Assembly: GCA_016748015.1 (NCBI GenBank) | Contig: JAAOMT010000436.1 | Location: forward strand, 1,548,847-1,612,846 | Length of the DNA: 64,000 nucleotides | Source of the DNA: Geosiphon pyriformis uo1 | Taxonomy: Eukaryota; Fungi; Glomeromycota | Direction of reading: 5' to 3' | Shown here: in pieces, positions 1 through 64,000 of the stretch | Position numbering within the stretch: the stretch's first letter is position 1 | How the letters are laid out: every line of letters starts with the position of its first letter | Program-made: the position numbers and the translations under genes | Notes under the pieces: model-generated | The model's database searches: none | Seen by the model: only the letters and a program-made list of their open reading frames with translations | What the model was told of the DNA's origin: nothing

Positions 1-1760
1 TTTATTTTATTTTGTCTTATTTGTTTTTTAGTTAAAAAACAATTATATCAATTAATTAATATTTTTAGTTATTTTTAGTTAACTTTTTTTAAATTTAATA
101 AATTAAATTAACAAATTCATAATTAGATAACTATTTATTAACAACTTAAAAATTAAAAACAAAATAAGCTATAAAACAATCTTTGTTTTTAAATTATTTT
201 TAAGTAATTCAAGCTTTTTATTTTAAACACCAATTTCTATTATAGCACAAAAAAGAGCTTAAAATAGAACAGACATATTATTAGCATCTTAAAATATTTA
301 AACTGTTTTAAGTTGTCAAAATATAAGTTCTTTATTTTTATTTTAAAGAAATTTTTAAGACTTTATAGAATGGCTCAAAGATATTAAAAAGCTATTACAA
401 CAAACCAATATAATAATAACTACAAATTCTAAATAGTTAAAGGATATTTTTAAGAATTTCTGCTACATAGTTTATTTAAAAAACTAATAGTAGAACTGTT
501 TAACAAATAATTTGATAATTATCTAAAAATACTGAACATAATACAAATTTTTTTACTATTTAATTTGAAGAAAAATTTTATATTGTAATTTTAATATCTA
601 AATAGAGAATAGAATTAGAAAAAAGAGTACAAGTTTCAAGAAAAATAATTACTAAATATGTTAAAACAATCTGAAAATTAATAAAATAAATTAACTTAGA
701 AAAAAACTAAACAAAAAAACTAAAAATATATTATTTACCAAGAGATTAAAAACAAATTTATCTTATACTATTTGGCTTTTTTTTACTATTTAAAATAATT
801 TAATCTTAAATACCACTATAGAAATAACACAGTAAATAAAAAATAATTAATATATACACTTAAGAAATATGATTTTTTCTTTAATAACTGTTTCTGTTTT
901 ATTTTTTTTTCTTAACTGGCTGCTATTTTTTATTGCTTATGTTTAGAATCTTAATAAACAATTAATAAATAAATTAACAATAAATTTTGTTTAATTTTTA
1001 AAACTATTAACAAGAGCAATACAAAAAAACAAAAAATTTTCAAAATCCCAATATCTAAATATTAATTTCAATATAATTAGTTACAGAAGTCTTAATATAA
1101 TCCAAAACCTAAAAATTAAGGTTCTTTTGTTTGCTATTAATGTAAAAACACCAATCATATAGCATAAAATTATAATGATTTCTTAATGTCTCTTTTAATT
1201 CTGAGAAACAATAATTAATTAATTAATAAAAACAACAACAATTAAACTCTTAATTTAAACACTAATTAAGCCTATGTCAATTTTTTTAGAAAAAATCTCT
1301 TAATTAAAACCACAGAAGATTAGTTTTTAAATTAATAAGTGTACTTTCTAAGAGTAAGAATACAAACAAAAAAAAATCTCTTATTTAGTTTTAACTTAAC
1401 TAATGATAACATAAAAATACAAAAAAATAATAACAAGCTATCAAGTTATATTAGATCTAAAAAAACAAAAAGTAGATTTTAACTTGGATTCTAATGCTAT
1501 TGTTTCAACATTTAATAGCAAAAATAAAATCTTAAAATTAAAAATATTCAAAAACCTACCAAAATTAAAACTGTCAAAGATTATTCAAAAATCAAGTTTT
1601 TATTCAGTTGTAAAAGATCTAATAAAAACATCTGTCTATATTACATTTGGTCAGTTCATGACACATTTACAATTTTGAAAAGACCTTAAAAAATTATTAA
1701 TTTAAAAAAAACAACAACCAAAAACCAATAAATATCTTTAACAAACAATATTAGCTCTTA

Positions 1761-2366
1761 CAGAGGGTGTCCAAAAGTTTCCGAACAAGATTTTATTTAA
1801 CAATAATATTTATTTTTTTATAAAATAAAACAAAATAAACAACATATTTATAATTTTATAGTAATTTTCTAAATTTTTCTATTAAGTGTTACTAAACGTT
1901 TAAGTCGGCGATATTTTTGGTGAGTAAATAAACGTGGACGTCCTGAACAAGGTCTTGAATCAATTGAACCAGTTTCTTTAAATCGTTTTATTGTATCCGA
2001 AACTGTTGTCAAGCTGCAATTGACTATGTTGGCAATATCACGATATTTCTTGCCATGCTGTTGTAATAAGCATATAGTAATACGTTGAGCAATCATTAAT
2101 TCTTTTTTTGCTCCCATTTCGTTTTAATAAAAACGACGAAAAAATCTTATATGCGCGTTACATTTCATTTTTATAAAAAAACGAGTATGAATAAAATCGA
2201 TTATGCGCGTCGCGAAAAAACATTATACACGCGTGTTTAAAAAATAAAAAACCCGTAATTAAATAATTAACTAACTTAATTTAGTAATAAACTCGTGCTT
2301 TTCTAATTATTCAAGCATGTGGAATGTTACTCCAAAGTTTGTTCGGAAACTTTTGGACACCCTCTG
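1761..2366 (-). mobile_element. Non-autonomous Tc1/mariner element (606 bp) inserted in the Gypsy pol region just before the protease
   Basis: Perfect 28-bp TIRs CAGAGGGTGTCCAAAAGTTTCCGAACAA (1761-1788 and 2339-2366), flanked by TA on both sides (1759-1760, 2367-2368). Confidence 0.95.
1869..2117 (-). pseudogene. Truncated Tc1 transposase, N-terminal paired-like HTH only, no DDE domain
   Basis: 82-aa ORF with HTH pattern (YRDIANIVNCSLTTVSDTIKRFKETGS) and the GRPR motif, lying inside the TIRs. Confidence 0.85.
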
Positions 2367-5300
2367 TAGTAATAATGTTACTCTCTTTATTTGTAAGACT
2401 TAGATTATTGGGTATTTTATAGATCTAATATTAAATAGTGATTTATTAGTTAGTGTTATTGCTCAACACTTTTTAGACACAATTAGAAAAAAGATAGATA
2501 AACTATTAATCAGATTTATGATCAATATTCATAGAAACAAAAAGAAAGATCTAGAAATTGTTAAAGCTGTTCTTATTTAAATTAATAGAATTTATATTGA
2601 AATTAATATAAAAGCATAAAAAGCAAAAAATTATACTATAATTATTAGAAATAAATGGCTAAAGAAAACAAAAACTCTTTTTAATTATGAACTTTGTAAA
2701 TTTATAATTTAAAGTAAGGCCTAATCAATTGTGATCAAATATTATTATTAGACTATTTCTTCTGCTGTAATTCAATAACAATAGTAGCAAAGCAACAATA
2801 ATAACAACTCTGATAATTTTAAAAACTCTAAAGAAAAAAAAACCAAAAATATCCAACTAATTTATTTGAAGCCCTACTAATTAAATTAACAAAATAATAA
2901 GTTTATCAAAAAAATAGATTAAATAAAAAAACTCGAATTTATATAAAAAACCAAAAATAAATAAGCATTTTCTGTTATAGTAATATATATAAAAAAAAAA
3001 CTTTATGAATTTATGTAAATTATTAACAGCTAAATACAATTACCAAATAAGATATATATTTTTTTTCAAAAGTTAATAACACTCTTATTGATTTAAAAGC
3101 TTAATATATTTTATAACTATTAATTTAACTATTGAATTTTAACAAGTAAAAATAAATTCTACCAGCAAAAAAAAAACTATATTTATTATAAAATACAAAA
3201 CCTATAAATTTACAGTAATTTTCTTTAGATTAATAAATGTTTCACTCATATTTCAAAGATTAATAAATAAAGTATTCGGATCAGAACATTAAAAATTTTT
3301 TTTTGTGTATTTTGATAATATATCTATATACTTGAAAACTTAAAATGAACATTTAAAACACTTTCAAAAAGTTTTTGACTTCCTAAGAAATACTAAACTC
3401 AAGATTAATTCTATTAAATTATTTTTCAGAAAACAGTTTATCCAGTTTTTAGATTATTTTATAACAAAAAATAGAATTTTTTCAGACTTAGTCTAAGTTA
3501 AAAAAGTACAAAAGCTTAAACAATCAATGAATATTTCCAAGCTATAATTTTATCTGAAATTAGTCTTATATTATTAAAATTTTATTAAAAGTTTCTTTAA
3601 AATTGTACGTCTATTTAATTAGCTCTTAAGAAAATATGTTAATTATTATTAAAGTACTTTTTAACAAAAAATATTTGAAACTTTCAAAAAAAAACTAACT
3701 ACTAAACCAATTTTAAAGCAATTAAACTTTGACAAGCCATTAATTTTTTACACTAATATCTTTAATGTTTTTTTGAATGCTGTTTATTACAAAAAAAAGA
3801 AAAAAAAACAATTCATAACATATAGTAGTAGAATCTTTTAACAAATGAAAAAAATGATATAATAACCAAAAAAAAATGCATGGCAATAGTATAATCTGTT
3901 AATTATTAAAACAAATATCTTATGAAAAAAAATTTGATATATACATGGATTATTAAGCTTTAGTTTAATTAAAGAATAAAAGAAAGTAAGATTATAAAAG
4001 ACTTTTTCAATAAATTATTTATTTAGATAAATTTGATTATAATATTAAATACCAAAAAAAATAAGCAATCAAAATACAGATGTTCTATTCTGATTAATTA
4101 CCCAGTAAAAATTAATTAACAAAATTAATCAAATTGATTATTAATAAAATGCTTAACTAAACAAATGACAAATAGATTTAGAAAACTATTTAGCACTTAT
4201 TAAATTTTTAAGTAAAAAAAAATACTTACTAAAATATAATTGGCAACAAAAAAAATATTTATAAAAATAGTTAAATTTTTATTTGATTTACTAAAACCAA
4301 TTATATTAAAAAAATTAAAAAGATTCTAATTAATTACAAATAGTTATCTAATTTAAAAAAAATTATAATATACAATATGCATACCGATTTTTTAGCATAA
4401 TATTTCAGAAAAACAAAGATCATCCAAAAAATATAAGCAAAATATTATTGATTAACATTAGAGAAAGATATAACAAAATATATAGAGAATATTCATTAGT
4501 TAATTTTTTAACAGAATTGGAATTAATATTATTGGATCTTTAACAGTAATTTCTAATGAAAATAGATAAATTATAATAATAACTGATTATTTAATATAAT
4601 AGATAAAAGCCAGAGCAATACCAAACCGTATAGCTGTTTCAATTGCCAACTTTATCTATAAAAAAATTATGTGTAAATATAGATGTTTTTGAAAACTACT
4701 TTTAGATAAAAAAAGAGCTTTTTTTAGCTCTTTAGTAAAAGAACTATTAAAAAAACTCAGAGTATATCATAAATTTTTATTTCTTTATTATTTACAAACC
4801 AATAGATTGGTGAAATATTTTAATTAAAAACTTTGTAAAACTTTAGCAAAAACCAGTAAAGCAACAAACTTATAAAACAAAGTCTTATTTTTAGTTTTTT
4901 TTGTCTATAAAACAATAAATCATAATATAACTAAATATAAACTCTTTTACTTACTTTATGAATATATAACAATATTACTTATTAAAACTAATATCAAAAC
5001 AATATTCTTTAAAAAAATAACTGAATTTAATTATAAAAACATTTTGCAATAAAAACTTAAAACAATTTTAAATACTTTAGTAAAAACATAAATAATTGTT
5101 TATAAAAAAATAAAAATCTTTCAAGAAAGACTCAAGAAAAAAAAAACATATAAAACACTTTTTCTAAGTATTAATGACTTAGTTCTTGAATACAGATCAG
5201 ATTAAAACAATGCTTTTGGTAACAAATTTTCAAGTTAATAGAAAAAACTATTTATAATTAACAAAGTTTTAAACAATAGATTTTATATTTTACAAACAAT

Positions 5301-5597
5301 ATTTAATGATCGACTTGTTAATGATATACGAATCAAAAAATATCATAAAAGAACCAATTGGCTACCAATTATTATAATACTATTACCAGCCGAAATTTGA
5401 AATATTAATTAGCATGAAATTATTCCTATAATTCTTATTACCAACTAATATATATTATTGTTTTAATTTATTACTTATTATCTTATCAAATTATCCTAAT
5501 TATTATCTAATTAATAACTTGATTTGTACAGAACACAAATATAACCAAATTGTGATAATTAGATTATGTAATACACCAAACTATATAATATTCAGAA

Positions 5598-5715
5598 TTT
5601 GCTGAAATATTTAGTAATCCGACAAAATATTCAATAGTTTATCAAAATAATTTATAGTTTGCAGAAATAACTTGTAGTTCAACAAAATGTATTTTTAGTT
5701 TATCAAAATATTAGG
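5598..5715. repeat. Degenerate ~20-bp tandem repeat, about 6 copies
   Basis: Units start near 5598, 5618, 5638, 5658, 5678 and 5699, approximating TTTATCAAAATAATTTATAG. Confidence 0.55.
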
Positions 5716-7849
5716 AAAAAAATGCTAAATCATAAAATAGTATTATAACAAGTTGTATAAAAGAAAAGCTTTTCTTTTAAAAAAATGTATTTCAGTTAGA
5801 ATTAAATTTCACTAGATATCTCTTTTATAAATTAACTCCAATAAAACTTACTTAAAAAATATAAAATTCCTTAATTATTATTACTTCGAAATTAACCCTT
5901 TATACTAATATTTTGAAATTAATTAGTTACTAATTTCAATAACTGTTAATGATTTCCAAACTTGGATTTAAAACAACTTCCTTAACATATTTTTTTACTT
6001 TTTTTTTTAGTTTATTTTCTTTTTCTTTTTTTATTCTTTTTTTTTATATTATTAGGTAGTTTATAGTCGAGATTTTTTGTAGAAAAATTATTATTTACAG
6101 CAAAGTAATTAAACACAATTTTAAAGAACTTACAAACAAAATTATTTGGTAAAAAAGTCAACTTTTACTACAAAATAACTATACAAGTAATTAGTACAGA
6201 GTTAATTATTCTATTATAAGCCCAACAGTATACATAGTCTAAAGTATAGAAAAATATTTTAGAAGGAAAATTAACTTATTAAAGATTTATTAACTTCTAT
6301 TAACAGCAGAATTAGCAGAAAAATAGTATTAACAATATTAAAAAAATGTAAAAAACTATCCAAATATTTTGCTTATTATTAAAGAACAAATAATAATTAA
6401 AAATAAAATTGGAGTACATTCTGTTATTAGCCTCTAAAGAACTGTTATAAAAAGACAAAAAATTGATAGTAAATTAGAAAGATATATGTTTAAATATATA
6501 ACTACTAAAATAATTAATTTTTTTAACACAATTAAAAAAAATAAACAAAATATTACTTATAAATAAAAATTTTTTATATAAAAAACAACTTAAAAATTAT
6601 AGAAAATATAAAGCTTTTGAAAAAAACAACTTTAGAAATCTGGAGAAAAATTTTGAATATTGTATATTTAAATGTTCTAAAAGTTTTAATTATTGCAAAA
6701 AAAGCCAAAACATTCATACAAAAATTTGATTTTTTAGATTTAAAACTAATATTGTTTCTGTTTTTTTACATACTCTTAGTCAAAAATTTTAACAAATTAG
6801 TTAGCTTTAATATAGAAATTTTCAAGCTTTTCTTATATAATTTTATTTTATTAAAGCTTAATCTTTTTAAAAATAATAATATTATAGATAAAACTTTTAC
6901 TTTTTAATTTTTATTTATTTACTTAACCATATATATTAGTTATTGATATTATATAATTAACCAGTTTATTTTTAGAATAAATTATTAATATAATTAATAA
7001 TTTGATTATTGATTTGGTTATTAATATAATTATTAACTTAATTATTAATTTGTTTACTAATCTAATTATTGACTGAATTATTAATATAATTATTAACTTG
7101 ATTATTGATTTTTTTTAATAATATATAAGTAAGACTTTTTAAAAACTATAGAAAAGCATTATTTATACTCAAATTATAATTAAATTAATACAATAATATT
7201 TATTTTTTTATTTTTTATTATTATTTTTTTCTCTTTTTTTTACATTGTATAATTGTTAGTTTTTGTAAAATATCTTACAATTATGAATAAACTTAATAAA
7301 GTAAAGATATAATATTTTAATATTTATAATTTGGTTATAAAAGCTAAACAATTTTTGAATAAATTGGTTTTGAATATAAAATAAACTATTAGTCTTTAAA
7401 AAAATTTTTGTTTGTTATATTATCTATTAAGTTTTTTTCATATTAATTAATTATAATTACTAGGGTTTAGTATTGTTTTTTTGTCTTTTTAATAAACTAA
7501 TAAGATAAAATTAATATTTAATACTTAGAAAAAGCTTTTCTTTTTTATTAAGTTTTTATAAAATTTAATTCCAAAAAAGTTGATTTTCAATATTACTACT
7601 TTACAAAAAATAAAAAAATAAAATAAAACAAAAGAAAATAAAATAAAAAAATAGAAAAAAAAATTAATATTCTGTTAATTGTCATAATTAAAAACATATA
7701 GTTTAAGTTGTTAAAGTTTTAAAAATATCTATGCTAATTGTATTCGGCCTAGAACTAAAATAAAAAAAAACAATCAATTAGATTTTAACAATTAGAGTAT
7801 TAGAATCATATACTTGTAAATTGAATAATAATATTTTATTTAATAAATA

Positions 7850-10800
7850 AGAAATATAAAAAAAATAAGAATATAGAATAAATTTTATTCTGGTTTGTTT
7901 TTTATCTGCTAAAACTATTTGTTTTTATATATTTTTTTTTAATTTTATAAGATTGTTTTTAATTTTTTATTATTATTAATTATTGCTTACTATATTGGTT
8001 ATTACTTTATTTTTTCATATTATAATTAGATATTTTATATTATTTTTAGTTATTTTGTAATATTTTATATTAAAAAAACTTAAACCCAATAATTAAAATA
8101 CTATTAAAGACATTAGATTATTATTAGTTAAAGATTTTCAAATAAAAAATTACTTATTTAAAAACTTTTAACAAACAAACAAATTTGAATTACAAACAAA
8201 AATATGGTTTAAAAACTCCATTTTTTTTACAATATATACATAATATACTAAAATATTTACTATTATACAAATATTTTTTGATAATAACTAATAATTTTTT
8301 ATTTACAGTTTTTATTAAATATGTATTTACACCAGTAATAAACTTGTTTATAATATTAGCAATCATATAAAAATTAGAATATTAAACCAAAATAGTAAGA
8401 TATTAGTTAATATTACCAATAAAAAACAAATTTACAGTTTTAAAATCTGAATTAATTTTTTATAAAAAATATTATTTGCTAATTTTATTAAATAATAGAT
8501 ATTGCTAAAAACTATTAATTAGTTATCATTAAAAATTTTTTTTTAATATTTATAAAAAAACAAATCCAAAAATATTAACTTAATTTGTTAATATATTGGT
8601 TTATTTATTATCTAAAATACCAAAATAATCTTTAATTTTTATTTACTTAATAAAAATATTTTAAATTTAATAAATTTTTAACATAATAATACTTAATTTA
8701 GCAATTATTACAAAAATCAAAAATTTTTAACAATATTTCAGTATTATAAATATTTAAAAAAACTTGACTGTTAAAAAAAATTTTAATATTAAATAATATT
8801 AAAATATATTTAAGTGCTAAAATAATAATCTGTATTTCAATCAGAATTAAAAACAATAAATCATAAATTTTAATATCAGTTTTCAAATTAATATTAAGAA
8901 AATAAGTTATAGTATTACCAATAATATTAAAAAAACTAAATTTTTAACAAAAAAATAGCTTACAATTTAGATTAAATAAACCAAAAGCATTAGTATTTAA
9001 CATATTTATATAAAAAAATTTTTCAAAAAAAAATAAAAAATTCTTAATTAAACTATTATTCAAAACAAATTTTAAAACATAAGTAAACCATAAAGAACTT
9101 AAGTTTTTTGGATTTATGTATTTTTAATAATTATTTAATAATTAATTAGTAAAAACAATATTAAAATATTTGAAAATTCTAACAATTTGAAATATTCTAT
9201 AAAGTTTAATATGTTTAAAACAAAGATGCTATACTTAAAATAAAATATATTAAATATATTGACAGCTAAAAAAATTTCATTGTTCAGAAATATATTTGTA
9301 ATATTTGCTAAAAAATTGTTTATAAAGTTAATTCTTAGCTTAATTAAAAACTGAAAAAGATTTTGAAAAATCCAATTCATTATCTGTAAATCTATTAATT
9401 TGTGTCTAAAAAGTCTATTAATAATTCTTTTAGTATTAACCAAACCAATTACTAAAACCACTTTATTCTTAGTTTGAACTTAATTAAACAGTTTTAAATT
9501 ATACAATAATAGATAATATATAGCTTTACTCAGAAATCTTTTAGACAAATTAGTTTTATGTTTCAACTTTTTCTGATTAAATAATTTTATTTTTTACATA
9601 TACTTTTGCTTACAAAACTGGATTGAATCCTGTAATTAACAATAAATTACAACACAACTGAAACCAAATATATAAACTGTTTGTTAGAAATAACTTTATA
9701 TAACATTATAAATAAATAAAAGTTTATATTCAAATAAGTTTTTTTTAAACTCTATATATGTTTATTAAAATTCTTTTGATTATTAAAATAAACAATGAAT
9801 TGATTCAAATAGTTTTTAAAAATATTATTTATTAATAATTAAAATGTAATAAATATATTTATTAGATCAAGAAACATAATTAAATACTCAAAATGGCTAT
9901 AAAATGTTTAAAAAACAGTTTTTTTTTGTTTATATATACTAAATTATATGTACTTTAAAGATTGATTTTGGTAAATATTTAAGTAAATCACAATTAATTC
10001 AAAAAATTTGATAACGATTTTTAATCATAATTTAAATAAGATTCTAAGAATTATTACAAAGTTAAAGGAACTATTTTTCTTTTTAATAAAAAGTATTTAT
10101 ATTTTTGTTAGAGATTTTTAACCACATATTTTTAAAAAAATTGTAAATAAAATTTTTTTAAAATTAATAAAACAAATATAAATAATATTCTAAAAACACT
10201 TTGGCTTTTTTTTGTTAAATATATTAATAAAATTTTAAGCATTTAAAATAAAAACTAAGTATTCAAATACAATAATTTTTACTGTATTTGAATTTAGTTG
10301 TTTTTTAATAAACTAAATTAATTTTTTTAATTAACTTAGTAAAATATTAATAAGTAATATAACTAAGTTTTTTATAACACAAATAAAAGTTATTGATTTA
10401 ATAATAGAGTTTTTTGGTTTTTGTAAAAAACTTGAAATAAGTTGTATTAATTAATATTAGATTATTACATAATAAAAATGTTAAGTGACTTATTGCTAAA
10501 AGCAAAAAAAGCAGAATTGATAATATATTTTTGAAAATATTATTTTTTAAAATATTTAAAAAATCAATTATTATAGTAAACTGTATTATTAATGGCTTTA
10601 TTAAATATTGTAAAATTTAATGAAATTAATAAACAATCTATAACATAATTGTAAAAACCAAAATAAAACTAATTAATCAAAGTTTTTTTATTCTGATTAA
10701 TATTATATGCTTTTTAATAAAATTTAACTGCACAAGTTATAGGAAAACAATTTTTTTATCCGAGATAACATATTTAATTGGCTAAAATCCAAGTTTTATC

Positions 10801-12000
10801 TGTATTATTAAAAGTTGATTTAAAATTTTTTAAAGTCTTAAAATAGTAAAAAAAATTGTTTAATTAAAAAAAGAAAAACCAAATAAAAACAGTTCTTATA
10901 GGAAATATGTTACCAAATTTAATATTATTTAGATAATAACAAGAATAAAATAATATAACAAATTAAATTTAATTAACAAAATTTCAACAATTTTCATTGA
11001 ATTACTTTATTGTATATAGTGTAATTCAGTTATAATTTAAATCCATCTAATAAATACAGCTTATATTAAAAATATTATTATTATTATTATTATTATTATA
11101 CTGTTATAAATTAAAATAATATATTAACAGATAACAAAAAAATATAATTATTATATAACAACAAAATGATCAAAAAAAATTTATAAAAAATAATAAATTA
11201 AATAAGTAAGTAATTCAAATTACAGTTTTTGATCTTTTTAAAAAAATTTAAAAATAGAAAAATAGTTTATATTGTTAATAAAAAATAATACAGCTGCTAT
11301 AACTATATGCTTTAATTAACATTTTTAGAATTAAATAACAAATATTAGTTTCTTTTTAATAATTTTTTATTTATTAAGCTTATCAATATACAAAAAGAAA
11401 ATTGTAATCTTTTATCAAATTAAAAAAAATTGATTATTTAAATTGTTAATGTTTAAATAGTCAGATTGATTTTTGTTGATCAAATGCTTTTCAACAACTT
11501 TGGAAAATCTCATTTAATAATTAAACTAATGATTTTAATCAATAATTTATATTAATAATTGAATTAATAACTAAGTCAATAATAATAAAAATATTTTTTA
11601 AAAAAATTTTAATTTAAGAATTTTATATATACAAGTATTTATGATTTGTTAAAATTATAAATGTATGAATATCTTTACATATTATTTTTTAAGCAATATA
11701 ATATTATTAACCAATTTCGGCCATTGAATATACATAACAAATATAGAATAAAAATAAATATTTACAAATTTAGATCTTCTGATATATATTTTTTATTGCT
11801 TAAAAAACTTTCAGTGCTGTTTAAATACATCCAATATATACATGCTTTTTAAACGTGACTAGCCACTTAATATATTTACTTAAAATATTTTTTAGAACAA
11901 TAATAAAAATGATTTTATCAAAGATTTTTATTTTTTACAAACTAATTAAAAAGCATTAAAAAACAATAAAATACCATAGTTGTTTATATATTATTATTAT
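7850..12000 (-). mobile_element. Degenerate non-LTR (LINE) retrotransposon with RT, RNase H and C-terminal CxxC
   Basis: Minus-strand remnants: LVYINK (decayed YxDD) ~9925-9945; KAIYYLLLYNLKLFN*VQTK ~9470-9530; RNase H-like LIEIQIIILALKYI..KIFFNSQVFLN in ORF 8698-8886; LCIYCKK ~8230-8250. The segments align by eye with better-preserved LINE fragments at 12.2 kb and 29.1 kb. Ends approximate. Confidence 0.75.
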
Positions 12001-12179
12001 GAAATATGAAAATAATTTAAATAATTACGAATAAAAAAAAATATTATAATAAAAAAACTTGATATATTATTTATAATAATTAATTGTGCCTGAAGGAAAA
12101 GAATGTAATATTCACAAAAAGTAGTGCCACCATTAGTCTGAACTTAATACTCCAATTTTAGGAATAAGTGCTTGATGAA

Positions 12180-12325
12180 GAGACGCATTGATTGGGAGGA
12201 CCGTCTTGGTATGCATCCAGATTCACACCTCGCTGCTGACTTGACTAGTCAGGAATATTGGTCTTCACACCTATATTATGAAGGCAATTGATGGGAGGCT
12301 CCCTGTAGCAAAACGGAAAAAGGTG
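12180..12325 (+). mobile_element. Short, GC-richer LINE fragment (post-RNase H region)
   Basis: IDWEDRLGMHPDSHLAADLTS..IMKAIDGRLPVAKRKK is homologous to the decayed YSNFYMIANIIN..LIKTVNKKLLVIIKK at ~8290-8390 (-). Confidence 0.65.
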
Positions 12326-12349
12326 AGATCTTTTGGTCGAATGGTAGAC

Positions 12350-12505
12350 TCTTTCTTTTATACCAGATTGTTATGGGATTTGTGAGGCCTACTTAATTTT
12401 AGTCTCCATAAAGTTGACATATGTAATGAGTAAAAAATATTTGTATTTGTGGTTTGCAATTTTAGCATAATTTTATAATATAATCAACATGAGAAGTAAG
12501 AAAAT
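12350..12505 (-). pseudogene. Myb-family fragment P0: exon 1 and 5' part of the intron only
   Basis: Reverse complement matches the leader exon and intron of copies F and H (TTGCAAACCACAAATAC..GTCAACTTTATGGAGA..GTAGGCC..CAAATCCCATAACAAT). Confidence 0.75.
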
Positions 12506-12559
12506 TGGTAATATAATCTTTATTTATAGCTTATATATTAGGTCACGTTACTATTTAGA

Positions 12560-13070
12560 GATGATTGGTTCAATTGTCATTGATACTAAAAAATCATTTT
12601 GAACACTTTTACGGAAATCATATCGTTATAAAGCCGAAAGCGCTCAATGAAATGTATTCAGAGTTCTCAAGGCTTGGTTCCTTTGCCATTCTGCCTAAAC
12701 ATGTCTCTTACCTCTACTAATAATGTGACCTCCAAGCAAGACTTTTGCGTCGTATTCTATTATAGCCCCTATTGAGAACCTTTGGGCTATTTCAGAGTAT
12801 AAAAGTAGAGAAAAAGCAAAAGGAATAGTGACAAAAAAAAGCTGTATCTCGAAGTCTTTATTGAAATATTAAAAAAGAATATGTAACCCTTCCAGAGGAG
12901 ATGGTACTTAATAATATTCATAGTACATTTGCCCATATTTCAAGCTTATATAAATGCAGAACGAGGCAATACTACAGATTAGTTTATATATATATTATAG
13001 TATTTAGTATTAAGGTATCTTGATTAAAAAAATCTCCTGGATTTGTGCTTAAAAATTATGCAATCCAAAA
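12560..13070 (+). mobile_element. Deleted Tc1/mariner remnant
   Basis: PIENLWAI motif ~12768-12791 and C-terminal INAERGNT; inverted homologue of 31640-31930. Confidence 0.65.
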
Positions 13071-13511
13071 AAGTTTTCCACCAAGACTCTTAAAAGCTGG
13101 GTAATTTTTTAGCATAATTTTATAAACTAGATGAAGTACTTGCTATTTATCTACATATATTACTATGTTTTGGCGTGTACTTTACTCAATTAAATTATAC
13201 TTATATGCATTAATCATGAAGCCTCTTTAAATTAAGTCACTACCAGAAGAGAAAAAACTGGCAGTAAAATGGATAAATATGTGCTTGAATGTATAACTGC
13301 AACTATACTATCACCTTCCAACACACTTGGAAAAACAATTAAAGAAATCTTGCCTATTGACAAAAACTTGTCATATGGAAGACAACTAAAGCTCTATGGT
13401 TGACTGGTTCAAATTAGTTGATTATTAATGATTTGTGAAGCTTATTTATTAATTGATTTTTTCAAAAAAAAACCCAGCTTAACAAACATGGACGATTTAG
13501 CCGTGAAACAA

Positions 13512-13552
13512 AAAGATGATCGGCCTCATGGGTGTGTATATAAATAGATAAA
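13512..13552 (+). promoter_or_regulatory. Conserved core-promoter block of the Myb family with TATA-like TATAAATAGA
   Basis: AAAAGATGATC(G/A)GCCTCATGGGTGT..TATAAATAGATA recurs before copies A, B (~15641-15680) and E (~31470-31510, -). TAAATAGA also lies about 30-80 nt before the ATG of C, D, F and H. Confidence 0.55.
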
Positions 13553-13618
13553 TGTAGTAGAAAAAAAATTTTATTTCTAATTTTCTTACTTTCCCATGTT
13601 ATTTATCTCATTAAAATC

Positions 13619-14687
13619 ATGTTAAAATCGCAAACCAAAAATACAATATGTTTTACTCTTTACATATGGTTAAATTTAAGGAAATTGAAAGTAGGTAGGC
13701 TATCACAAATTCCGTTTTCAGAAGAGAAAATTTTTCATCAACTAATTTAATTTTTACTATCAGTTAGCACTTCCCAGGAATAATCTATTATTAATGAATC
13801 GAACACTTAGAAATACAAAAAATCCTTTATTAAGGGATAAAAATATTTCTTGCCCACAATATTCTCAGAAGTGGAGCCTTGAAGAAATTAAAGCCCTATT
13901 TGAGGAGCACGAAGAGTATGGTTCAAAATGGGAAATAATTTCGCAAAAACACTTTCCATTAAGAACAGTAGAGGCTCTTCAGTCTAAATGGCATCGTTTA
14001 ACAGCTAGTCTATTAGAAATTAATAATAATGTGAACCTAAACGCAAAGAAGTGGAAACCAGAAGAAGATAAAGAATTGTACTCAGCTGCTAAAAGCTATA
14101 AAAAAAACAACAAAGTTGATTGGAAAGGTATTTTATCAACTGGCCATTTCCCTGGAAGAAGTAGTGAAGATTTATGTCGACGATATAATAATGTTTTAGC
14201 ACAACCAAAACGCGGCCCATGGACCAAGCAAGAAGATGAAAAACTTTTAGGCTTGGTGCAGAGTCATGGTAAAAAATGGAAAGAGATAAGTCATATCCTT
14301 CAAAGGCCTCTTCGTCAAATCAGCAAACACTATACCGAATACTTAGCGCCTGGAATCAAAAGGGGCCGATGGACTGGGGAAGAATTTAATGAATTGGCTA
14401 AAGCTTTTCAAAATCATGGTGAGAATTGGGAACAAATACAGCTATTAATTCCGGGAAGATCCTTACAGCAGATAAAAGTTCATTGTCGTTACTCACCAAA
14501 AGTTCAAAACTATTATAATAAGGGGAAATGGAACTCAGTAGAGGTAAAAAATTTAAAAGAAGCATTTGGAAAATATGGGAAAAATTGGGTAAAAGTCTCA
14601 GAGGCGGTAGATACAAGAGGTTTAGAACAATGTCGCACCAAGATGCTATCGTTGAGGAAAAGTCTCGTCAATAGGATTTGCATTTAA
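13619..14687 (+). CDS. Five-repeat Myb/SANT protein, copy A (exons 13619-13690 and 13764-14687; ~331 aa)
   Basis: Five repeats of W..EE..L......G..W..I......R....; GTAGGT..ACTAAT..TATCAG intron (73 nt) joins an in-frame 24-codon exon MLKSQTKNTICFTLYIWLNLRKLK. Confidence 0.88.
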
Positions 14688-15748
14688 ACATCACTTTCAA
14701 TTTTTGACACCTTACTTTATTTTATGATCTCTGAATTTAATTTAATCATCCTTAAATTTAAGTTTTTCTTATGTCTTAATTGTTTTTTAGTCTATTTAGA
14801 TTTAAGAACAATTTTGTTCCACGCATAAAAAATTTAGCTTTCTATAATTTAGAATATAATTTAGATAATAAGCTATGAAATATTCAGATTTAAAATAGTT
14901 CACTTAAACAAAACTACTCAAATCTTATTGAGATGAATAATTACATATTCAAAGCTTTTTAAAATTAAGATTTTTCCAAGAGTTTTAAGTAGGAATAGTT
15001 TGATGAATTTCATCAATATCATTGCTTTAGATTTTTGAAAAAGCTTTCATATATATAATATTTTTAGAAATAATTTATAAGGGTTGAATAAAATTATTTA
15101 CTCGTTACTGAAACTGGTTAACTAAACTTAGTTACCAATTTTACACACCTAATTTATAGATAGTAATAGGATATGAAAACATCAAGGTAGAGATAAACGA
15201 TATTAATTTTGAATTTTTTTTGTTTTCGGAAAAATATATACAAACTAAATATTAAATTCTAATTACAAATTTGTATAAAAATTCTAATTTAATAAATAAG
15301 ATAATATCTATTAAAATAGACCATAACACTTAATTTTTGTTATCGTCTTTTTTAAAAAAATTTGTAATTAGAATTAAGAGAGATCTAAAATATTAAGTAT
15401 TTAGAAAAATTATTAAAAGGATGAATTTTACAATCATTTTAATTAAAACTTATACCTCTTTTTAAATAGGTATTTATGGTAGATTAGTTTCGATTATTAT
15501 CAAGTAAAAAATAAATTTTCATTACATGTATTATATTAAATGTATTTTCAATGGCATGTATTAAGTCTGTTCAAATCAGTTGATTTATTAATTTTATTAC
15601 CTGTGAAAACTATCAATCGCACCTAAACAATGGAGTGATAAAAAGATGATCAGCCTCATGGGTGTGTATATAAATAGATATATGTAGTAGAAAAAAAATA
15701 TTATTTCTAATTTTCTTACTTTCCCATGTTATTTATCTCATTAAAATC

Positions 15749-16583
15749 ATGTTAAAATCGCAAACCAAAAATACAATATGTTTTACTCTTTACATATGGT
15801 TAAATTTAAGGAAATTAAAAGTAGGTAGGCTATCAAAAATTCCGTTTTCAGAAGAAAAAATTTTTCATCAACTAATTTATTTTTACTATCAGTCAGCGCT
15901 TCCCAGGAATAATCTATCATTAATGAATCGAACACTTAGAAATACAAAAAATCCTTTATTAAGGGATAAAAATATTTCTTGTCCACAATATTCTCAGAAG
16001 TGGAGCCTTGAAGAAATTAAAGCCCTATTTGAGGAGCACGAAGAGTATGGTTCAAAATGGGAAATAATTTCGCAAAAACACTTTCCATTAAGAACAGTAG
16101 AGGCTCTTCAGTCTAAATGGCATCGTTTAACAGCTAGTCTATTAGAAATTAATAATAATGTGAACCTAAACGCAAAGAAGTGGAAACCAGAAGAAGATAA
16201 AGAATTGTACTCAGCTGCTAAAAGCTATAAAAAAAACAACAAAGTTGATTGGAAAGGTATTTTATCAACTGGCCATTTCCCTGGAAGGAGTAGTGAAGAT
16301 TTATTTCGACGATATAATAATGTTTTAGCACAACCAAAACGCGGCCCATGGACCAAGCAAGAAGATGAAAAACTTTTAGGCTTGGTGCAGAGTCACGGTA
16401 AAAAATGGAAAGAGATAAGTCATATCCTTCACAGGCCTCCTCGTCAAATCAGCAAACGCTATACCGAATACTTAGCGCCTGGAATCAAAAGGGACCGATG
16501 GACAGATGAAGAATTTAATAAGTTAGCTAAAGCTTTTCAAAATCATGGTGAGAATTGGTAACAAATACAGCTATTAATTCCAG
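15749..16583 (+). pseudogene. Myb copy B, recent duplicate of A, truncated in repeat 4
   Basis: Near-identical to A; intron 15821-15892; GAA>TAA at 16559-16561; homology ends ~16583 where the ferritin-region segment begins. Confidence 0.85.
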
Positions 16584-16837
16584 ATAATGTTTAAAAATGT
16601 ATCATTACTAAAAACATTGAAGTTGCGAGTTTAAATTGCTATCTTAGTGATTTAAAAGAATAAACCTCAATTTTGTATAATGCTCCAAATTACTTTCATA
16701 ACAATAATCAAGCCTTTCTTCTAAATTTGGATCTATAAGTTTTTAAAATTATTTTTTAGTGCAATTACTTTTGTTGCAAAAATGAGAATCCAGAAATACA
16801 TTTTTCTCAATATCAAGATATGAAAAAACTTGAATAT

Positions 16838-17530
16838 TTATAATAACTTAACAGCAATAGAGGAGGAAACTAGCCAATAAGAAATCAAATCTAACCAAGT
16901 TTTCAAAATATCCAAAACTTCGAAGACCTTGTTAGAAATTTTTGGCATACCATCCTACTTGCGAAATTCTTTATCCAACTGACACAAGCCAATTCCTTCT
17001 TCCTGAACACGTCTGACTTGGCAAACTATGTTAGCCATATTTTTAACGGAGTGAGTTTCTTTTTCAAAGAAATTATCTTCAACCAAAGTTTGCAACGCCT
17101 AATCATTACATTTGTCAGCACACTCAACAACTTTGTACAAGTCCTATTGTAAAGGAGAATTAATCGAAATTATAAAAATTTCAAATTTATTCACAGATTA
17201 TACCTCAATAATACCTTTTTACAGTTCCAGAGCATTGGTCCGAGTTTCACTTGGGTTGATCCAAGTTTTAAAAGACTCATTTAAAATTGAGGCAAGTAAA
17301 TATAGTCAAAATCTGCTGAGCACTTACTTGGAGAGCTTGACAGTACTGCCCTGTTGAATTTAATACCCCATAAAAGCAGCGGTGTTAGCATAAGGCTAAA
17401 ATACTTAACAAATTGAAATAAGTTTTCAATTTTCTTACTTCTTAAAGCTATATGCAAGCATTTACCATATTAATAAATGCATATCAAATCTATCATGAAT
17501 ATTAATTTCGGCTAGGAGTGAATTTAAATG
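16838..17530 (-). pseudogene. Ferritin-like pseudogene, partial, copy 1
   Basis: Exon remnants FMGY*IQQGSTVKL / TNALEL*KGIIE / DLYKVVECADKCND*ALQTLVEDNFFEKETHSVKNMANIVCQVRRVQEEGIGLCQLDKEF match ferritin helices B-E. GT-AG introns; several stops. Confidence 0.8.
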
Positions 17531-17866
17531 TGATTTTCAGATATTTAATTTAACAAAAAAATTTATTTAGCAATAATAAATCTAATATACCTTAAAGATA
17601 TGCTTAAAAAGGTCTTTTATTTCACCAACAATAAATAATTTAAGCATTTCATAATTCTTCTGTTCATAATCATAACAAAACAAATTGAAAATAAAACATT
17701 AACTTTTTATAATTTGTCAAAAGTTTTAGTATAATAAAACTTCGTATATTAAAAACAATAAAAATAATTTTTTGAAGTATAAAAAAATCTAAATAAAATA
17801 TTGTTTAAATCTTGATCATGCAACTATTTATTTATTAATATATAGTCTTACTTCCTGATGATAATC

Positions 17867-18285
17867 ATGTTGTTAAAATCACACACTAAAAATTAAACAT
17901 GTTTAACTCTTTACCTTTAAGGAAGTTAAATGTAAGCCACTATTAATTGTCTTAAAAACCCTGTTTTAGGAGAAAAGTCTTAAACCATCTTCAAATATTT
18001 GATTCGATTTTAACTAATAGCTGATAATTCCCTGTAATAGTTCACTACTAATAAATCAAATACCAGAAAAAAGAATACCCATTATATCAAGGGATATTAA
18101 ATTTCATGCTCGAAATATCGAAAATGGAGCTTTGAAGAAATAAAAGCCCTGTTTGAGGCATATCAAGAGTATAATTCATCAAGAGTATAATTCATCAAGA
18201 GTATAATTCAAAATGGGAATTAATTTCACGGAAATACCTTCCATCAAGAACATTAAATGCTCGTTGGGAAAAATAGTATCTTATA
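17867..18285 (+). pseudogene. Myb copy P1: leader exon plus repeat 1, disrupted and cut off by a Tc1 remnant
   Basis: KWSFEEIKALFEAYQEY..KWELISRKYLPSRT with stops and frameshifts. The leader and upstream region match copy G in inverted orientation. Confidence 0.8.
18162..18209. repeat. Perfect 16-bp triplication ATCAAGAGTATAATTC inside Myb P1
   Basis: Three exact copies at 18162, 18178 and 18194. Confidence 0.95.
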
Positions 18286-18289
18286 CAGA

Positions 18290-18760
18290 CCAATTTATAT
18301 GAAAAATTTGTGCATATTATTATAAAGTGAACTTTACAACACGATCAACCATTAAAAGTGAACGAAAATTTATAATAGTATGGATGTATTAGCGGATAAG
18401 GTTTGAATAGTTTGTTTCATACCTTCTCATATGACTGGTAAAACATATTGAAGGCTTAGGTATAGTTTACACAATGATTATGACTGCTGAAAAAGCAATA
18501 TTTCAGAAAGACAATGCTCTAATTTACCAGTGCAAGCTTGTAAAAAAACTCCATGATAATTATAAAATTGTGACTTTTGAATGGTCTCCACAAATCACTA
18601 GATATTAATCCCATAGAAAATATGTAGTGGGAAATTAAGAAGTGTATTTACGAACACTATTTCATTAGAGGCAATTCTTTAATTTTTTTGACTTGATAAC
18701 CAAACGTGTTAATGAAGTTATAAAAAGAAAGGATTATGTGAACCATTGGTAGATAGTGAA
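18290..18760 (+). mobile_element. Tc1/mariner transposase DDE remnant
   Basis: IFQKDNA ~18498-18518 and EWSP..DINPIENM*WEIKK ~18579-18643. Confidence 0.75.
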
Positions 18761-18893
18761 AATCTACTTTCATTACATACATCGTGTAAAAATAATCACT
18801 CTCATTTTTTAATTTTGTGTATTTATCAATGATCGGGTCTTTTGGTCACGGAAATAAATAGAGATAGAAAAAATTTTTATGTCCATGTTAATC

Positions 18894-19949
18894 ATGTCAA
18901 AATTACAAACAAAGAATATAATATCTTTCACCCTTTGCATATGGTCAACTTTATGGAAAGTAAGGCACCACAATCTTGCTAACAATGAGGTTTAAGAGAA
19001 AAATATTCCCAATTTTGGCTCAGCTAATTTTATTTTTATTATCCAGCTAACACTTCCCTGGAGCAGCTAATCGTCGATGAATCGAATACTGGGAAATCAC
19101 AAAAATGCTATATCAAACGATAAAAAAATTTCTTGTCAGAAATATCGAAAATGGAGCCTTGAAGAAATCAAAGTCCTGTTTGAGGCACATCAAGAGTATG
19201 GTTCAAAATGGGAATTAATTTCACAAAAATACTTCTCTTTAAGAACGGCTGAAGCTCTTAAGATGAAATGGTATCAGTTAACAGCTAATGGAGAAATTAT
19301 TAATCAGAAACTTAGACTAAATTCAACCAAGTGGACACCTGAAGAGGACAAAGAGCTATACTTAGCTGCTAAAAGATATTTAATTAATAAAAAGGTTAAT
19401 TGGAAAGCTATCGTATTAAACAGGCTTTTTCCTGGAAGAAACAATGGAGATTTACGCATGCGGTATCACAATGTTCTCGCGTACCCAAAACGTGGCCCAT
19501 GGGATAAGGAAGAGGAGGAAAAACTTTTAAGCTTAGTGCAGAGATATGGAAGAAAATGGGGACAAATAAGTCATATTCTTCAAAGACCGTCTAGCGTGAT
19601 TCGCAGACACTATGAAAAACACTTAGCGCCTGGGATCAAAAGGGGCCAATGGACCGAGGAAGAATTTATTAAATTAGCTAAAGCCTTTCAAACTCATGGT
19701 GAGAATTGGGAATTAATACAGCCATTAATTCCAGGAAGACACTTAGATCAGATAAAATACCATTGTCTTCATTCACCAAAAGTTCAAACCTATTATAATA
19801 GTGGAGAATGGAGCTCAGCAGAGATAAAAAGTTTAATTCAAGCATTTAGAAAATATGGGAATAATTGGGTAAAAGTTTCAGAGATGGTAATTACAAGAAA
19901 TCGACAACAATGTCGCATAAAGATACGATCAAGAAAATGCTTTGAATAA
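18894..19949 (+). CDS. Five-repeat Myb protein, copy C; leader interrupted by TAA, intact 290-aa ORF from ATG 19077
   Basis: Exon 1 18894-18959, intron 18960-19046, in-frame TAA 19068-19070. All five repeats are open from 19077. Functional status uncertain. Confidence 0.7.
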
Positions 19950-20526
19950 ATACTAAACCTTTACAATGAGCTTCTATCGAATACTGTTCATATTGTGCGT
20001 GTTTATCTAATCCCATTTTAAGTTTTATAATTTATTGATACTTTACTTTTTTATAAGGCTTTTACGATCTGTGAATTAATCATGCTTGAATTTCACATAT
20101 TAACCTATAAGGTCTTTTTAGCCAGATATTTTAGACCCATAACACAAGTCTATTTACCTTACGTAAAAATTAATAGCATATAAAATCCTTCTCTCAATTT
20201 ATTTTTAAATTTCTTTCTTGAGTCTTTCTATGAGCTCAGCATCTTGCTAATTAATTTTATTATTCGACTTTATAACGTCTTGATATAATTCTTTATTAAA
20301 ATTACTTGAACAATATATTAGACTTGATAAATCTAATTTTAATCTAATTTTTTAAAATTAGTTATGCAAAGTGATTATTTATCAAGTGATCTATAATTTA
20401 GCCAATCATATTCAATTATGTGTTCAGCAAATTAAAATTTACATATAAAATATTCTTTTAGTCTATTAAAAATAACCATTTAAAAGTGTTGATACAGCCA
20501 GTGTGATGATTAATTATAAGTTTTTT

Positions 20527-21293
20527 ATGGCTGAGCCCAGTGCTTAACTCCGTCTCTATAGTATAGATGGTGAAAAGGCTGATAATAATTATATCCAATG
20601 CAAAGTGAATGTAAGCAATTTACTGTCTATAGTAAGATTCATTGGTAAAAATATTTCTCATTGAATTTAATTAACTTATTACTTGCTATTCATGATAGAC
20701 CTGATATGCATTTATTAATATGGCAAATGCTTGCATAAAAGATAATTTAGCTTTAAGAAGTAAGATAATTGAAAATTTATTTCAATTTTTTAAGTATTTT
20801 AGGCTTATGCTAACACAGCTGCTTTTATGGGGTATTAATTCAACAGGGCAGAACTGTCAAGCTCCCCAAGTAAGTGCTCAGCAAATTTTGACTATATTTA
20901 TTTGCTTCAATTTTAAATGAGTCTTTTAAAACTTTAGGAAACTTGGATCAACCTAAGTGAAACCTGGACCCATGCCCTGGAGCTGGAAAAAGGTATTGTT
21001 GAGGTATAATCTGTGAATAAATTTGAAATTTTTAAAATGTCGATTAATTCTCCTTTACAATAGAACTTGTACAAAGTTGTTGAGTGTGCTGACAAATGTA
21101 ATGATTATAGGTTGCAAACTTTAATTGAAGAGAGGGAATTGGCTTGTATCAGTTGGATAAAGAATTTCGCAAGTATGATGGTATGCTAAAAATTTCTAAC
21201 AAGGTTTTCGAAGTTTTAGATATTTTGAAAACTTGGTTAGATTTAATTTCTTATTGGTCAGTTTCCTCCTCTATTGCTGTTAAGTTATTATAA
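20527..21293 (+). pseudogene. Ferritin-like pseudogene, near full length, copy 2
   Basis: MAEPSA*LRLYSIDGEKADNNYIQCKVN / YAFINMANACIKDNLALR / AYANTAAFMGY / ETWINLSETWTHALELEKGIVE / NLYKVVECADKCNDYRLQTLIE..GIGLYQLDKEF, with GT-AG introns, stops and an internal deletion. The block ~20680-21550 is an inverted duplicate of ~16584-17500. Confidence 0.8.
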
Positions 21294-22437
21294 ATAGTCA
21301 AGTCTTTTCATACCATGATACTTGAGAAAAATGTATTTCTGGATTCTCATTTTTGCAACAAAAGTAATTACACTAAAAAATAATTCTAAAAACTTATAGA
21401 TCCAAATTTAGAAGAAAGGCTTAATTATTGTTATGAAAGTAATTTGGAGCATTATACAACATTAAGGTTTATTCTTTTAAATCACTAAAATAGCAATTTA
21501 AACTCGCAACTTCAATGTTTTTGCTAATGATAAATTTTTAAACATTACCTACGGATAATTACGGTTAGATCTAGATATGTCATTTCATCATGTCTAACCT
21601 GTGTTCTATAAATCACCGAGCAAATTTCAAAAAATTCCTATGAGCACTATTAACATCTTTTATTTGTATATGGTTCATGTAAGAAATTTTGACTTAAAAA
21701 AAGTTTAATTTATATATATTTACTTTTTAAACCTAATTACAATTTGAAATATTTAATTTCCAACAAGAAATTTTATTTCTTTGAAGAAAATATTGTGAAT
21801 TTTAAACTTTGGTGATTATTTTTGAAAACAAATAATTATTGATAAAAACTTCATTTTTAGACATTTAATGAAGCTATTGGCATTTTATCTTGTTACCAAT
21901 ATATATAAATCAAAATCATTTTATCAATAATAGAAAACTCGTTTATTAATAAATTTTTTCGAAATTTATATTCGGTAAATTAATAAAAAGTGATTTTATT
22001 CTTTCCCTAATTTCTTAATTAATTACATGATACTATTAGTTATTATTTATTAATAAATTTGATTAAACAGGATTTAGAAAATTATTTCGCTTTAGTCTCA
22101 TATTAATAATTTTAATGACTTAAAACTCTTTAAGTTAGCACCGCTATATAAACATGTTTTATATTTTCTATTTGCCATTTTAAATATAAATAAAAGATAT
22201 TTTGATATCAACTTTTTACAAACTTCCCAATCAATCGAAAATGAAAGAATGAAGTTCAAATAACTAATTAAAACTTATGACTCTTAAGCATATCTTTATA
22301 GTGTATTCCTAAATAAAACAATTTCTCAATATCATCTAATATAACCAAGATCTCCCTTATTATCACACATATAAATAGAGACCAGAAAAATTTTATCCCA
22401 ATTTTCTTATGTCTTATCTTGATCATGTTATAAAATT

Positions 22438-23507
22438 ATGTTGAAAGCGCAAACTAAACACACAATATCCTTCACTCTTTACATATGGTCAAATTTATCG
22501 AGATTAAAAGTAGGCAGGCCCCGAAATATGCTGTTAATATTTCGGTTTATAAAATTTTTTTACCTAATCTTGGATCCCCTAATTTATTTTACTATCAGCT
22601 AGCAATTCCCTCGAGGAGCCCATCGTCAGTGAATCGAATCCTGGGAAATCATAAAAACAATATATCAAGTGATAAAAAAATTTCTTGCCAGGAACATTCA
22701 CAAAAATGGAGCGTTGAAGAAATTAAAACTTTATTAGAGGCATATAGAAAGTATGGTTCACAATGGAAATTAATTTCACAAAAATACTTACTATCAAGAA
22801 CATCACGTGCTATTGAGGCTAAAAGCTATCGCTTAACAGCTAATGGAAAAATTATTAAGCAGAAACTTACCCTAAGTCTTAATAAGTGGACACCTGAAGA
22901 GGACAAAGAGCTCTACTTAGCTGCTAAAAGATATTTAATCAATAACAAGGTTGATTGGAAAGCTATCGTATTAACCGGGCTTTTTCCCGGAAGAAACAAT
23001 AGAGATTTATATAGTCGGTATCACAATGTTTTAGTATACCCAAAACGAGACCCATGGACCGAGCAAGAAGAGGAAAAACTTAAAAGCTTTGTGCAGAGAT
23101 ATGGAAAAAAATGGGCAGAAATAAGTCATATCCTTCAAAGGCCCCCTAATTACATTAAAAAACACTACAATAACCACTTGGTACCTGGAATCAAAAGGAA
23201 CAAATGGACTTACGAAGAATACAATAAATTAGCTAAAGCTTTTCAAACTCATGGTGAAAATTGGGAACAAATACAGTTATTAATTCCAGGAAAATCCCTA
23301 AATCAGATAAAATACCATTGTCGTCACTCACCAAAAGTTCAATCCCATTATAACAGTGGAGAATGGAACCCAGTAGAGACAAAAAGTTTAATTCAAGCAT
23401 TTAGAAAATATGGGCGGAATTGGGTAAAAATATCCAAGGCCGTAAATACGAGAAACTCAAACCAGTGTTGGAAAAAAATGGAATTCATAAAAAGGAGTGA
23501 TGTTTAA
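22438..23507 (+). CDS. Five-repeat Myb protein, copy D (exons 22438-22509 and 22599-23507; ~326 aa)
   Basis: GTAGGC..CCTAAT..TATCAG intron of 89 nt. The downstream ATG equivalent is GTG, so exon 1 supplies the start; five repeats are open. Confidence 0.88.
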
Positions 23508-24699
23508 TATCAAGAGTTTATAGTAGCCTTCTCCAGATTAGTCATCCCTTTTGAGTACTATTAATACTCTACACATTTTCACATTTAAGGATCTGAACTA
23601 CTTTTTTTACAAAATTCTATAGCATGTAAATTTAATCTATTCCTGCTTGCATTCCGTCCTTCTCCATTTAATCGAGTTCGCCATAGAAGTATCGAATTTT
23701 ATGCCGAAAATAAGTTAAATTGTTGAAGTTACGGAATATTAAAAACACAATACCATGAAGTTTTGTGATTTAATTTTGGGGTGTAAAATGTTTTTAATGC
23801 ACATTTTATGCTGTTTTTTAACTAAGAAATAATTATCATTTTTTAAAAATATCACAAAAAACATAATAAAATTTTAACTTATTTGTACTATTTATAGTGT
23901 TAATACAATTTTTGTTAAAATTTGAATTTTGTTTGTCTTTTTTTAATTTACTTGATAACAATATTGCCAATATTTTTTTGGTATATTATTAAATTAATAA
24001 TTTTTTAATGCGTTGACAAACAAATTTTAAAAATTTTTAGAATGAACAATTGTAGATATTCTAAGAACGTAAGCTATTTATTTAAATAAAATTTAAATAA
24101 AATCTTTCTCTTTTTGTTTATATGAGCCATTCCCTTTTAGTTTAACTAACAATTAATGTTTTTCTTGTAATAAAAAGGTACAATATATATTAATATGCTT
24201 TAATTTAAAATAAATAAATCCCCCAGATTTTTTTAAGATTAATATTGCAAAAAAATTTTGAATATTGGATTGATTTGATAAAATGTCAAACTTCAAATAT
24301 TCAAATTTGATATAACAAAATTTGAATATTTACAATAAATAAACACCGAGGTAAATACCATTTGAAATTTGAATTTTTTTTTACAAAAAATGAAAATATC
24401 ACTATTTACATTTTTAATTTCAAAATTACTTTAATATGACTATTAATATATATATTTATAATTACATTCTTAAAAAATAGCAAAAAACAATAAAAAAATT
24501 AATCTATATCTTATTAGTAGTCTTAAATTTAAAAATCTAATTAATTTTGGAAAAAATTTATTTATATATTTTTCATCAAGTTTTATGAGTCACTAGTATT
24601 TTTTAGCTTAAGATAAAAGTTCTAGAAATAAATTAGTTAATTTAAAAACAGTTTTATTTTTTAATGATTCAATATATTCGATTTTTAATATATATGTGA

Positions 24700-25980
24700 C
24701 TTTTTTACTTTTATTTATGTCTTTCTTCATACAACAATTACAGATTGGCTTTATTAAATTTGGTTTTTTATATAACAAATGATCTAATAAAAATTGACTA
24801 TTTTGACTATAGAAACACCACATTTAAAAGTTTTATAACATAATTTTATTATTTTAATGAAGTTACTCTGAAAATACTTTAAAAATATAATTTGTATTTA
24901 ACACATATTAAGCAGTAATATATAGTAAAAAACAGTTGTTATTATAAAAATGTATTGTAATTTCTATTTGAGCAAAAAAGTTTCAATTTGGAATTTACAT
25001 TACTATAACTGAAGCCACAGAAACTAATAAGATGTAGCTTGTTCAAATATTTATTAAGATATTAAAACTATTAATAGAACTATTTAAAAAGAACAATACT
25101 TTAGTAAAAAACATTTTTTAATTGTTTAATAACTTATTACAGATTTCATATGTACTTAAAAGTTTTCAAATAAAAATTGATTACTATAAATATTGTCATA
25201 GCTTGTGGTATTTTTGAGATTTAAATATTTATTTGTAAAGATATGTATTCATTAGCCAAATGATATATTTGTAAGAAAACACATATTAAAAGATATAAAT
25301 AATAGTTATCATATTTATTAAAAAATAAGATAGCTATTATAATTTATTTAATATGATTAAAGTAAGCCAAATTAAGGTTACTGCATAACTATAAAAAGTC
25401 AAATGTGTTATTTTAAAAAAATGTTAATTTCAAGCTATTGAACATTAGAATTAATACATTTAAATTACTTGAACTTTTATCAACATTTTAAAATTATCAT
25501 CAAAAAAATTTGCAAGAAATATATGAAAAAATATTAGTGAATAAATAAATAAATAATAAGATATAAACTTGATATATTAAAATAGAATATAAAATAGCAA
25601 AGTAAATACTTTCTGTTCTAATATATTCACTGGAAATAAATAGATTTAAAAAGCTTTTAAGTTAATTTAGTCTTAAAAATCCTTATTAAGCTTTTTTCAG
25701 AACCAATTAATATGACCATAATTGGTTTTTTTTAGTATTAAATAAAAGATAACCAAAAGTCAATACATTGTAAATTTAGTCTGCTAAAAAAAAACAAAAA
25801 AGATTTTGCATGTTTGATTGTATTTTGGAAGGCATAAAAAAAGTGCAAGACAGAAAATAAAAGTAAGAAGTAAGTTAAAAATAATTCATTAAGCATGGTG
25901 CACAAACAGTTGTTTTTGTTTGCCAGACCTGTAATTTTATATGTTTACTTTGTCTGGTTTTGTGCAACATGTCCAATATA
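24700..25980 (+). mobile_element. Possible highly decayed piggyBac-like DDE transposase
   Basis: Weak, correctly ordered remnants: YFNEV (iDE), FNNL (fDN), IACGI, YYNLFNMIKVSQ (YN..M.GVD..DQ), KLLNIRINT and a Cys-rich tail VCQTCNFICLLC. No TIR or TTAA ends confirmed. Confidence 0.35.
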
Positions 25981-28900
25981 ATAAAGAAACCATTAAGCAG
26001 TAGTTGACAAAATTAAGTCATTTTTAGAAATAACATAAATATTTTAGTTTGTTATTTTACCAATTATAAAACATTGGTGCTTGCTTATACTACATTCAAA
26101 TAATGCGCAATTATAATGTAAAATTTCCAATTTATTATTTGTTTTTACATAAGAAAAAAAAAATTTCAGTTATATTTCAATCTTATAGAAGCAATTATTT
26201 ATTTATTTTGTTTAAAAAATTTTCTTTGAATGGAATGATTGTAACTGGTTAAAGAGTGACGTTGATAAATTGGACTTTTTGAGGAAATTCTTAAAATTGG
26301 AGATAGTGCTATTGTTTCTGGTAATTTTTAAAGTTTGAAAAGCATGAGCTGTCATTACAGAATTTGTCATCAAATTAATTTATAGAGTGAACTTTGATAA
26401 AAATTTATTCTCGTGAAAAAATTCAATTTCGCAAGTTCAAAACTTATATTATTATTATCAGCAAACAAAATTTTTGTAATTTATACAATATGAAGCTTAA
26501 TAGATTGAATTTATTAAAAAACTTCAAATATATTATTAACTTTAAAGAAAGAATTGCGACACAATTTTTTTAGAAATGTGTTACAAAATTTAAAACTGAG
26601 TTTTTTTTGTCACTTCTTTATAAGTTTTTCTAATTTTCTAAAGTGCTTTTTCTACAGAAAATTGATTGCCAAGTCTTCATTCAGAAAGTTATAAAGAATG
26701 TTTGCTTGAAATTTATGAGATCCAGCAATCAAGAAAATTAGAAAGTCAGGTAATGATCAAGATTTCATCAATTTTTGATCAAACGTGACTAAAATCTTAA
26801 TTATATTATACACAATTTTGAATTGTATATAAGAACTAATTTACTACTAAAAATTATTTCCTATCTTCTAGCCAATATAATCACAAAAATATTAAACTTA
26901 TATTCCCAATGATATATTTACACAAAACTCAACCGTCATCCTTAGTTTCTACTCAAAACAAAATATATTCTTTCCTCAAGCAATGCCAAAAATTTTATGA
27001 CAAATTATTTTATGTCTTGAATATTAGATTCATAGCTCTTTCATACCATATTCTCGATTCCTTTTTTTTGTAACTATTACTTCTTCCACTTACTTCAAAA
27101 GTCAGTTATTCCCAATTTCTCTTGAGTAAAATTCTTTTAATTTACGAACACGCTTCAATCTTTTGTTTTCTGAAAGTTTTCTTGGTAATAATTAGTATAA
27201 TCCGAAATTAGAACGTTGATTTGGAATATACGACTATAACCTTTTTCTGTTGATAATTTCCTAAGCATTTATTCGCTAATACCACTTTTAAATGGGTCAA
27301 TGAGGGTAAGTGACTTTAAATTTTAAATTATTTCATTAAAATTATGAATTTCAACAAAACTCTTAGGTATGGCTGAAAAGTCGGGTATAAAACCGCAATT
27401 TTGACACATCTTGGGATTAATTACATAATTTTTATATTGACAGCAATTGTATATTATCAAATTTTAAAATTTGTCTCTTCATCTCAGAAAAATCTAAAAC
27501 TGGCTTGGATCGTAAATTTTCATAAGGCAAATGGAATATTGCATCACGCGAAAAGTTACACATTATATTCTAGTATTTTTTGTCCTATTGGTAAGGTTTA
27601 ATTTTCTTAAAATGATTAACAAAAACTTTATATTCATTCATTTTAGCTACCTTTTTCAGTGCATTTTTTATTATTGCTGAACGGGTGGGTTCTCATTTAA
27701 ATACAAATGTTTTCTAAAGAATTTAAAGTATTCTGACTGCTAATTTGCATTACCATGGATAGATCCAAGAAGTCTGGGTTTTTTGATCGGTGCTATAGGT
27801 CTGTTTTCATGTTATCAAGTCATAAATTCATTTTAAGTGAAACTAAAAAGTTTTAAATCATTTTTACATCTTCAAATAAAATAGCATTGGGTTTTGGTAG
27901 AACAGGAAACGCAATAGCTTATGCATTTAACAAAAAGGATAATATTCGTATATTAAGAGTGATTCGTTTAAACCCTGCCAGTGGTATTATTTTGAAAGTA
28001 GAAAAGACTTGATAAAATGATGAAATCATCACTATAGATTGACTTCTATATATAGCTGATTTAAAGATCTCATCGATTACTTGCCAGAAAGGTTTATAGT
28101 GTGCTAAACAACACTCAATAAATTTAAATCCCAATATTTTATGAATTAAAAAGTAAATTATTTATTTGTGTGCTTTATCTTGTGTCATTATTTAAATAAT
28201 ACAATTAATTCATTTTTTCCATAATTTTGATCCCAATATTATAGATATAATAATTAAAGTAATTTTTCGAAAATAATTTTCAAATTTCACCTTGCTCTGA
28301 AATTAAAAAAAGGCCAATATTTTTAACTTCCAAAATCACTGGACTTTTCTTGAGTTCCATTTTTTTTTGGTTTTTCTTATTAATTTGCGGTTTTTCTTTG
28401 GTTTTTGTTAAATTTTTATCTTGATTTAAAAAGTTAAAATCAATTAAAAAATTTTGAGATATTTTTTAATTGGTTTTTTATTCATCTTTTTGATCATTAG
28501 CTTAAATTGGTTACATTTTTTCTTTATTTTATTGTTTCATTTCTTTTTTATTACTATTATTTTATCATTATCTTTTAATGGTATCATTAACTTAATTACT
28601 ATTTTGATCTAAAATTTTTTTTAAGTATAAATTTTTATTTTTTCCTTGTTTTTTGTTTTATTTCATTTATTTTTACTGATTTTGTTTTTGTTATAAATTC
28701 TAACAGGATTATTAACAATTAAAAATGGTTTTATTAACAACAATTAATATTATTTTGTAGCATTATTTTTGATTGTAAAGTTGTTGAAAAACTATTAAAT
28801 ATTTTAAATTGTTCAGATTTTATTTAACTTAATTTTATTTCATCAAGTTATGAACTTTCTGTATATCTGTAAACAATGGACATTCTTGGTTATTTTTACA

Positions 28901-29046
28901 ATTTTCTTAATAATTTTGTTTATTTCATGTATAAGAATTTTTATCAATGTGATTCATAAGACTAAAAAATGAATAATTTCGAAAATATTTAATAAACTGT
29001 AAGTTTATCTTGGTTTGTTAATTAAAATTTCAAACATTATTTTTTT

Positions 29047-29500
29047 GCTGCTATGCATCATATGGCGTTATATGGTTTAAAAACTTTCAAACAGATGCAA
29101 ACTGGCAGTAGTTGGCGATATTAATGAAGTTTGCTAATGGTAATGGTGTTTTTACCAAATTTTCAGGATATGAACAGCAGAACTGTAGATTGATAAATAG
29201 TCAACCATTAAAATTTCGGAGGATCTTTTCAAGGTCAACACAATTCTTCTAAAAGTTTTCTTGCAGGTATCGTCAAAGTTCTCAAGGCTACAGATTTGTG
29301 GATTTCGGGGATGAACTTCCTGACACCGTTTCGTATAACAGACATGGATCTTTGCATGAGATCTTGGGACTTGATGTTTCGGAAAAAGATGTAAAAATCT
29401 TAAGATTTATGCTAGTTAGCTGTTAAATAGGAGAAGAGAAATTGTTAAGCGGAGCACATAGTCTCGATCTGGATGATGTTGAAAGAGATATATGCTTCGC
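29047..29500 (+). mobile_element. LINE fragment (post-RT region), GC-richer
   Basis: AAMHHMALYGLKTFKQMQT..LMKFANGNGV..SFLAGIVKVL is homologous to the decayed 9300-9530 (-) segment. Confidence 0.65.
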
Positions 29501-30335
29501 AGTTATCTCAGAAAAATTAGTAAAAACATAAACAATTTTTCTTAATAAAGGCAAAAAGCTTTCGTATTGATTTCACTTCACTAATCTTGTTACAACGAAA
29601 GAAATATCGGGTTATGATACTCAAAAGAATTTTTAGACAAGTCTGAAATTTTTTTTTGAATATAACAAATACTTGGCAAAACACCTATCATTTTAAATCA
29701 GAATTTAATCGGACTATATATAAAACAATTAAAAAAAAATTTTTTTTGTGAATTAGTACATAATTAGGGCTTTGGAAATGAATTTTCATACAAATATAAC
29801 AATTTCCAGAAAAATATAATTTCAATTTGGGAGGCCTTTTTAAAAATGAGATCAAATATCGACTAATTTAATTTTAATCCACATGACTAATTGATCACAT
29901 GAACAATTTCTTTAAAAATTACCTTTTATTTACGTTGTTTTTACTAGTTGCTTTCGACCACAGAATTGTTTTAAATTATGTAGGAAGTCAACCCTTTGAT
30001 CATATTCTGAATTTATAGTTTTTTTTAGTGATCTCAAGCACAATAAATACATTTTGTCAACAAAAACAATAAAAGCTTGAAAACAAAAAAGTAAAGTGCT
30101 ATGTTCTTGCAAATTTGACAATAAAGAATCACTTTCCACATAAAGTAATTTGACTTTTGTTTTAGGTTTCAATTAGCTGTTTAAGTGGAGTTTCTCACTG
30201 ATAAATAAATTCACATATAATAATTGTCTCTCATAAAAAGTGACATCAACAAATTATGAAGTTTTGGATTTGATGTATACACTTTTGAAATTAAATATAA
30301 AAATTTAATCACCCCATTTTAAAAATCGTATTTTT

Positions 30336-31413
30336 CTATGACATCGCGGTGAATCTCTTGTATTTACTGTCTCTGAGAATTTCCCATATTTTTTTATAAC
30401 ATTGCTTTGAGTTTCTTGTATTTACCGCCTCAGAAATTTTTTCCCAATTTTTCTCATGTTTTTCAAAGGCATGTATCAAACTTTTTACCTCTACTGAGTT
30501 CCATTTTCCACTATTATAATAGGTTTGAACTTTTGGTGAGTGATGATAATGTTTTTTTATCTGATCTAGGGATCTTCCTGGAATTAATAGCTGTATTTGC
30601 TCCCAATTCTCAACATTATTTTGAAAAGCTTTAGCCAATTTATTAAATTCTTCATCTGTCCATCGGCCCCTTTTTATTCCAGGCGCCAAGACTTCTTCAT
30701 AGTGTCCGCAAATCGCACTAGATGGTCTTTGAAGAATATGACTTATTTCTGTCCATTTTTTACCATGGCTCTGCACTAAGCTCAAAAGTTTTTCATCTTC
30801 TTGCTTGTTCCATGAGCCGCGTTTTGGTTGTGCTAAAACATTATGATATCGTCGCCATAAATCTTCAGTACTTCTTCCAGGGAAATAGCCAGTTGATAAA
30901 ATACCTTTCCAATCGACTCTATTGTTTTTTTTATATCTTTTAACAGCTGAGTACAACTCTTTATCTTCTTCGGATTTCCACTTTTTTGCGTTTAGCTTCA
31001 TTTTATTATCAATCTCTGATATAGTACCTGTTAAGCGATACCATTTACACTGAAGAGCCGCTGCTGTTCTTAATGGAAAGTGTTTTTGCGAAATTATTGG
31101 CCATTTTGAACCATACTCTTCATGCTCCTCAATTAAGGCTTTAATTTCTTCAAGGCTCCACTTTTGGGAATATTGTAGACAAGAAATTTTTTTATCAATT
31201 GATAAAGTATTTTTTGGATTTCTAAGTGTTCGATTCACTAATGGTAGGCTATCCCAGGGAAGTGCTAACTGATAGTAAAAATTAAATTAGTTGATGAAAA
31301 GTTTTCTCTTCTGAAAACGGAATTTGTGATAGCCTACCTACTTTCAATTTCTTTAAAGTTGACCATATGTAAAGAGTGAAACATATTGTATTTTTGGTTT
31401 GCAATTTTAACAT
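30336..31413 (-). CDS. Five-repeat Myb protein, copy E (exons 31413-31342 and 31268-30336; ~334 aa)
   Basis: 73-nt intron nearly identical to that of A. The ORF-track start at 31238 is GTG; exon 1 MLKLQTKNTICFTLYIWSTLKKLK is in frame. Confidence 0.88.
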
Positions 31414-31639
31414 GAGATGAATAACATGAGAAAGTAAGAAAATTAGAAATAAAATTTTTTTCTATTACACATATCTATTTATATCTACACCCATGAGGCC
31501 GATCATCTTTTGTTTAGAATGCGATTGATGGTTTTCGTCCAAATAACTATTTGCTTGTATGCTTAACATAGTAATACATGTAGATAAATAATAATTACTC
31601 CTTTTGGGAATCATCTAATTTATTAATAATTACTCAGCT

Positions 31640-32445
31640 TTTAAGTGTCCTGTTTTTGGATTACATAATTTTTAAACGCAAATCCATGAGATTTTTTTTC
31701 AAAATACCTTAATACCAATACCAATACTATATATATTCTCAATAGGGGCTATATGATGGCCACTGTAGAACACGACACAGAAGTCTTGCTTGAAGGTAAG
31801 AGATGTTTGGGCAGAATGGCAATTGAGCCAAGCCTTTAGAGCTTTTCTCGAACAGTTTATTTGCTGACTTCGAACCCTGGATGCATTTCTTTAAGCGCTT
31901 TCGGCTACTATAACGAAATGATTTCCCTATACCACTTTGCTAATCTGACGGCGTTTGCAAGAAGTAAGCTTGTGAGTGGCCAGGACGATCAATATCCAAA
32001 ACTTAGCCATTTTTACAAAGTAGGACGACGTAATGTTAACAGGAGCGAAGCGAAAAATTAGTTATTTACCAATTTTGGTTGCATTGCTTCAAAAGCATTT
32101 AGTGACTTCACGGTTCGATTTTACGGGATTAGACTGCACTAGATAAGTGAAAAAATGAGTTGTGTGACATAAGGCGTATCCAAAATGATATTTACGTGTC
32201 AGCCTTTCTTCCAACGAGGTTAGTAAGGCGAAAACTTTTGCCAATGGTATTGTCGCCATTACTTTTCGCCTGTTCTTAAAGGAAAAATATCTGTAAAAAC
32301 TGACTGCTATTTTGAATTGTACTCTTAAGCCCGTTTCTGATAAAGTTTTAGGCAAGAATTTTCACAATTTCTCAATATACCCATAGTTTCATTAAAAAAA
32401 TTGGGACTTTTAAAATAGTTTTTCTAGTATTAATTATAACTGTAC
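31640..32445 (-). mobile_element. Tc1/mariner remnant between divergent Myb copies E and F
   Basis: Frameshifted HTH region IDRPG..HKLTSCKRRQISKVV..LKEMHPGFEVSK*TVREKL*RLG. Homologous to 12560-13070 (inverted) and to 39045-39275. Confidence 0.65.
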
Positions 32446-32512
32446 CGATAGTAATGTGATCTAATTCCTAAGCTATAAATAGAAATTTATTCACTTATTA
32501 TAACTTAAAATT

Positions 32513-32922
32513 ATGATTAAATCACAAACCACAAATATAATATGTTTTACTCTTTACATTTGGTCAACTTTATGGAGATTAAAAGTAGGTAGGCCACAAA
32601 AATTCCATAACAATTTGGTTTAGCAGAAAAAAATTTTAAGTTTACTACCAGCTGGCAATTTCCTCGAGCACCCCATCGTCAATAAATCGAATGCTAGGAA
32701 ATCATAAAAACGTTACATCAAGTGATAAAAAAATTTCTTGCCAGAAACATTATCGAAAATTGAGCACTGAAGAAATTAAAACTCTATTTGAGGCATATAG
32801 AGAGTATGGTTCACAATGAGGATTAATTTCACAAAAATACTTGCCATCAAGAACACCATCTGGTATTCAGAATAAACGGTATCACTTAATCAGAAACTTA
32901 CATTAAATTTTAATAAGTGGAG
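32513..32922 (+). pseudogene. Myb copy F: leader plus repeat 1, truncated
   Basis: Exon 1 32513-32584, intron to 32651, TGG>TGA stop in repeat 1, a short deletion, and homology ending ~32922. Confidence 0.85.
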
Positions 32923-33780
32923 CCGAATTGATTAGGTTGTAAGTCTTCATCGACATGATAGCACTGGAAATAATAAAGATGATCGCTTATCATCGAAATC
33001 GGCAAGCATAATCAAAGTATCCAGTTAAATTGATAATAAGACAATAATCTGTTAGCACTCTAAAAATCTAGAAATAACCTACAATAAGAGATTTGTAGTT
33101 TGAAAGTTTTATTAGAAGCCTTGAATGACTTCAATTAGACAATGTCATTTTATTATTATCTAACCTATACCTTATATAAAGATAGCAATGTTTTAGATAT
33201 CATTCCATTTTTATTTATACATACTTTCTATTCTTTCAAAATTTGATGCTTTTATCCATAAAAATTATTTTTTAAAAAGTTTCCTTAAATGTTTAAATTA
33301 CGAATAAAAACAATTTACAATAATTACAAACATTTTTCAAAACTGATTTATAAGCCATAATTATTTACAACAGTTGTATGAATAATAATGAAATTTTATT
33401 TTGTCAATTACTTTTTTTTTAATTAAAATAAATATTTTTTCAAATATTAAAAAAAAATTAAATAATCAAATATTTTCTTTTATTTAAGAACAAACAATAT
33501 TTAAAAAGAAGAAAAGTATTTTTGTGAACATTATGAAAAAACTTGCAAATATATTAAAACTTATTAAAAATAATTAAAATTATTCTATATTATTCAAAGG
33601 ATTTTATATTAAAAATAAATAAATAAATAATTATTAAATTAATGTATATTTAAATATTTGTATTTCTTTATTTCTTATATATATGAATAGAGATATTTGT
33701 TTTAAATGTATTCAAATATATTATATCTCAAATATTAATTAAAAATAATTAAATGATAAAATTTTAAAGTACATTCTTTG

Positions 33781-33786
<6 letters not shown>

Positions 33787-33830
<44 letters not shown>
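33787..33830. repeat. 44-bp perfect palindrome of back-to-back (AAT)n/(ATT)n
   Basis: TAATAA..AAT|ATT..ATTA, centre between 33808 and 33809. Confidence 0.85.
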
Positions 33831-33974
33831 AGGTTCTGGAGCTATTTGGCAGTATTGCAACAAACGTTTTGTTGAAATATTATGCATACCAGTTTGAAGT
33901 ATACCAATCAAATTACTGGTTGAAGAATCTAATGGTGGTTTAGTACTTTGTTAATAATTTCAAATCAGTAAAAA

Positions 33975-34330
33975 AATTCTAATGCTTCTTTAGGCATATA
34001 TCTTCCAAAACTGGTCTACTTATTCGTACCCTTTTTAATCTTTGCTTAAACTTGATCCTCCGGTGCCATCTTCGTTTTTAACTAAAGCAATAAATCCATT
34101 GGAGTCTATACTTGTCATTCGAACACTAATTGGCATTTTAGCTTCACCAAAGTATTTTGCGTAGGCTAGTAGCGTGGAAGGATCTATGTTCATCTAAGTT
34201 ATGCGACGAGCCGAATGTAATGTAAGTGAATCTATAATGTCATTGGGATTTTAAGATTTTTGACGATGCATCTTTATCAAGTGAGAAAGATTGGTGGTGG
34301 TAAAGAATCTCAGGGAATTTTTTTGTAAAA
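33975..34330 (-). pseudogene. DUF2470-domain pseudogene
   Basis: HSARRIT*MNIDPSTLLAYAKYFGEAKMPISVRMTSIDSNGF..RPVLED..KEALE, with a stop and frameshifts. Confidence 0.65.
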
Positions 34331-35362
34331 TTTAATAATTTTTTAATTTTAATACCGCCTGTTTGTCCACCAACATTTTTTTGTAATACCTAATACTTTT
34401 TGGATCATTCCGAATATAAATGCTGGATATCAATTTCTCCATTTGGAAGTTCCGGATTTATATCGTACGAAAAGAAATAAATTAAATTGGGGTATTTAAA
34501 ATTCTCGAAGTATTAGCAAAAATGAACAATTTAACTAGGGTCCTAAATTTTAGAAAAGTTTACAATCTCAGCTTTATCTTTTTGTTCACTATTTAATTTA
34601 CGTCATTTAATTTTAAATAACTTTTCGGATTATTCATTTGGTACTTAACCCTCCATCTAAAATTCAGTTTAAAATGGGAAGGGGACACGGATTTCAGAAG
34701 TATTAATCTAATTTTTCAAAATTGAACAATATCAAAGTGAAATTAAAGAAACAAGGTATCAAGTGAAATATCAGAATAGTGGAAAAAGATTTGTGAAAAA
34801 AAGGATATTTTGATAAATTAATAAAAAAATAGTTTTTTTAATCATAAAAAGATTTTTTCACCAAAATTAATTGTATTCTTTCATTTGCTTTCCTTTTATT
34901 TTTTTTGGTGTTCTTCTATTTTTCGTCAAAGGCAAAGAAAACACTCTTATTTGTGCAAGAGAGCAAGCAAACAAACAGAGAAACAAACAAAAATACAATG
35001 AAACAAAAGATTTAGCGTAAAAAAAAAACTTTAAAATTAGTTCTCTTGAGCAAAAAAGTAATTCAAATTGCGAACCTGAACTATCTTCTCAACGGGAACA
35101 GCTGATAATTTTAATAAACATAATAACAGACATTCGGTAAGTAATCATGATGATGAGCATGGTACCAAGTACCAATAAAAAGAATTGGATAATTTTATTG
35201 GTTAAAAAAAACTTAGAAACCGGTTTCTATCATATATCTATTGTATGTATGTATGTATGTATGTAGGTATTTATCGATTTCAATTTTTAAAACAGTTACT
35301 CTTGGTGAAACTTTAATTTTATATAAATAATGATTAGGGTCAACTTTTAATTTCAGAAAAAA

Positions 35363-35379
35363 ATGAAGAAATCCACATT

Positions 35380-35417
<38 letters not shown>

Positions 35418-36501
35418 CATCATTATCATCATCATTATTAAAAGGAAAAAAGGGTGAATTTTTTTCGCATACATATAGTAGATTACCATCTGCAAAATAT
35501 GATTTTATACATGATGACGAAGAAATAGATAGGAATAATTTTCACCATTATATGATTCGAGCTAAAACTGGAAGACTTTTTGAGGCCCCTATTGAAGAAA
35601 AATTGAAAGAAGGATGTATAGTTTTAGATGTTGGGTAAGAAATGATTTGAAAAAGATTTTTTTGGAAATCTACATATTTTAACCCTCTTTTTTTCCCACA
35701 AAACTAAAACTCTTTTTATTAAAACCTTATCACATTTAAATATATTATTAGTTGTGGTTCTGGAACTTGGATACTAGAAATGGCGGTAGAATATCCGCAC
35801 TCTAGCTTTATCGGTTTCGATATCGCTAAAGTTTATCCACAACAAATAAAACCAAAAAATGTTAAATTTTTTCAGGCAGATATTTTGGAAGGTATAAAAT
35901 TTCCAGAAGAACATTTCGACTACGTAAAAATGCGATTTCTCATACTAGGAATTCCACAACGTTCTTGGCCACTAGTCCTTGACGACTTAATAAGGGTAAC
36001 AAAACCTGGTGGTTGGATTGAATTAGCCGAACCAGAAATAGTGTCTACCGTTTTAACCCCAAACTATCGTAGATATTTAACAGCAAGTAAGTAAAAATTT
36101 TTCTTGATTCATTTATTTTGTGAGTACAATTTTTTTTTCTTTTCAAAATAAATAAATAAATATATATATAATTTTTTTATTTCAAAGTGCATAAACTTTT
36201 CGTTAAACGTAAATTAGATCCAAACATTTGCAACAAACTAAAAGATATCCTTTGCGATACCGGAAAATTAAGGTTTATTGAAAGTGGAACTTGGGAAATT
36301 CCTATTGGAAACATTGCCGATGAATTAGGTCAATTTAATGCCAGACATGTTTTAAATTTTGTACGAATTTATGGACCAAACCTTTTAGAAATTCTTGAAA
36401 TGAATCAAAATGAATGGGAAAACTTTTTCCCAAAGATTGAGGAGGAGTTTGAAAATTTGAATGAGTTACAATGTTATCATTACGTTTATGGACAAAAATG
36501 A
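35363..36501 (+). CDS. Class I SAM-dependent methyltransferase (fungal LaeA-like/Methyltransf_23-25 type); exons 35363-35634, 35752-36086, 36188-36501
   Basis: Splicing reconstitutes VLDVGCGSGTW; also FDYVKMR, RVTKPGGWIELAE and DDEEIDR. Canonical GT-AG introns keep the frame. N-terminal poly-Ser from (TCA)n. An upstream non-coding exon is possible. Confidence 0.9.
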
Positions 36502-37089
36502 GATTAAGTAGCATATTGTTTAAAAAAAATTTAGTGCAAATAATTTCTTTTTTCCTTTATTATATTTTTGTAATTATTTAGTATTTTTTAAAATTTCCAA
36601 AATGAAATACTCAAAAAAGTTTTTAATCTTTTTAATCTTTTCTAATAAAAAGGGTTTAATGAAAACTTTTAATAAATCTCAGCCGTTAAATTAAATTAAA
36701 TTAAATTAAATTAAATTATTAAATACAAGTTTAGCACCATAAAGGGCTTACATAACTAGAACGAATTACATATAGATGATTATGTCAGAAAATTGTGAAA
36801 CGTATGCATGAATTTTTTTTGCTTGTTTGGGATACGAGGATCAAATGTATTTAGAAATTAAACCTGAAATTAATTTTAAAATCGCAAAAAAATTTTTTTA
36901 AAATAAAAAATATATCTCACAATATTTTTGTGAAAAGAAAATTAAAAAATATTTTTTAAAATTAGCAAAATTGAGCTAGAATTTTGAAGCAAAATTATTT
37001 CAAAGGTATATGAACACCACATATATTGAAATCACAATGTGACAATTGTTTTAGCATATATCTACCTGTTACGTCATAAAACTCTAATA

Positions 37090-38905
37090 CAGTCGGACCT
37101 CTATAAAAGAACACAGTTGGTACACGCAAATTATGTTCCATTTTAGAGGTGTTCTATTATATAGTTTTATAATTATTATCAAATAAACTATATTTATTTA
37201 TTAAATCAATCAATTATTATTATTATTATTCTTATTAAATTATTGATTAATTTTTACCTGTTTTTTAGAATTTTCCTTCATTTTTTTGTATTCATATAAT
37301 TTTTTTCGAAGTAAATTTTGGTTTTCTATACTAAAATTTTCTTTTGCTAATTGCTCTTCAAATCTAATTACCTTTTTTAATGCTTCATATGCTTCTGTAA
37401 TTGTAATTAAAGCAGGTGGAGATTTTTCTAATTCTTCTTCTGAGTCATTAATTTTATTGGTTTCAATTTGAGCATCGGCTAAAACTATATCTACAATTTC
37501 ATTATTATCAAGAATATTTTCAGTTGCCAATAATTCATCAACTGCTACAGTATAATCTTCGAGATTTTTGACCAATTGTTGTGCATTTGATGGTAAATTG
37601 TTNNNNNNNNNNNNNNNNNNNNNNNNNNNNNNNNNNNNNNNNNNNNNNNNNNNNNNNNNNNNNNNNNNNNNNNNNNNNNNNNNNNNNNNNNNNNNNNNNN
37701 NNNNNNNNNNNNNNNNNNNNNNNNNNNNNNNNNNNNNNNNNNNNNNNNNNNNNNNNNNNNNNNNNNNNNNNNNNNNNNNNNNNNNNNNNNNNNNNNNNNN
37801 NNNNNNNNNNNNNNNNNNNNNNNNNNNNNNNNNNNNNNNNNNNNNNNNNNNNNNNNNNNNNNNNNNNNNNNNNNNNNNNNNNNNNNNNNNNNNNNNNNNN
37901 NNNNNNNNNNNNNNNNNNNNNNNNNNNNNNNNNNNNNNNNNNNNNNNNNNNNNNNNNNNNNNNNNNNNNNNNNNNNNNNNNNNNNNNNNNNNNNNNNNNN
38001 NNNNNNNNNNNNNNNNGCATTATATATGTCAGCAGGATCAAATTCGGATATAATGGTTTTTAATTTTCTTCATTCTTCTGGTAAACTTTTAGTTGATACA
38101 CTTTCTGCTTCACCATGAAATCGGTAAACACGTAACTGGTTTCGTTTTTTGAATTTTTGAATCCATCTATTTGAGAATTGCATTTCATTTTCGTGTATAT
38201 CAAGAAGTTTGGCAAATTTTTTTCCTTTCTCTTTAATTAGTTGATCATTGAATTCGATAGTGGCTGCCGTTACTTGTTCTACCCAAAAACTTAAAGCTTG
38301 GTCTAATTATGGAAATTTAATGCTTTTGTGTCAAATAGATCTTTTTGAGATTTTATCAATTTCAATATTCAACCACTTTGCATGCTCTTTGATTATCTTG
38401 GAGACAGTTGGACGAGAAATATGAAGTTCTGGATATTTATGATTGAGGTAAGCTACAAAAAGCATCATTAACTGCTGCTCATTTTTGTTTTTTGAATAAA
38501 GGTTCCGACATTGTGATAATTTAGCAAGTCTGTTAGAAAATGTGCCTATAATAATATTAGATTTGGTTTTAGCAAGCTTGAATAAGGGTAAGTGGCTGTA
38601 CGTGAAAACAGACAAGATCAAAAAGAGTAAATCCAATGTAAATCGATTTAAAAGAAAGTTAGGATGAAATCAATTCAATACGTTCTAACTCTTTTCCCAA
38701 TTACCAATTAACATATAGCACGTGATATTTGTTCTTATATGAAGGTAAATTTCGAATAAACGTTTGATAAAATTATGTTCTTGTTCCTTTATAGTTTGTT
38801 CTTATATAAAGGGAAAATTGTTAATTAATCAATTGGTTCTATAGAAAAATCTTCTTTGTAAGAGGTTGTTCTTTTATCGATGGTTCTTTTATGGAGGTCT
38901 GACTG
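37090..38905 (-). mobile_element. pogo/Tigger-type DNA transposon, defective, spanning an assembly gap
   Basis: 23-bp TIRs CAGTCGGACCTCTATAAAAGAAC / CAGTCAGACCTCCATAAAAGAAC (2 mismatches) with TA flanks. CENP-B-like HTH FSNRWIQKFKKRNQLRVYRFHGEAES. DIYNA at the gap edge, acidic C-terminus in ORF 37240-37575, in-frame stops. Confidence 0.9.
37603..38016. other. Assembly gap (414 N)
   Basis: Run of N. Confidence 1.
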
Positions 38906-39044
38906 TATTCTTCTTTTTTTCCCCATTTCTAACAACTTTTTTGAATGCAAAACAGTTTAAATAAAAAAAAATTAATATAAATTTTATCAATAATAAAAAG
39001 AAAAAATATTAGTATCTGGTTTTCAATTCAAGAAAATAGAAAAA

Positions 39045-39275
39045 GTTCTTCAACGAGTTTGGTAATGTGAAAATTTTTGCTAATCGTATTCCCGCTATTA
39101 CTTTCCACCTGTTCTTAATGAAAATGTCTCTAAAAACTAAATGCTATTTGAATTGTTTACTTTAATCTATTTTTGATAAAGTTTCAGACAAGAATTTTCA
39201 CAATTTTTCGATATATTCTTAGTTTCATTAAAAGAATTGTGACTTAAAAAATAGTTTTTCTAATATCAATGACAA
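39045..39275 (-). mobile_element. Terminal fragment of the same Tc1 family as 32.2-32.45 kb
   Basis: Direct sequence similarity to ~32209-32440 (..GATAAAGTTT..CAAGAATTTTCACAATTT..TAGTTTCATTAAAA..AAAATAGTTTTTCTA). Confidence 0.6.
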
Positions 39276-40349
39276 CAACTTTTTTAAATTATTAGCTTAA
39301 TTTCGAAGATAAATTTTTAAGAATGCAGAGTACTTCTATTAATTGATAAATAATCTTAATGCTTAAAATATAAATTTTTGAAGAATAAGTTTTCTTAATG
39401 ATAAAATGTTTTTATTTACAAGTGTAGATCCTCAACAGTAATCAAAAATTAATAGAAATTTTATTTTTGTTATGTGATCTGATAAAATATTTTTTTGGAA
39501 ATTTTTAAAAAATATGAATTTCTTTAGCTTTATTTCATATAATAATCAATACCAACAGATAATTTACTTTGCAGAATTAAATTAAATAAAGTTAAAACTT
39601 TTGTGCAGTTTTAATTTTGGTGAATTCTTAAAAGTTATTACTTTAAATTATTTATCTTTTTTGACTGTAAAAATAAATGCATTAGAGACAAAATCAAAAT
39701 TAACTTTGTCTTTGTTGATTTTATATAATTAAATAACTTGCTGGTTTATTTTTTTATTTTCAAGTATATTTACTATAATAACAAACCAAAAGATTAAAAT
39801 TTATTAATAAAAATTGATAACTGTAATCTTAAAACATCAATAGAAATTTTTTACTTATTCAATTTGCTTTTGTTGAATTCTTTTTGTTTGATTCTTATTG
39901 ATATATAATAACTGTTTTTTCTGCTATCTGTTAACTTGTTATTGCAACTTGTAATAATATTTTCCACTGTCATTGCTGTTTTCAATCTAAATGAAAACCG
40001 ATAAATTCATTTTTTGTAAGTTCAAAACACCTAAATAAATGATGCTGTGCAATTAGATAAAAAAAAGAATAGATAACACCTAAAAATATTAAATGGTAAA
40101 CAATCTCAATTTTTAAAACAAATTAAGGTTTGACCTGCAGACTCAAGGCCTTAGTTCTTTATTGTTTTAGCAGACATTTAATGGGAAAAAAATAACAGGT
40201 TTTTTGAGCAAAAGGAAAAAGTAATTGTGATATTACTTAGTATCTATGTGTGTATGAAAGCTAGATATTTACTCTTGATTTATTTTGGTGTCAGAGCTAG
40301 AGTGTGAGAAAATTGCTGAAATGGCGTGATTTTTTATGTAAATTATGTC

Positions 40350-40825
40350 ATTTTTCACACTTCCTGTTAAAAACAGTTAAGATAGAATGGTATAACTTAA
40401 GAAATTTTTAATCAGAAACTTAGCCTAAATTCAAAAAAATTGACACCTGAAAAGGAAAGCTGTTGTATAAACTGGGCTTTTTCCCGGAGAAGTAATCGAG
40501 ATTTATTCTTAAGATATTATAGTATTTTGGCGCCAAGCTAGAAGAGGAATAACTTAAAAGAGATATGGAAGAAAATGATTCAATCCTTCAAAGGCCACTC
40601 ATGACGATTCTGAAATATTATATGATATAATTAGCGCCTGGGGTTAATGACAGAAGAGTCTAATAAATTAGCTACAGCTTTTCAAAATCATGGTGAGAAT
40701 TGGGAAAAAAACAGCAACTCGGTAGCGAATAAAAATTTTTATATAAAATATGGGAATAATTGGGTAAAGAGAAATTGACAAAATGTTGTGAAAAGATGTG
40801 ATTAATAGAATACTTTTGAATAAAA
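40350..40825 (+). pseudogene. Myb copy I, collapsed by many short internal deletions
   Basis: Ordered pieces of all five repeats (CAGAAACTTAG..GACACCTGAA, GGGCTTTTTCCCGG, TTAGCGCCTGGG, CAAAATCATGGTGAGAATTGGGAA, TATGGGAATAATTGGGTAAAG) in about half the normal length. Confidence 0.8.
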
Positions 40826-41155
40826 TTTTTTACCGACAGACTAAAATGGCATTCTAAAGAAAATAATTTTTATTTGGGAATAATCTAACTAATCTACCAT
40901 AAATACCTATTTAAAGGAGACATAAGTTTCGGTTAAAATGATTATAAAATACAAACTTTTTTATGCGTGAACAAATAATTCTTAAAAATAAAAGACTAGA
41001 AAAATAATTAAGAAATACAAAAAGTTCAAATCTAAGGAAGAATAAATTAAATTCACAGATTATAAACCTCTTAAAAAGTAAGGTATCAAAAAATAGAAAG
41101 TTAAAGGCAAATCATATCAACCTAACTTCCCCCTCTCAATATTCTGTTATAAAAA

Positions 41156-42208
41156 TTATTCAACCCATTTTATCGATCGCACCTTTATGCAACATTGTTG
41201 TCGATTTCTTGTAATTACCATCTCTGAAACTTTCGCCCAATTTTTCCCATATTCTTTAAATGCTTTTATCAAACTTTTTATCTCTACTGAGTTCCATTAT
41301 AATAGGTTTGAACTTTTGGTGAGTGACGACAGTGGTGTTTTATCTGTTTTAAGGGTCTTCCTGGAATTAATAGCTTTATTTGTTCCCAATTCTCACCATG
41401 AGTTTGAAAGGCTTTAGCTAATTTAATAAATTCTTCCTCGGTCCATTGGCCCCTTTTGATCCAGGCGCTAAGTGTTCTTCATAGTGTCTGCGAATCACGC
41501 TAGACGATCTTTGAAGAATATGACTTATTTTTGCCCATTTTTTGCCATATCTCTGCACTAAACTTGAAAATTTTTCCTCTTCTTCCTTATCCCATAGGCC
41601 ACGTTTTGGGTACACGAGAACATGGTGATACCGCGTGCATAAATCTCCATTGCTTCTTCCAGGAAAAAGCCCGGTTAATACGATAGCTTTCCAATCAACC
41701 TTATTATTGATTAAATATCTTTTAGCAGCTAAGTATAACTCTTTGTCCTCTTCAGGTGTCCACTTATTAAGACTTAGGGTAAGTTTCTGCTTAATAATTT
41801 CTCCATTAGCTGTTAAGCTATACCATTTATCCTTTATAGCACGCGGTGTTCTTGATGGCAAGTATTTTTGTGAAATTAATCTCCATTGTAAACCATATTC
41901 TTGACGTGCCTCTAATAAAGTTTTAGTTTCTTCAAGGCTCCATTTTCGATTTTTGTAGCGTATAATTTTGGTATCCCTTGATATAGTGTTTTCTTTATTT
42001 TCCAGTATTTGCTTTATTGACGGTGAACTATTCCAGGGAATTGTCAGCTATCAGTTAAAATCAAATCAAACATTTCAAAATGGGTTAAGATTTTTCTCCT
42101 AAAACAGGGTTTTTAGGAATATTAGTGGCTTACATTTAATTTCCTCAAAGTTAACCATATGTAAATAGTGAAACATGTTATATTTTTAGTTTGTGTTTTT
42201 AACGACAT
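41156..42208 (-). pseudogene. Myb copy G, full length but frameshifted
   Basis: ATG at 42208; 1-nt deletion after APG (~41460); 10-nt deletion before repeat 5 (~41298); ancestral stop at 41156-41158. Confidence 0.85.
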
Positions 42209-42942
42209 GATTATCATCAGGAAGTAAGAAAAATTTGTTTCCAATCTCTATTTTATGTTCGCAGCGATACGGGCCGATCTTGCTTAATCAATCATATGAA
42301 ATGATATTATAAAATTCCTTTATTCATTGGGAGTTCATCTCAAAAGTTAAACTATTTTCTTTAGATGATATTGGCATTTTATTATTATTAAAGACTTGAC
42401 CAATTTAAAATCACTAAAAATTAATATCAAGATTTTAAAATTATTTCATTTAGATTTTTTTATACTTCAAAACCATTCAAAATATTATTTTATTATTTTT
42501 TAATAAAAAAAGTTTTATAATATTAATATTTTTGAAACATTAAAACCACATTGCTCAAACAGGTTAATGTTTTATTTTCAATTTGTTTTGTCATGATTTA
42601 TAATTAGAAGAATTATGAAATGTTTAAATTATTTATAGTTGGTGAAATAAAAAAAATAAAAGTTGAAATAACTAAATAACTTTTTTAAGCATATATTGGA
42701 TTTATCTTTTCCTAAATAAAATTATTTGTCGGTTAAAATTTTGTTCGTTAAATTAAATATCCTCTAATATATCTCAATTTAGCAAAATATACTCCGAAAA
42801 TATTTTTTAAATTCCGAATGTAATAGTAGTTATTATGATCAGTGGGCATTCTAAACAGCAAAAATGATCTCCCTTATTATCACACATAATAAATAGAGAT
42901 CAGAAAAAAAATTTCTTACTTTCTCACGTTGATCATAAAATT

Positions 42943-43828
42943 ATGCTAAAATCGCAAACTAAAAATACAATATCTTTCACTTTGTACATATGGTCAACTT
43001 TACGGAGATTAAAAGTAGGTAGGCCCACACAAATCCCATAAAAATAGTGTAGAAGAAAAATTTAGATCCCCTAATTTATTTTACTATCAGCTAGCAATTC
43101 CCTCGAGCAGCCCATCGTCAATGAATCGAATCCTAGGAAATCATAAAAGTGCTATATCAAGTGATAAAAAAATTTCTTACCAGGAACATTTTCGAAAATG
43201 GAGCCTTGAAGAAACTAAAACTTTATTAGAGGCACGTCAAGAATATGGTTCACAATGGAAATTAATTTCACAAAAATACTTGCCATCAAGATCACCAGGT
43301 GCTATAAAGGATAAATGGTATCGCTTAACAGCTAATGGAGAAATTATTAAGCAGAAACTTACCCTAAGTCTTAATAAGTGGACACCTGAAGAGGACAAAG
43401 AGTTATACTTAACTTCTAAAAGATATTTAATCAATAATAAGGTTGATTGGAAAGCTATCGTATTAACCGGGCTTTTTCCTGGAAGAAGCAATGGAGATTT
43501 ATGCGCGCGGTATCACCATGTTCTCGTGTACCCAAAACCAGGCCCATGGACCACGCAAGAAGAGGAAAAACTTAAAAGCTTGGTGCAAAGATATGGAAGA
43601 AAATGGGCGGAAATAAGTCATATACTTCAAAGATCGTCTAAGGTGATTCGCAGACACTATGAAGAACACTTAGCGCCTGGGATCAAAAGGGGCCAATGGA
43701 CCGAGGAAGAATTTATTAAATTAGCTAAAGCCTTTCAAACTCATGGTGAGAATTGGGAACAAATAAAGCTATTAATTCCAGAAAGACCCTTAAAACAGAT
43801 AAAACACCACTGTCGTCACTCACGATAA
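42943..43828 (+). CDS. Myb copy H, four-repeat form (exons 42943-43014 and 43091-43828; ~269 aa), possibly a pseudogene
   Basis: Intact leader and intron; stop directly after repeat 4 (HHCRHSR*); broken repeat-5 remnant follows to ~43885. Confidence 0.7.
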
Positions 43829-46234
43829 GTTCAAACCTATTATAATGGAACTCAGTAGAGATAAAAAGTTTAATTCAAGTATTGAAAGAATTATTTCCGT
43901 TTTGAACTATGCTCTCTATAAGGCTTTAATTTTTTGAAGAATCGATATTCTATAATATTAGTGCAGGAAAATTCATTATCAATTGATATAGCATTGTTAT
44001 TATTTGCGAATATTCAATTAATTGATGATGGGAAGTACCCATTGAAAGTAAATATTATTGAAAATATTTAAACGACTACAAGTCAAGAGTTTTATTCTAA
44101 ATGTATAAATAAAAATGTATAATTTTGTTTACTTTGCTGAAAAAAGTGAAACATGATTTAATCCAAAATATAAGGTTATTTCAAAATTATAAGATCTTTA
44201 AATTATTACCACATAATTTAAAAATAAAGGAAAATATTTTGAGTATCAATTTCTTTTCATATTTTTATGAATTATAAAGTATTAAAAATAATTTTTTGAA
44301 AATCACCATTATTTTTCTTGGACTTAATTAATTAATAAATGAAATTCATTTTTTGAAAATCACGATTAGATTAAATTTTTGGTTAAAAGCTTAAAAATTG
44401 ATCTTTACACACTAACAAAATTTTATAAAGGCAAAAAACTTATGCTCTGAGAATTTCGCAATAAATATTAACTTGAATACAACTTAAACTATAGTCCTTT
44501 TTTTAAAAGCTGATTTATCAAACGCTATAGATTTTATTTACATTTGACATAATGTTTGAAACTTATTTTTAATCGCTCTCACGAGAAATTTAGCTTTAAG
44601 AAAAACATATGGGTAGGAAAACAAATATTTACTGTGTCTTAATCAAATTTCAACCCTTTTTGAATCCTAGAGAATTATAAAAGTGATAGTTGAACAAATC
44701 GATATCTTAATAAATTTCAATATCTGCGAAAAATGTTTTTGTCTAAATTATCAGGAGATTGAAAATAATATGTTGAAAGCGCTAGATATTATAATAAAAA
44801 TGTAGGCCTTATTTTATAAATTTGTATCCATCAATAAATTTTTTGCAAATACAAACACAAGTAAATTAAACATATCGAGAAGAAATAAAATTTTGAATCT
44901 TGTTTCTTATATTATTAGCTTTTTACTTTTGTCTTTTAGAGAAACTTAAAAGTTCGATAGGCTTTAAAGAAACTTTAACATTTAAAATTTCTCAAAAACA
45001 AAAAGTAAATTATAATTTCATAACCTCGACGGCTTGGGAGAATTCACTGGAAGTTTCTTCACATATCATTAAATTTTTAATCATTTAGTTATTATATTAA
45101 ATACAAATTTATGTATAATAATTTTTTAAGTTTAAAACCACACATAACAAAAAATTTGAAACGTCAATTCATCAGAAAATTATGCTTAAATGACTATTTA
45201 TTGAAAAAAAAATTTAATTAATTACACAAAATGTAAATTAACAATTAATAATTTATAAATTTGCAAGAATAATTTACTTTTAATATAATATTAAAGTTTT
45301 CGGGGGGGGGGGGGTTTTTTTTAATTTTTATTAATTAATTTTTTTATTATATATGTAATTTTATATATATTAAGATATTTTTAAAAATATCATAAATGCA
45401 AGTTTTTTTTAATTAAAAAAATATTAATCAAATATAATAACATTATAAAAAATTAAATTAAATTTGTTTATTGTATAAAAAAAATTTTGAATTGAATAAA
45501 ACAATAAAATATAAAAATATTGTATATAAAAATACACAATTTTATTTTATTTTTATATACAAGTAGAAATTTAAAATTTTTTTATTTTTTTAATAAATTA
45601 AATTGAAAATTCTATTTATTTTTCAGAAAAAACTTTTGAATAAATGATGTTATTATTAAATAATAAAATTTTTTGATTGAAAATAAATCATATTAATAAT
45701 ATATTTACATTTTTAATGATTAGAATCTATTTATAATTTTTAAACTTTTTTAAATGTGAAAATAATAATATTTAATTAAAACTTTTACACATTAAATGAT
45801 TGAATGAGAAACATAATCTTACTGGCTATGAAAATAAATTTACTTTTTAATATAGAAATAATCTAATAGAATGGATTGACCATAAGAACCCTATATTTGA
45901 AATTTTAATAGGTTACATTCTTACAATATATATATATATAATTTAAGTTTCCTCAAGATCTACCAATTATGAAATAAATTTCATTTTCAAAAATAGAAAG
46001 TTTATTATTTGCTAAATATATTAAGAGAATATTATATCATCCGTTACTCAATAAAAAGGGAAGTTACAACTTTTGAATTATATTAGTAACGATATATGTT
46101 ATTCTTCTAAATTTATTACGTTGAATTTTAATTTTACCTAAATGACTGATAGTATATTTTTTTCTAAAAAATACCATAAAAATTTTCAATTCAAATAATT
46201 GCAAACTTTTGAACATCAAAAGAAATCAAACTTT

Positions 46235-48391
46235 TCAAGGAATATTGAGCCGTATCGTCGGGTTGCAATTATTCATTTCAACACCAAAAATGGCGGAAAG
46301 ATGATCATCGCTTTGCCCCAATCCCCAGAAGCTTCGTTGGCTCCCTTGGTTACAAGCCTTTGATAATATTCAGTTCAAATTATTAATTAAAAACAAAATG
46401 CTCATAATTTGTTGTTCAAAAACCATATCAAAAATAAAGATTTCCAAAATAACTAACCGGATTTTCACGATAATCTCCTTCATCATTTTGTATCCCATTA
46501 CAAACAAAAACGCCCGTACCACTTAAAAAGATTTCTGGTAGAATTCCGATATATCCTTCTTTTAACGGCGGATATTGTGGCATCCAATCATTCCCATTTG
46601 TAAATCTTGCCACACGACCCGGTAGTAACTCGGCTACCAGGTTACCAAAACCTCGGTCACCCATACGAGGAGAACCATATTGCAGAACCAGAGGGTTAAG
46701 GCCGGGATTTTTGAATTTCACCTCAAGGGCTGCGAAGAGTGCATAGACTGTTCCATAAAAATTGTTATAGGATTCAATGAAATAGGATGGAAAGAAGTCA
46801 GACAAAAATTAAAATTAGAGATTTTTTCATTATATGATCCTGATAGTAAGTTATTTAAATTTCTTCAGGAAATTTCATTCAAATTCCTTTGTTTTAAAAA
46901 AACTCAATTGTAATTCCAATTTATCACCTACCACCAGCAACCCCAGCTCCGATAAACCTCAAATTGAATTTAGACCCCTTGAACCCATTGACTTGATTTA
47001 AAGAACACAGAATATTTTCAATCAATCCTTCCTTATTCCTTTCCCAATCTGATAAAAATTCTCCATCTACATGTGCGTTATATTTATTACTTTCTCTTTG
47101 TGTGACAAGCTCAATTGACGGATAGTGAACTAGAAAATTTTGACGTTTTTGCCAGTCTTGTTCGGTTTTGTGATCGGAAGCACCAAATATCACGAGAATT
47201 TCACGAATGGATGAGGTAGATAGTTGGGCATTAGGTGAGTCAGAGTTACGGGAATTAACGTTTTGAATATAGAAGTTTACTTTGGCTGAGATTTAAAATT
47301 TTGCAAGTGCAAGAGTGATTCATGTTAATGAAACTCTTCAATTCTGAAATTATTTCTTCAAACTCACCTTTAAACTTTTTACGATCATTGCAATCACCCT
47401 CCGGTAAACAAAAACCTGCTTTAGCAAATGGTCCTAACCTCGTAGATATCTGGATCAATTGATTATTAACGTTTAACTTTGTTTTTCCTAAACTTTCATC
47501 ACGGGCCAATTCCAGAAAAGTATCTGGCCCGCTGGGTACTGGAAATTTAGTTCCTGGCTTCGAGTTGGTGTTTGATTGAGACGAAGATAAAAGGGGAATA
47601 TTGATTTCTTCTGAAGTTGAATTTGAAATGTCGGGAAAATTTGTGTCCTTGAAATCAATATTTTCTGAATTATCAAGGGTCAAATCAGTTAAAAAACTAT
47701 TGTCTTGATCTTTATTTAATTGTAATGATGGTTCAGTATCGAATGTAAAATTTTTATTCTCAAAAGAGATTGAATCTAAAGCTTGTTCTGATGAGTCAAA
47801 TCCTTTATTCTCAAAAGAATTGGAAAGTTCCGGAATAGCAAAAAATTCATTCTCAAAAGAATTGGAAAGTTTCGGAATAGCAACAGATTGATCCTCAAAA
47901 GAATTGGAAAGTTTCGGAAGAGCAACAAATTGATCATCATCATCATCATCATCATCAATACTAAAACTTCCTTTGAGTGGGATATTTTGATTTTCATTGC
48001 TAAAAGTCGTTTGCGTTTCGATCGAAGGTAGTGCTGATTCAATCTCTTCCGGTTCAACTAATATTTTATCCCAAAAAATTTTTCGAACACGATTAGAATC
48101 AAAATCTGGTAACGAATTTTCTTGCAATTCAAATTGTTGTATTATTTTTTCACTTTTTTGTTCCATCAACGGCTGTGAGCTGATTTTTACTGGTAGTCCA
48201 TTTACTACTCCTCCCTCATTGATAAAACTTTCAAAGATTTGTAAAAATACAATGCTAAAAATCAACAATAATATATGATATTGATAAAAGGGAAAAGAAG
48301 AAATTATTCTTCTATTCAATGGTGAAACGGAATGATAATTAGGTTGTAATCTTTTTCTGGCTAATGAGTTTTGACGATGTTTTATCAGCAT
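46235..48391 (-). CDS. Class-3 lipase-like protein L1, nucleophile Ser absent (GAGVAG)
   Basis: Multi-exon. N-terminal hydrophobic segment, long acidic linker, FAKAGFC, YGSPRMGD, NGNDWMP, terminal exon DHLSAIFGVEMNNC..P*. Confidence 0.8.
47807..47932 (-). repeat. 42-bp (14-aa) coding tandem repeat x3 in the L1 linker
   Basis: QFVALPKLSNSFED / QSVAIPKLSNSFEN / EFFAIPELSNSFEN, next to a (GAT)n poly-Asp run. Confidence 0.9.
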
Positions 48392-50175
48392 ATTTAGGTG
48401 TATTTGATCAAATATTCACAAAGAATAATATCAAGGATTTCAAAGATCTAAGATAAATGACGCAAAAATGCTTTCAAGTTTGATAGATTGAAACTTAAAA
48501 AAAAAAAATGGCTTATTAATACTATCGTTATAAATATATTTAAACAATTTTTTTTTTCTCCTGTTACATGTATTTTTTATTAGTTTTTTTTTTTTAAATT
48601 TTGATCAACAGGATATTCAATATCTTTAATTATTTTGAAAATCACAATGATTTGGTCGATTTTGCCATGATTTTTAAAATATTCGAAAGAAGACACCCTT
48701 TGTTTCAAATAAAATATAATTCTACAATCTAAAAATGAATAAAGATATATATGTAAAAGAAGAATTTTTGTCACTTTGTAACAGAAAAAATAGTTTTTAC
48801 AAGGAAAGGAGTCATCAAATAAAAAAGGTTTAATTTTATAATTTTTCATTGATTACAAGCAAGCAAATTTTAATATGTTTTAAATATCCAATTATAAACA
48901 TAATTCTTTTTCTAATTGATTTATGTATTATGTTAATGTATTATCTACCATTTACTGTAATAAATTTTTGTAATGACAACAAATATTTGGAGATTTAAAC
49001 TTATCTACATAATTCATTATGAATTTTTTTTCAATTCTTTGTTGTTAAACTAGTGAAATCAACCTTGATAAAATTATATTCAAAGAGAAAAAGATTTGGT
49101 AAATCATAATATTGTATTGTAAATATTTGAGCTTTGAAAAAAAATTATCTTCTAAAATATATCATCAACCTTAAAATTAGAATATTATATTATATGTTAA
49201 AATGCAAAGTAGTAAAAAAAATATAATTCTCAAAAAAAAATTTATCTTAATTTTTGAAGGAAAAAAAATTTTTAGTTGTGTTAAAAATTTTTCCTTTCTG
49301 TTTTGATAAGACCTTTTAAGATCATTTCGAAAATTATATTAAATATTTATTTGAAAAAAGAAAAAGTTTCTATATAAAATTTAAACTCTTTTTGTTGCTA
49401 AATTTAGGTTCAAATATTTGTTAAAGAAATATATATTGTAAAAATTCATTTTTTCACTTTTTCTCTTCATAGATTTTACTCAAAGTTTATGATAATAATT
49501 TACAAAAATTATTTTTTACTAAAAAAAAAAATTGAAAATAAAAGTGCTGTTTTTTTGAATTATGAAAAGTTTTTGTTGATTTTATATTTTGATTAAGATT
49601 TAAATAAAAGATATAATTTGGTTTAAAAAAAAATTATTAAAAATGCAACTTTTTAAAAATATTTTAATTATTTATTGAATAGTAGTAATAGCTCAATTGA
49701 ATAATGAAAAATTTATCAAACCATCTAGTTACAAAATTGGTTTGGAATTTATCATATAATAAATTTTTGCAAAGTTTTGTTTCTTATCTTATTTTTTTAA
49801 AAGTCCAATTTTGGATTGTTAAAAGACCGATAACTAAACTTTCAAACGCAGAATTTTATTAATTGATTATTATTTGATTATACATTTATTAATTGACACT
49901 GATTCAAACCCTAGATGCTCTCCCCCCCTCCCCGTGATATTAGATCGGTTATTTGTATTATATTTCTGAGGATCTATTTAACCATTCTAAGATTCGATCA
50001 AAGTTTTTCCAATAAAAGATTCACGTATATACAATATGAAACTATTTTGAAAATAAGCCATTAATAAACAATTAATAAAAGATTTTCAAGATTCCACGAA
50101 CTCAGTAAGGTCATAGTGTAAGTTTAAACAATTTAAGTCCTTTGACCAAAACAAAGATTTCTTTTTCTTTTTAAT

Positions 50176-51753
50176 ATGAGTTCAATAGATCATAAAAACC
50201 AAAGTAAATTTCCATTAAAATTTGAAAACAAAAAAAAGATTAAAATATCACAAAATTATCAATCATTTCGACGGCGAAAATGCTCACTTTTTCTGATTTT
50301 AATATTTCCGATTGTAATATATTTGTCATTCTCACGACAAAATTTGTTCATTGCACGAGCTAATCCAACATTCCCATATCTTAAAAGCAGAGATATTAAC
50401 TTTCCATCAGTTGATAGTTATAACTTCGAAACTGATCCTTTAGAAGATTCAAATGTAATCGAAGAACCAAATTTATCATTATTTTCTGATAAAATGGATG
50501 CTAATGTATATTTTGAAGACTTACCATTTCAATTAGATGAAATACTATCTCATGAGCCTGATGCCATAATTAATCATACAATCTTTAATGAACCAAATTT
50601 AATGAGTTCAATTCCTTTTCCTGATTTGGCTTCACACAAAACTCCTTTGGCTACCACAGAGATTAATCGGATAGATGAGATGCCTAATTTAAGATCTTAT
50701 GCAGCGTTGGCAAATATAGCTTATTGCAGTAAAAAGCGAATTCAACTTTCACCTAACGTTTATGGTAAGCAAGAAATATTTGTATATAATCGATAAAGAT
50801 GAAGCTAAAATTTAGACCTATTTATTAATTTTTCTTTTGGTAAATAGTACGAATTCAAGGGAATGGAAACGCAATATATTTGTTATTCAGTGGAAGTGAG
50901 ACAAACTTGGAAAAGTATATTTATGAACAGAAAACTTTGACGGATTATGAAAATATTCCTGGGGCACAAGTACATTTGGAATTTTATCGAGAGTTTATAG
51001 AAGCCAAGCCAGCATTACTCAGCAAAATAAAACCTAATATCAAGGCTCAAACGAAAACTTTTTTAATTGGACATGGTCTAGGTGGTGGTAAGTTAGTCAA
51101 ACAAAACTTTTACTTTATTCAAGAATATATATATATATATATTACTAGATCGAAAGAAATAACATTTTTTTTAATTTTTAAACTTTTTCTTTTATAAATG
51201 TATCAAAGTATTTGCCGTTCTAGCAGCTTTAGCGATCAATGAACAGCCACCAAAAGTATCGAAACCAGATGTTTATACATTTGGATCACCTAGAATTGGA
51301 AATCGAATTTTTGCTGATTATTCCAAAGAAAGACTTCGATTAATTCGTACTACACTGAGAAATGATGATGTACCACGACAACCTGTAATTCATAATTATT
51401 TCATTTTTTTCGGAAATAAGTATACACATTTTGGAGCAGAATATTGGATAAAAAATACTAGCCTAGTCTTTTATTGTACTCCAACAACTGGTCAATACGA
51501 GAGCAAGGTATTTGACATTATTTTAAATTTTTAATTTGTCTATAATTCGGGTATTGAGACGCAGAATTTGATGTTATTTGTAATCTATTTTTTTCAGAAA
51601 TGCCTTAACAAAGAACCAGTGACTTCGTTAGCTTATCATGATGGACCTTATTTCAGGGTACTAATGAAGAACTGTACAGGGATAAGCAGCCTAAAGAAAC
51701 CAACTAATCCAATTAAAGCTGAAAATGCAAGATTTGATAGAATTTCTCCATAA
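50176..51753 (+). CDS. Class-3 lipase-like protein L2, nucleophile Ser absent (GHGLGG)
   Basis: Four exons: YAALANIAYC, FLIGHGLGG, YTFGSPRIGN, NDDVP, YHDGPYF; N-terminal hydrophobic segment. Confidence 0.85.
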
Positions 51754-52595
51754 AGTTGAATTTTTTGGTTTAATCTTAATTAAAAAAAATTTTGAAATTC
51801 TTCATTAAATAAAATAATTTTAATTTTAATTTGAAAAAATCAATACAAATAATTTCGAGAGGTCAGGAAATTTTTTTTTTTATGTAAAATATAATAGAGT
51901 ATATAAATTTAATAAAGTTCACACGGTTTTTTGGTTTAAAAATTTTTTCATATTTTTTACTCAAAAAAAAAAAGAAAAAGGTTACAAACTATTTTATTGA
52001 ATATATAGATGTTAAGAATATTTTATAAAATGTACTCAATGAAACTAGATTTTAATCCAATTTCTTTTCTAAATATTTGAATCTTTTCAAAGCTAAAAAA
52101 TTTCATGGGGTGAAAAACTTAAATTTTAGACAAAAAATTTCAAAAAAGACCGAGAAGTTTTATGTGCAAGAAGATTCAGGAGTATTAAAATTTCATGGCT
52201 TTTTTTAAAAATTTTCAATTTTCTTATCTAGATTTCCCCATCTTTTTATATTTTTACATGCAACTAAATCGAAATATATAGCAAATGAAAGAAAATTACA
52301 TTTTTTCGTGAATAGAGCCATAAAAAAAAATTTATTTTTCCTAGTTAAAATTATATGGTTCCTAATTGTAAATTAAAAATAACTGCTCTTTTTTCGAAGA
52401 AATAATTAGCAAAATTCAAGAATAAATATTACTATTAGATTTAAAAATTATTTATTCGAATATTCGTCACTTTATTATTATTGAGCGAAAAAAGAAAAAA
52501 TTAATGATAAAGGTGGGCTCTTTGAAATATATTCTTGTTAATATCGGATATAAGTATTTACCAAAATATCGTACATCTCGAGATTTAGTTTATTG

Positions 52596-54305
52596 TCAGT
52601 CCATCGGAAGATCTCTTTGATAGTCTTCACATTTGTTCATCTGAATTCCCCAATAAGGGCCATAATGACTGTTTCTAGAGGTAAATTTCACAGCATTTAT
52701 ACAATTCTAGAGAAAATTTCAAAAGAATTAATTTTAAGATTGAAAATATAAAAAAAATTCAAAATGTTTCTTTGATGATTCATCATACCTTACTCTCAGA
52801 AGTGGCATCCAATGAATTACATCTTCTGAGTTGATTTTCTTTTTTTGGGCCAGGTATATAATATTCCAATCCACAATGCATATATGCGTTACCCCATATC
52901 CAGAGGATAGTATGTGCAACGGGTTTTGTTGGTACATCGTCATTAAAGTATGTGGCTCGAGAAATTTTCAATCTTGAATCAGCGTACTGTGCAAATTCTT
53001 TATTACCAATTCGTGGAATACCGTAGGTGTATACGTTGATATCAAGCATATTCGGTAGATCTTCGTGGAGAGCCAATGCCGCCAAAATGGCATAGACTAG
53101 AAGGGAAATTTTAAGAATATTTTTTGAGATTGCGATATTCAATTTAAAATTGAGATTCGTGAAAATGTCTACATACCACCACCCAAACTATGTCCAATAA
53201 AAATTGGGATAATATTGTCAGATCGAATGAAAGCTAGGATTTTTGAAACAATATAAATTCTTGCCGGGAAAAATTCTTCGTAGAAACCTTGGTTAACTTT
53301 TGCTCCTGGACATGATTTATAATCGGTTAAACCAGTTTTTTCTTGAATAAATTCAGTTAGATCGTCCTCATTTCCAGAGAAAATTATAAGAACTGAATTA
53401 TCTTTTTCTTCAATATAAGCTGGAAAAAAATTGGTGAAATAGAAAATGAAAGTAATAATTTCAGATTAAAAATTTTCCCATTCCAAAAGTTCAAACCTTG
53501 AATATTTGGCCCGAAATTTATCCCGGTATTGGTACAATAAGCAGTATTTGCTAATTTCGCAAAGTTTTTAAGACTCATGATATCATAATTTGAGGAGCCT
53601 GTATAGTTTAGGGATTTTTCAAATTTTTTCAGATTTCCTGCTTCATTTTAATGAATTGAATTTTCACAAATTCTTAAATTTTTTTTTCTTTATTAAAGCT
53701 GGCAATATTTAAAAAAAAATCAGAAGATTTTTTTCAACTAATTATTGATCATTAGTGGTAATGACATTACCTGAGTTTAAAATTTCAGATTCATCTGTTA
53801 ATTTTCCTAATGGAAGACTCATCTTGGTCTGAGAATAGTCAGTAGCAGGGTAGTCCACGAGTAAGGGTTCATCATCAACCAAATTTTTAATATCGGAAAA
53901 TGTAGTAGTTAAACCGATTTCCTCAGAGTTTTGAAGAATCTCATGATTATTTTGATCATTGAAGTTGAAATCAATAATTTCATTATTGTTAGGAAAATCA
54001 AATTCATTCGGTTTTAAAGAAAGATTTTCGAAATTATTTCTTTGCAAAAGTGACGTAGCATTTGGACAAATTATTATCGAATCACAATAATAATTTAAAA
54101 CTGGATTTGCTCGAGTGAAATGATTCGATATTATAAATGATAAGATAAATATGATGATGATTAAATAAATTTGAAGGCTTGGAAACAAAAAGAAATTTCG
54201 CTTTAGCGAGTTTTGAAATTTCGAGAAAAAAAATAAATTTTCTTTAAATATGATATTGAAGATGATTGAAAATCCAGTGATAATTGATACGAATGTAAAA
54301 AACAT
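52596..54305 (-). CDS. Class-3 lipase L3 with intact GHSLGG
   Basis: FAKLANTAYC, FIGHSLGG (~53175-53200), YTYGIPRIGN, NDDVP, SHYGPYW. The start codon and first intron are less certain. Confidence 0.82.
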
Positions 54306-54601
54306 TTTTTTTTTGTTTATAGGAATGAACGTCAAAATGACGTTTGATCAAACATAGACAGTTTTGCTTAACTTTTTGATTTAAGAATATATCAACATTC
54401 AACTTTAGATCATTATCAGTTGTTCTTGGTAATCAAAAGATATATTTTGAATCCTTTTTTACAAGTTAAATTTACAGGAAAGGAGGCGAAGTATAAAGAA
54501 TGGTGATCTGTCAAATGACGATCATTGACAAATTTTTTTAAGATCGGAAAATTATTTTTCAAAAACATTCTGAAACTGATCTATTCATGATTTGATTCTT
54601 T

Positions 54602-54646
<45 letters not shown>

Positions 54647-54859
54647 CGAATTTTTAGTGATAAATATTCTAATTTTAGATTCCAACATTTTTTAATGCCT
54701 TTTACCCTTTTACTGATAAGATACTTTAATTAAAAATAAACATCAAAAAAATATGATTTCGTGATTAATATAAACTTTTTGAGGAAAATTATCAGGAATA
54801 AAGTTAATCATGCTAATTTCTTTTGATTTTGATTTTTTTAGTTGTATTCCTTTAGAAAA

Positions 54860-54910
<51 letters not shown>

Positions 54911-55118
54911 TGTAATTGTAATTGTATCTTGACCCAGGTTCTATCCTGAAATATTCGTTCTGATAATCAAAATATTTGTTTGATAGAGTTGACTGTTAAA
55001 GATTACACGCTTCCTAAAATTAGGGAGAGAAAAATTTTTATCATATGATCGTTTATAAGTAGTTTGAAAAAAATATCAACGTCCTTCGAAACAAACATTC
55101 TATCTAAAAAATTAAAAT

Positions 55119-56658
55119 ATGCAAAAGCGTAATTTTTTCTTTATAATTTTTTTTACTAGAGGAATTACGTTTGCTTTGATACAATTTTCTTTGCTTTTAT
55201 TAGCGACACCAATAGACAAAAATTTAAATTTAAAAGAATTAACTTTCACTGATTCTAGTTTCGATGATTATACTTCTTTAAAAGAAAATCAAAATTTCTT
55301 AGGTTTAAGTAAAGATGAAAATATTGAATTTAAATCAGTGAATGAATTTAATAATTCGGGACAAGAAATAAGTTTCATTAATAATTTATTAGAAAACCCA
55401 AATATTACTGATAATTACTTATTATTAAGTGAAAAATCATTATATGAGACCCAAAAATTTCCCTCAGATTCATTAGAAACCAACTTTCTTGATTCAACGA
55501 ATGATCAATCTCTTATTTTTAACACGCAACAGGAATTTGAAAATAATCCTTCCTCTGAGTTTTTATTGGCAGGAAATGAAAAAATGAAACCTGAAGATAA
55601 GGTAATAGATAATGATCAGAAACCTTATTTGATGAAATATGCGGTCTCAGCCGCCGATGCATATTGTGATCCAAGTGCTATTCAACTCTCGGAAAATATT
55701 TTTGGTATGTCAAGGAGTACTAGTACTTTAAAATTTCTAATTTTTTCACATATTTATTATGATTGAAAGTGATGTTAAATAATTTATTACGTTGAAAAAT
55801 CTAGTCGTCTGGGATCTTCAAGAGCATGGTATAATTATCAAATTTAGAGCCAATGAAACAAAATTAGGAGAGTATATGTATCGGAAAACTGAATTAATTG
55901 ATTATGAACATAATTATCCTGGAGCAAAAGTATTATTTTCAAATTTTTAAGATTTTTAGACTTTTTTATGCAAAGACAGCTTAATTTTTTTTAAAAAATA
56001 ATTTTTAATTGATTGTTAATTAATAGGTTCATGCTGCTCTTTATAAAGAATTTAGAGAAAAAGCAGGTTCTAAATTTTTAGAACAAATCATGCCATTAAT
56101 TAAAGTTAATGATGATTTATTTAGAACTTATTTAGTTGGACATAGTTTAGGTGGAGGTAAGTTTTAAATTTTCACAAAAATTTAAACAAAAAGATAAAAA
56201 ATTCTCATTTTTTTATTTTTTTTATTTTTTATTTTATTTTATTTTATTTTATTTTATTTTATTTTATTTTATTTTATTTTATTTTATTTTTTTACAAAGC
56301 TTACGCCCAATTTGCAGCATTACTCTTGGTTGATAAGTTTCCTGAAATGATTCAACCAGACGTTTATACTTATGGATCACCACGTATCGGAAATATGGCT
56401 TTTGCAAGATACGCGAAATCCCAAATTCATTTACTACGTGTGACGATCTCCAATGACGAAATCCCACGATACCCTGTTCGTAATCATCTTATCTTTGGAT
56501 TTACTGGGAACATTTATGAGCATTCTGGGGTTGAGTATTGGATTGAAGAACCGGGGGGTCCGAATATAATTGTTTATAGGTGTACACCACAAGAGAGATC
56601 TTATGAGAGTAAGGTTAGTTAATGTTCGCCTTTCTCATTATATATTTGATTTATCGTT

Positions 56659-56690
<32 letters not shown>

Positions 56691-56834
56691 ATACTAACAA
56701 ACATCTAATTGTTCATAAAACTAAATTAGTCATGTGTTAATAAAATGGAATACAGCGTCATAAAATATCATAACGGACCTTACTTTAATATGATGATGAA
56801 TACTTGCGAGGGTTGGACAAAAAAGTTACATTAA
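55119..56834 (+). CDS. Class-3 lipase L4 with intact GHSLGG, divergent from L3
   Basis: Signal-like N-terminus, YAVSAADAYC, LVGHSLGG, YTYGSPRIGN, NDEIP, YHNGPYF; GT-AG introns. Confidence 0.85.
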
Positions 56835-57136
56835 TAGGAAATTTTATTTTATTCTTTTAAATTGATGAAAAAAAATTTTTTTTTTTTTTTTTCTTTAATC
56901 GATCAAACTATTCATGCTTCGTCTAAATTTTTATAGTAACAATATATAATATTTTCCAAAGAAAATCAAAATTATGACTTCTTTATTTAACATATCATAA
57001 TATATATAATAAATATTAACTTAAAAATTTTTGCATTCAAAAAAAAAAATTTATATTAAAAAATTTTATTTTGTAGTAAATTTTAAAATTAGTTTTACAA
57101 AAGTTTGAATTTTTTTTTATGAATTAATACTTGAAT

Positions 57137-57176
<40 letters not shown>

Positions 57177-58011
57177 GATAATTTAAAAATTTTTCTCAAC
57201 AAAATTCTAGAATTTTATCTTAAATATCAATTTATTTCTTATTACCTGATAATATAATAATTGATTAAATAATTAATTAAATAATTAATAAATTATTATT
57301 ATTTTAAAAATTTTATCTTTGTGAGGTTGATACGAGAATGATAAGCTGAAATAAACGAGAAAACAGATTGCCCCTTCTTAACATGAGAGCTATGTTGGTT
57401 GATCAAGAAGTTTCACGATGGGTGTTTAACTCAAACCAAAAATGTTACATAATCGAATTTTAAGTTTTTGAATTTGAAAACTTTTTTGTTTTTATCATTT
57501 ATATTTAGGATTTTCATTTCAACATTCTAACTCAATTCTTTTAAAGCCTACCCAGATTTTAATGTTTTATTTTGCTATAGCTGTTAATAATTGACTTAAA
57601 AAATAATGGTTATCGATTTAAACTTAATGATGACCCTCATCCACCAATGGAACCACAGCATATCTTCATCAAATGTAATACTAAATATATAATAAAAATT
57701 GCAATTTTTCATCCAAATATTTACGCATGTAGTCAGATATAAAGGAAACATATGATCTTAAATAAAGCATACATGATATTCAAAGTCTTGATTAATATTT
57801 TTAATTGCAATCAGATTGTAAAAATTTCTCTTTTTCTTTAATTATCAACAATTATTCAGTAACCAAAAAATTTTTTATTTATTCAAATAATTTTCAATTC
57901 TAATTAAAACTTTATTCATTTGATTTTTTTAGAGTTAATTTATAAATTATTTAAATATTCTATATTTTGGAAAAATAAATTTTATTGTTGTATTTTGAAT
58001 ATAATTATTAC

Positions 58012-58059
<48 letters not shown>

Positions 58060-58112
58060 CATCATCATCATCATTAACTCTCAATATCATACTTATTTAA
58101 TTCTAGCTATTT

Positions 58113-59530
58113 TTATTCATGACATTCGCCCATCATTCTACCAAAATATGGTCCCTTATGTTCTTCAAAGTTCATCGGATGTTGCATGTGCCAATTATAA
58201 TTACAGTCCTGAACAAAACAGTGACCTCAAATTTCAGTCTTTTTAGCGAGTTTAAATATGAAATTTTTTCGCAAATGCTTACCAAGTTCTCCATAGTCAT
58301 TCCACCTTGCTTTTTCGAAGGACATTGATAAACATTATATTTTGCTGGTGTATTTTCACAATTACAATTCAATTCGTTGGAAATCCAATATTCAGTTTCA
58401 TAATGTCGATATCCATCTTCTAATCTTGGTGACTGAACGACATAATCACCTAAATTTGTAACGCGAAAAATTCGAAATATATTTCCTACCCATTCAGCGA
58501 AATAATGATTGCCAATGCGTGGTTGCCCGAACGTGACCACTGTGATCGCTGCTTCAGGTCGTTTTTTATAAAATGATAAAGCTGTTAAGGTTGCCCAAAC
58601 TGCAAAAAAACAAAAAAAAAACAGAAATTTAATCAATTTTTAAAAAATACAAATTTTGCAACTAAACTTTTACTTTAAACCTACCACCCCCTTCTCCATG
58701 TCCAGTAAAATAAAACAAAGTTTTCTTTAATACTTTATCATCCAAAAAGCCAGAAACTAATTCTGCTAGGCGACGTTCAGCGTTTCCAATAAATCGAAAG
58801 TAAAATGCTGAATCAATTTTCACTTCTTTCGGAACATTATCCCCCTCATATGGACCTAATCTTGATTTCTTGTTTGAAATAGTATCCTTGTGTAACTCAT
58901 ACCCTTTGAAATAAATCACAATCTTGTCATGTATATCGTTGTCTCGTCTTTGAAGTTTTATCGCTCGCGCTACGAAATAAATTACAGAAATAAAAAATGT
59001 GATCGAATTTAAATTTTTTGTTGAAATATTTTAGTCAAAATACCAAAAATTCCATCTCCATATCCAAAATCATTTAAACAATAAGCTTGTTGTGCGTATC
59101 CGGCAAATTCTTCAAGAAATTCCAATAATTTTGTATTTACAATTTTCACCTTGTGTTGGTCATATCCCTTATTCTTTACAATTTTTCTATTACGTTTTTC
59201 TCGTGAATTTAAAGAATTCTTTTGTGTTATTGATATTAAAGCTGATTTCCAAGCTTTTTGATTTAATTGTTTCTTTAAATTTATAGCTGAATAATTTTTT
59301 TCAATTGACCTTTCTTCTATTTGAATTTTAGATAAATTATGAATTTTATTCTGGTCCAATCTTCTGCCCAAGTCAAACTCTTCGAATTTGTCATTTAGCC
59401 AAAACTTTTCTCGTACCAAGTTATTCCCACACAATTTCAGCAAAAAATATATCATCATTAGCGAAAATATCCAAATTTTTATCCATTTAGCTTTTTGAAA
59501 TATCTTATAACAGAACTTTAAAGATTTCAT
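58113..59530 (-). CDS. Class-3 lipase-like protein L5, nucleophile Ser absent (GHGEGG)
   Basis: FAGYAQQAYC, FTGHGEGG, VTFGQPRIGN, NLGDYVV, HYETEYWI, EHKGPYFG; N-terminal TM segment. Confidence 0.85.
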
Positions 59531-59839
59531 TTTTTATCTTCTGGTGTGTGATTGTGTTTTGCAATAATCCGTTTTATTTTATGTAAAGTTTTTTGCATTA
59601 ACCTAACATGATTACAATTAGATTCATTCATTTTAATTAGTATATCATGAATGTTATTTACGCGACGTTTTCGTATTGTCTAGATAGTGAAAATATGTCA
59701 TATTTGGAAAATATGAGATTTGAGCTATTGTCTGATAGCTAAGATAGCGATCAAAATATTTAGAAACGATCATTATTTATTTCCAATTACTCAACGTTCA
59801 AGTTCTCGAAATCTTAAAACGTGCGTTCCCATGCTTTTA

Positions 59840-59874
59840 GAAATAACATAATCACAAAGTGATTATGTTATTTC
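59840..59874. repeat. Perfect 16-bp stem, 3-nt loop inverted repeat upstream of L5
   Basis: GAAATAACATAATCAC-AAA-GTGATTATGTTATTTC. Confidence 0.8.
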
Positions 59875-60961
59875 ATAAAATTTTTCAAAATAATCAAATG
59901 ATAGCATGCTATAAAGACAGCATCGTTTTTCCCAATCATGTTATAAAACGTGTTCATTAGATCCTTTTGATAGAAGTGAATCATGAATAATTGGTGTACG
60001 TTTCCCTTTTTTTTGAAATTAATCGAAAAAACAAGAAAATAACATTAGTAATCAAGTGCCAATAAGAACAAGAGCAAATTCTCTTTCTTTTTATCAACAC
60101 AAAATATACAAGATTTTATTTATTTCAATTAATTGAAAGGATTAAAAATTTTTTTGGAGATTAACTGCTCCATTAATAAATTGAATAAGATTTTTTACAG
60201 TTTAATAAATATCTTTTCTACTGCAAATCCTATTTTCCTTGGCGAGAAGGCTCGGTGAAACATTTTAAACCAATTGATAAAATTACTAGAAAGGGGTAAA
60301 TATAAATATTTCCAAAAAATATGTTTTAATTTGTTCAAGAGTTGAAATCATAGTGTTACTTCAAATTTTTGATCCATAAATTTCAAATTGTCACATATTT
60401 GAAAATAAATCTTGTTACAATAAATGAAAACATATGGTTTCTTGATTTAAGAGTCTAATTGTATTGATGGATTTTAAGATCTTGGAATTTAATTATTTCA
60501 CTAAATAAAAAGATTTATTTTTGGTCAATAAAAAATTTTTTATAATTTTCGTAATTATATTAACATCAAATTAAATTTAACAAAAAAAAACATAACAAGT
60601 ATTTTTATAATTATTTATTAATTCAATTAATAAAATATTTTTATTATAATTTTTCAATACAAGTTTCGAGACCGAAATGTTGCTAACTTATAGAACATGA
60701 TAATGTGGTGATGAATATTTCGACTCTAAACGCTTCGGAGTTAATGGTTCTAAATGCCATTTTATTAAAAAAAGTTATCGCTAATAGTGAAGTTTGCATA
60801 TTTATTCAAGCATTCGAAAATTAGTTGATTAAACTTCTGCTATATTGTAGTAAATTTATAAAAATGCTGATATGAGTGTTATGGAAATATAAATCCGAAA
60901 ATCAACCATAAATAATTAAAACCTTTTATATCCCAAAAAGACCTTTTGATTCGACTCAAAA

Positions 60962-62180
60962 CTATTGGGAATTACACGTCATCAGAACACCAAAGTAGAA
61001 ATTTTATGTTTCTACTCATAACCTAGTTTCTTTTTGTTTACACAAACCTATAAACAAAGATGCTAGATATTAGATTAAATTCATGATAAAGGGTAATGCT
61101 TGTGTCTCTGAAATATATCTCAAATGCAGAAACGAAATTTAAATGTTCTTACATCACTCTCCAATTCTCCATTTTTACGTAAACACTTGAAGGTTTTATA
61201 GACGTCATTTACTCTATCTGACCAAATTTCTTCTCCGAAATGAGAATAATAATTACTCCAATGTCTAAAGATATTGCTTAAATGTGGGGCTGTTGCAACA
61301 TCATCATTGGTGATTGTAGCTCGTATCAGCCGAACTTTTTCATTAGCATATTTTCCGAAAGGAATATCCCCAATTCTTGGAAGTCCATATGTATATATCA
61401 TAGGTTTTGGTAGATCAGGTATTAATATTGTGATGATAAGTGCTCCTAGCGTTGCCATTACTTTTATATAAGGTGGTTTAATAAATTAATTGAAAAATAG
61501 AATAATTGGATATGCTAATAAGATTCAATTCAGATATACCTCCTCCCAAACTATATCCAACAAAAATTACCTCATTTAGAGGCTTTGCTTTGTTCATCCA
61601 GTTTAAAAACAGTTCAAGAAATTCCTTATAGACTTGTAATCCTGCTTAGCTCAATTCTTTGTGAATGAAAATAAGATCGGAAAGAACTTTTTCATCTGCA
61701 GCGAATGTTACCACATTTTTTCCTTTTCTGATATCCGGCTTAACCTTTAGAAAAAAATGAAAATTTAGCCAAGTTTTAATATCAATAAATTCAAAAATCA
61801 GGTATCAGAAGTTTATAATTTTTAAAAATAAAATGCTGGAACGAAATATAAAAAGTTTCTACCATAAATATTTTAGACAGCTTGGTTGAATTTGTGTGAC
61901 AGAGTGCTTGCCTCGCAAATGGCGCATACATAAAAGATTATATGCATCGGCCTAGGAAGTGTCAAGTTTTTGATACATCAAGTACAGGTTCGTCTCCATC
62001 CGCTAGAAGTAATTGATTATAATTTAAAGATGATAGATTATCTATTCCAACTGTATCTGGCTTTGTTTGAAATATTTCTTCATTTAACGAGCTCGAAACA
62101 GGATTCTGAACATTAAACAAATTAGGAACTGATGAAGTGGATGTCGGAAGCGAATATACTATTTGATTTAAAATTTAGTT
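60962..62180 (-). pseudogene. Class-3 lipase pseudogene L6, tandem duplicate of L7
   Basis: ~60575-62050 repeats ~62455-64000. GYSLGG is present, but an exon segment is deleted/replaced at ~61620-61650, the last exon has TGG>TAG plus an indel, and no clear N-terminus is visible. Confidence 0.8.
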
Positions 62181-62886
62181 TTTTAATTTATTTATTAAAT
62201 TTTCTACTGATTAAAGATAGTTGTGCAGAAACAGCAATCGATAATCTTTAGCATATCTAATCAATCGCTTACATAATATTTTTCGTGGGGAAACTAACAT
62301 CAGGTGACTAACAATCTGCTTTTAATGTTTTATTGTTTTGATAATTCAACTCATCTGGTCGGGAATTTGAAATTGTAAAAAGGTAATTTGTTTGATCTTT
62401 TGCTTATAAAATCTTTACTTGTTTCCTTAAGTAAAAAGAAAATATTTTGTACAAGTTAATTTAACAAAAAAAAACATAACAAGTATTTTTATAATTATTT
62501 ATTGTTTCAATTAATAAAAATATTTTAATTTTAATTTTTCAATACAAGTTTCAAGACAGAAATGTTGCTAACTCATAGAACATGATCATTTCCTTGAGAG
62601 GGATAATGTGGTGATGGTTATTTCAACTCTCAGTACTTTGGAGTTGATTGTTTTACATGCTATTTTGTTAAAAAAATTATCGCTAATAGTGGAGTTTGCA
62701 TTCAGTACGAATACTTTAGAAATATTTATTTAAGCATTCGAAAATTAATTGATTAAAACTCCTGCTACATTGCATTAAATTTATATTAAGTATTACAAAA
62801 ATGCTTATATGAGTGTTATGGAAATATGATTCCACAATAATTAAAACCTTTTATATCCCAAAAAGACCTTTTGATTCGACTCAAAA

Positions 62887-64000
62887 CTATTGGGAATTAC
62901 ACGCCATTAAAACACCAAAGTAGGGACCTTCATGTTTCCACCCATAACCTAGTTTCTTTTTGTTTACACAAACCTATAAACAAAGATGCTAGATATTAGA
63001 TTAAATTCATGATAAAGGGTAATGCTTGTGTCTCTGAAATATATCTCGAATGCAGAAACGAAATTTAAATGGTCTTACATCACTCTCCAATTCTCCATTT
63101 TTACGTGGACACGTGAAAGTTTTATAGGCGTTATCTACTCTATCTGACCAAATCTCTTCTCCGAAATGAGAATAATAATTACCCCAATGTGTAAAGATAT
63201 TGTTTAAATGTGGGGCTGTTGCAACATCATCATTGGTGATTGTAGCTCGTATCAGCCGAACTTTTTCATTAGCATATTTTGCGAAAGGAATATCCCCAAT
63301 TCTTGGAAGTCCATATGTATATATCGTAGGTTTTGGTAGATCAGGTATTAATATTGTGAGGGTAAGTGCTCCAAGCGTTGCCATTACTTTTATATAAAGT
63401 GGTTTAATAAATTAATTGAAAAATAGAATAATTGGATATGCTAATAAGATTCAATTCAGATATACCTCCTCCCAAGCTATATCCAACTAAAATCACCTCA
63501 TTTAGAGGCTTTGCTTTGTCCATCCAGTTTAAAAACAGTTGCACAAATGCATCTTTTATATATAAAAAGTGTGCAAGAAATCCTTTATTAACTTTTAATC
63601 CTTTGATATTTGGTTTAGGGATGAAAGAGCTCAATTCTTTGTGTTCGAAAATAAGATCTGAAAGAACTTTTTCATCTGCAGCAAATGTTACCACAATTTT
63701 CTCTTTTCTGATATCCGGCTTGACTTTTAGAAAAAAACAAATTTTAACCAAGTTTTAATATAAAGTTTAAAATTTTAAAAATAAAATGCTGGAACGAAAT
63801 ATAAAAAGTTTCTACCGTAAACAATTTCAGACAGCTGGGTTGAATCTGTGTGACAGAGTGCTTGGCTCGCAAATGGCGCATACATAAAAAGATTATATGC
63901 GTCGGCCTGGGAAGTGTCAAGTTTTGATACATCAAGTACATGTTCGTCTCCATCCGCTAGAAGTAATTGATTATAATTTAAAGATGATAGATTATCTATT
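62887..64000 (-). CDS. Class-3 lipase L7 (GYSLGG), 5' end beyond the window
   Basis: YAPFASQALC, LVGYSLGG, YTYGLPRIGD, NDDVA, KHEGPYFG; visible exons are open. Confidence 0.8.

Follow-up and report, generated by a model that had tools for sequence, protein, structure and literature searches.

The stretch of DNA analysed here (the window) covers 64,000 nucleotides of a Geosiphon pyriformis contig, C669, and contains, from 13.6 to 43.9 kb, ten loci of a Myb gene with five repeats, as identified by tblastn with copy A and from the ORF list. Four of these are full-length, two are 3′-truncated, one is frameshifted and three are short fragments. The initial annotation had estimated about 11 paralogues or fragments; the array itself was recovered, but the count is ten by these methods. 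The cluster as a whole comprises 15 Myb loci across 67 kb, 10 of which lie inside the window. Copy A (+ strand) is preceded by a conserved upstream region (13510–13618; GATC...TATAAATAG TATA-like box) that aligns among copies A, B, C, D, E, G and H, as well as group-2 copies on other contigs. This is followed by a putative exon 1 of 24 codons from an ATG (13619–13690), with an open frame and a GTAGGT donor after it, a putative intron of 73 nt (13691–13763) that has a branch-like site (CTAAT) and a pyrimidine tract and finishes with a CAG acceptor, and exon 2 (13764–14687), which encodes the five Myb repeats and contains an intact ORF of 297 aa from the ATG at 13794 (13794–14687). On the opposite strand, at 12375–12524, we found a 5′ relic (promoter and exon 1) with ∼80 % identity by blastn to 13561–13713, inverted, which is apparently the remnant of a lost copy that once stood head to head with A.

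Downstream of A on the same strand, copy B (15749–16582) shares 97 % DNA identity with A and is 3′-truncated within repeat 4, its homology (15923–16582) ending at the equivalent of residue 220. In place of its 3′ end is a low-copy spacer repeat (16582–17500, + strand), with an inverted copy at 20688–21550 and matches at only 3 places genome-wide. A short fragment with the 5′ region and repeat 1 (17871–18303, + strand; tblastn and blastn) is followed by copy C (18894–19949, + strand; Pfam and tblastn), which has exon 1 from 18894 and an intact ORF of 290 aa (19077–19949). Copies D (22438–23507, + strand; homology 22629–23507) and E (30336–31413, − strand; exon 1 at 31413–31342) are both full-length with five repeats, and a second fragment of 5′ region and repeat 1 (32505–32900, + strand; tblastn and blastn) lies head to head with E. 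Further along are a short fragment of repeats 3–4 (40559–40769, + strand; tblastn) and copy G (41168–42203, − strand), a frameshifted pseudogene, as its homology (42017–41168) is split over three tblastn reading frames; its start position is ATA. Head to head with G is copy H (42943–43846, + strand), which has no repeat 5 and an ORF (43121–43846) open for 235 aa. The assembly gap, a run of N at 37603–38016, lies outside all Myb copies, the nearest fragment being 4.7 kb to the left and 2.5 kb to the right; a tblastn search of the window with copy A found no Myb homology abutting it, and thus no reading frame in the Myb finding depends on the gap. The ORFs flanking it had no Pfam matches, and no snRNA or other Rfam family was found within the window.

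Copies A, C, D and E each encode five PF00249 repeats (E-values 1e-41 to 1e-50), and no other domain type was detected in them by Pfam. The proteins, which have a pI of 9.5–9.95, had been described as almost only repeats with no effector domain; Pfam agrees, although this must be amended for an extra N-terminal leader that is probably encoded by the 5′ exon. The frame of exon 1 is open in six window copies (pooled pN/pS 0.33) and specifies a basic leader without acidic residues, sharing a WLNLR motif with an Ambispora N-terminus. Intron length differs between copies whilst the flanks are conserved, and the putative acceptor of copy A is also used in the NCBI models of D and E. Because GTG stands where A and C have their ATG (22629 in D, 31238 in E), both would need the exon-1 ATG, at 22438 in D, and their status as intact thus hinges on the putative exon 1; in two group-2 copies the exon-1 start is ACG. 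In each gene, a TATA-like promoter would be followed by a short 5′ exon and, after an intron of ∼73 nt, a single large exon, and the product would be a small basic protein made of a short leader and five Myb repeats of c-Myb/SNAPC4 type, with nothing more.

Genome-wide, 75 matches merged into ∼50 loci, clustered and on at least eight contigs. The window holds part of one cluster of this family, which has been amplified in G. pyriformis. Intact five-repeat ORFs are present at 17 of these loci, two thirds being broken or truncated, which bears out the birth-and-death turnover proposed by the initial annotation. The duplicated unit is the gene with ∼200–290 bp of upstream sequence, the intron being kept. 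Judged from sequence, the same architecture occurs across Glomeromycotina as smaller families and is confined neither to the array nor to Geosiphon: it was found in Rhizophagus irregularis (‘Bas1p’/‘myb-like protein L’), Funneliformis, Acaulospora, Diversispora, Ambispora and Paraglomus. These relatives share the five-repeat layout, an ‘RP’ motif in R3, the R4–R5 linker and acid-free N-termini, but only a few distinct clusters per species were found (in searches that are not a census), compared with ∼50 loci in Geosiphon, and no member has a described function.

The helix-3 strings listed at the outset for R1, R2, R3 and R5 of copies A–H were all present in the ORF translations. Numbering positions relative to the third aromatic residue of each repeat, we found a mean column entropy of 2.34 bits at the 25 contact positions versus 1.05 elsewhere (Mann–Whitney p = 7e-12), and in every pair of the 17 intact copies at least 4 of 12 selected helix-3 sites differ (median 11 of 12). 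This variability is far from chance. Even near-identical pairs had been said to differ at contact sites, which holds only in part: between G and H, R1 −6 and R2 −2 are changed, and of the A/B replacements picked by eye from the translations, one (C128F) occupies a contact position and another three lie within the helix-3 region of R3. The selected sites carry polar or charged residues in 77 % of cases (mainly R, K, Q, Y, S and N) versus 59 % elsewhere. Positions −9 (a conserved Arg), −4 and 0 are almost invariant (omega 0.02–0.3), and thus helix 3 is maintained.

Selection was assessed with home-made codon maximum-likelihood code, rather than codeml or HyPhy, with branch lengths fixed from M0 (omega = 0.37). 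Values of 2dlnL were 64.8 for M1a/M2a, 51.6 for M8a/M8 and 98.0 for M7/M8, the comparison suggested by the initial annotation, with a selected class of omega 2.7–3.7 comprising 6.5–9 % of sites. Twelve of the 15 sites with posterior > 0.9 were at helix-3 positions −6, −3, −2, +1 and +2 (Fisher p = 1e-11). When each repeat was given its own tree, M8a/M8 gave 2dlnL of 55.8 and essentially the same sites, whilst the largest value in 14 null simulations was 4.5, versus 56 observed. Two independent subclades had contact omega of 2.47 and 2.44 (versus omega = 1, p = 3e-13 and 7e-8) and non-contact omega of 0.45 and 0.38, such that omega overall is ∼2.5 at contact positions versus 0.3–0.45 elsewhere. 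Tree-free pairwise counts gave a contact pN of 0.306 versus a gene-wide pS of 0.165 (p = 3e-8) and a local pS of 0.207 (p = 0.002), the excess over local synonymous divergence being modest (ratio 1.48). Synonymous divergence is higher near helix 3 (0.207 versus 0.146), and therefore some of the signal may come from imported older modules rather than new substitutions. By site models, subclades and pairwise counts alike, dN/dS is strongly non-uniform and exceeds 1 specifically at the helix-3 contact positions of all five repeats, which supports the central evolutionary prediction of the initial annotation. These positions, the base readers of solved Myb–DNA complexes, are under recurrent positive selection, whereas purifying selection acts on the scaffold: the aromatic core, Arg −9 and conserved positions −4 and 0. 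Sites L285 and S286 lie close to the poorly aligned C-terminus, which we count as a weak point. Recombination reassorts helix-3 modules between paralogues: the PHI test was significant (p < 0.001), also without helix-3 codons, and modules are common to non-sister copies. Recombination can inflate site-model tests, a risk that the controls above lessen but do not fully remove.

The selected positions are those that contact bases in c-Myb, WER and SNAPC4. WER reads DNA with K55, L59, N106, K109, N110 and N113 (PMC7145699), which in our numbering are −6 and −2 in R2, and −6, −3, −2 and +1 in R3; the base-reading residues Y389, D441 and S489 of SNAPC4 (PMC9652321) align with selected sites K178, V229 and E278. 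With c-Myb and R2R3-MYB proteins (1h88, 1mse, WER 6kks) the family shares the repeat fold, the aromatic scaffold and base readers at helix-3 −6, −3, −2 and +1/+2. Those readers (K, N, K-N), however, are conserved in c-Myb and R2R3-MYB proteins, whereas here they are the fastest-evolving sites; moreover, there are five repeats rather than two or three, and no activation domain. The family profile is colinear with c-Myb R1–R3 and human SNAPC4 Ra–Rd.

Taken together, we consider it reasonably probable that this is an amplified five-Myb family with diversifying contact residues, whose paralogues read different, fast-changing nucleic-acid targets. Paralogue-specific targets, DNA as the ligand and an arms race are what we infer from sequence. 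The five recognition helices of each paralogue would lie along a nucleic-acid duplex, each paralogue reading a different sequence, perhaps of the order of 15–20 bp. Lacking an effector domain, the proteins would act by occupying sites or by recruiting a shared partner. Copies are continually born and lost, and diversification would be driven by quickly changing targets. These would be nuclear mobile or selfish genetic elements or, as the presequence-like leader suggests, such elements in the mitochondrion.

This last version refines the explanation above and is compatible with it: nuclear-encoded five-Myb proteins would be imported, bind mitochondrial DNA or RNA and take part in nuclear–mitochondrial conflict, as a fungal counterpart of the Rf-like PPR clusters of plants. 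We regard it as a tentative possibility. In copy A, exon 1 and the start of exon 2 together encode 48 residues, none of them acidic, that carry a net charge of ∼+10, and in group-3 copies a contiguous extension of > 40 residues is likewise free of acidic residues; the open exon-1 frame, with its low pN/pS, and the need of D and E for its ATG point the same way. The first acidic residue comes at a median position of 25 among 18 homologues from Glomeromycotina and of 11 among 109 multi-Myb controls (p = 9e-4), N-terminal net charge is +4 versus +1 (p = 3e-4) and the amphipathic moment is higher (p = 0.003). These leader features are crude, however, and are also what one would expect of a nuclear localization signal or of a basic arm that binds DNA; the splicing of exon 1 is putative, the ACG start in two group-2 copies speaks against the leader, and a literature search found no mitochondrial Myb-repeat protein. 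The parallel with Rf-like PPR genes is in genomic and selective pattern: they are likewise clustered nuclear genes for helical-repeat nucleic-acid readers, with diversifying selection at nucleotide-specifying residues and recombination between paralogues (PMC5138203). They may also share an organellar leader, which here is suggested by N-terminal composition alone, but PPR motifs stand in place of Myb repeats, and Myb usually reads double-stranded DNA, not RNA.

It is unlikely that helix 3 is simply unconstrained, specific binding having been lost and omega > 1 being an artefact of gene conversion or recombination between tandem paralogues. The PHI result, a pooled pN/pS of ∼1.2 on contact codons alone, the raised local pS and the many broken loci would fit this, but in each of two independent subclades, neither of them saturated, contact omega significantly exceeds 1, the signal holds with per-repeat trees, contact pN exceeds even local pS, positions −9, −4 and 0 are constrained, and such large likelihood-ratio statistics are absent from null simulations. 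We similarly doubt that the variable face binds protein, whether as a SANT-like surface that docks histone tails or partners or as a decoy hit by an antagonist. SANT domains make protein contacts through this same fold, and selected sites also occur in R1 and R2. As SNAPC4 repeats Rh and Ra contact SNAP50, not DNA (PMC9652321), the variable face of R1 and R2 in the family may contact a ligand that is not DNA. Nevertheless, the proteins are strongly basic, the conserved positions −9 (Arg), −4 and 0 lie beside the variable ones, the residues at selected sites (R, K, Q, N, S, Y) are not hydrophobic, and the variable positions are base-contact positions in R3–R5, matching the DNA-docking repeats Rb–Rd of SNAPC4.

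Still less likely, in our judgement, are SNAPc4 variants that assemble with SNAPC1 and SNAPC3 and drive small RNA genes from diverged PSE-like promoters, much as C. elegans employs SNPC-4 at its piRNA loci. SNAPC4/SNAP190 (PDB 7xur, 7zwc; Rh-Ra-Rb-Rc-Rd) also has five colinear Myb repeats and is the closest solved structure and best full-length match by sequence profile and fold, the AF2 model (mean pLDDT 80) having 7xur_A, SNAPC4 in mini-SNAPc, as top Foldseek match (280 columns aligned); the alignment also takes in the R4–R5 linker and, in R5, the QC-type helix 3. The genome has SNAPC3 and a weak SNAPC1 match, and a SNAPc subunit duplication with new function is reported in a preprint (bioRxiv 10.64898/2026.08.31.747621). 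In contrast, the family lacks the N-terminal SNAPC1/SNAPC3 assembly region (∼300 versus 1469 aa), has ∼50 loci rather than one, and is hypervariable at DNA-facing residues that are reported to be highly conserved in SNAP190 homologues (PMC9652321), as well as on the R1/R2 faces that in SNAPC4 bind SNAP50; nor did any snRNA or other Rfam family match within the window. A separate single locus on contig C722 is a much better match to SNAPC4 Ra–Rc and c-Myb (E = 3e-29, one 198-aa exon), and we reject the array as the genome's SNAPc4 in favour of this candidate. That the genes are cargo of transposable elements, some of which (DNA transposons) encode Myb/SANT proteins, with diversity reflecting divergence of element lineages, is scarcely credible, even though copies are numerous, often broken and spread over several contigs: the copies form local tandem and head-to-head arrays, homology stops within ∼290 bp upstream and ∼160 bp downstream, the intron is kept, the spacer repeat is rare, and no terminal repeats, transposase, reverse transcriptase or partner ORF were seen beside them.

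The diversifying five-Myb family that we favour has parallels in other kingdoms. The KRAB (and ZAD) zinc-finger clusters of animals are tandem, undergo birth and death, and show positive selection at base contacts on a conserved framework. They too are modular arrays of small DNA-reading units, but of C2H2 rather than Myb type, in animals rather than fungi and without the five fixed modules seen here, and the KRAB-like effector domain is absent from the Geosiphon family. As in the zinc-finger and PPR families of animals and plants, predicted DNA-contact residues are here outpacing neutral change, on a fungal Myb scaffold.

In order to define the Myb gene content of the window, we combined a tblastn search using copy A as query with the list of ORFs, and found ten Myb loci between 13.6 and 43.9 kb, in a window with a GC content of 14–33 %. 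The helix-3 strings quoted in the initial annotation were all present in the ORF translations. Four copies (A, C, D and E) are complete, each with five repeats (R1–R5); in copy B the homology extends to residue 220, beyond which a low-copy spacer repeat takes over, copy H is without repeat 5, copy G is broken across three reading frames and the three further loci are short fragments. Head-to-head arrangements were observed for E and a fragment at 32505, for G and H, and for A and a 150-bp relic at 12375–12524, and the window itself (C669:1548847–1612846) is preceded on its contig, at a distance of 8–23 kb, by five additional Myb copies. Database searches with copy A gave hypothetical proteins of Geosiphon pyriformis, encoded on a 2.34-Mb contig, as the best matches. 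A search with Pfam detected five stretches of PF00249 in each of A, C, D and E, at 140–169 bits versus a curated cut-off of 24.4; no domain other than the Myb type was found in these four proteins, including any repressor or effector domain or PPR motif. The AF2 model (pLDDT 80.4) contains three helices per repeat and 16 helices in total, and the pI of the five-Myb proteins is 9.5–9.95.

The surroundings of these copies were also inspected. An inverted duplication of ∼0.9 kb (16582–17500 and 20688–21550, 89–94 % identical) takes the place of the 3′ end of copy B. The first part of the window (1–12000) has a very low GC content of 14–20 %, contains no ORF of ≥ 110 aa and has, as its sole tandem repeat, a short 12-bp one at 6980–7111. 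The assembly gap, a run of N at 37603–38016, neither lies within nor adjoins any Myb copy (tblastn with copy A), and the ORFs on either side of it, at 37240–37575 (−) and 38331–38636 (−), have no Pfam match and may be remnants of a single gene or element split by the gap. Within the Myb array, a class-I methyltransferase gene is found at 35363–36501 (+) as three ORF pieces, which are probably exons, and a paralogue of 46 % identity adjoins a Myb copy on contig C596 (L028:240–672, reverse-complement coordinates). The right flank is occupied by an array of class-3 lipase-like ORFs (46428–63751), a relative of which also adjoins a Myb copy on contig C507 (L026:105–708); as such ORFs stand beside Myb copies on both contigs, the two families may move jointly in segmental duplications. 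An Rfam scan of the window found no RNA family.

Genome-wide, the search returned 75 Myb-family matches, which we grouped by eye into some 50 loci, namely 13 on C669 (a count that leaves out two small fragments seen in the window only), 11 on C596, nine on C507, seven on C520, six on C788, four on C310 and one each on C692 and C654, the first six of these contigs carrying clusters. Uninterrupted five-repeat ORFs were present at 17 loci. Both ends of the 22.7-kb contig C310 (L038 and L064) fall within copies of one and the same Myb sequence in inverted orientation, which indicates that the assembly breaks at this family; it probably undercounts the copies, and the numbers given here are lower bounds. 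The public annotation of the five-Myb family is likewise unreliable, as the deposited 506-aa model P0002 (G9A89_003956, on C507) joins two adjacent copies into one protein. Telomere-type CCCTAA/CCCTAT repeats form the start of C669 (C669:1–60, L065) and are absent from the other contig ends examined; a subtelomeric location of the window cluster was rejected, since the array lies 1.5 Mb from that telomeric end. We also rejected an origin of the family as a transposon, given that the duplicated units are gene-sized, that the spacer repeat has only three genomic copies and that there is no partner ORF; among the traits of PIF/Harbinger-type elements, neither a neighbouring DDE transposase nor terminal inverted repeats nor dispersed copies were found.

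Homology between copies comprises the ORF and 180–290 bp upstream of it. When these upstream regions were aligned, a conserved TATA-like box was followed by an ATG-initiated block of 24 codons without indels and a GTAGGT donor, and then by a segment differing in length between copies, a CTAAT branch-like site, a pyrimidine tract and, 30 nt ahead of the ATG of copy A, a CAG acceptor. The alignment places the putative exon 1 and its ∼73-nt intron at 13619–13763 in copy A, with equivalents at 15749, 18894, 22438, 31413 (−) and 42943, and group-2 copies (one of the two subclades analysed below) from other contigs have an identical upstream layout. Copies D and E have GTG in place of the ATG of A, and their NCBI models share the same acceptor. 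Six window copies keep the 24-codon block open (pN/pS of 0.33), and the block has a WLNLR motif in common with the N-terminus of an Ambispora homologue; as judged from these sequence features, exon 1 is probably coding. Retention of the intron shows that DNA duplication, and not retroposition, gave rise to the copies. The leader was analysed exon by exon, with the short leader peptide used for composition. The N-termini of the Glomeromycotina homologues are acid-free, basic and amphipathic, significantly unlike those of 109 other multi-Myb proteins, and these features would fit a mitochondrial presequence.

To quantify selection we aligned the 17 intact copies by codon (261 codons, few gaps) and applied a likelihood program of our own, with GY-type rates and F3x4 frequencies, that was checked by null simulations. 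Across these copies the first two Trp residues of the repeats show little or no variation, and W, Y, F, C or M occupies the third aromatic position. Under M0, omega was 0.37, and models allowing positive selection were favoured in each comparison (2ΔlnL of 64.8 for M1a/M2a, 98.0 for M7/M8 and 51.6 for M8a/M8), with a selected class of omega 2.7–3.7 comprising 6.5–9 % of sites. A posterior > 0.9 was obtained for 15 sites, namely A34, Q63, S64, C128, R174, Q175, S177, K178, R192, Q225, V229, E278, R281, L285 and S286. Taking the third aromatic residue in each repeat as the reference point, 12 of the 15 fall at −6, −3, −2, +1 or +2 (Fisher P = 1 × 10−11), and positions −9, −4 and 0 are near-invariant. 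This contact set was drawn from known complexes; we take +2 to be a base-contact position as in c-Myb. The enrichment of dN/dS at helix-3 contact residues anticipated in the initial annotation was borne out, with an omega of 1.78 for the 25 contact positions and 0.30 for the remainder. A wider, less tuned set (−8 to +3) was enriched as well (P = 9 × 10−8), and a heavily smoothed, FUBAR-like grid returned seven sites with a posterior > 0.9, five of them contact sites.

Our own implementation of the PHI test gave P < 0.001 for all 17 copies, and was still significant inside each subclade and without the helix-3 codons. When a separate tree was used for each repeat, 2ΔlnL was 66.0 (M1a/M2a) and 55.8 (M8a/M8), with essentially the same sites. 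Two unsaturated subclades were also examined, group 2 (nine copies on C507, C520, C788 and C310) and group 1 (five copies on C669); M8a/M8 gave 2ΔlnL of 53.2 and 33.6, and the contact-class omega was 2.47 and 2.44, each significantly above 1, against 0.45 and 0.38 for the remainder. Under M1a, 14 simulations on the group-2 tree gave 2ΔlnL of ≤ 4.5. Nei–Gojobori counts over six independent sister pairs gave a contact pN of 0.306, versus a pS of 0.165 gene-wide (P = 3 × 10−8) and 0.207 in the helix-3 region (P = 0.002). Positive selection on the helix-3 face is well supported by these data, obtained with home-made code, but falls short of proof by the standard of published recombination-aware software. 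Silent change is itself raised in the helix-3 region (pS of 0.207, compared with 0.146 elsewhere; P = 0.015), and helix-3 modules are common to non-sister copies: R3 in loci L019 and L021, R4 in L017 and L022, and both R1 and R5 in L019 and L022. Together with the PHI results, the shared modules and raised local pS point to gene conversion or unequal exchange that would reassort helix-3 modules amongst copies. The 12-site signature is unique to each intact copy, with a median difference of 11 of the 12 sites, and R, K, Q, Y, S and N predominate amongst the residues found there.

The selected positions were compared with known Myb–DNA contacts. WER reads DNA via K55, L59, N106, K109, N110 and N113, of which five are conserved in other Myb proteins (PMC7145699); by our numbering these correspond to R2 −6 and −2, and to R3 −6, −3, −2 and +1. 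In SNAPC4 (SNAP190), the major groove is occupied by repeats Rb, Rc and Rd, and base-specific contacts are tied to Y389 and R445, the latter flanked by D441 and S489 (PMC9652321). Residues Y389, R445, D441 and S489 align with K178, Y233, V229 and E278 of the five-Myb family, three of which are selected sites.

SNAPC4 also provides the closest solved structure. The top Foldseek match of the AF2 model is SNAPC4 in mini-SNAPc (7xur_A, 280 aligned columns), and in the family profile R2–R5 are colinear with human SNAPC4 Ra–Rd and R2–R4 with c-Myb R1–R3. The four and a half colinear repeats of SNAPC4 (Rh to Rd) have their counterpart in the family, profile positions 74–279 aligning with SNAPC4 290–496. 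However, the family lacks the N-terminal assembly region for SNAPC1 and SNAPC3, the ∼25–60 residues before repeat 1 having no similarity to SNAPC4, and whilst the DNA-facing residues of SNAPC4 are reported to be conserved, the family equivalents of Y389, D441 and S489 are positively selected. Moreover, a nematode SNAPC4 query ranked contigs C729 and C722 first in the genome. Matches to c-Myb and SNAPC4 span three Myb repeats of the C729 ORF, with weak zinc-finger matches in addition, and the C722 exon matches SNAPC4 Ra–Rc and c-Myb (E = 3 × 10−29). Given the missing assembly region and these better matches, we rejected the family as the SNAPc4 orthologue of the genome. The true SNAPc4/c-Myb-type gene of Geosiphon is likely that at C722:1088401–1088847 (L049), seen as an exon carrying an Rb-like insertion. 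The genome also encodes SNAPC3, likely in the multi-exon gene at C610:254373–255233 (L051 and L052), and the SNAPC1 match is weak. A 752-aa ORF (L050) and the Calcarisporiella protein P0072 were considered as clues to the origin of the family and set aside as other, uninformative multi-Myb proteins.

When 1.8 billion representative proteins were searched with a profile, supplemented by name look-ups, the same five-repeat proteins were located in many Glomeromycotina genera, namely Ambispora, Diversispora, Acaulospora, Funneliformis, Rhizophagus, Paraglomus, Gigaspora, Cetraspora and Entrophospora. In Funneliformis, adjacent five-Myb genes occur on one contig. A relative (P0067) is carried by a 6.6-kb Logan contig; copy counts in other AM fungi come from an alignment-based word search and are incomplete. 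Our literature searches found no earlier description of the five-Myb family and nothing relevant on Myb expansion in Glomeromycotina, selection on the Myb recognition helix or mitochondrial Myb proteins.

Modular nucleic-acid readers under diversifying selection at their base-reading residues, such as the C2H2 zinc fingers of animals and the PPR proteins of plants, are a hallmark of genetic conflict with transposons or organelles. In the five-Myb family the residues kept in the framework appear to be phosphate-type, and the putative base-reader positions change faster than silent sites. A conserved framework, fast turnover of base readers, module shuffling, tandem arrays and many dead copies are together what would be expected of a family that recognises nucleic acids and follows targets as they change. 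That DNA is the ligand and that the five repeats dock on it we infer, as we do the compartment of action and the opposing element. KRAB-ZNF clusters would work alike, and share with the family their tandem clusters, birth-and-death turnover and positive selection at base-contact residues; in contrast, their repressor/effector domain is absent here. The evolutionary pattern also matches that of Rf-like PPR clusters (PMC5138203), of which the family, without PPR motifs, is not a member. It is conceivable, although in our judgement unlikely, that Glomeromycotina have a new class of nuclear-encoded, mitochondrion-imported five-Myb proteins reading organellar nucleic acid, and that its expansion in Geosiphon to a recombining, selected array of ∼50 loci is the Myb-based counterpart of Rf-like PPR proteins in nuclear–mitochondrial conflict.

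The recognition helix of Myb proteins is normally amongst the most conserved of protein parts, and the signature of diversifying readers is now found on another scaffold, the Myb repeat. We know of no mitochondrial Myb-repeat family, and if the leader is a true presequence this would be the first known to us. The host belongs to an early-diverging fungal lineage in which genome defence and nuclear–organelle conflict are little known, and the array holds naturally occurring variants at defined positions in five linked Myb repeats, from which a Myb recognition code may be read by experiment.
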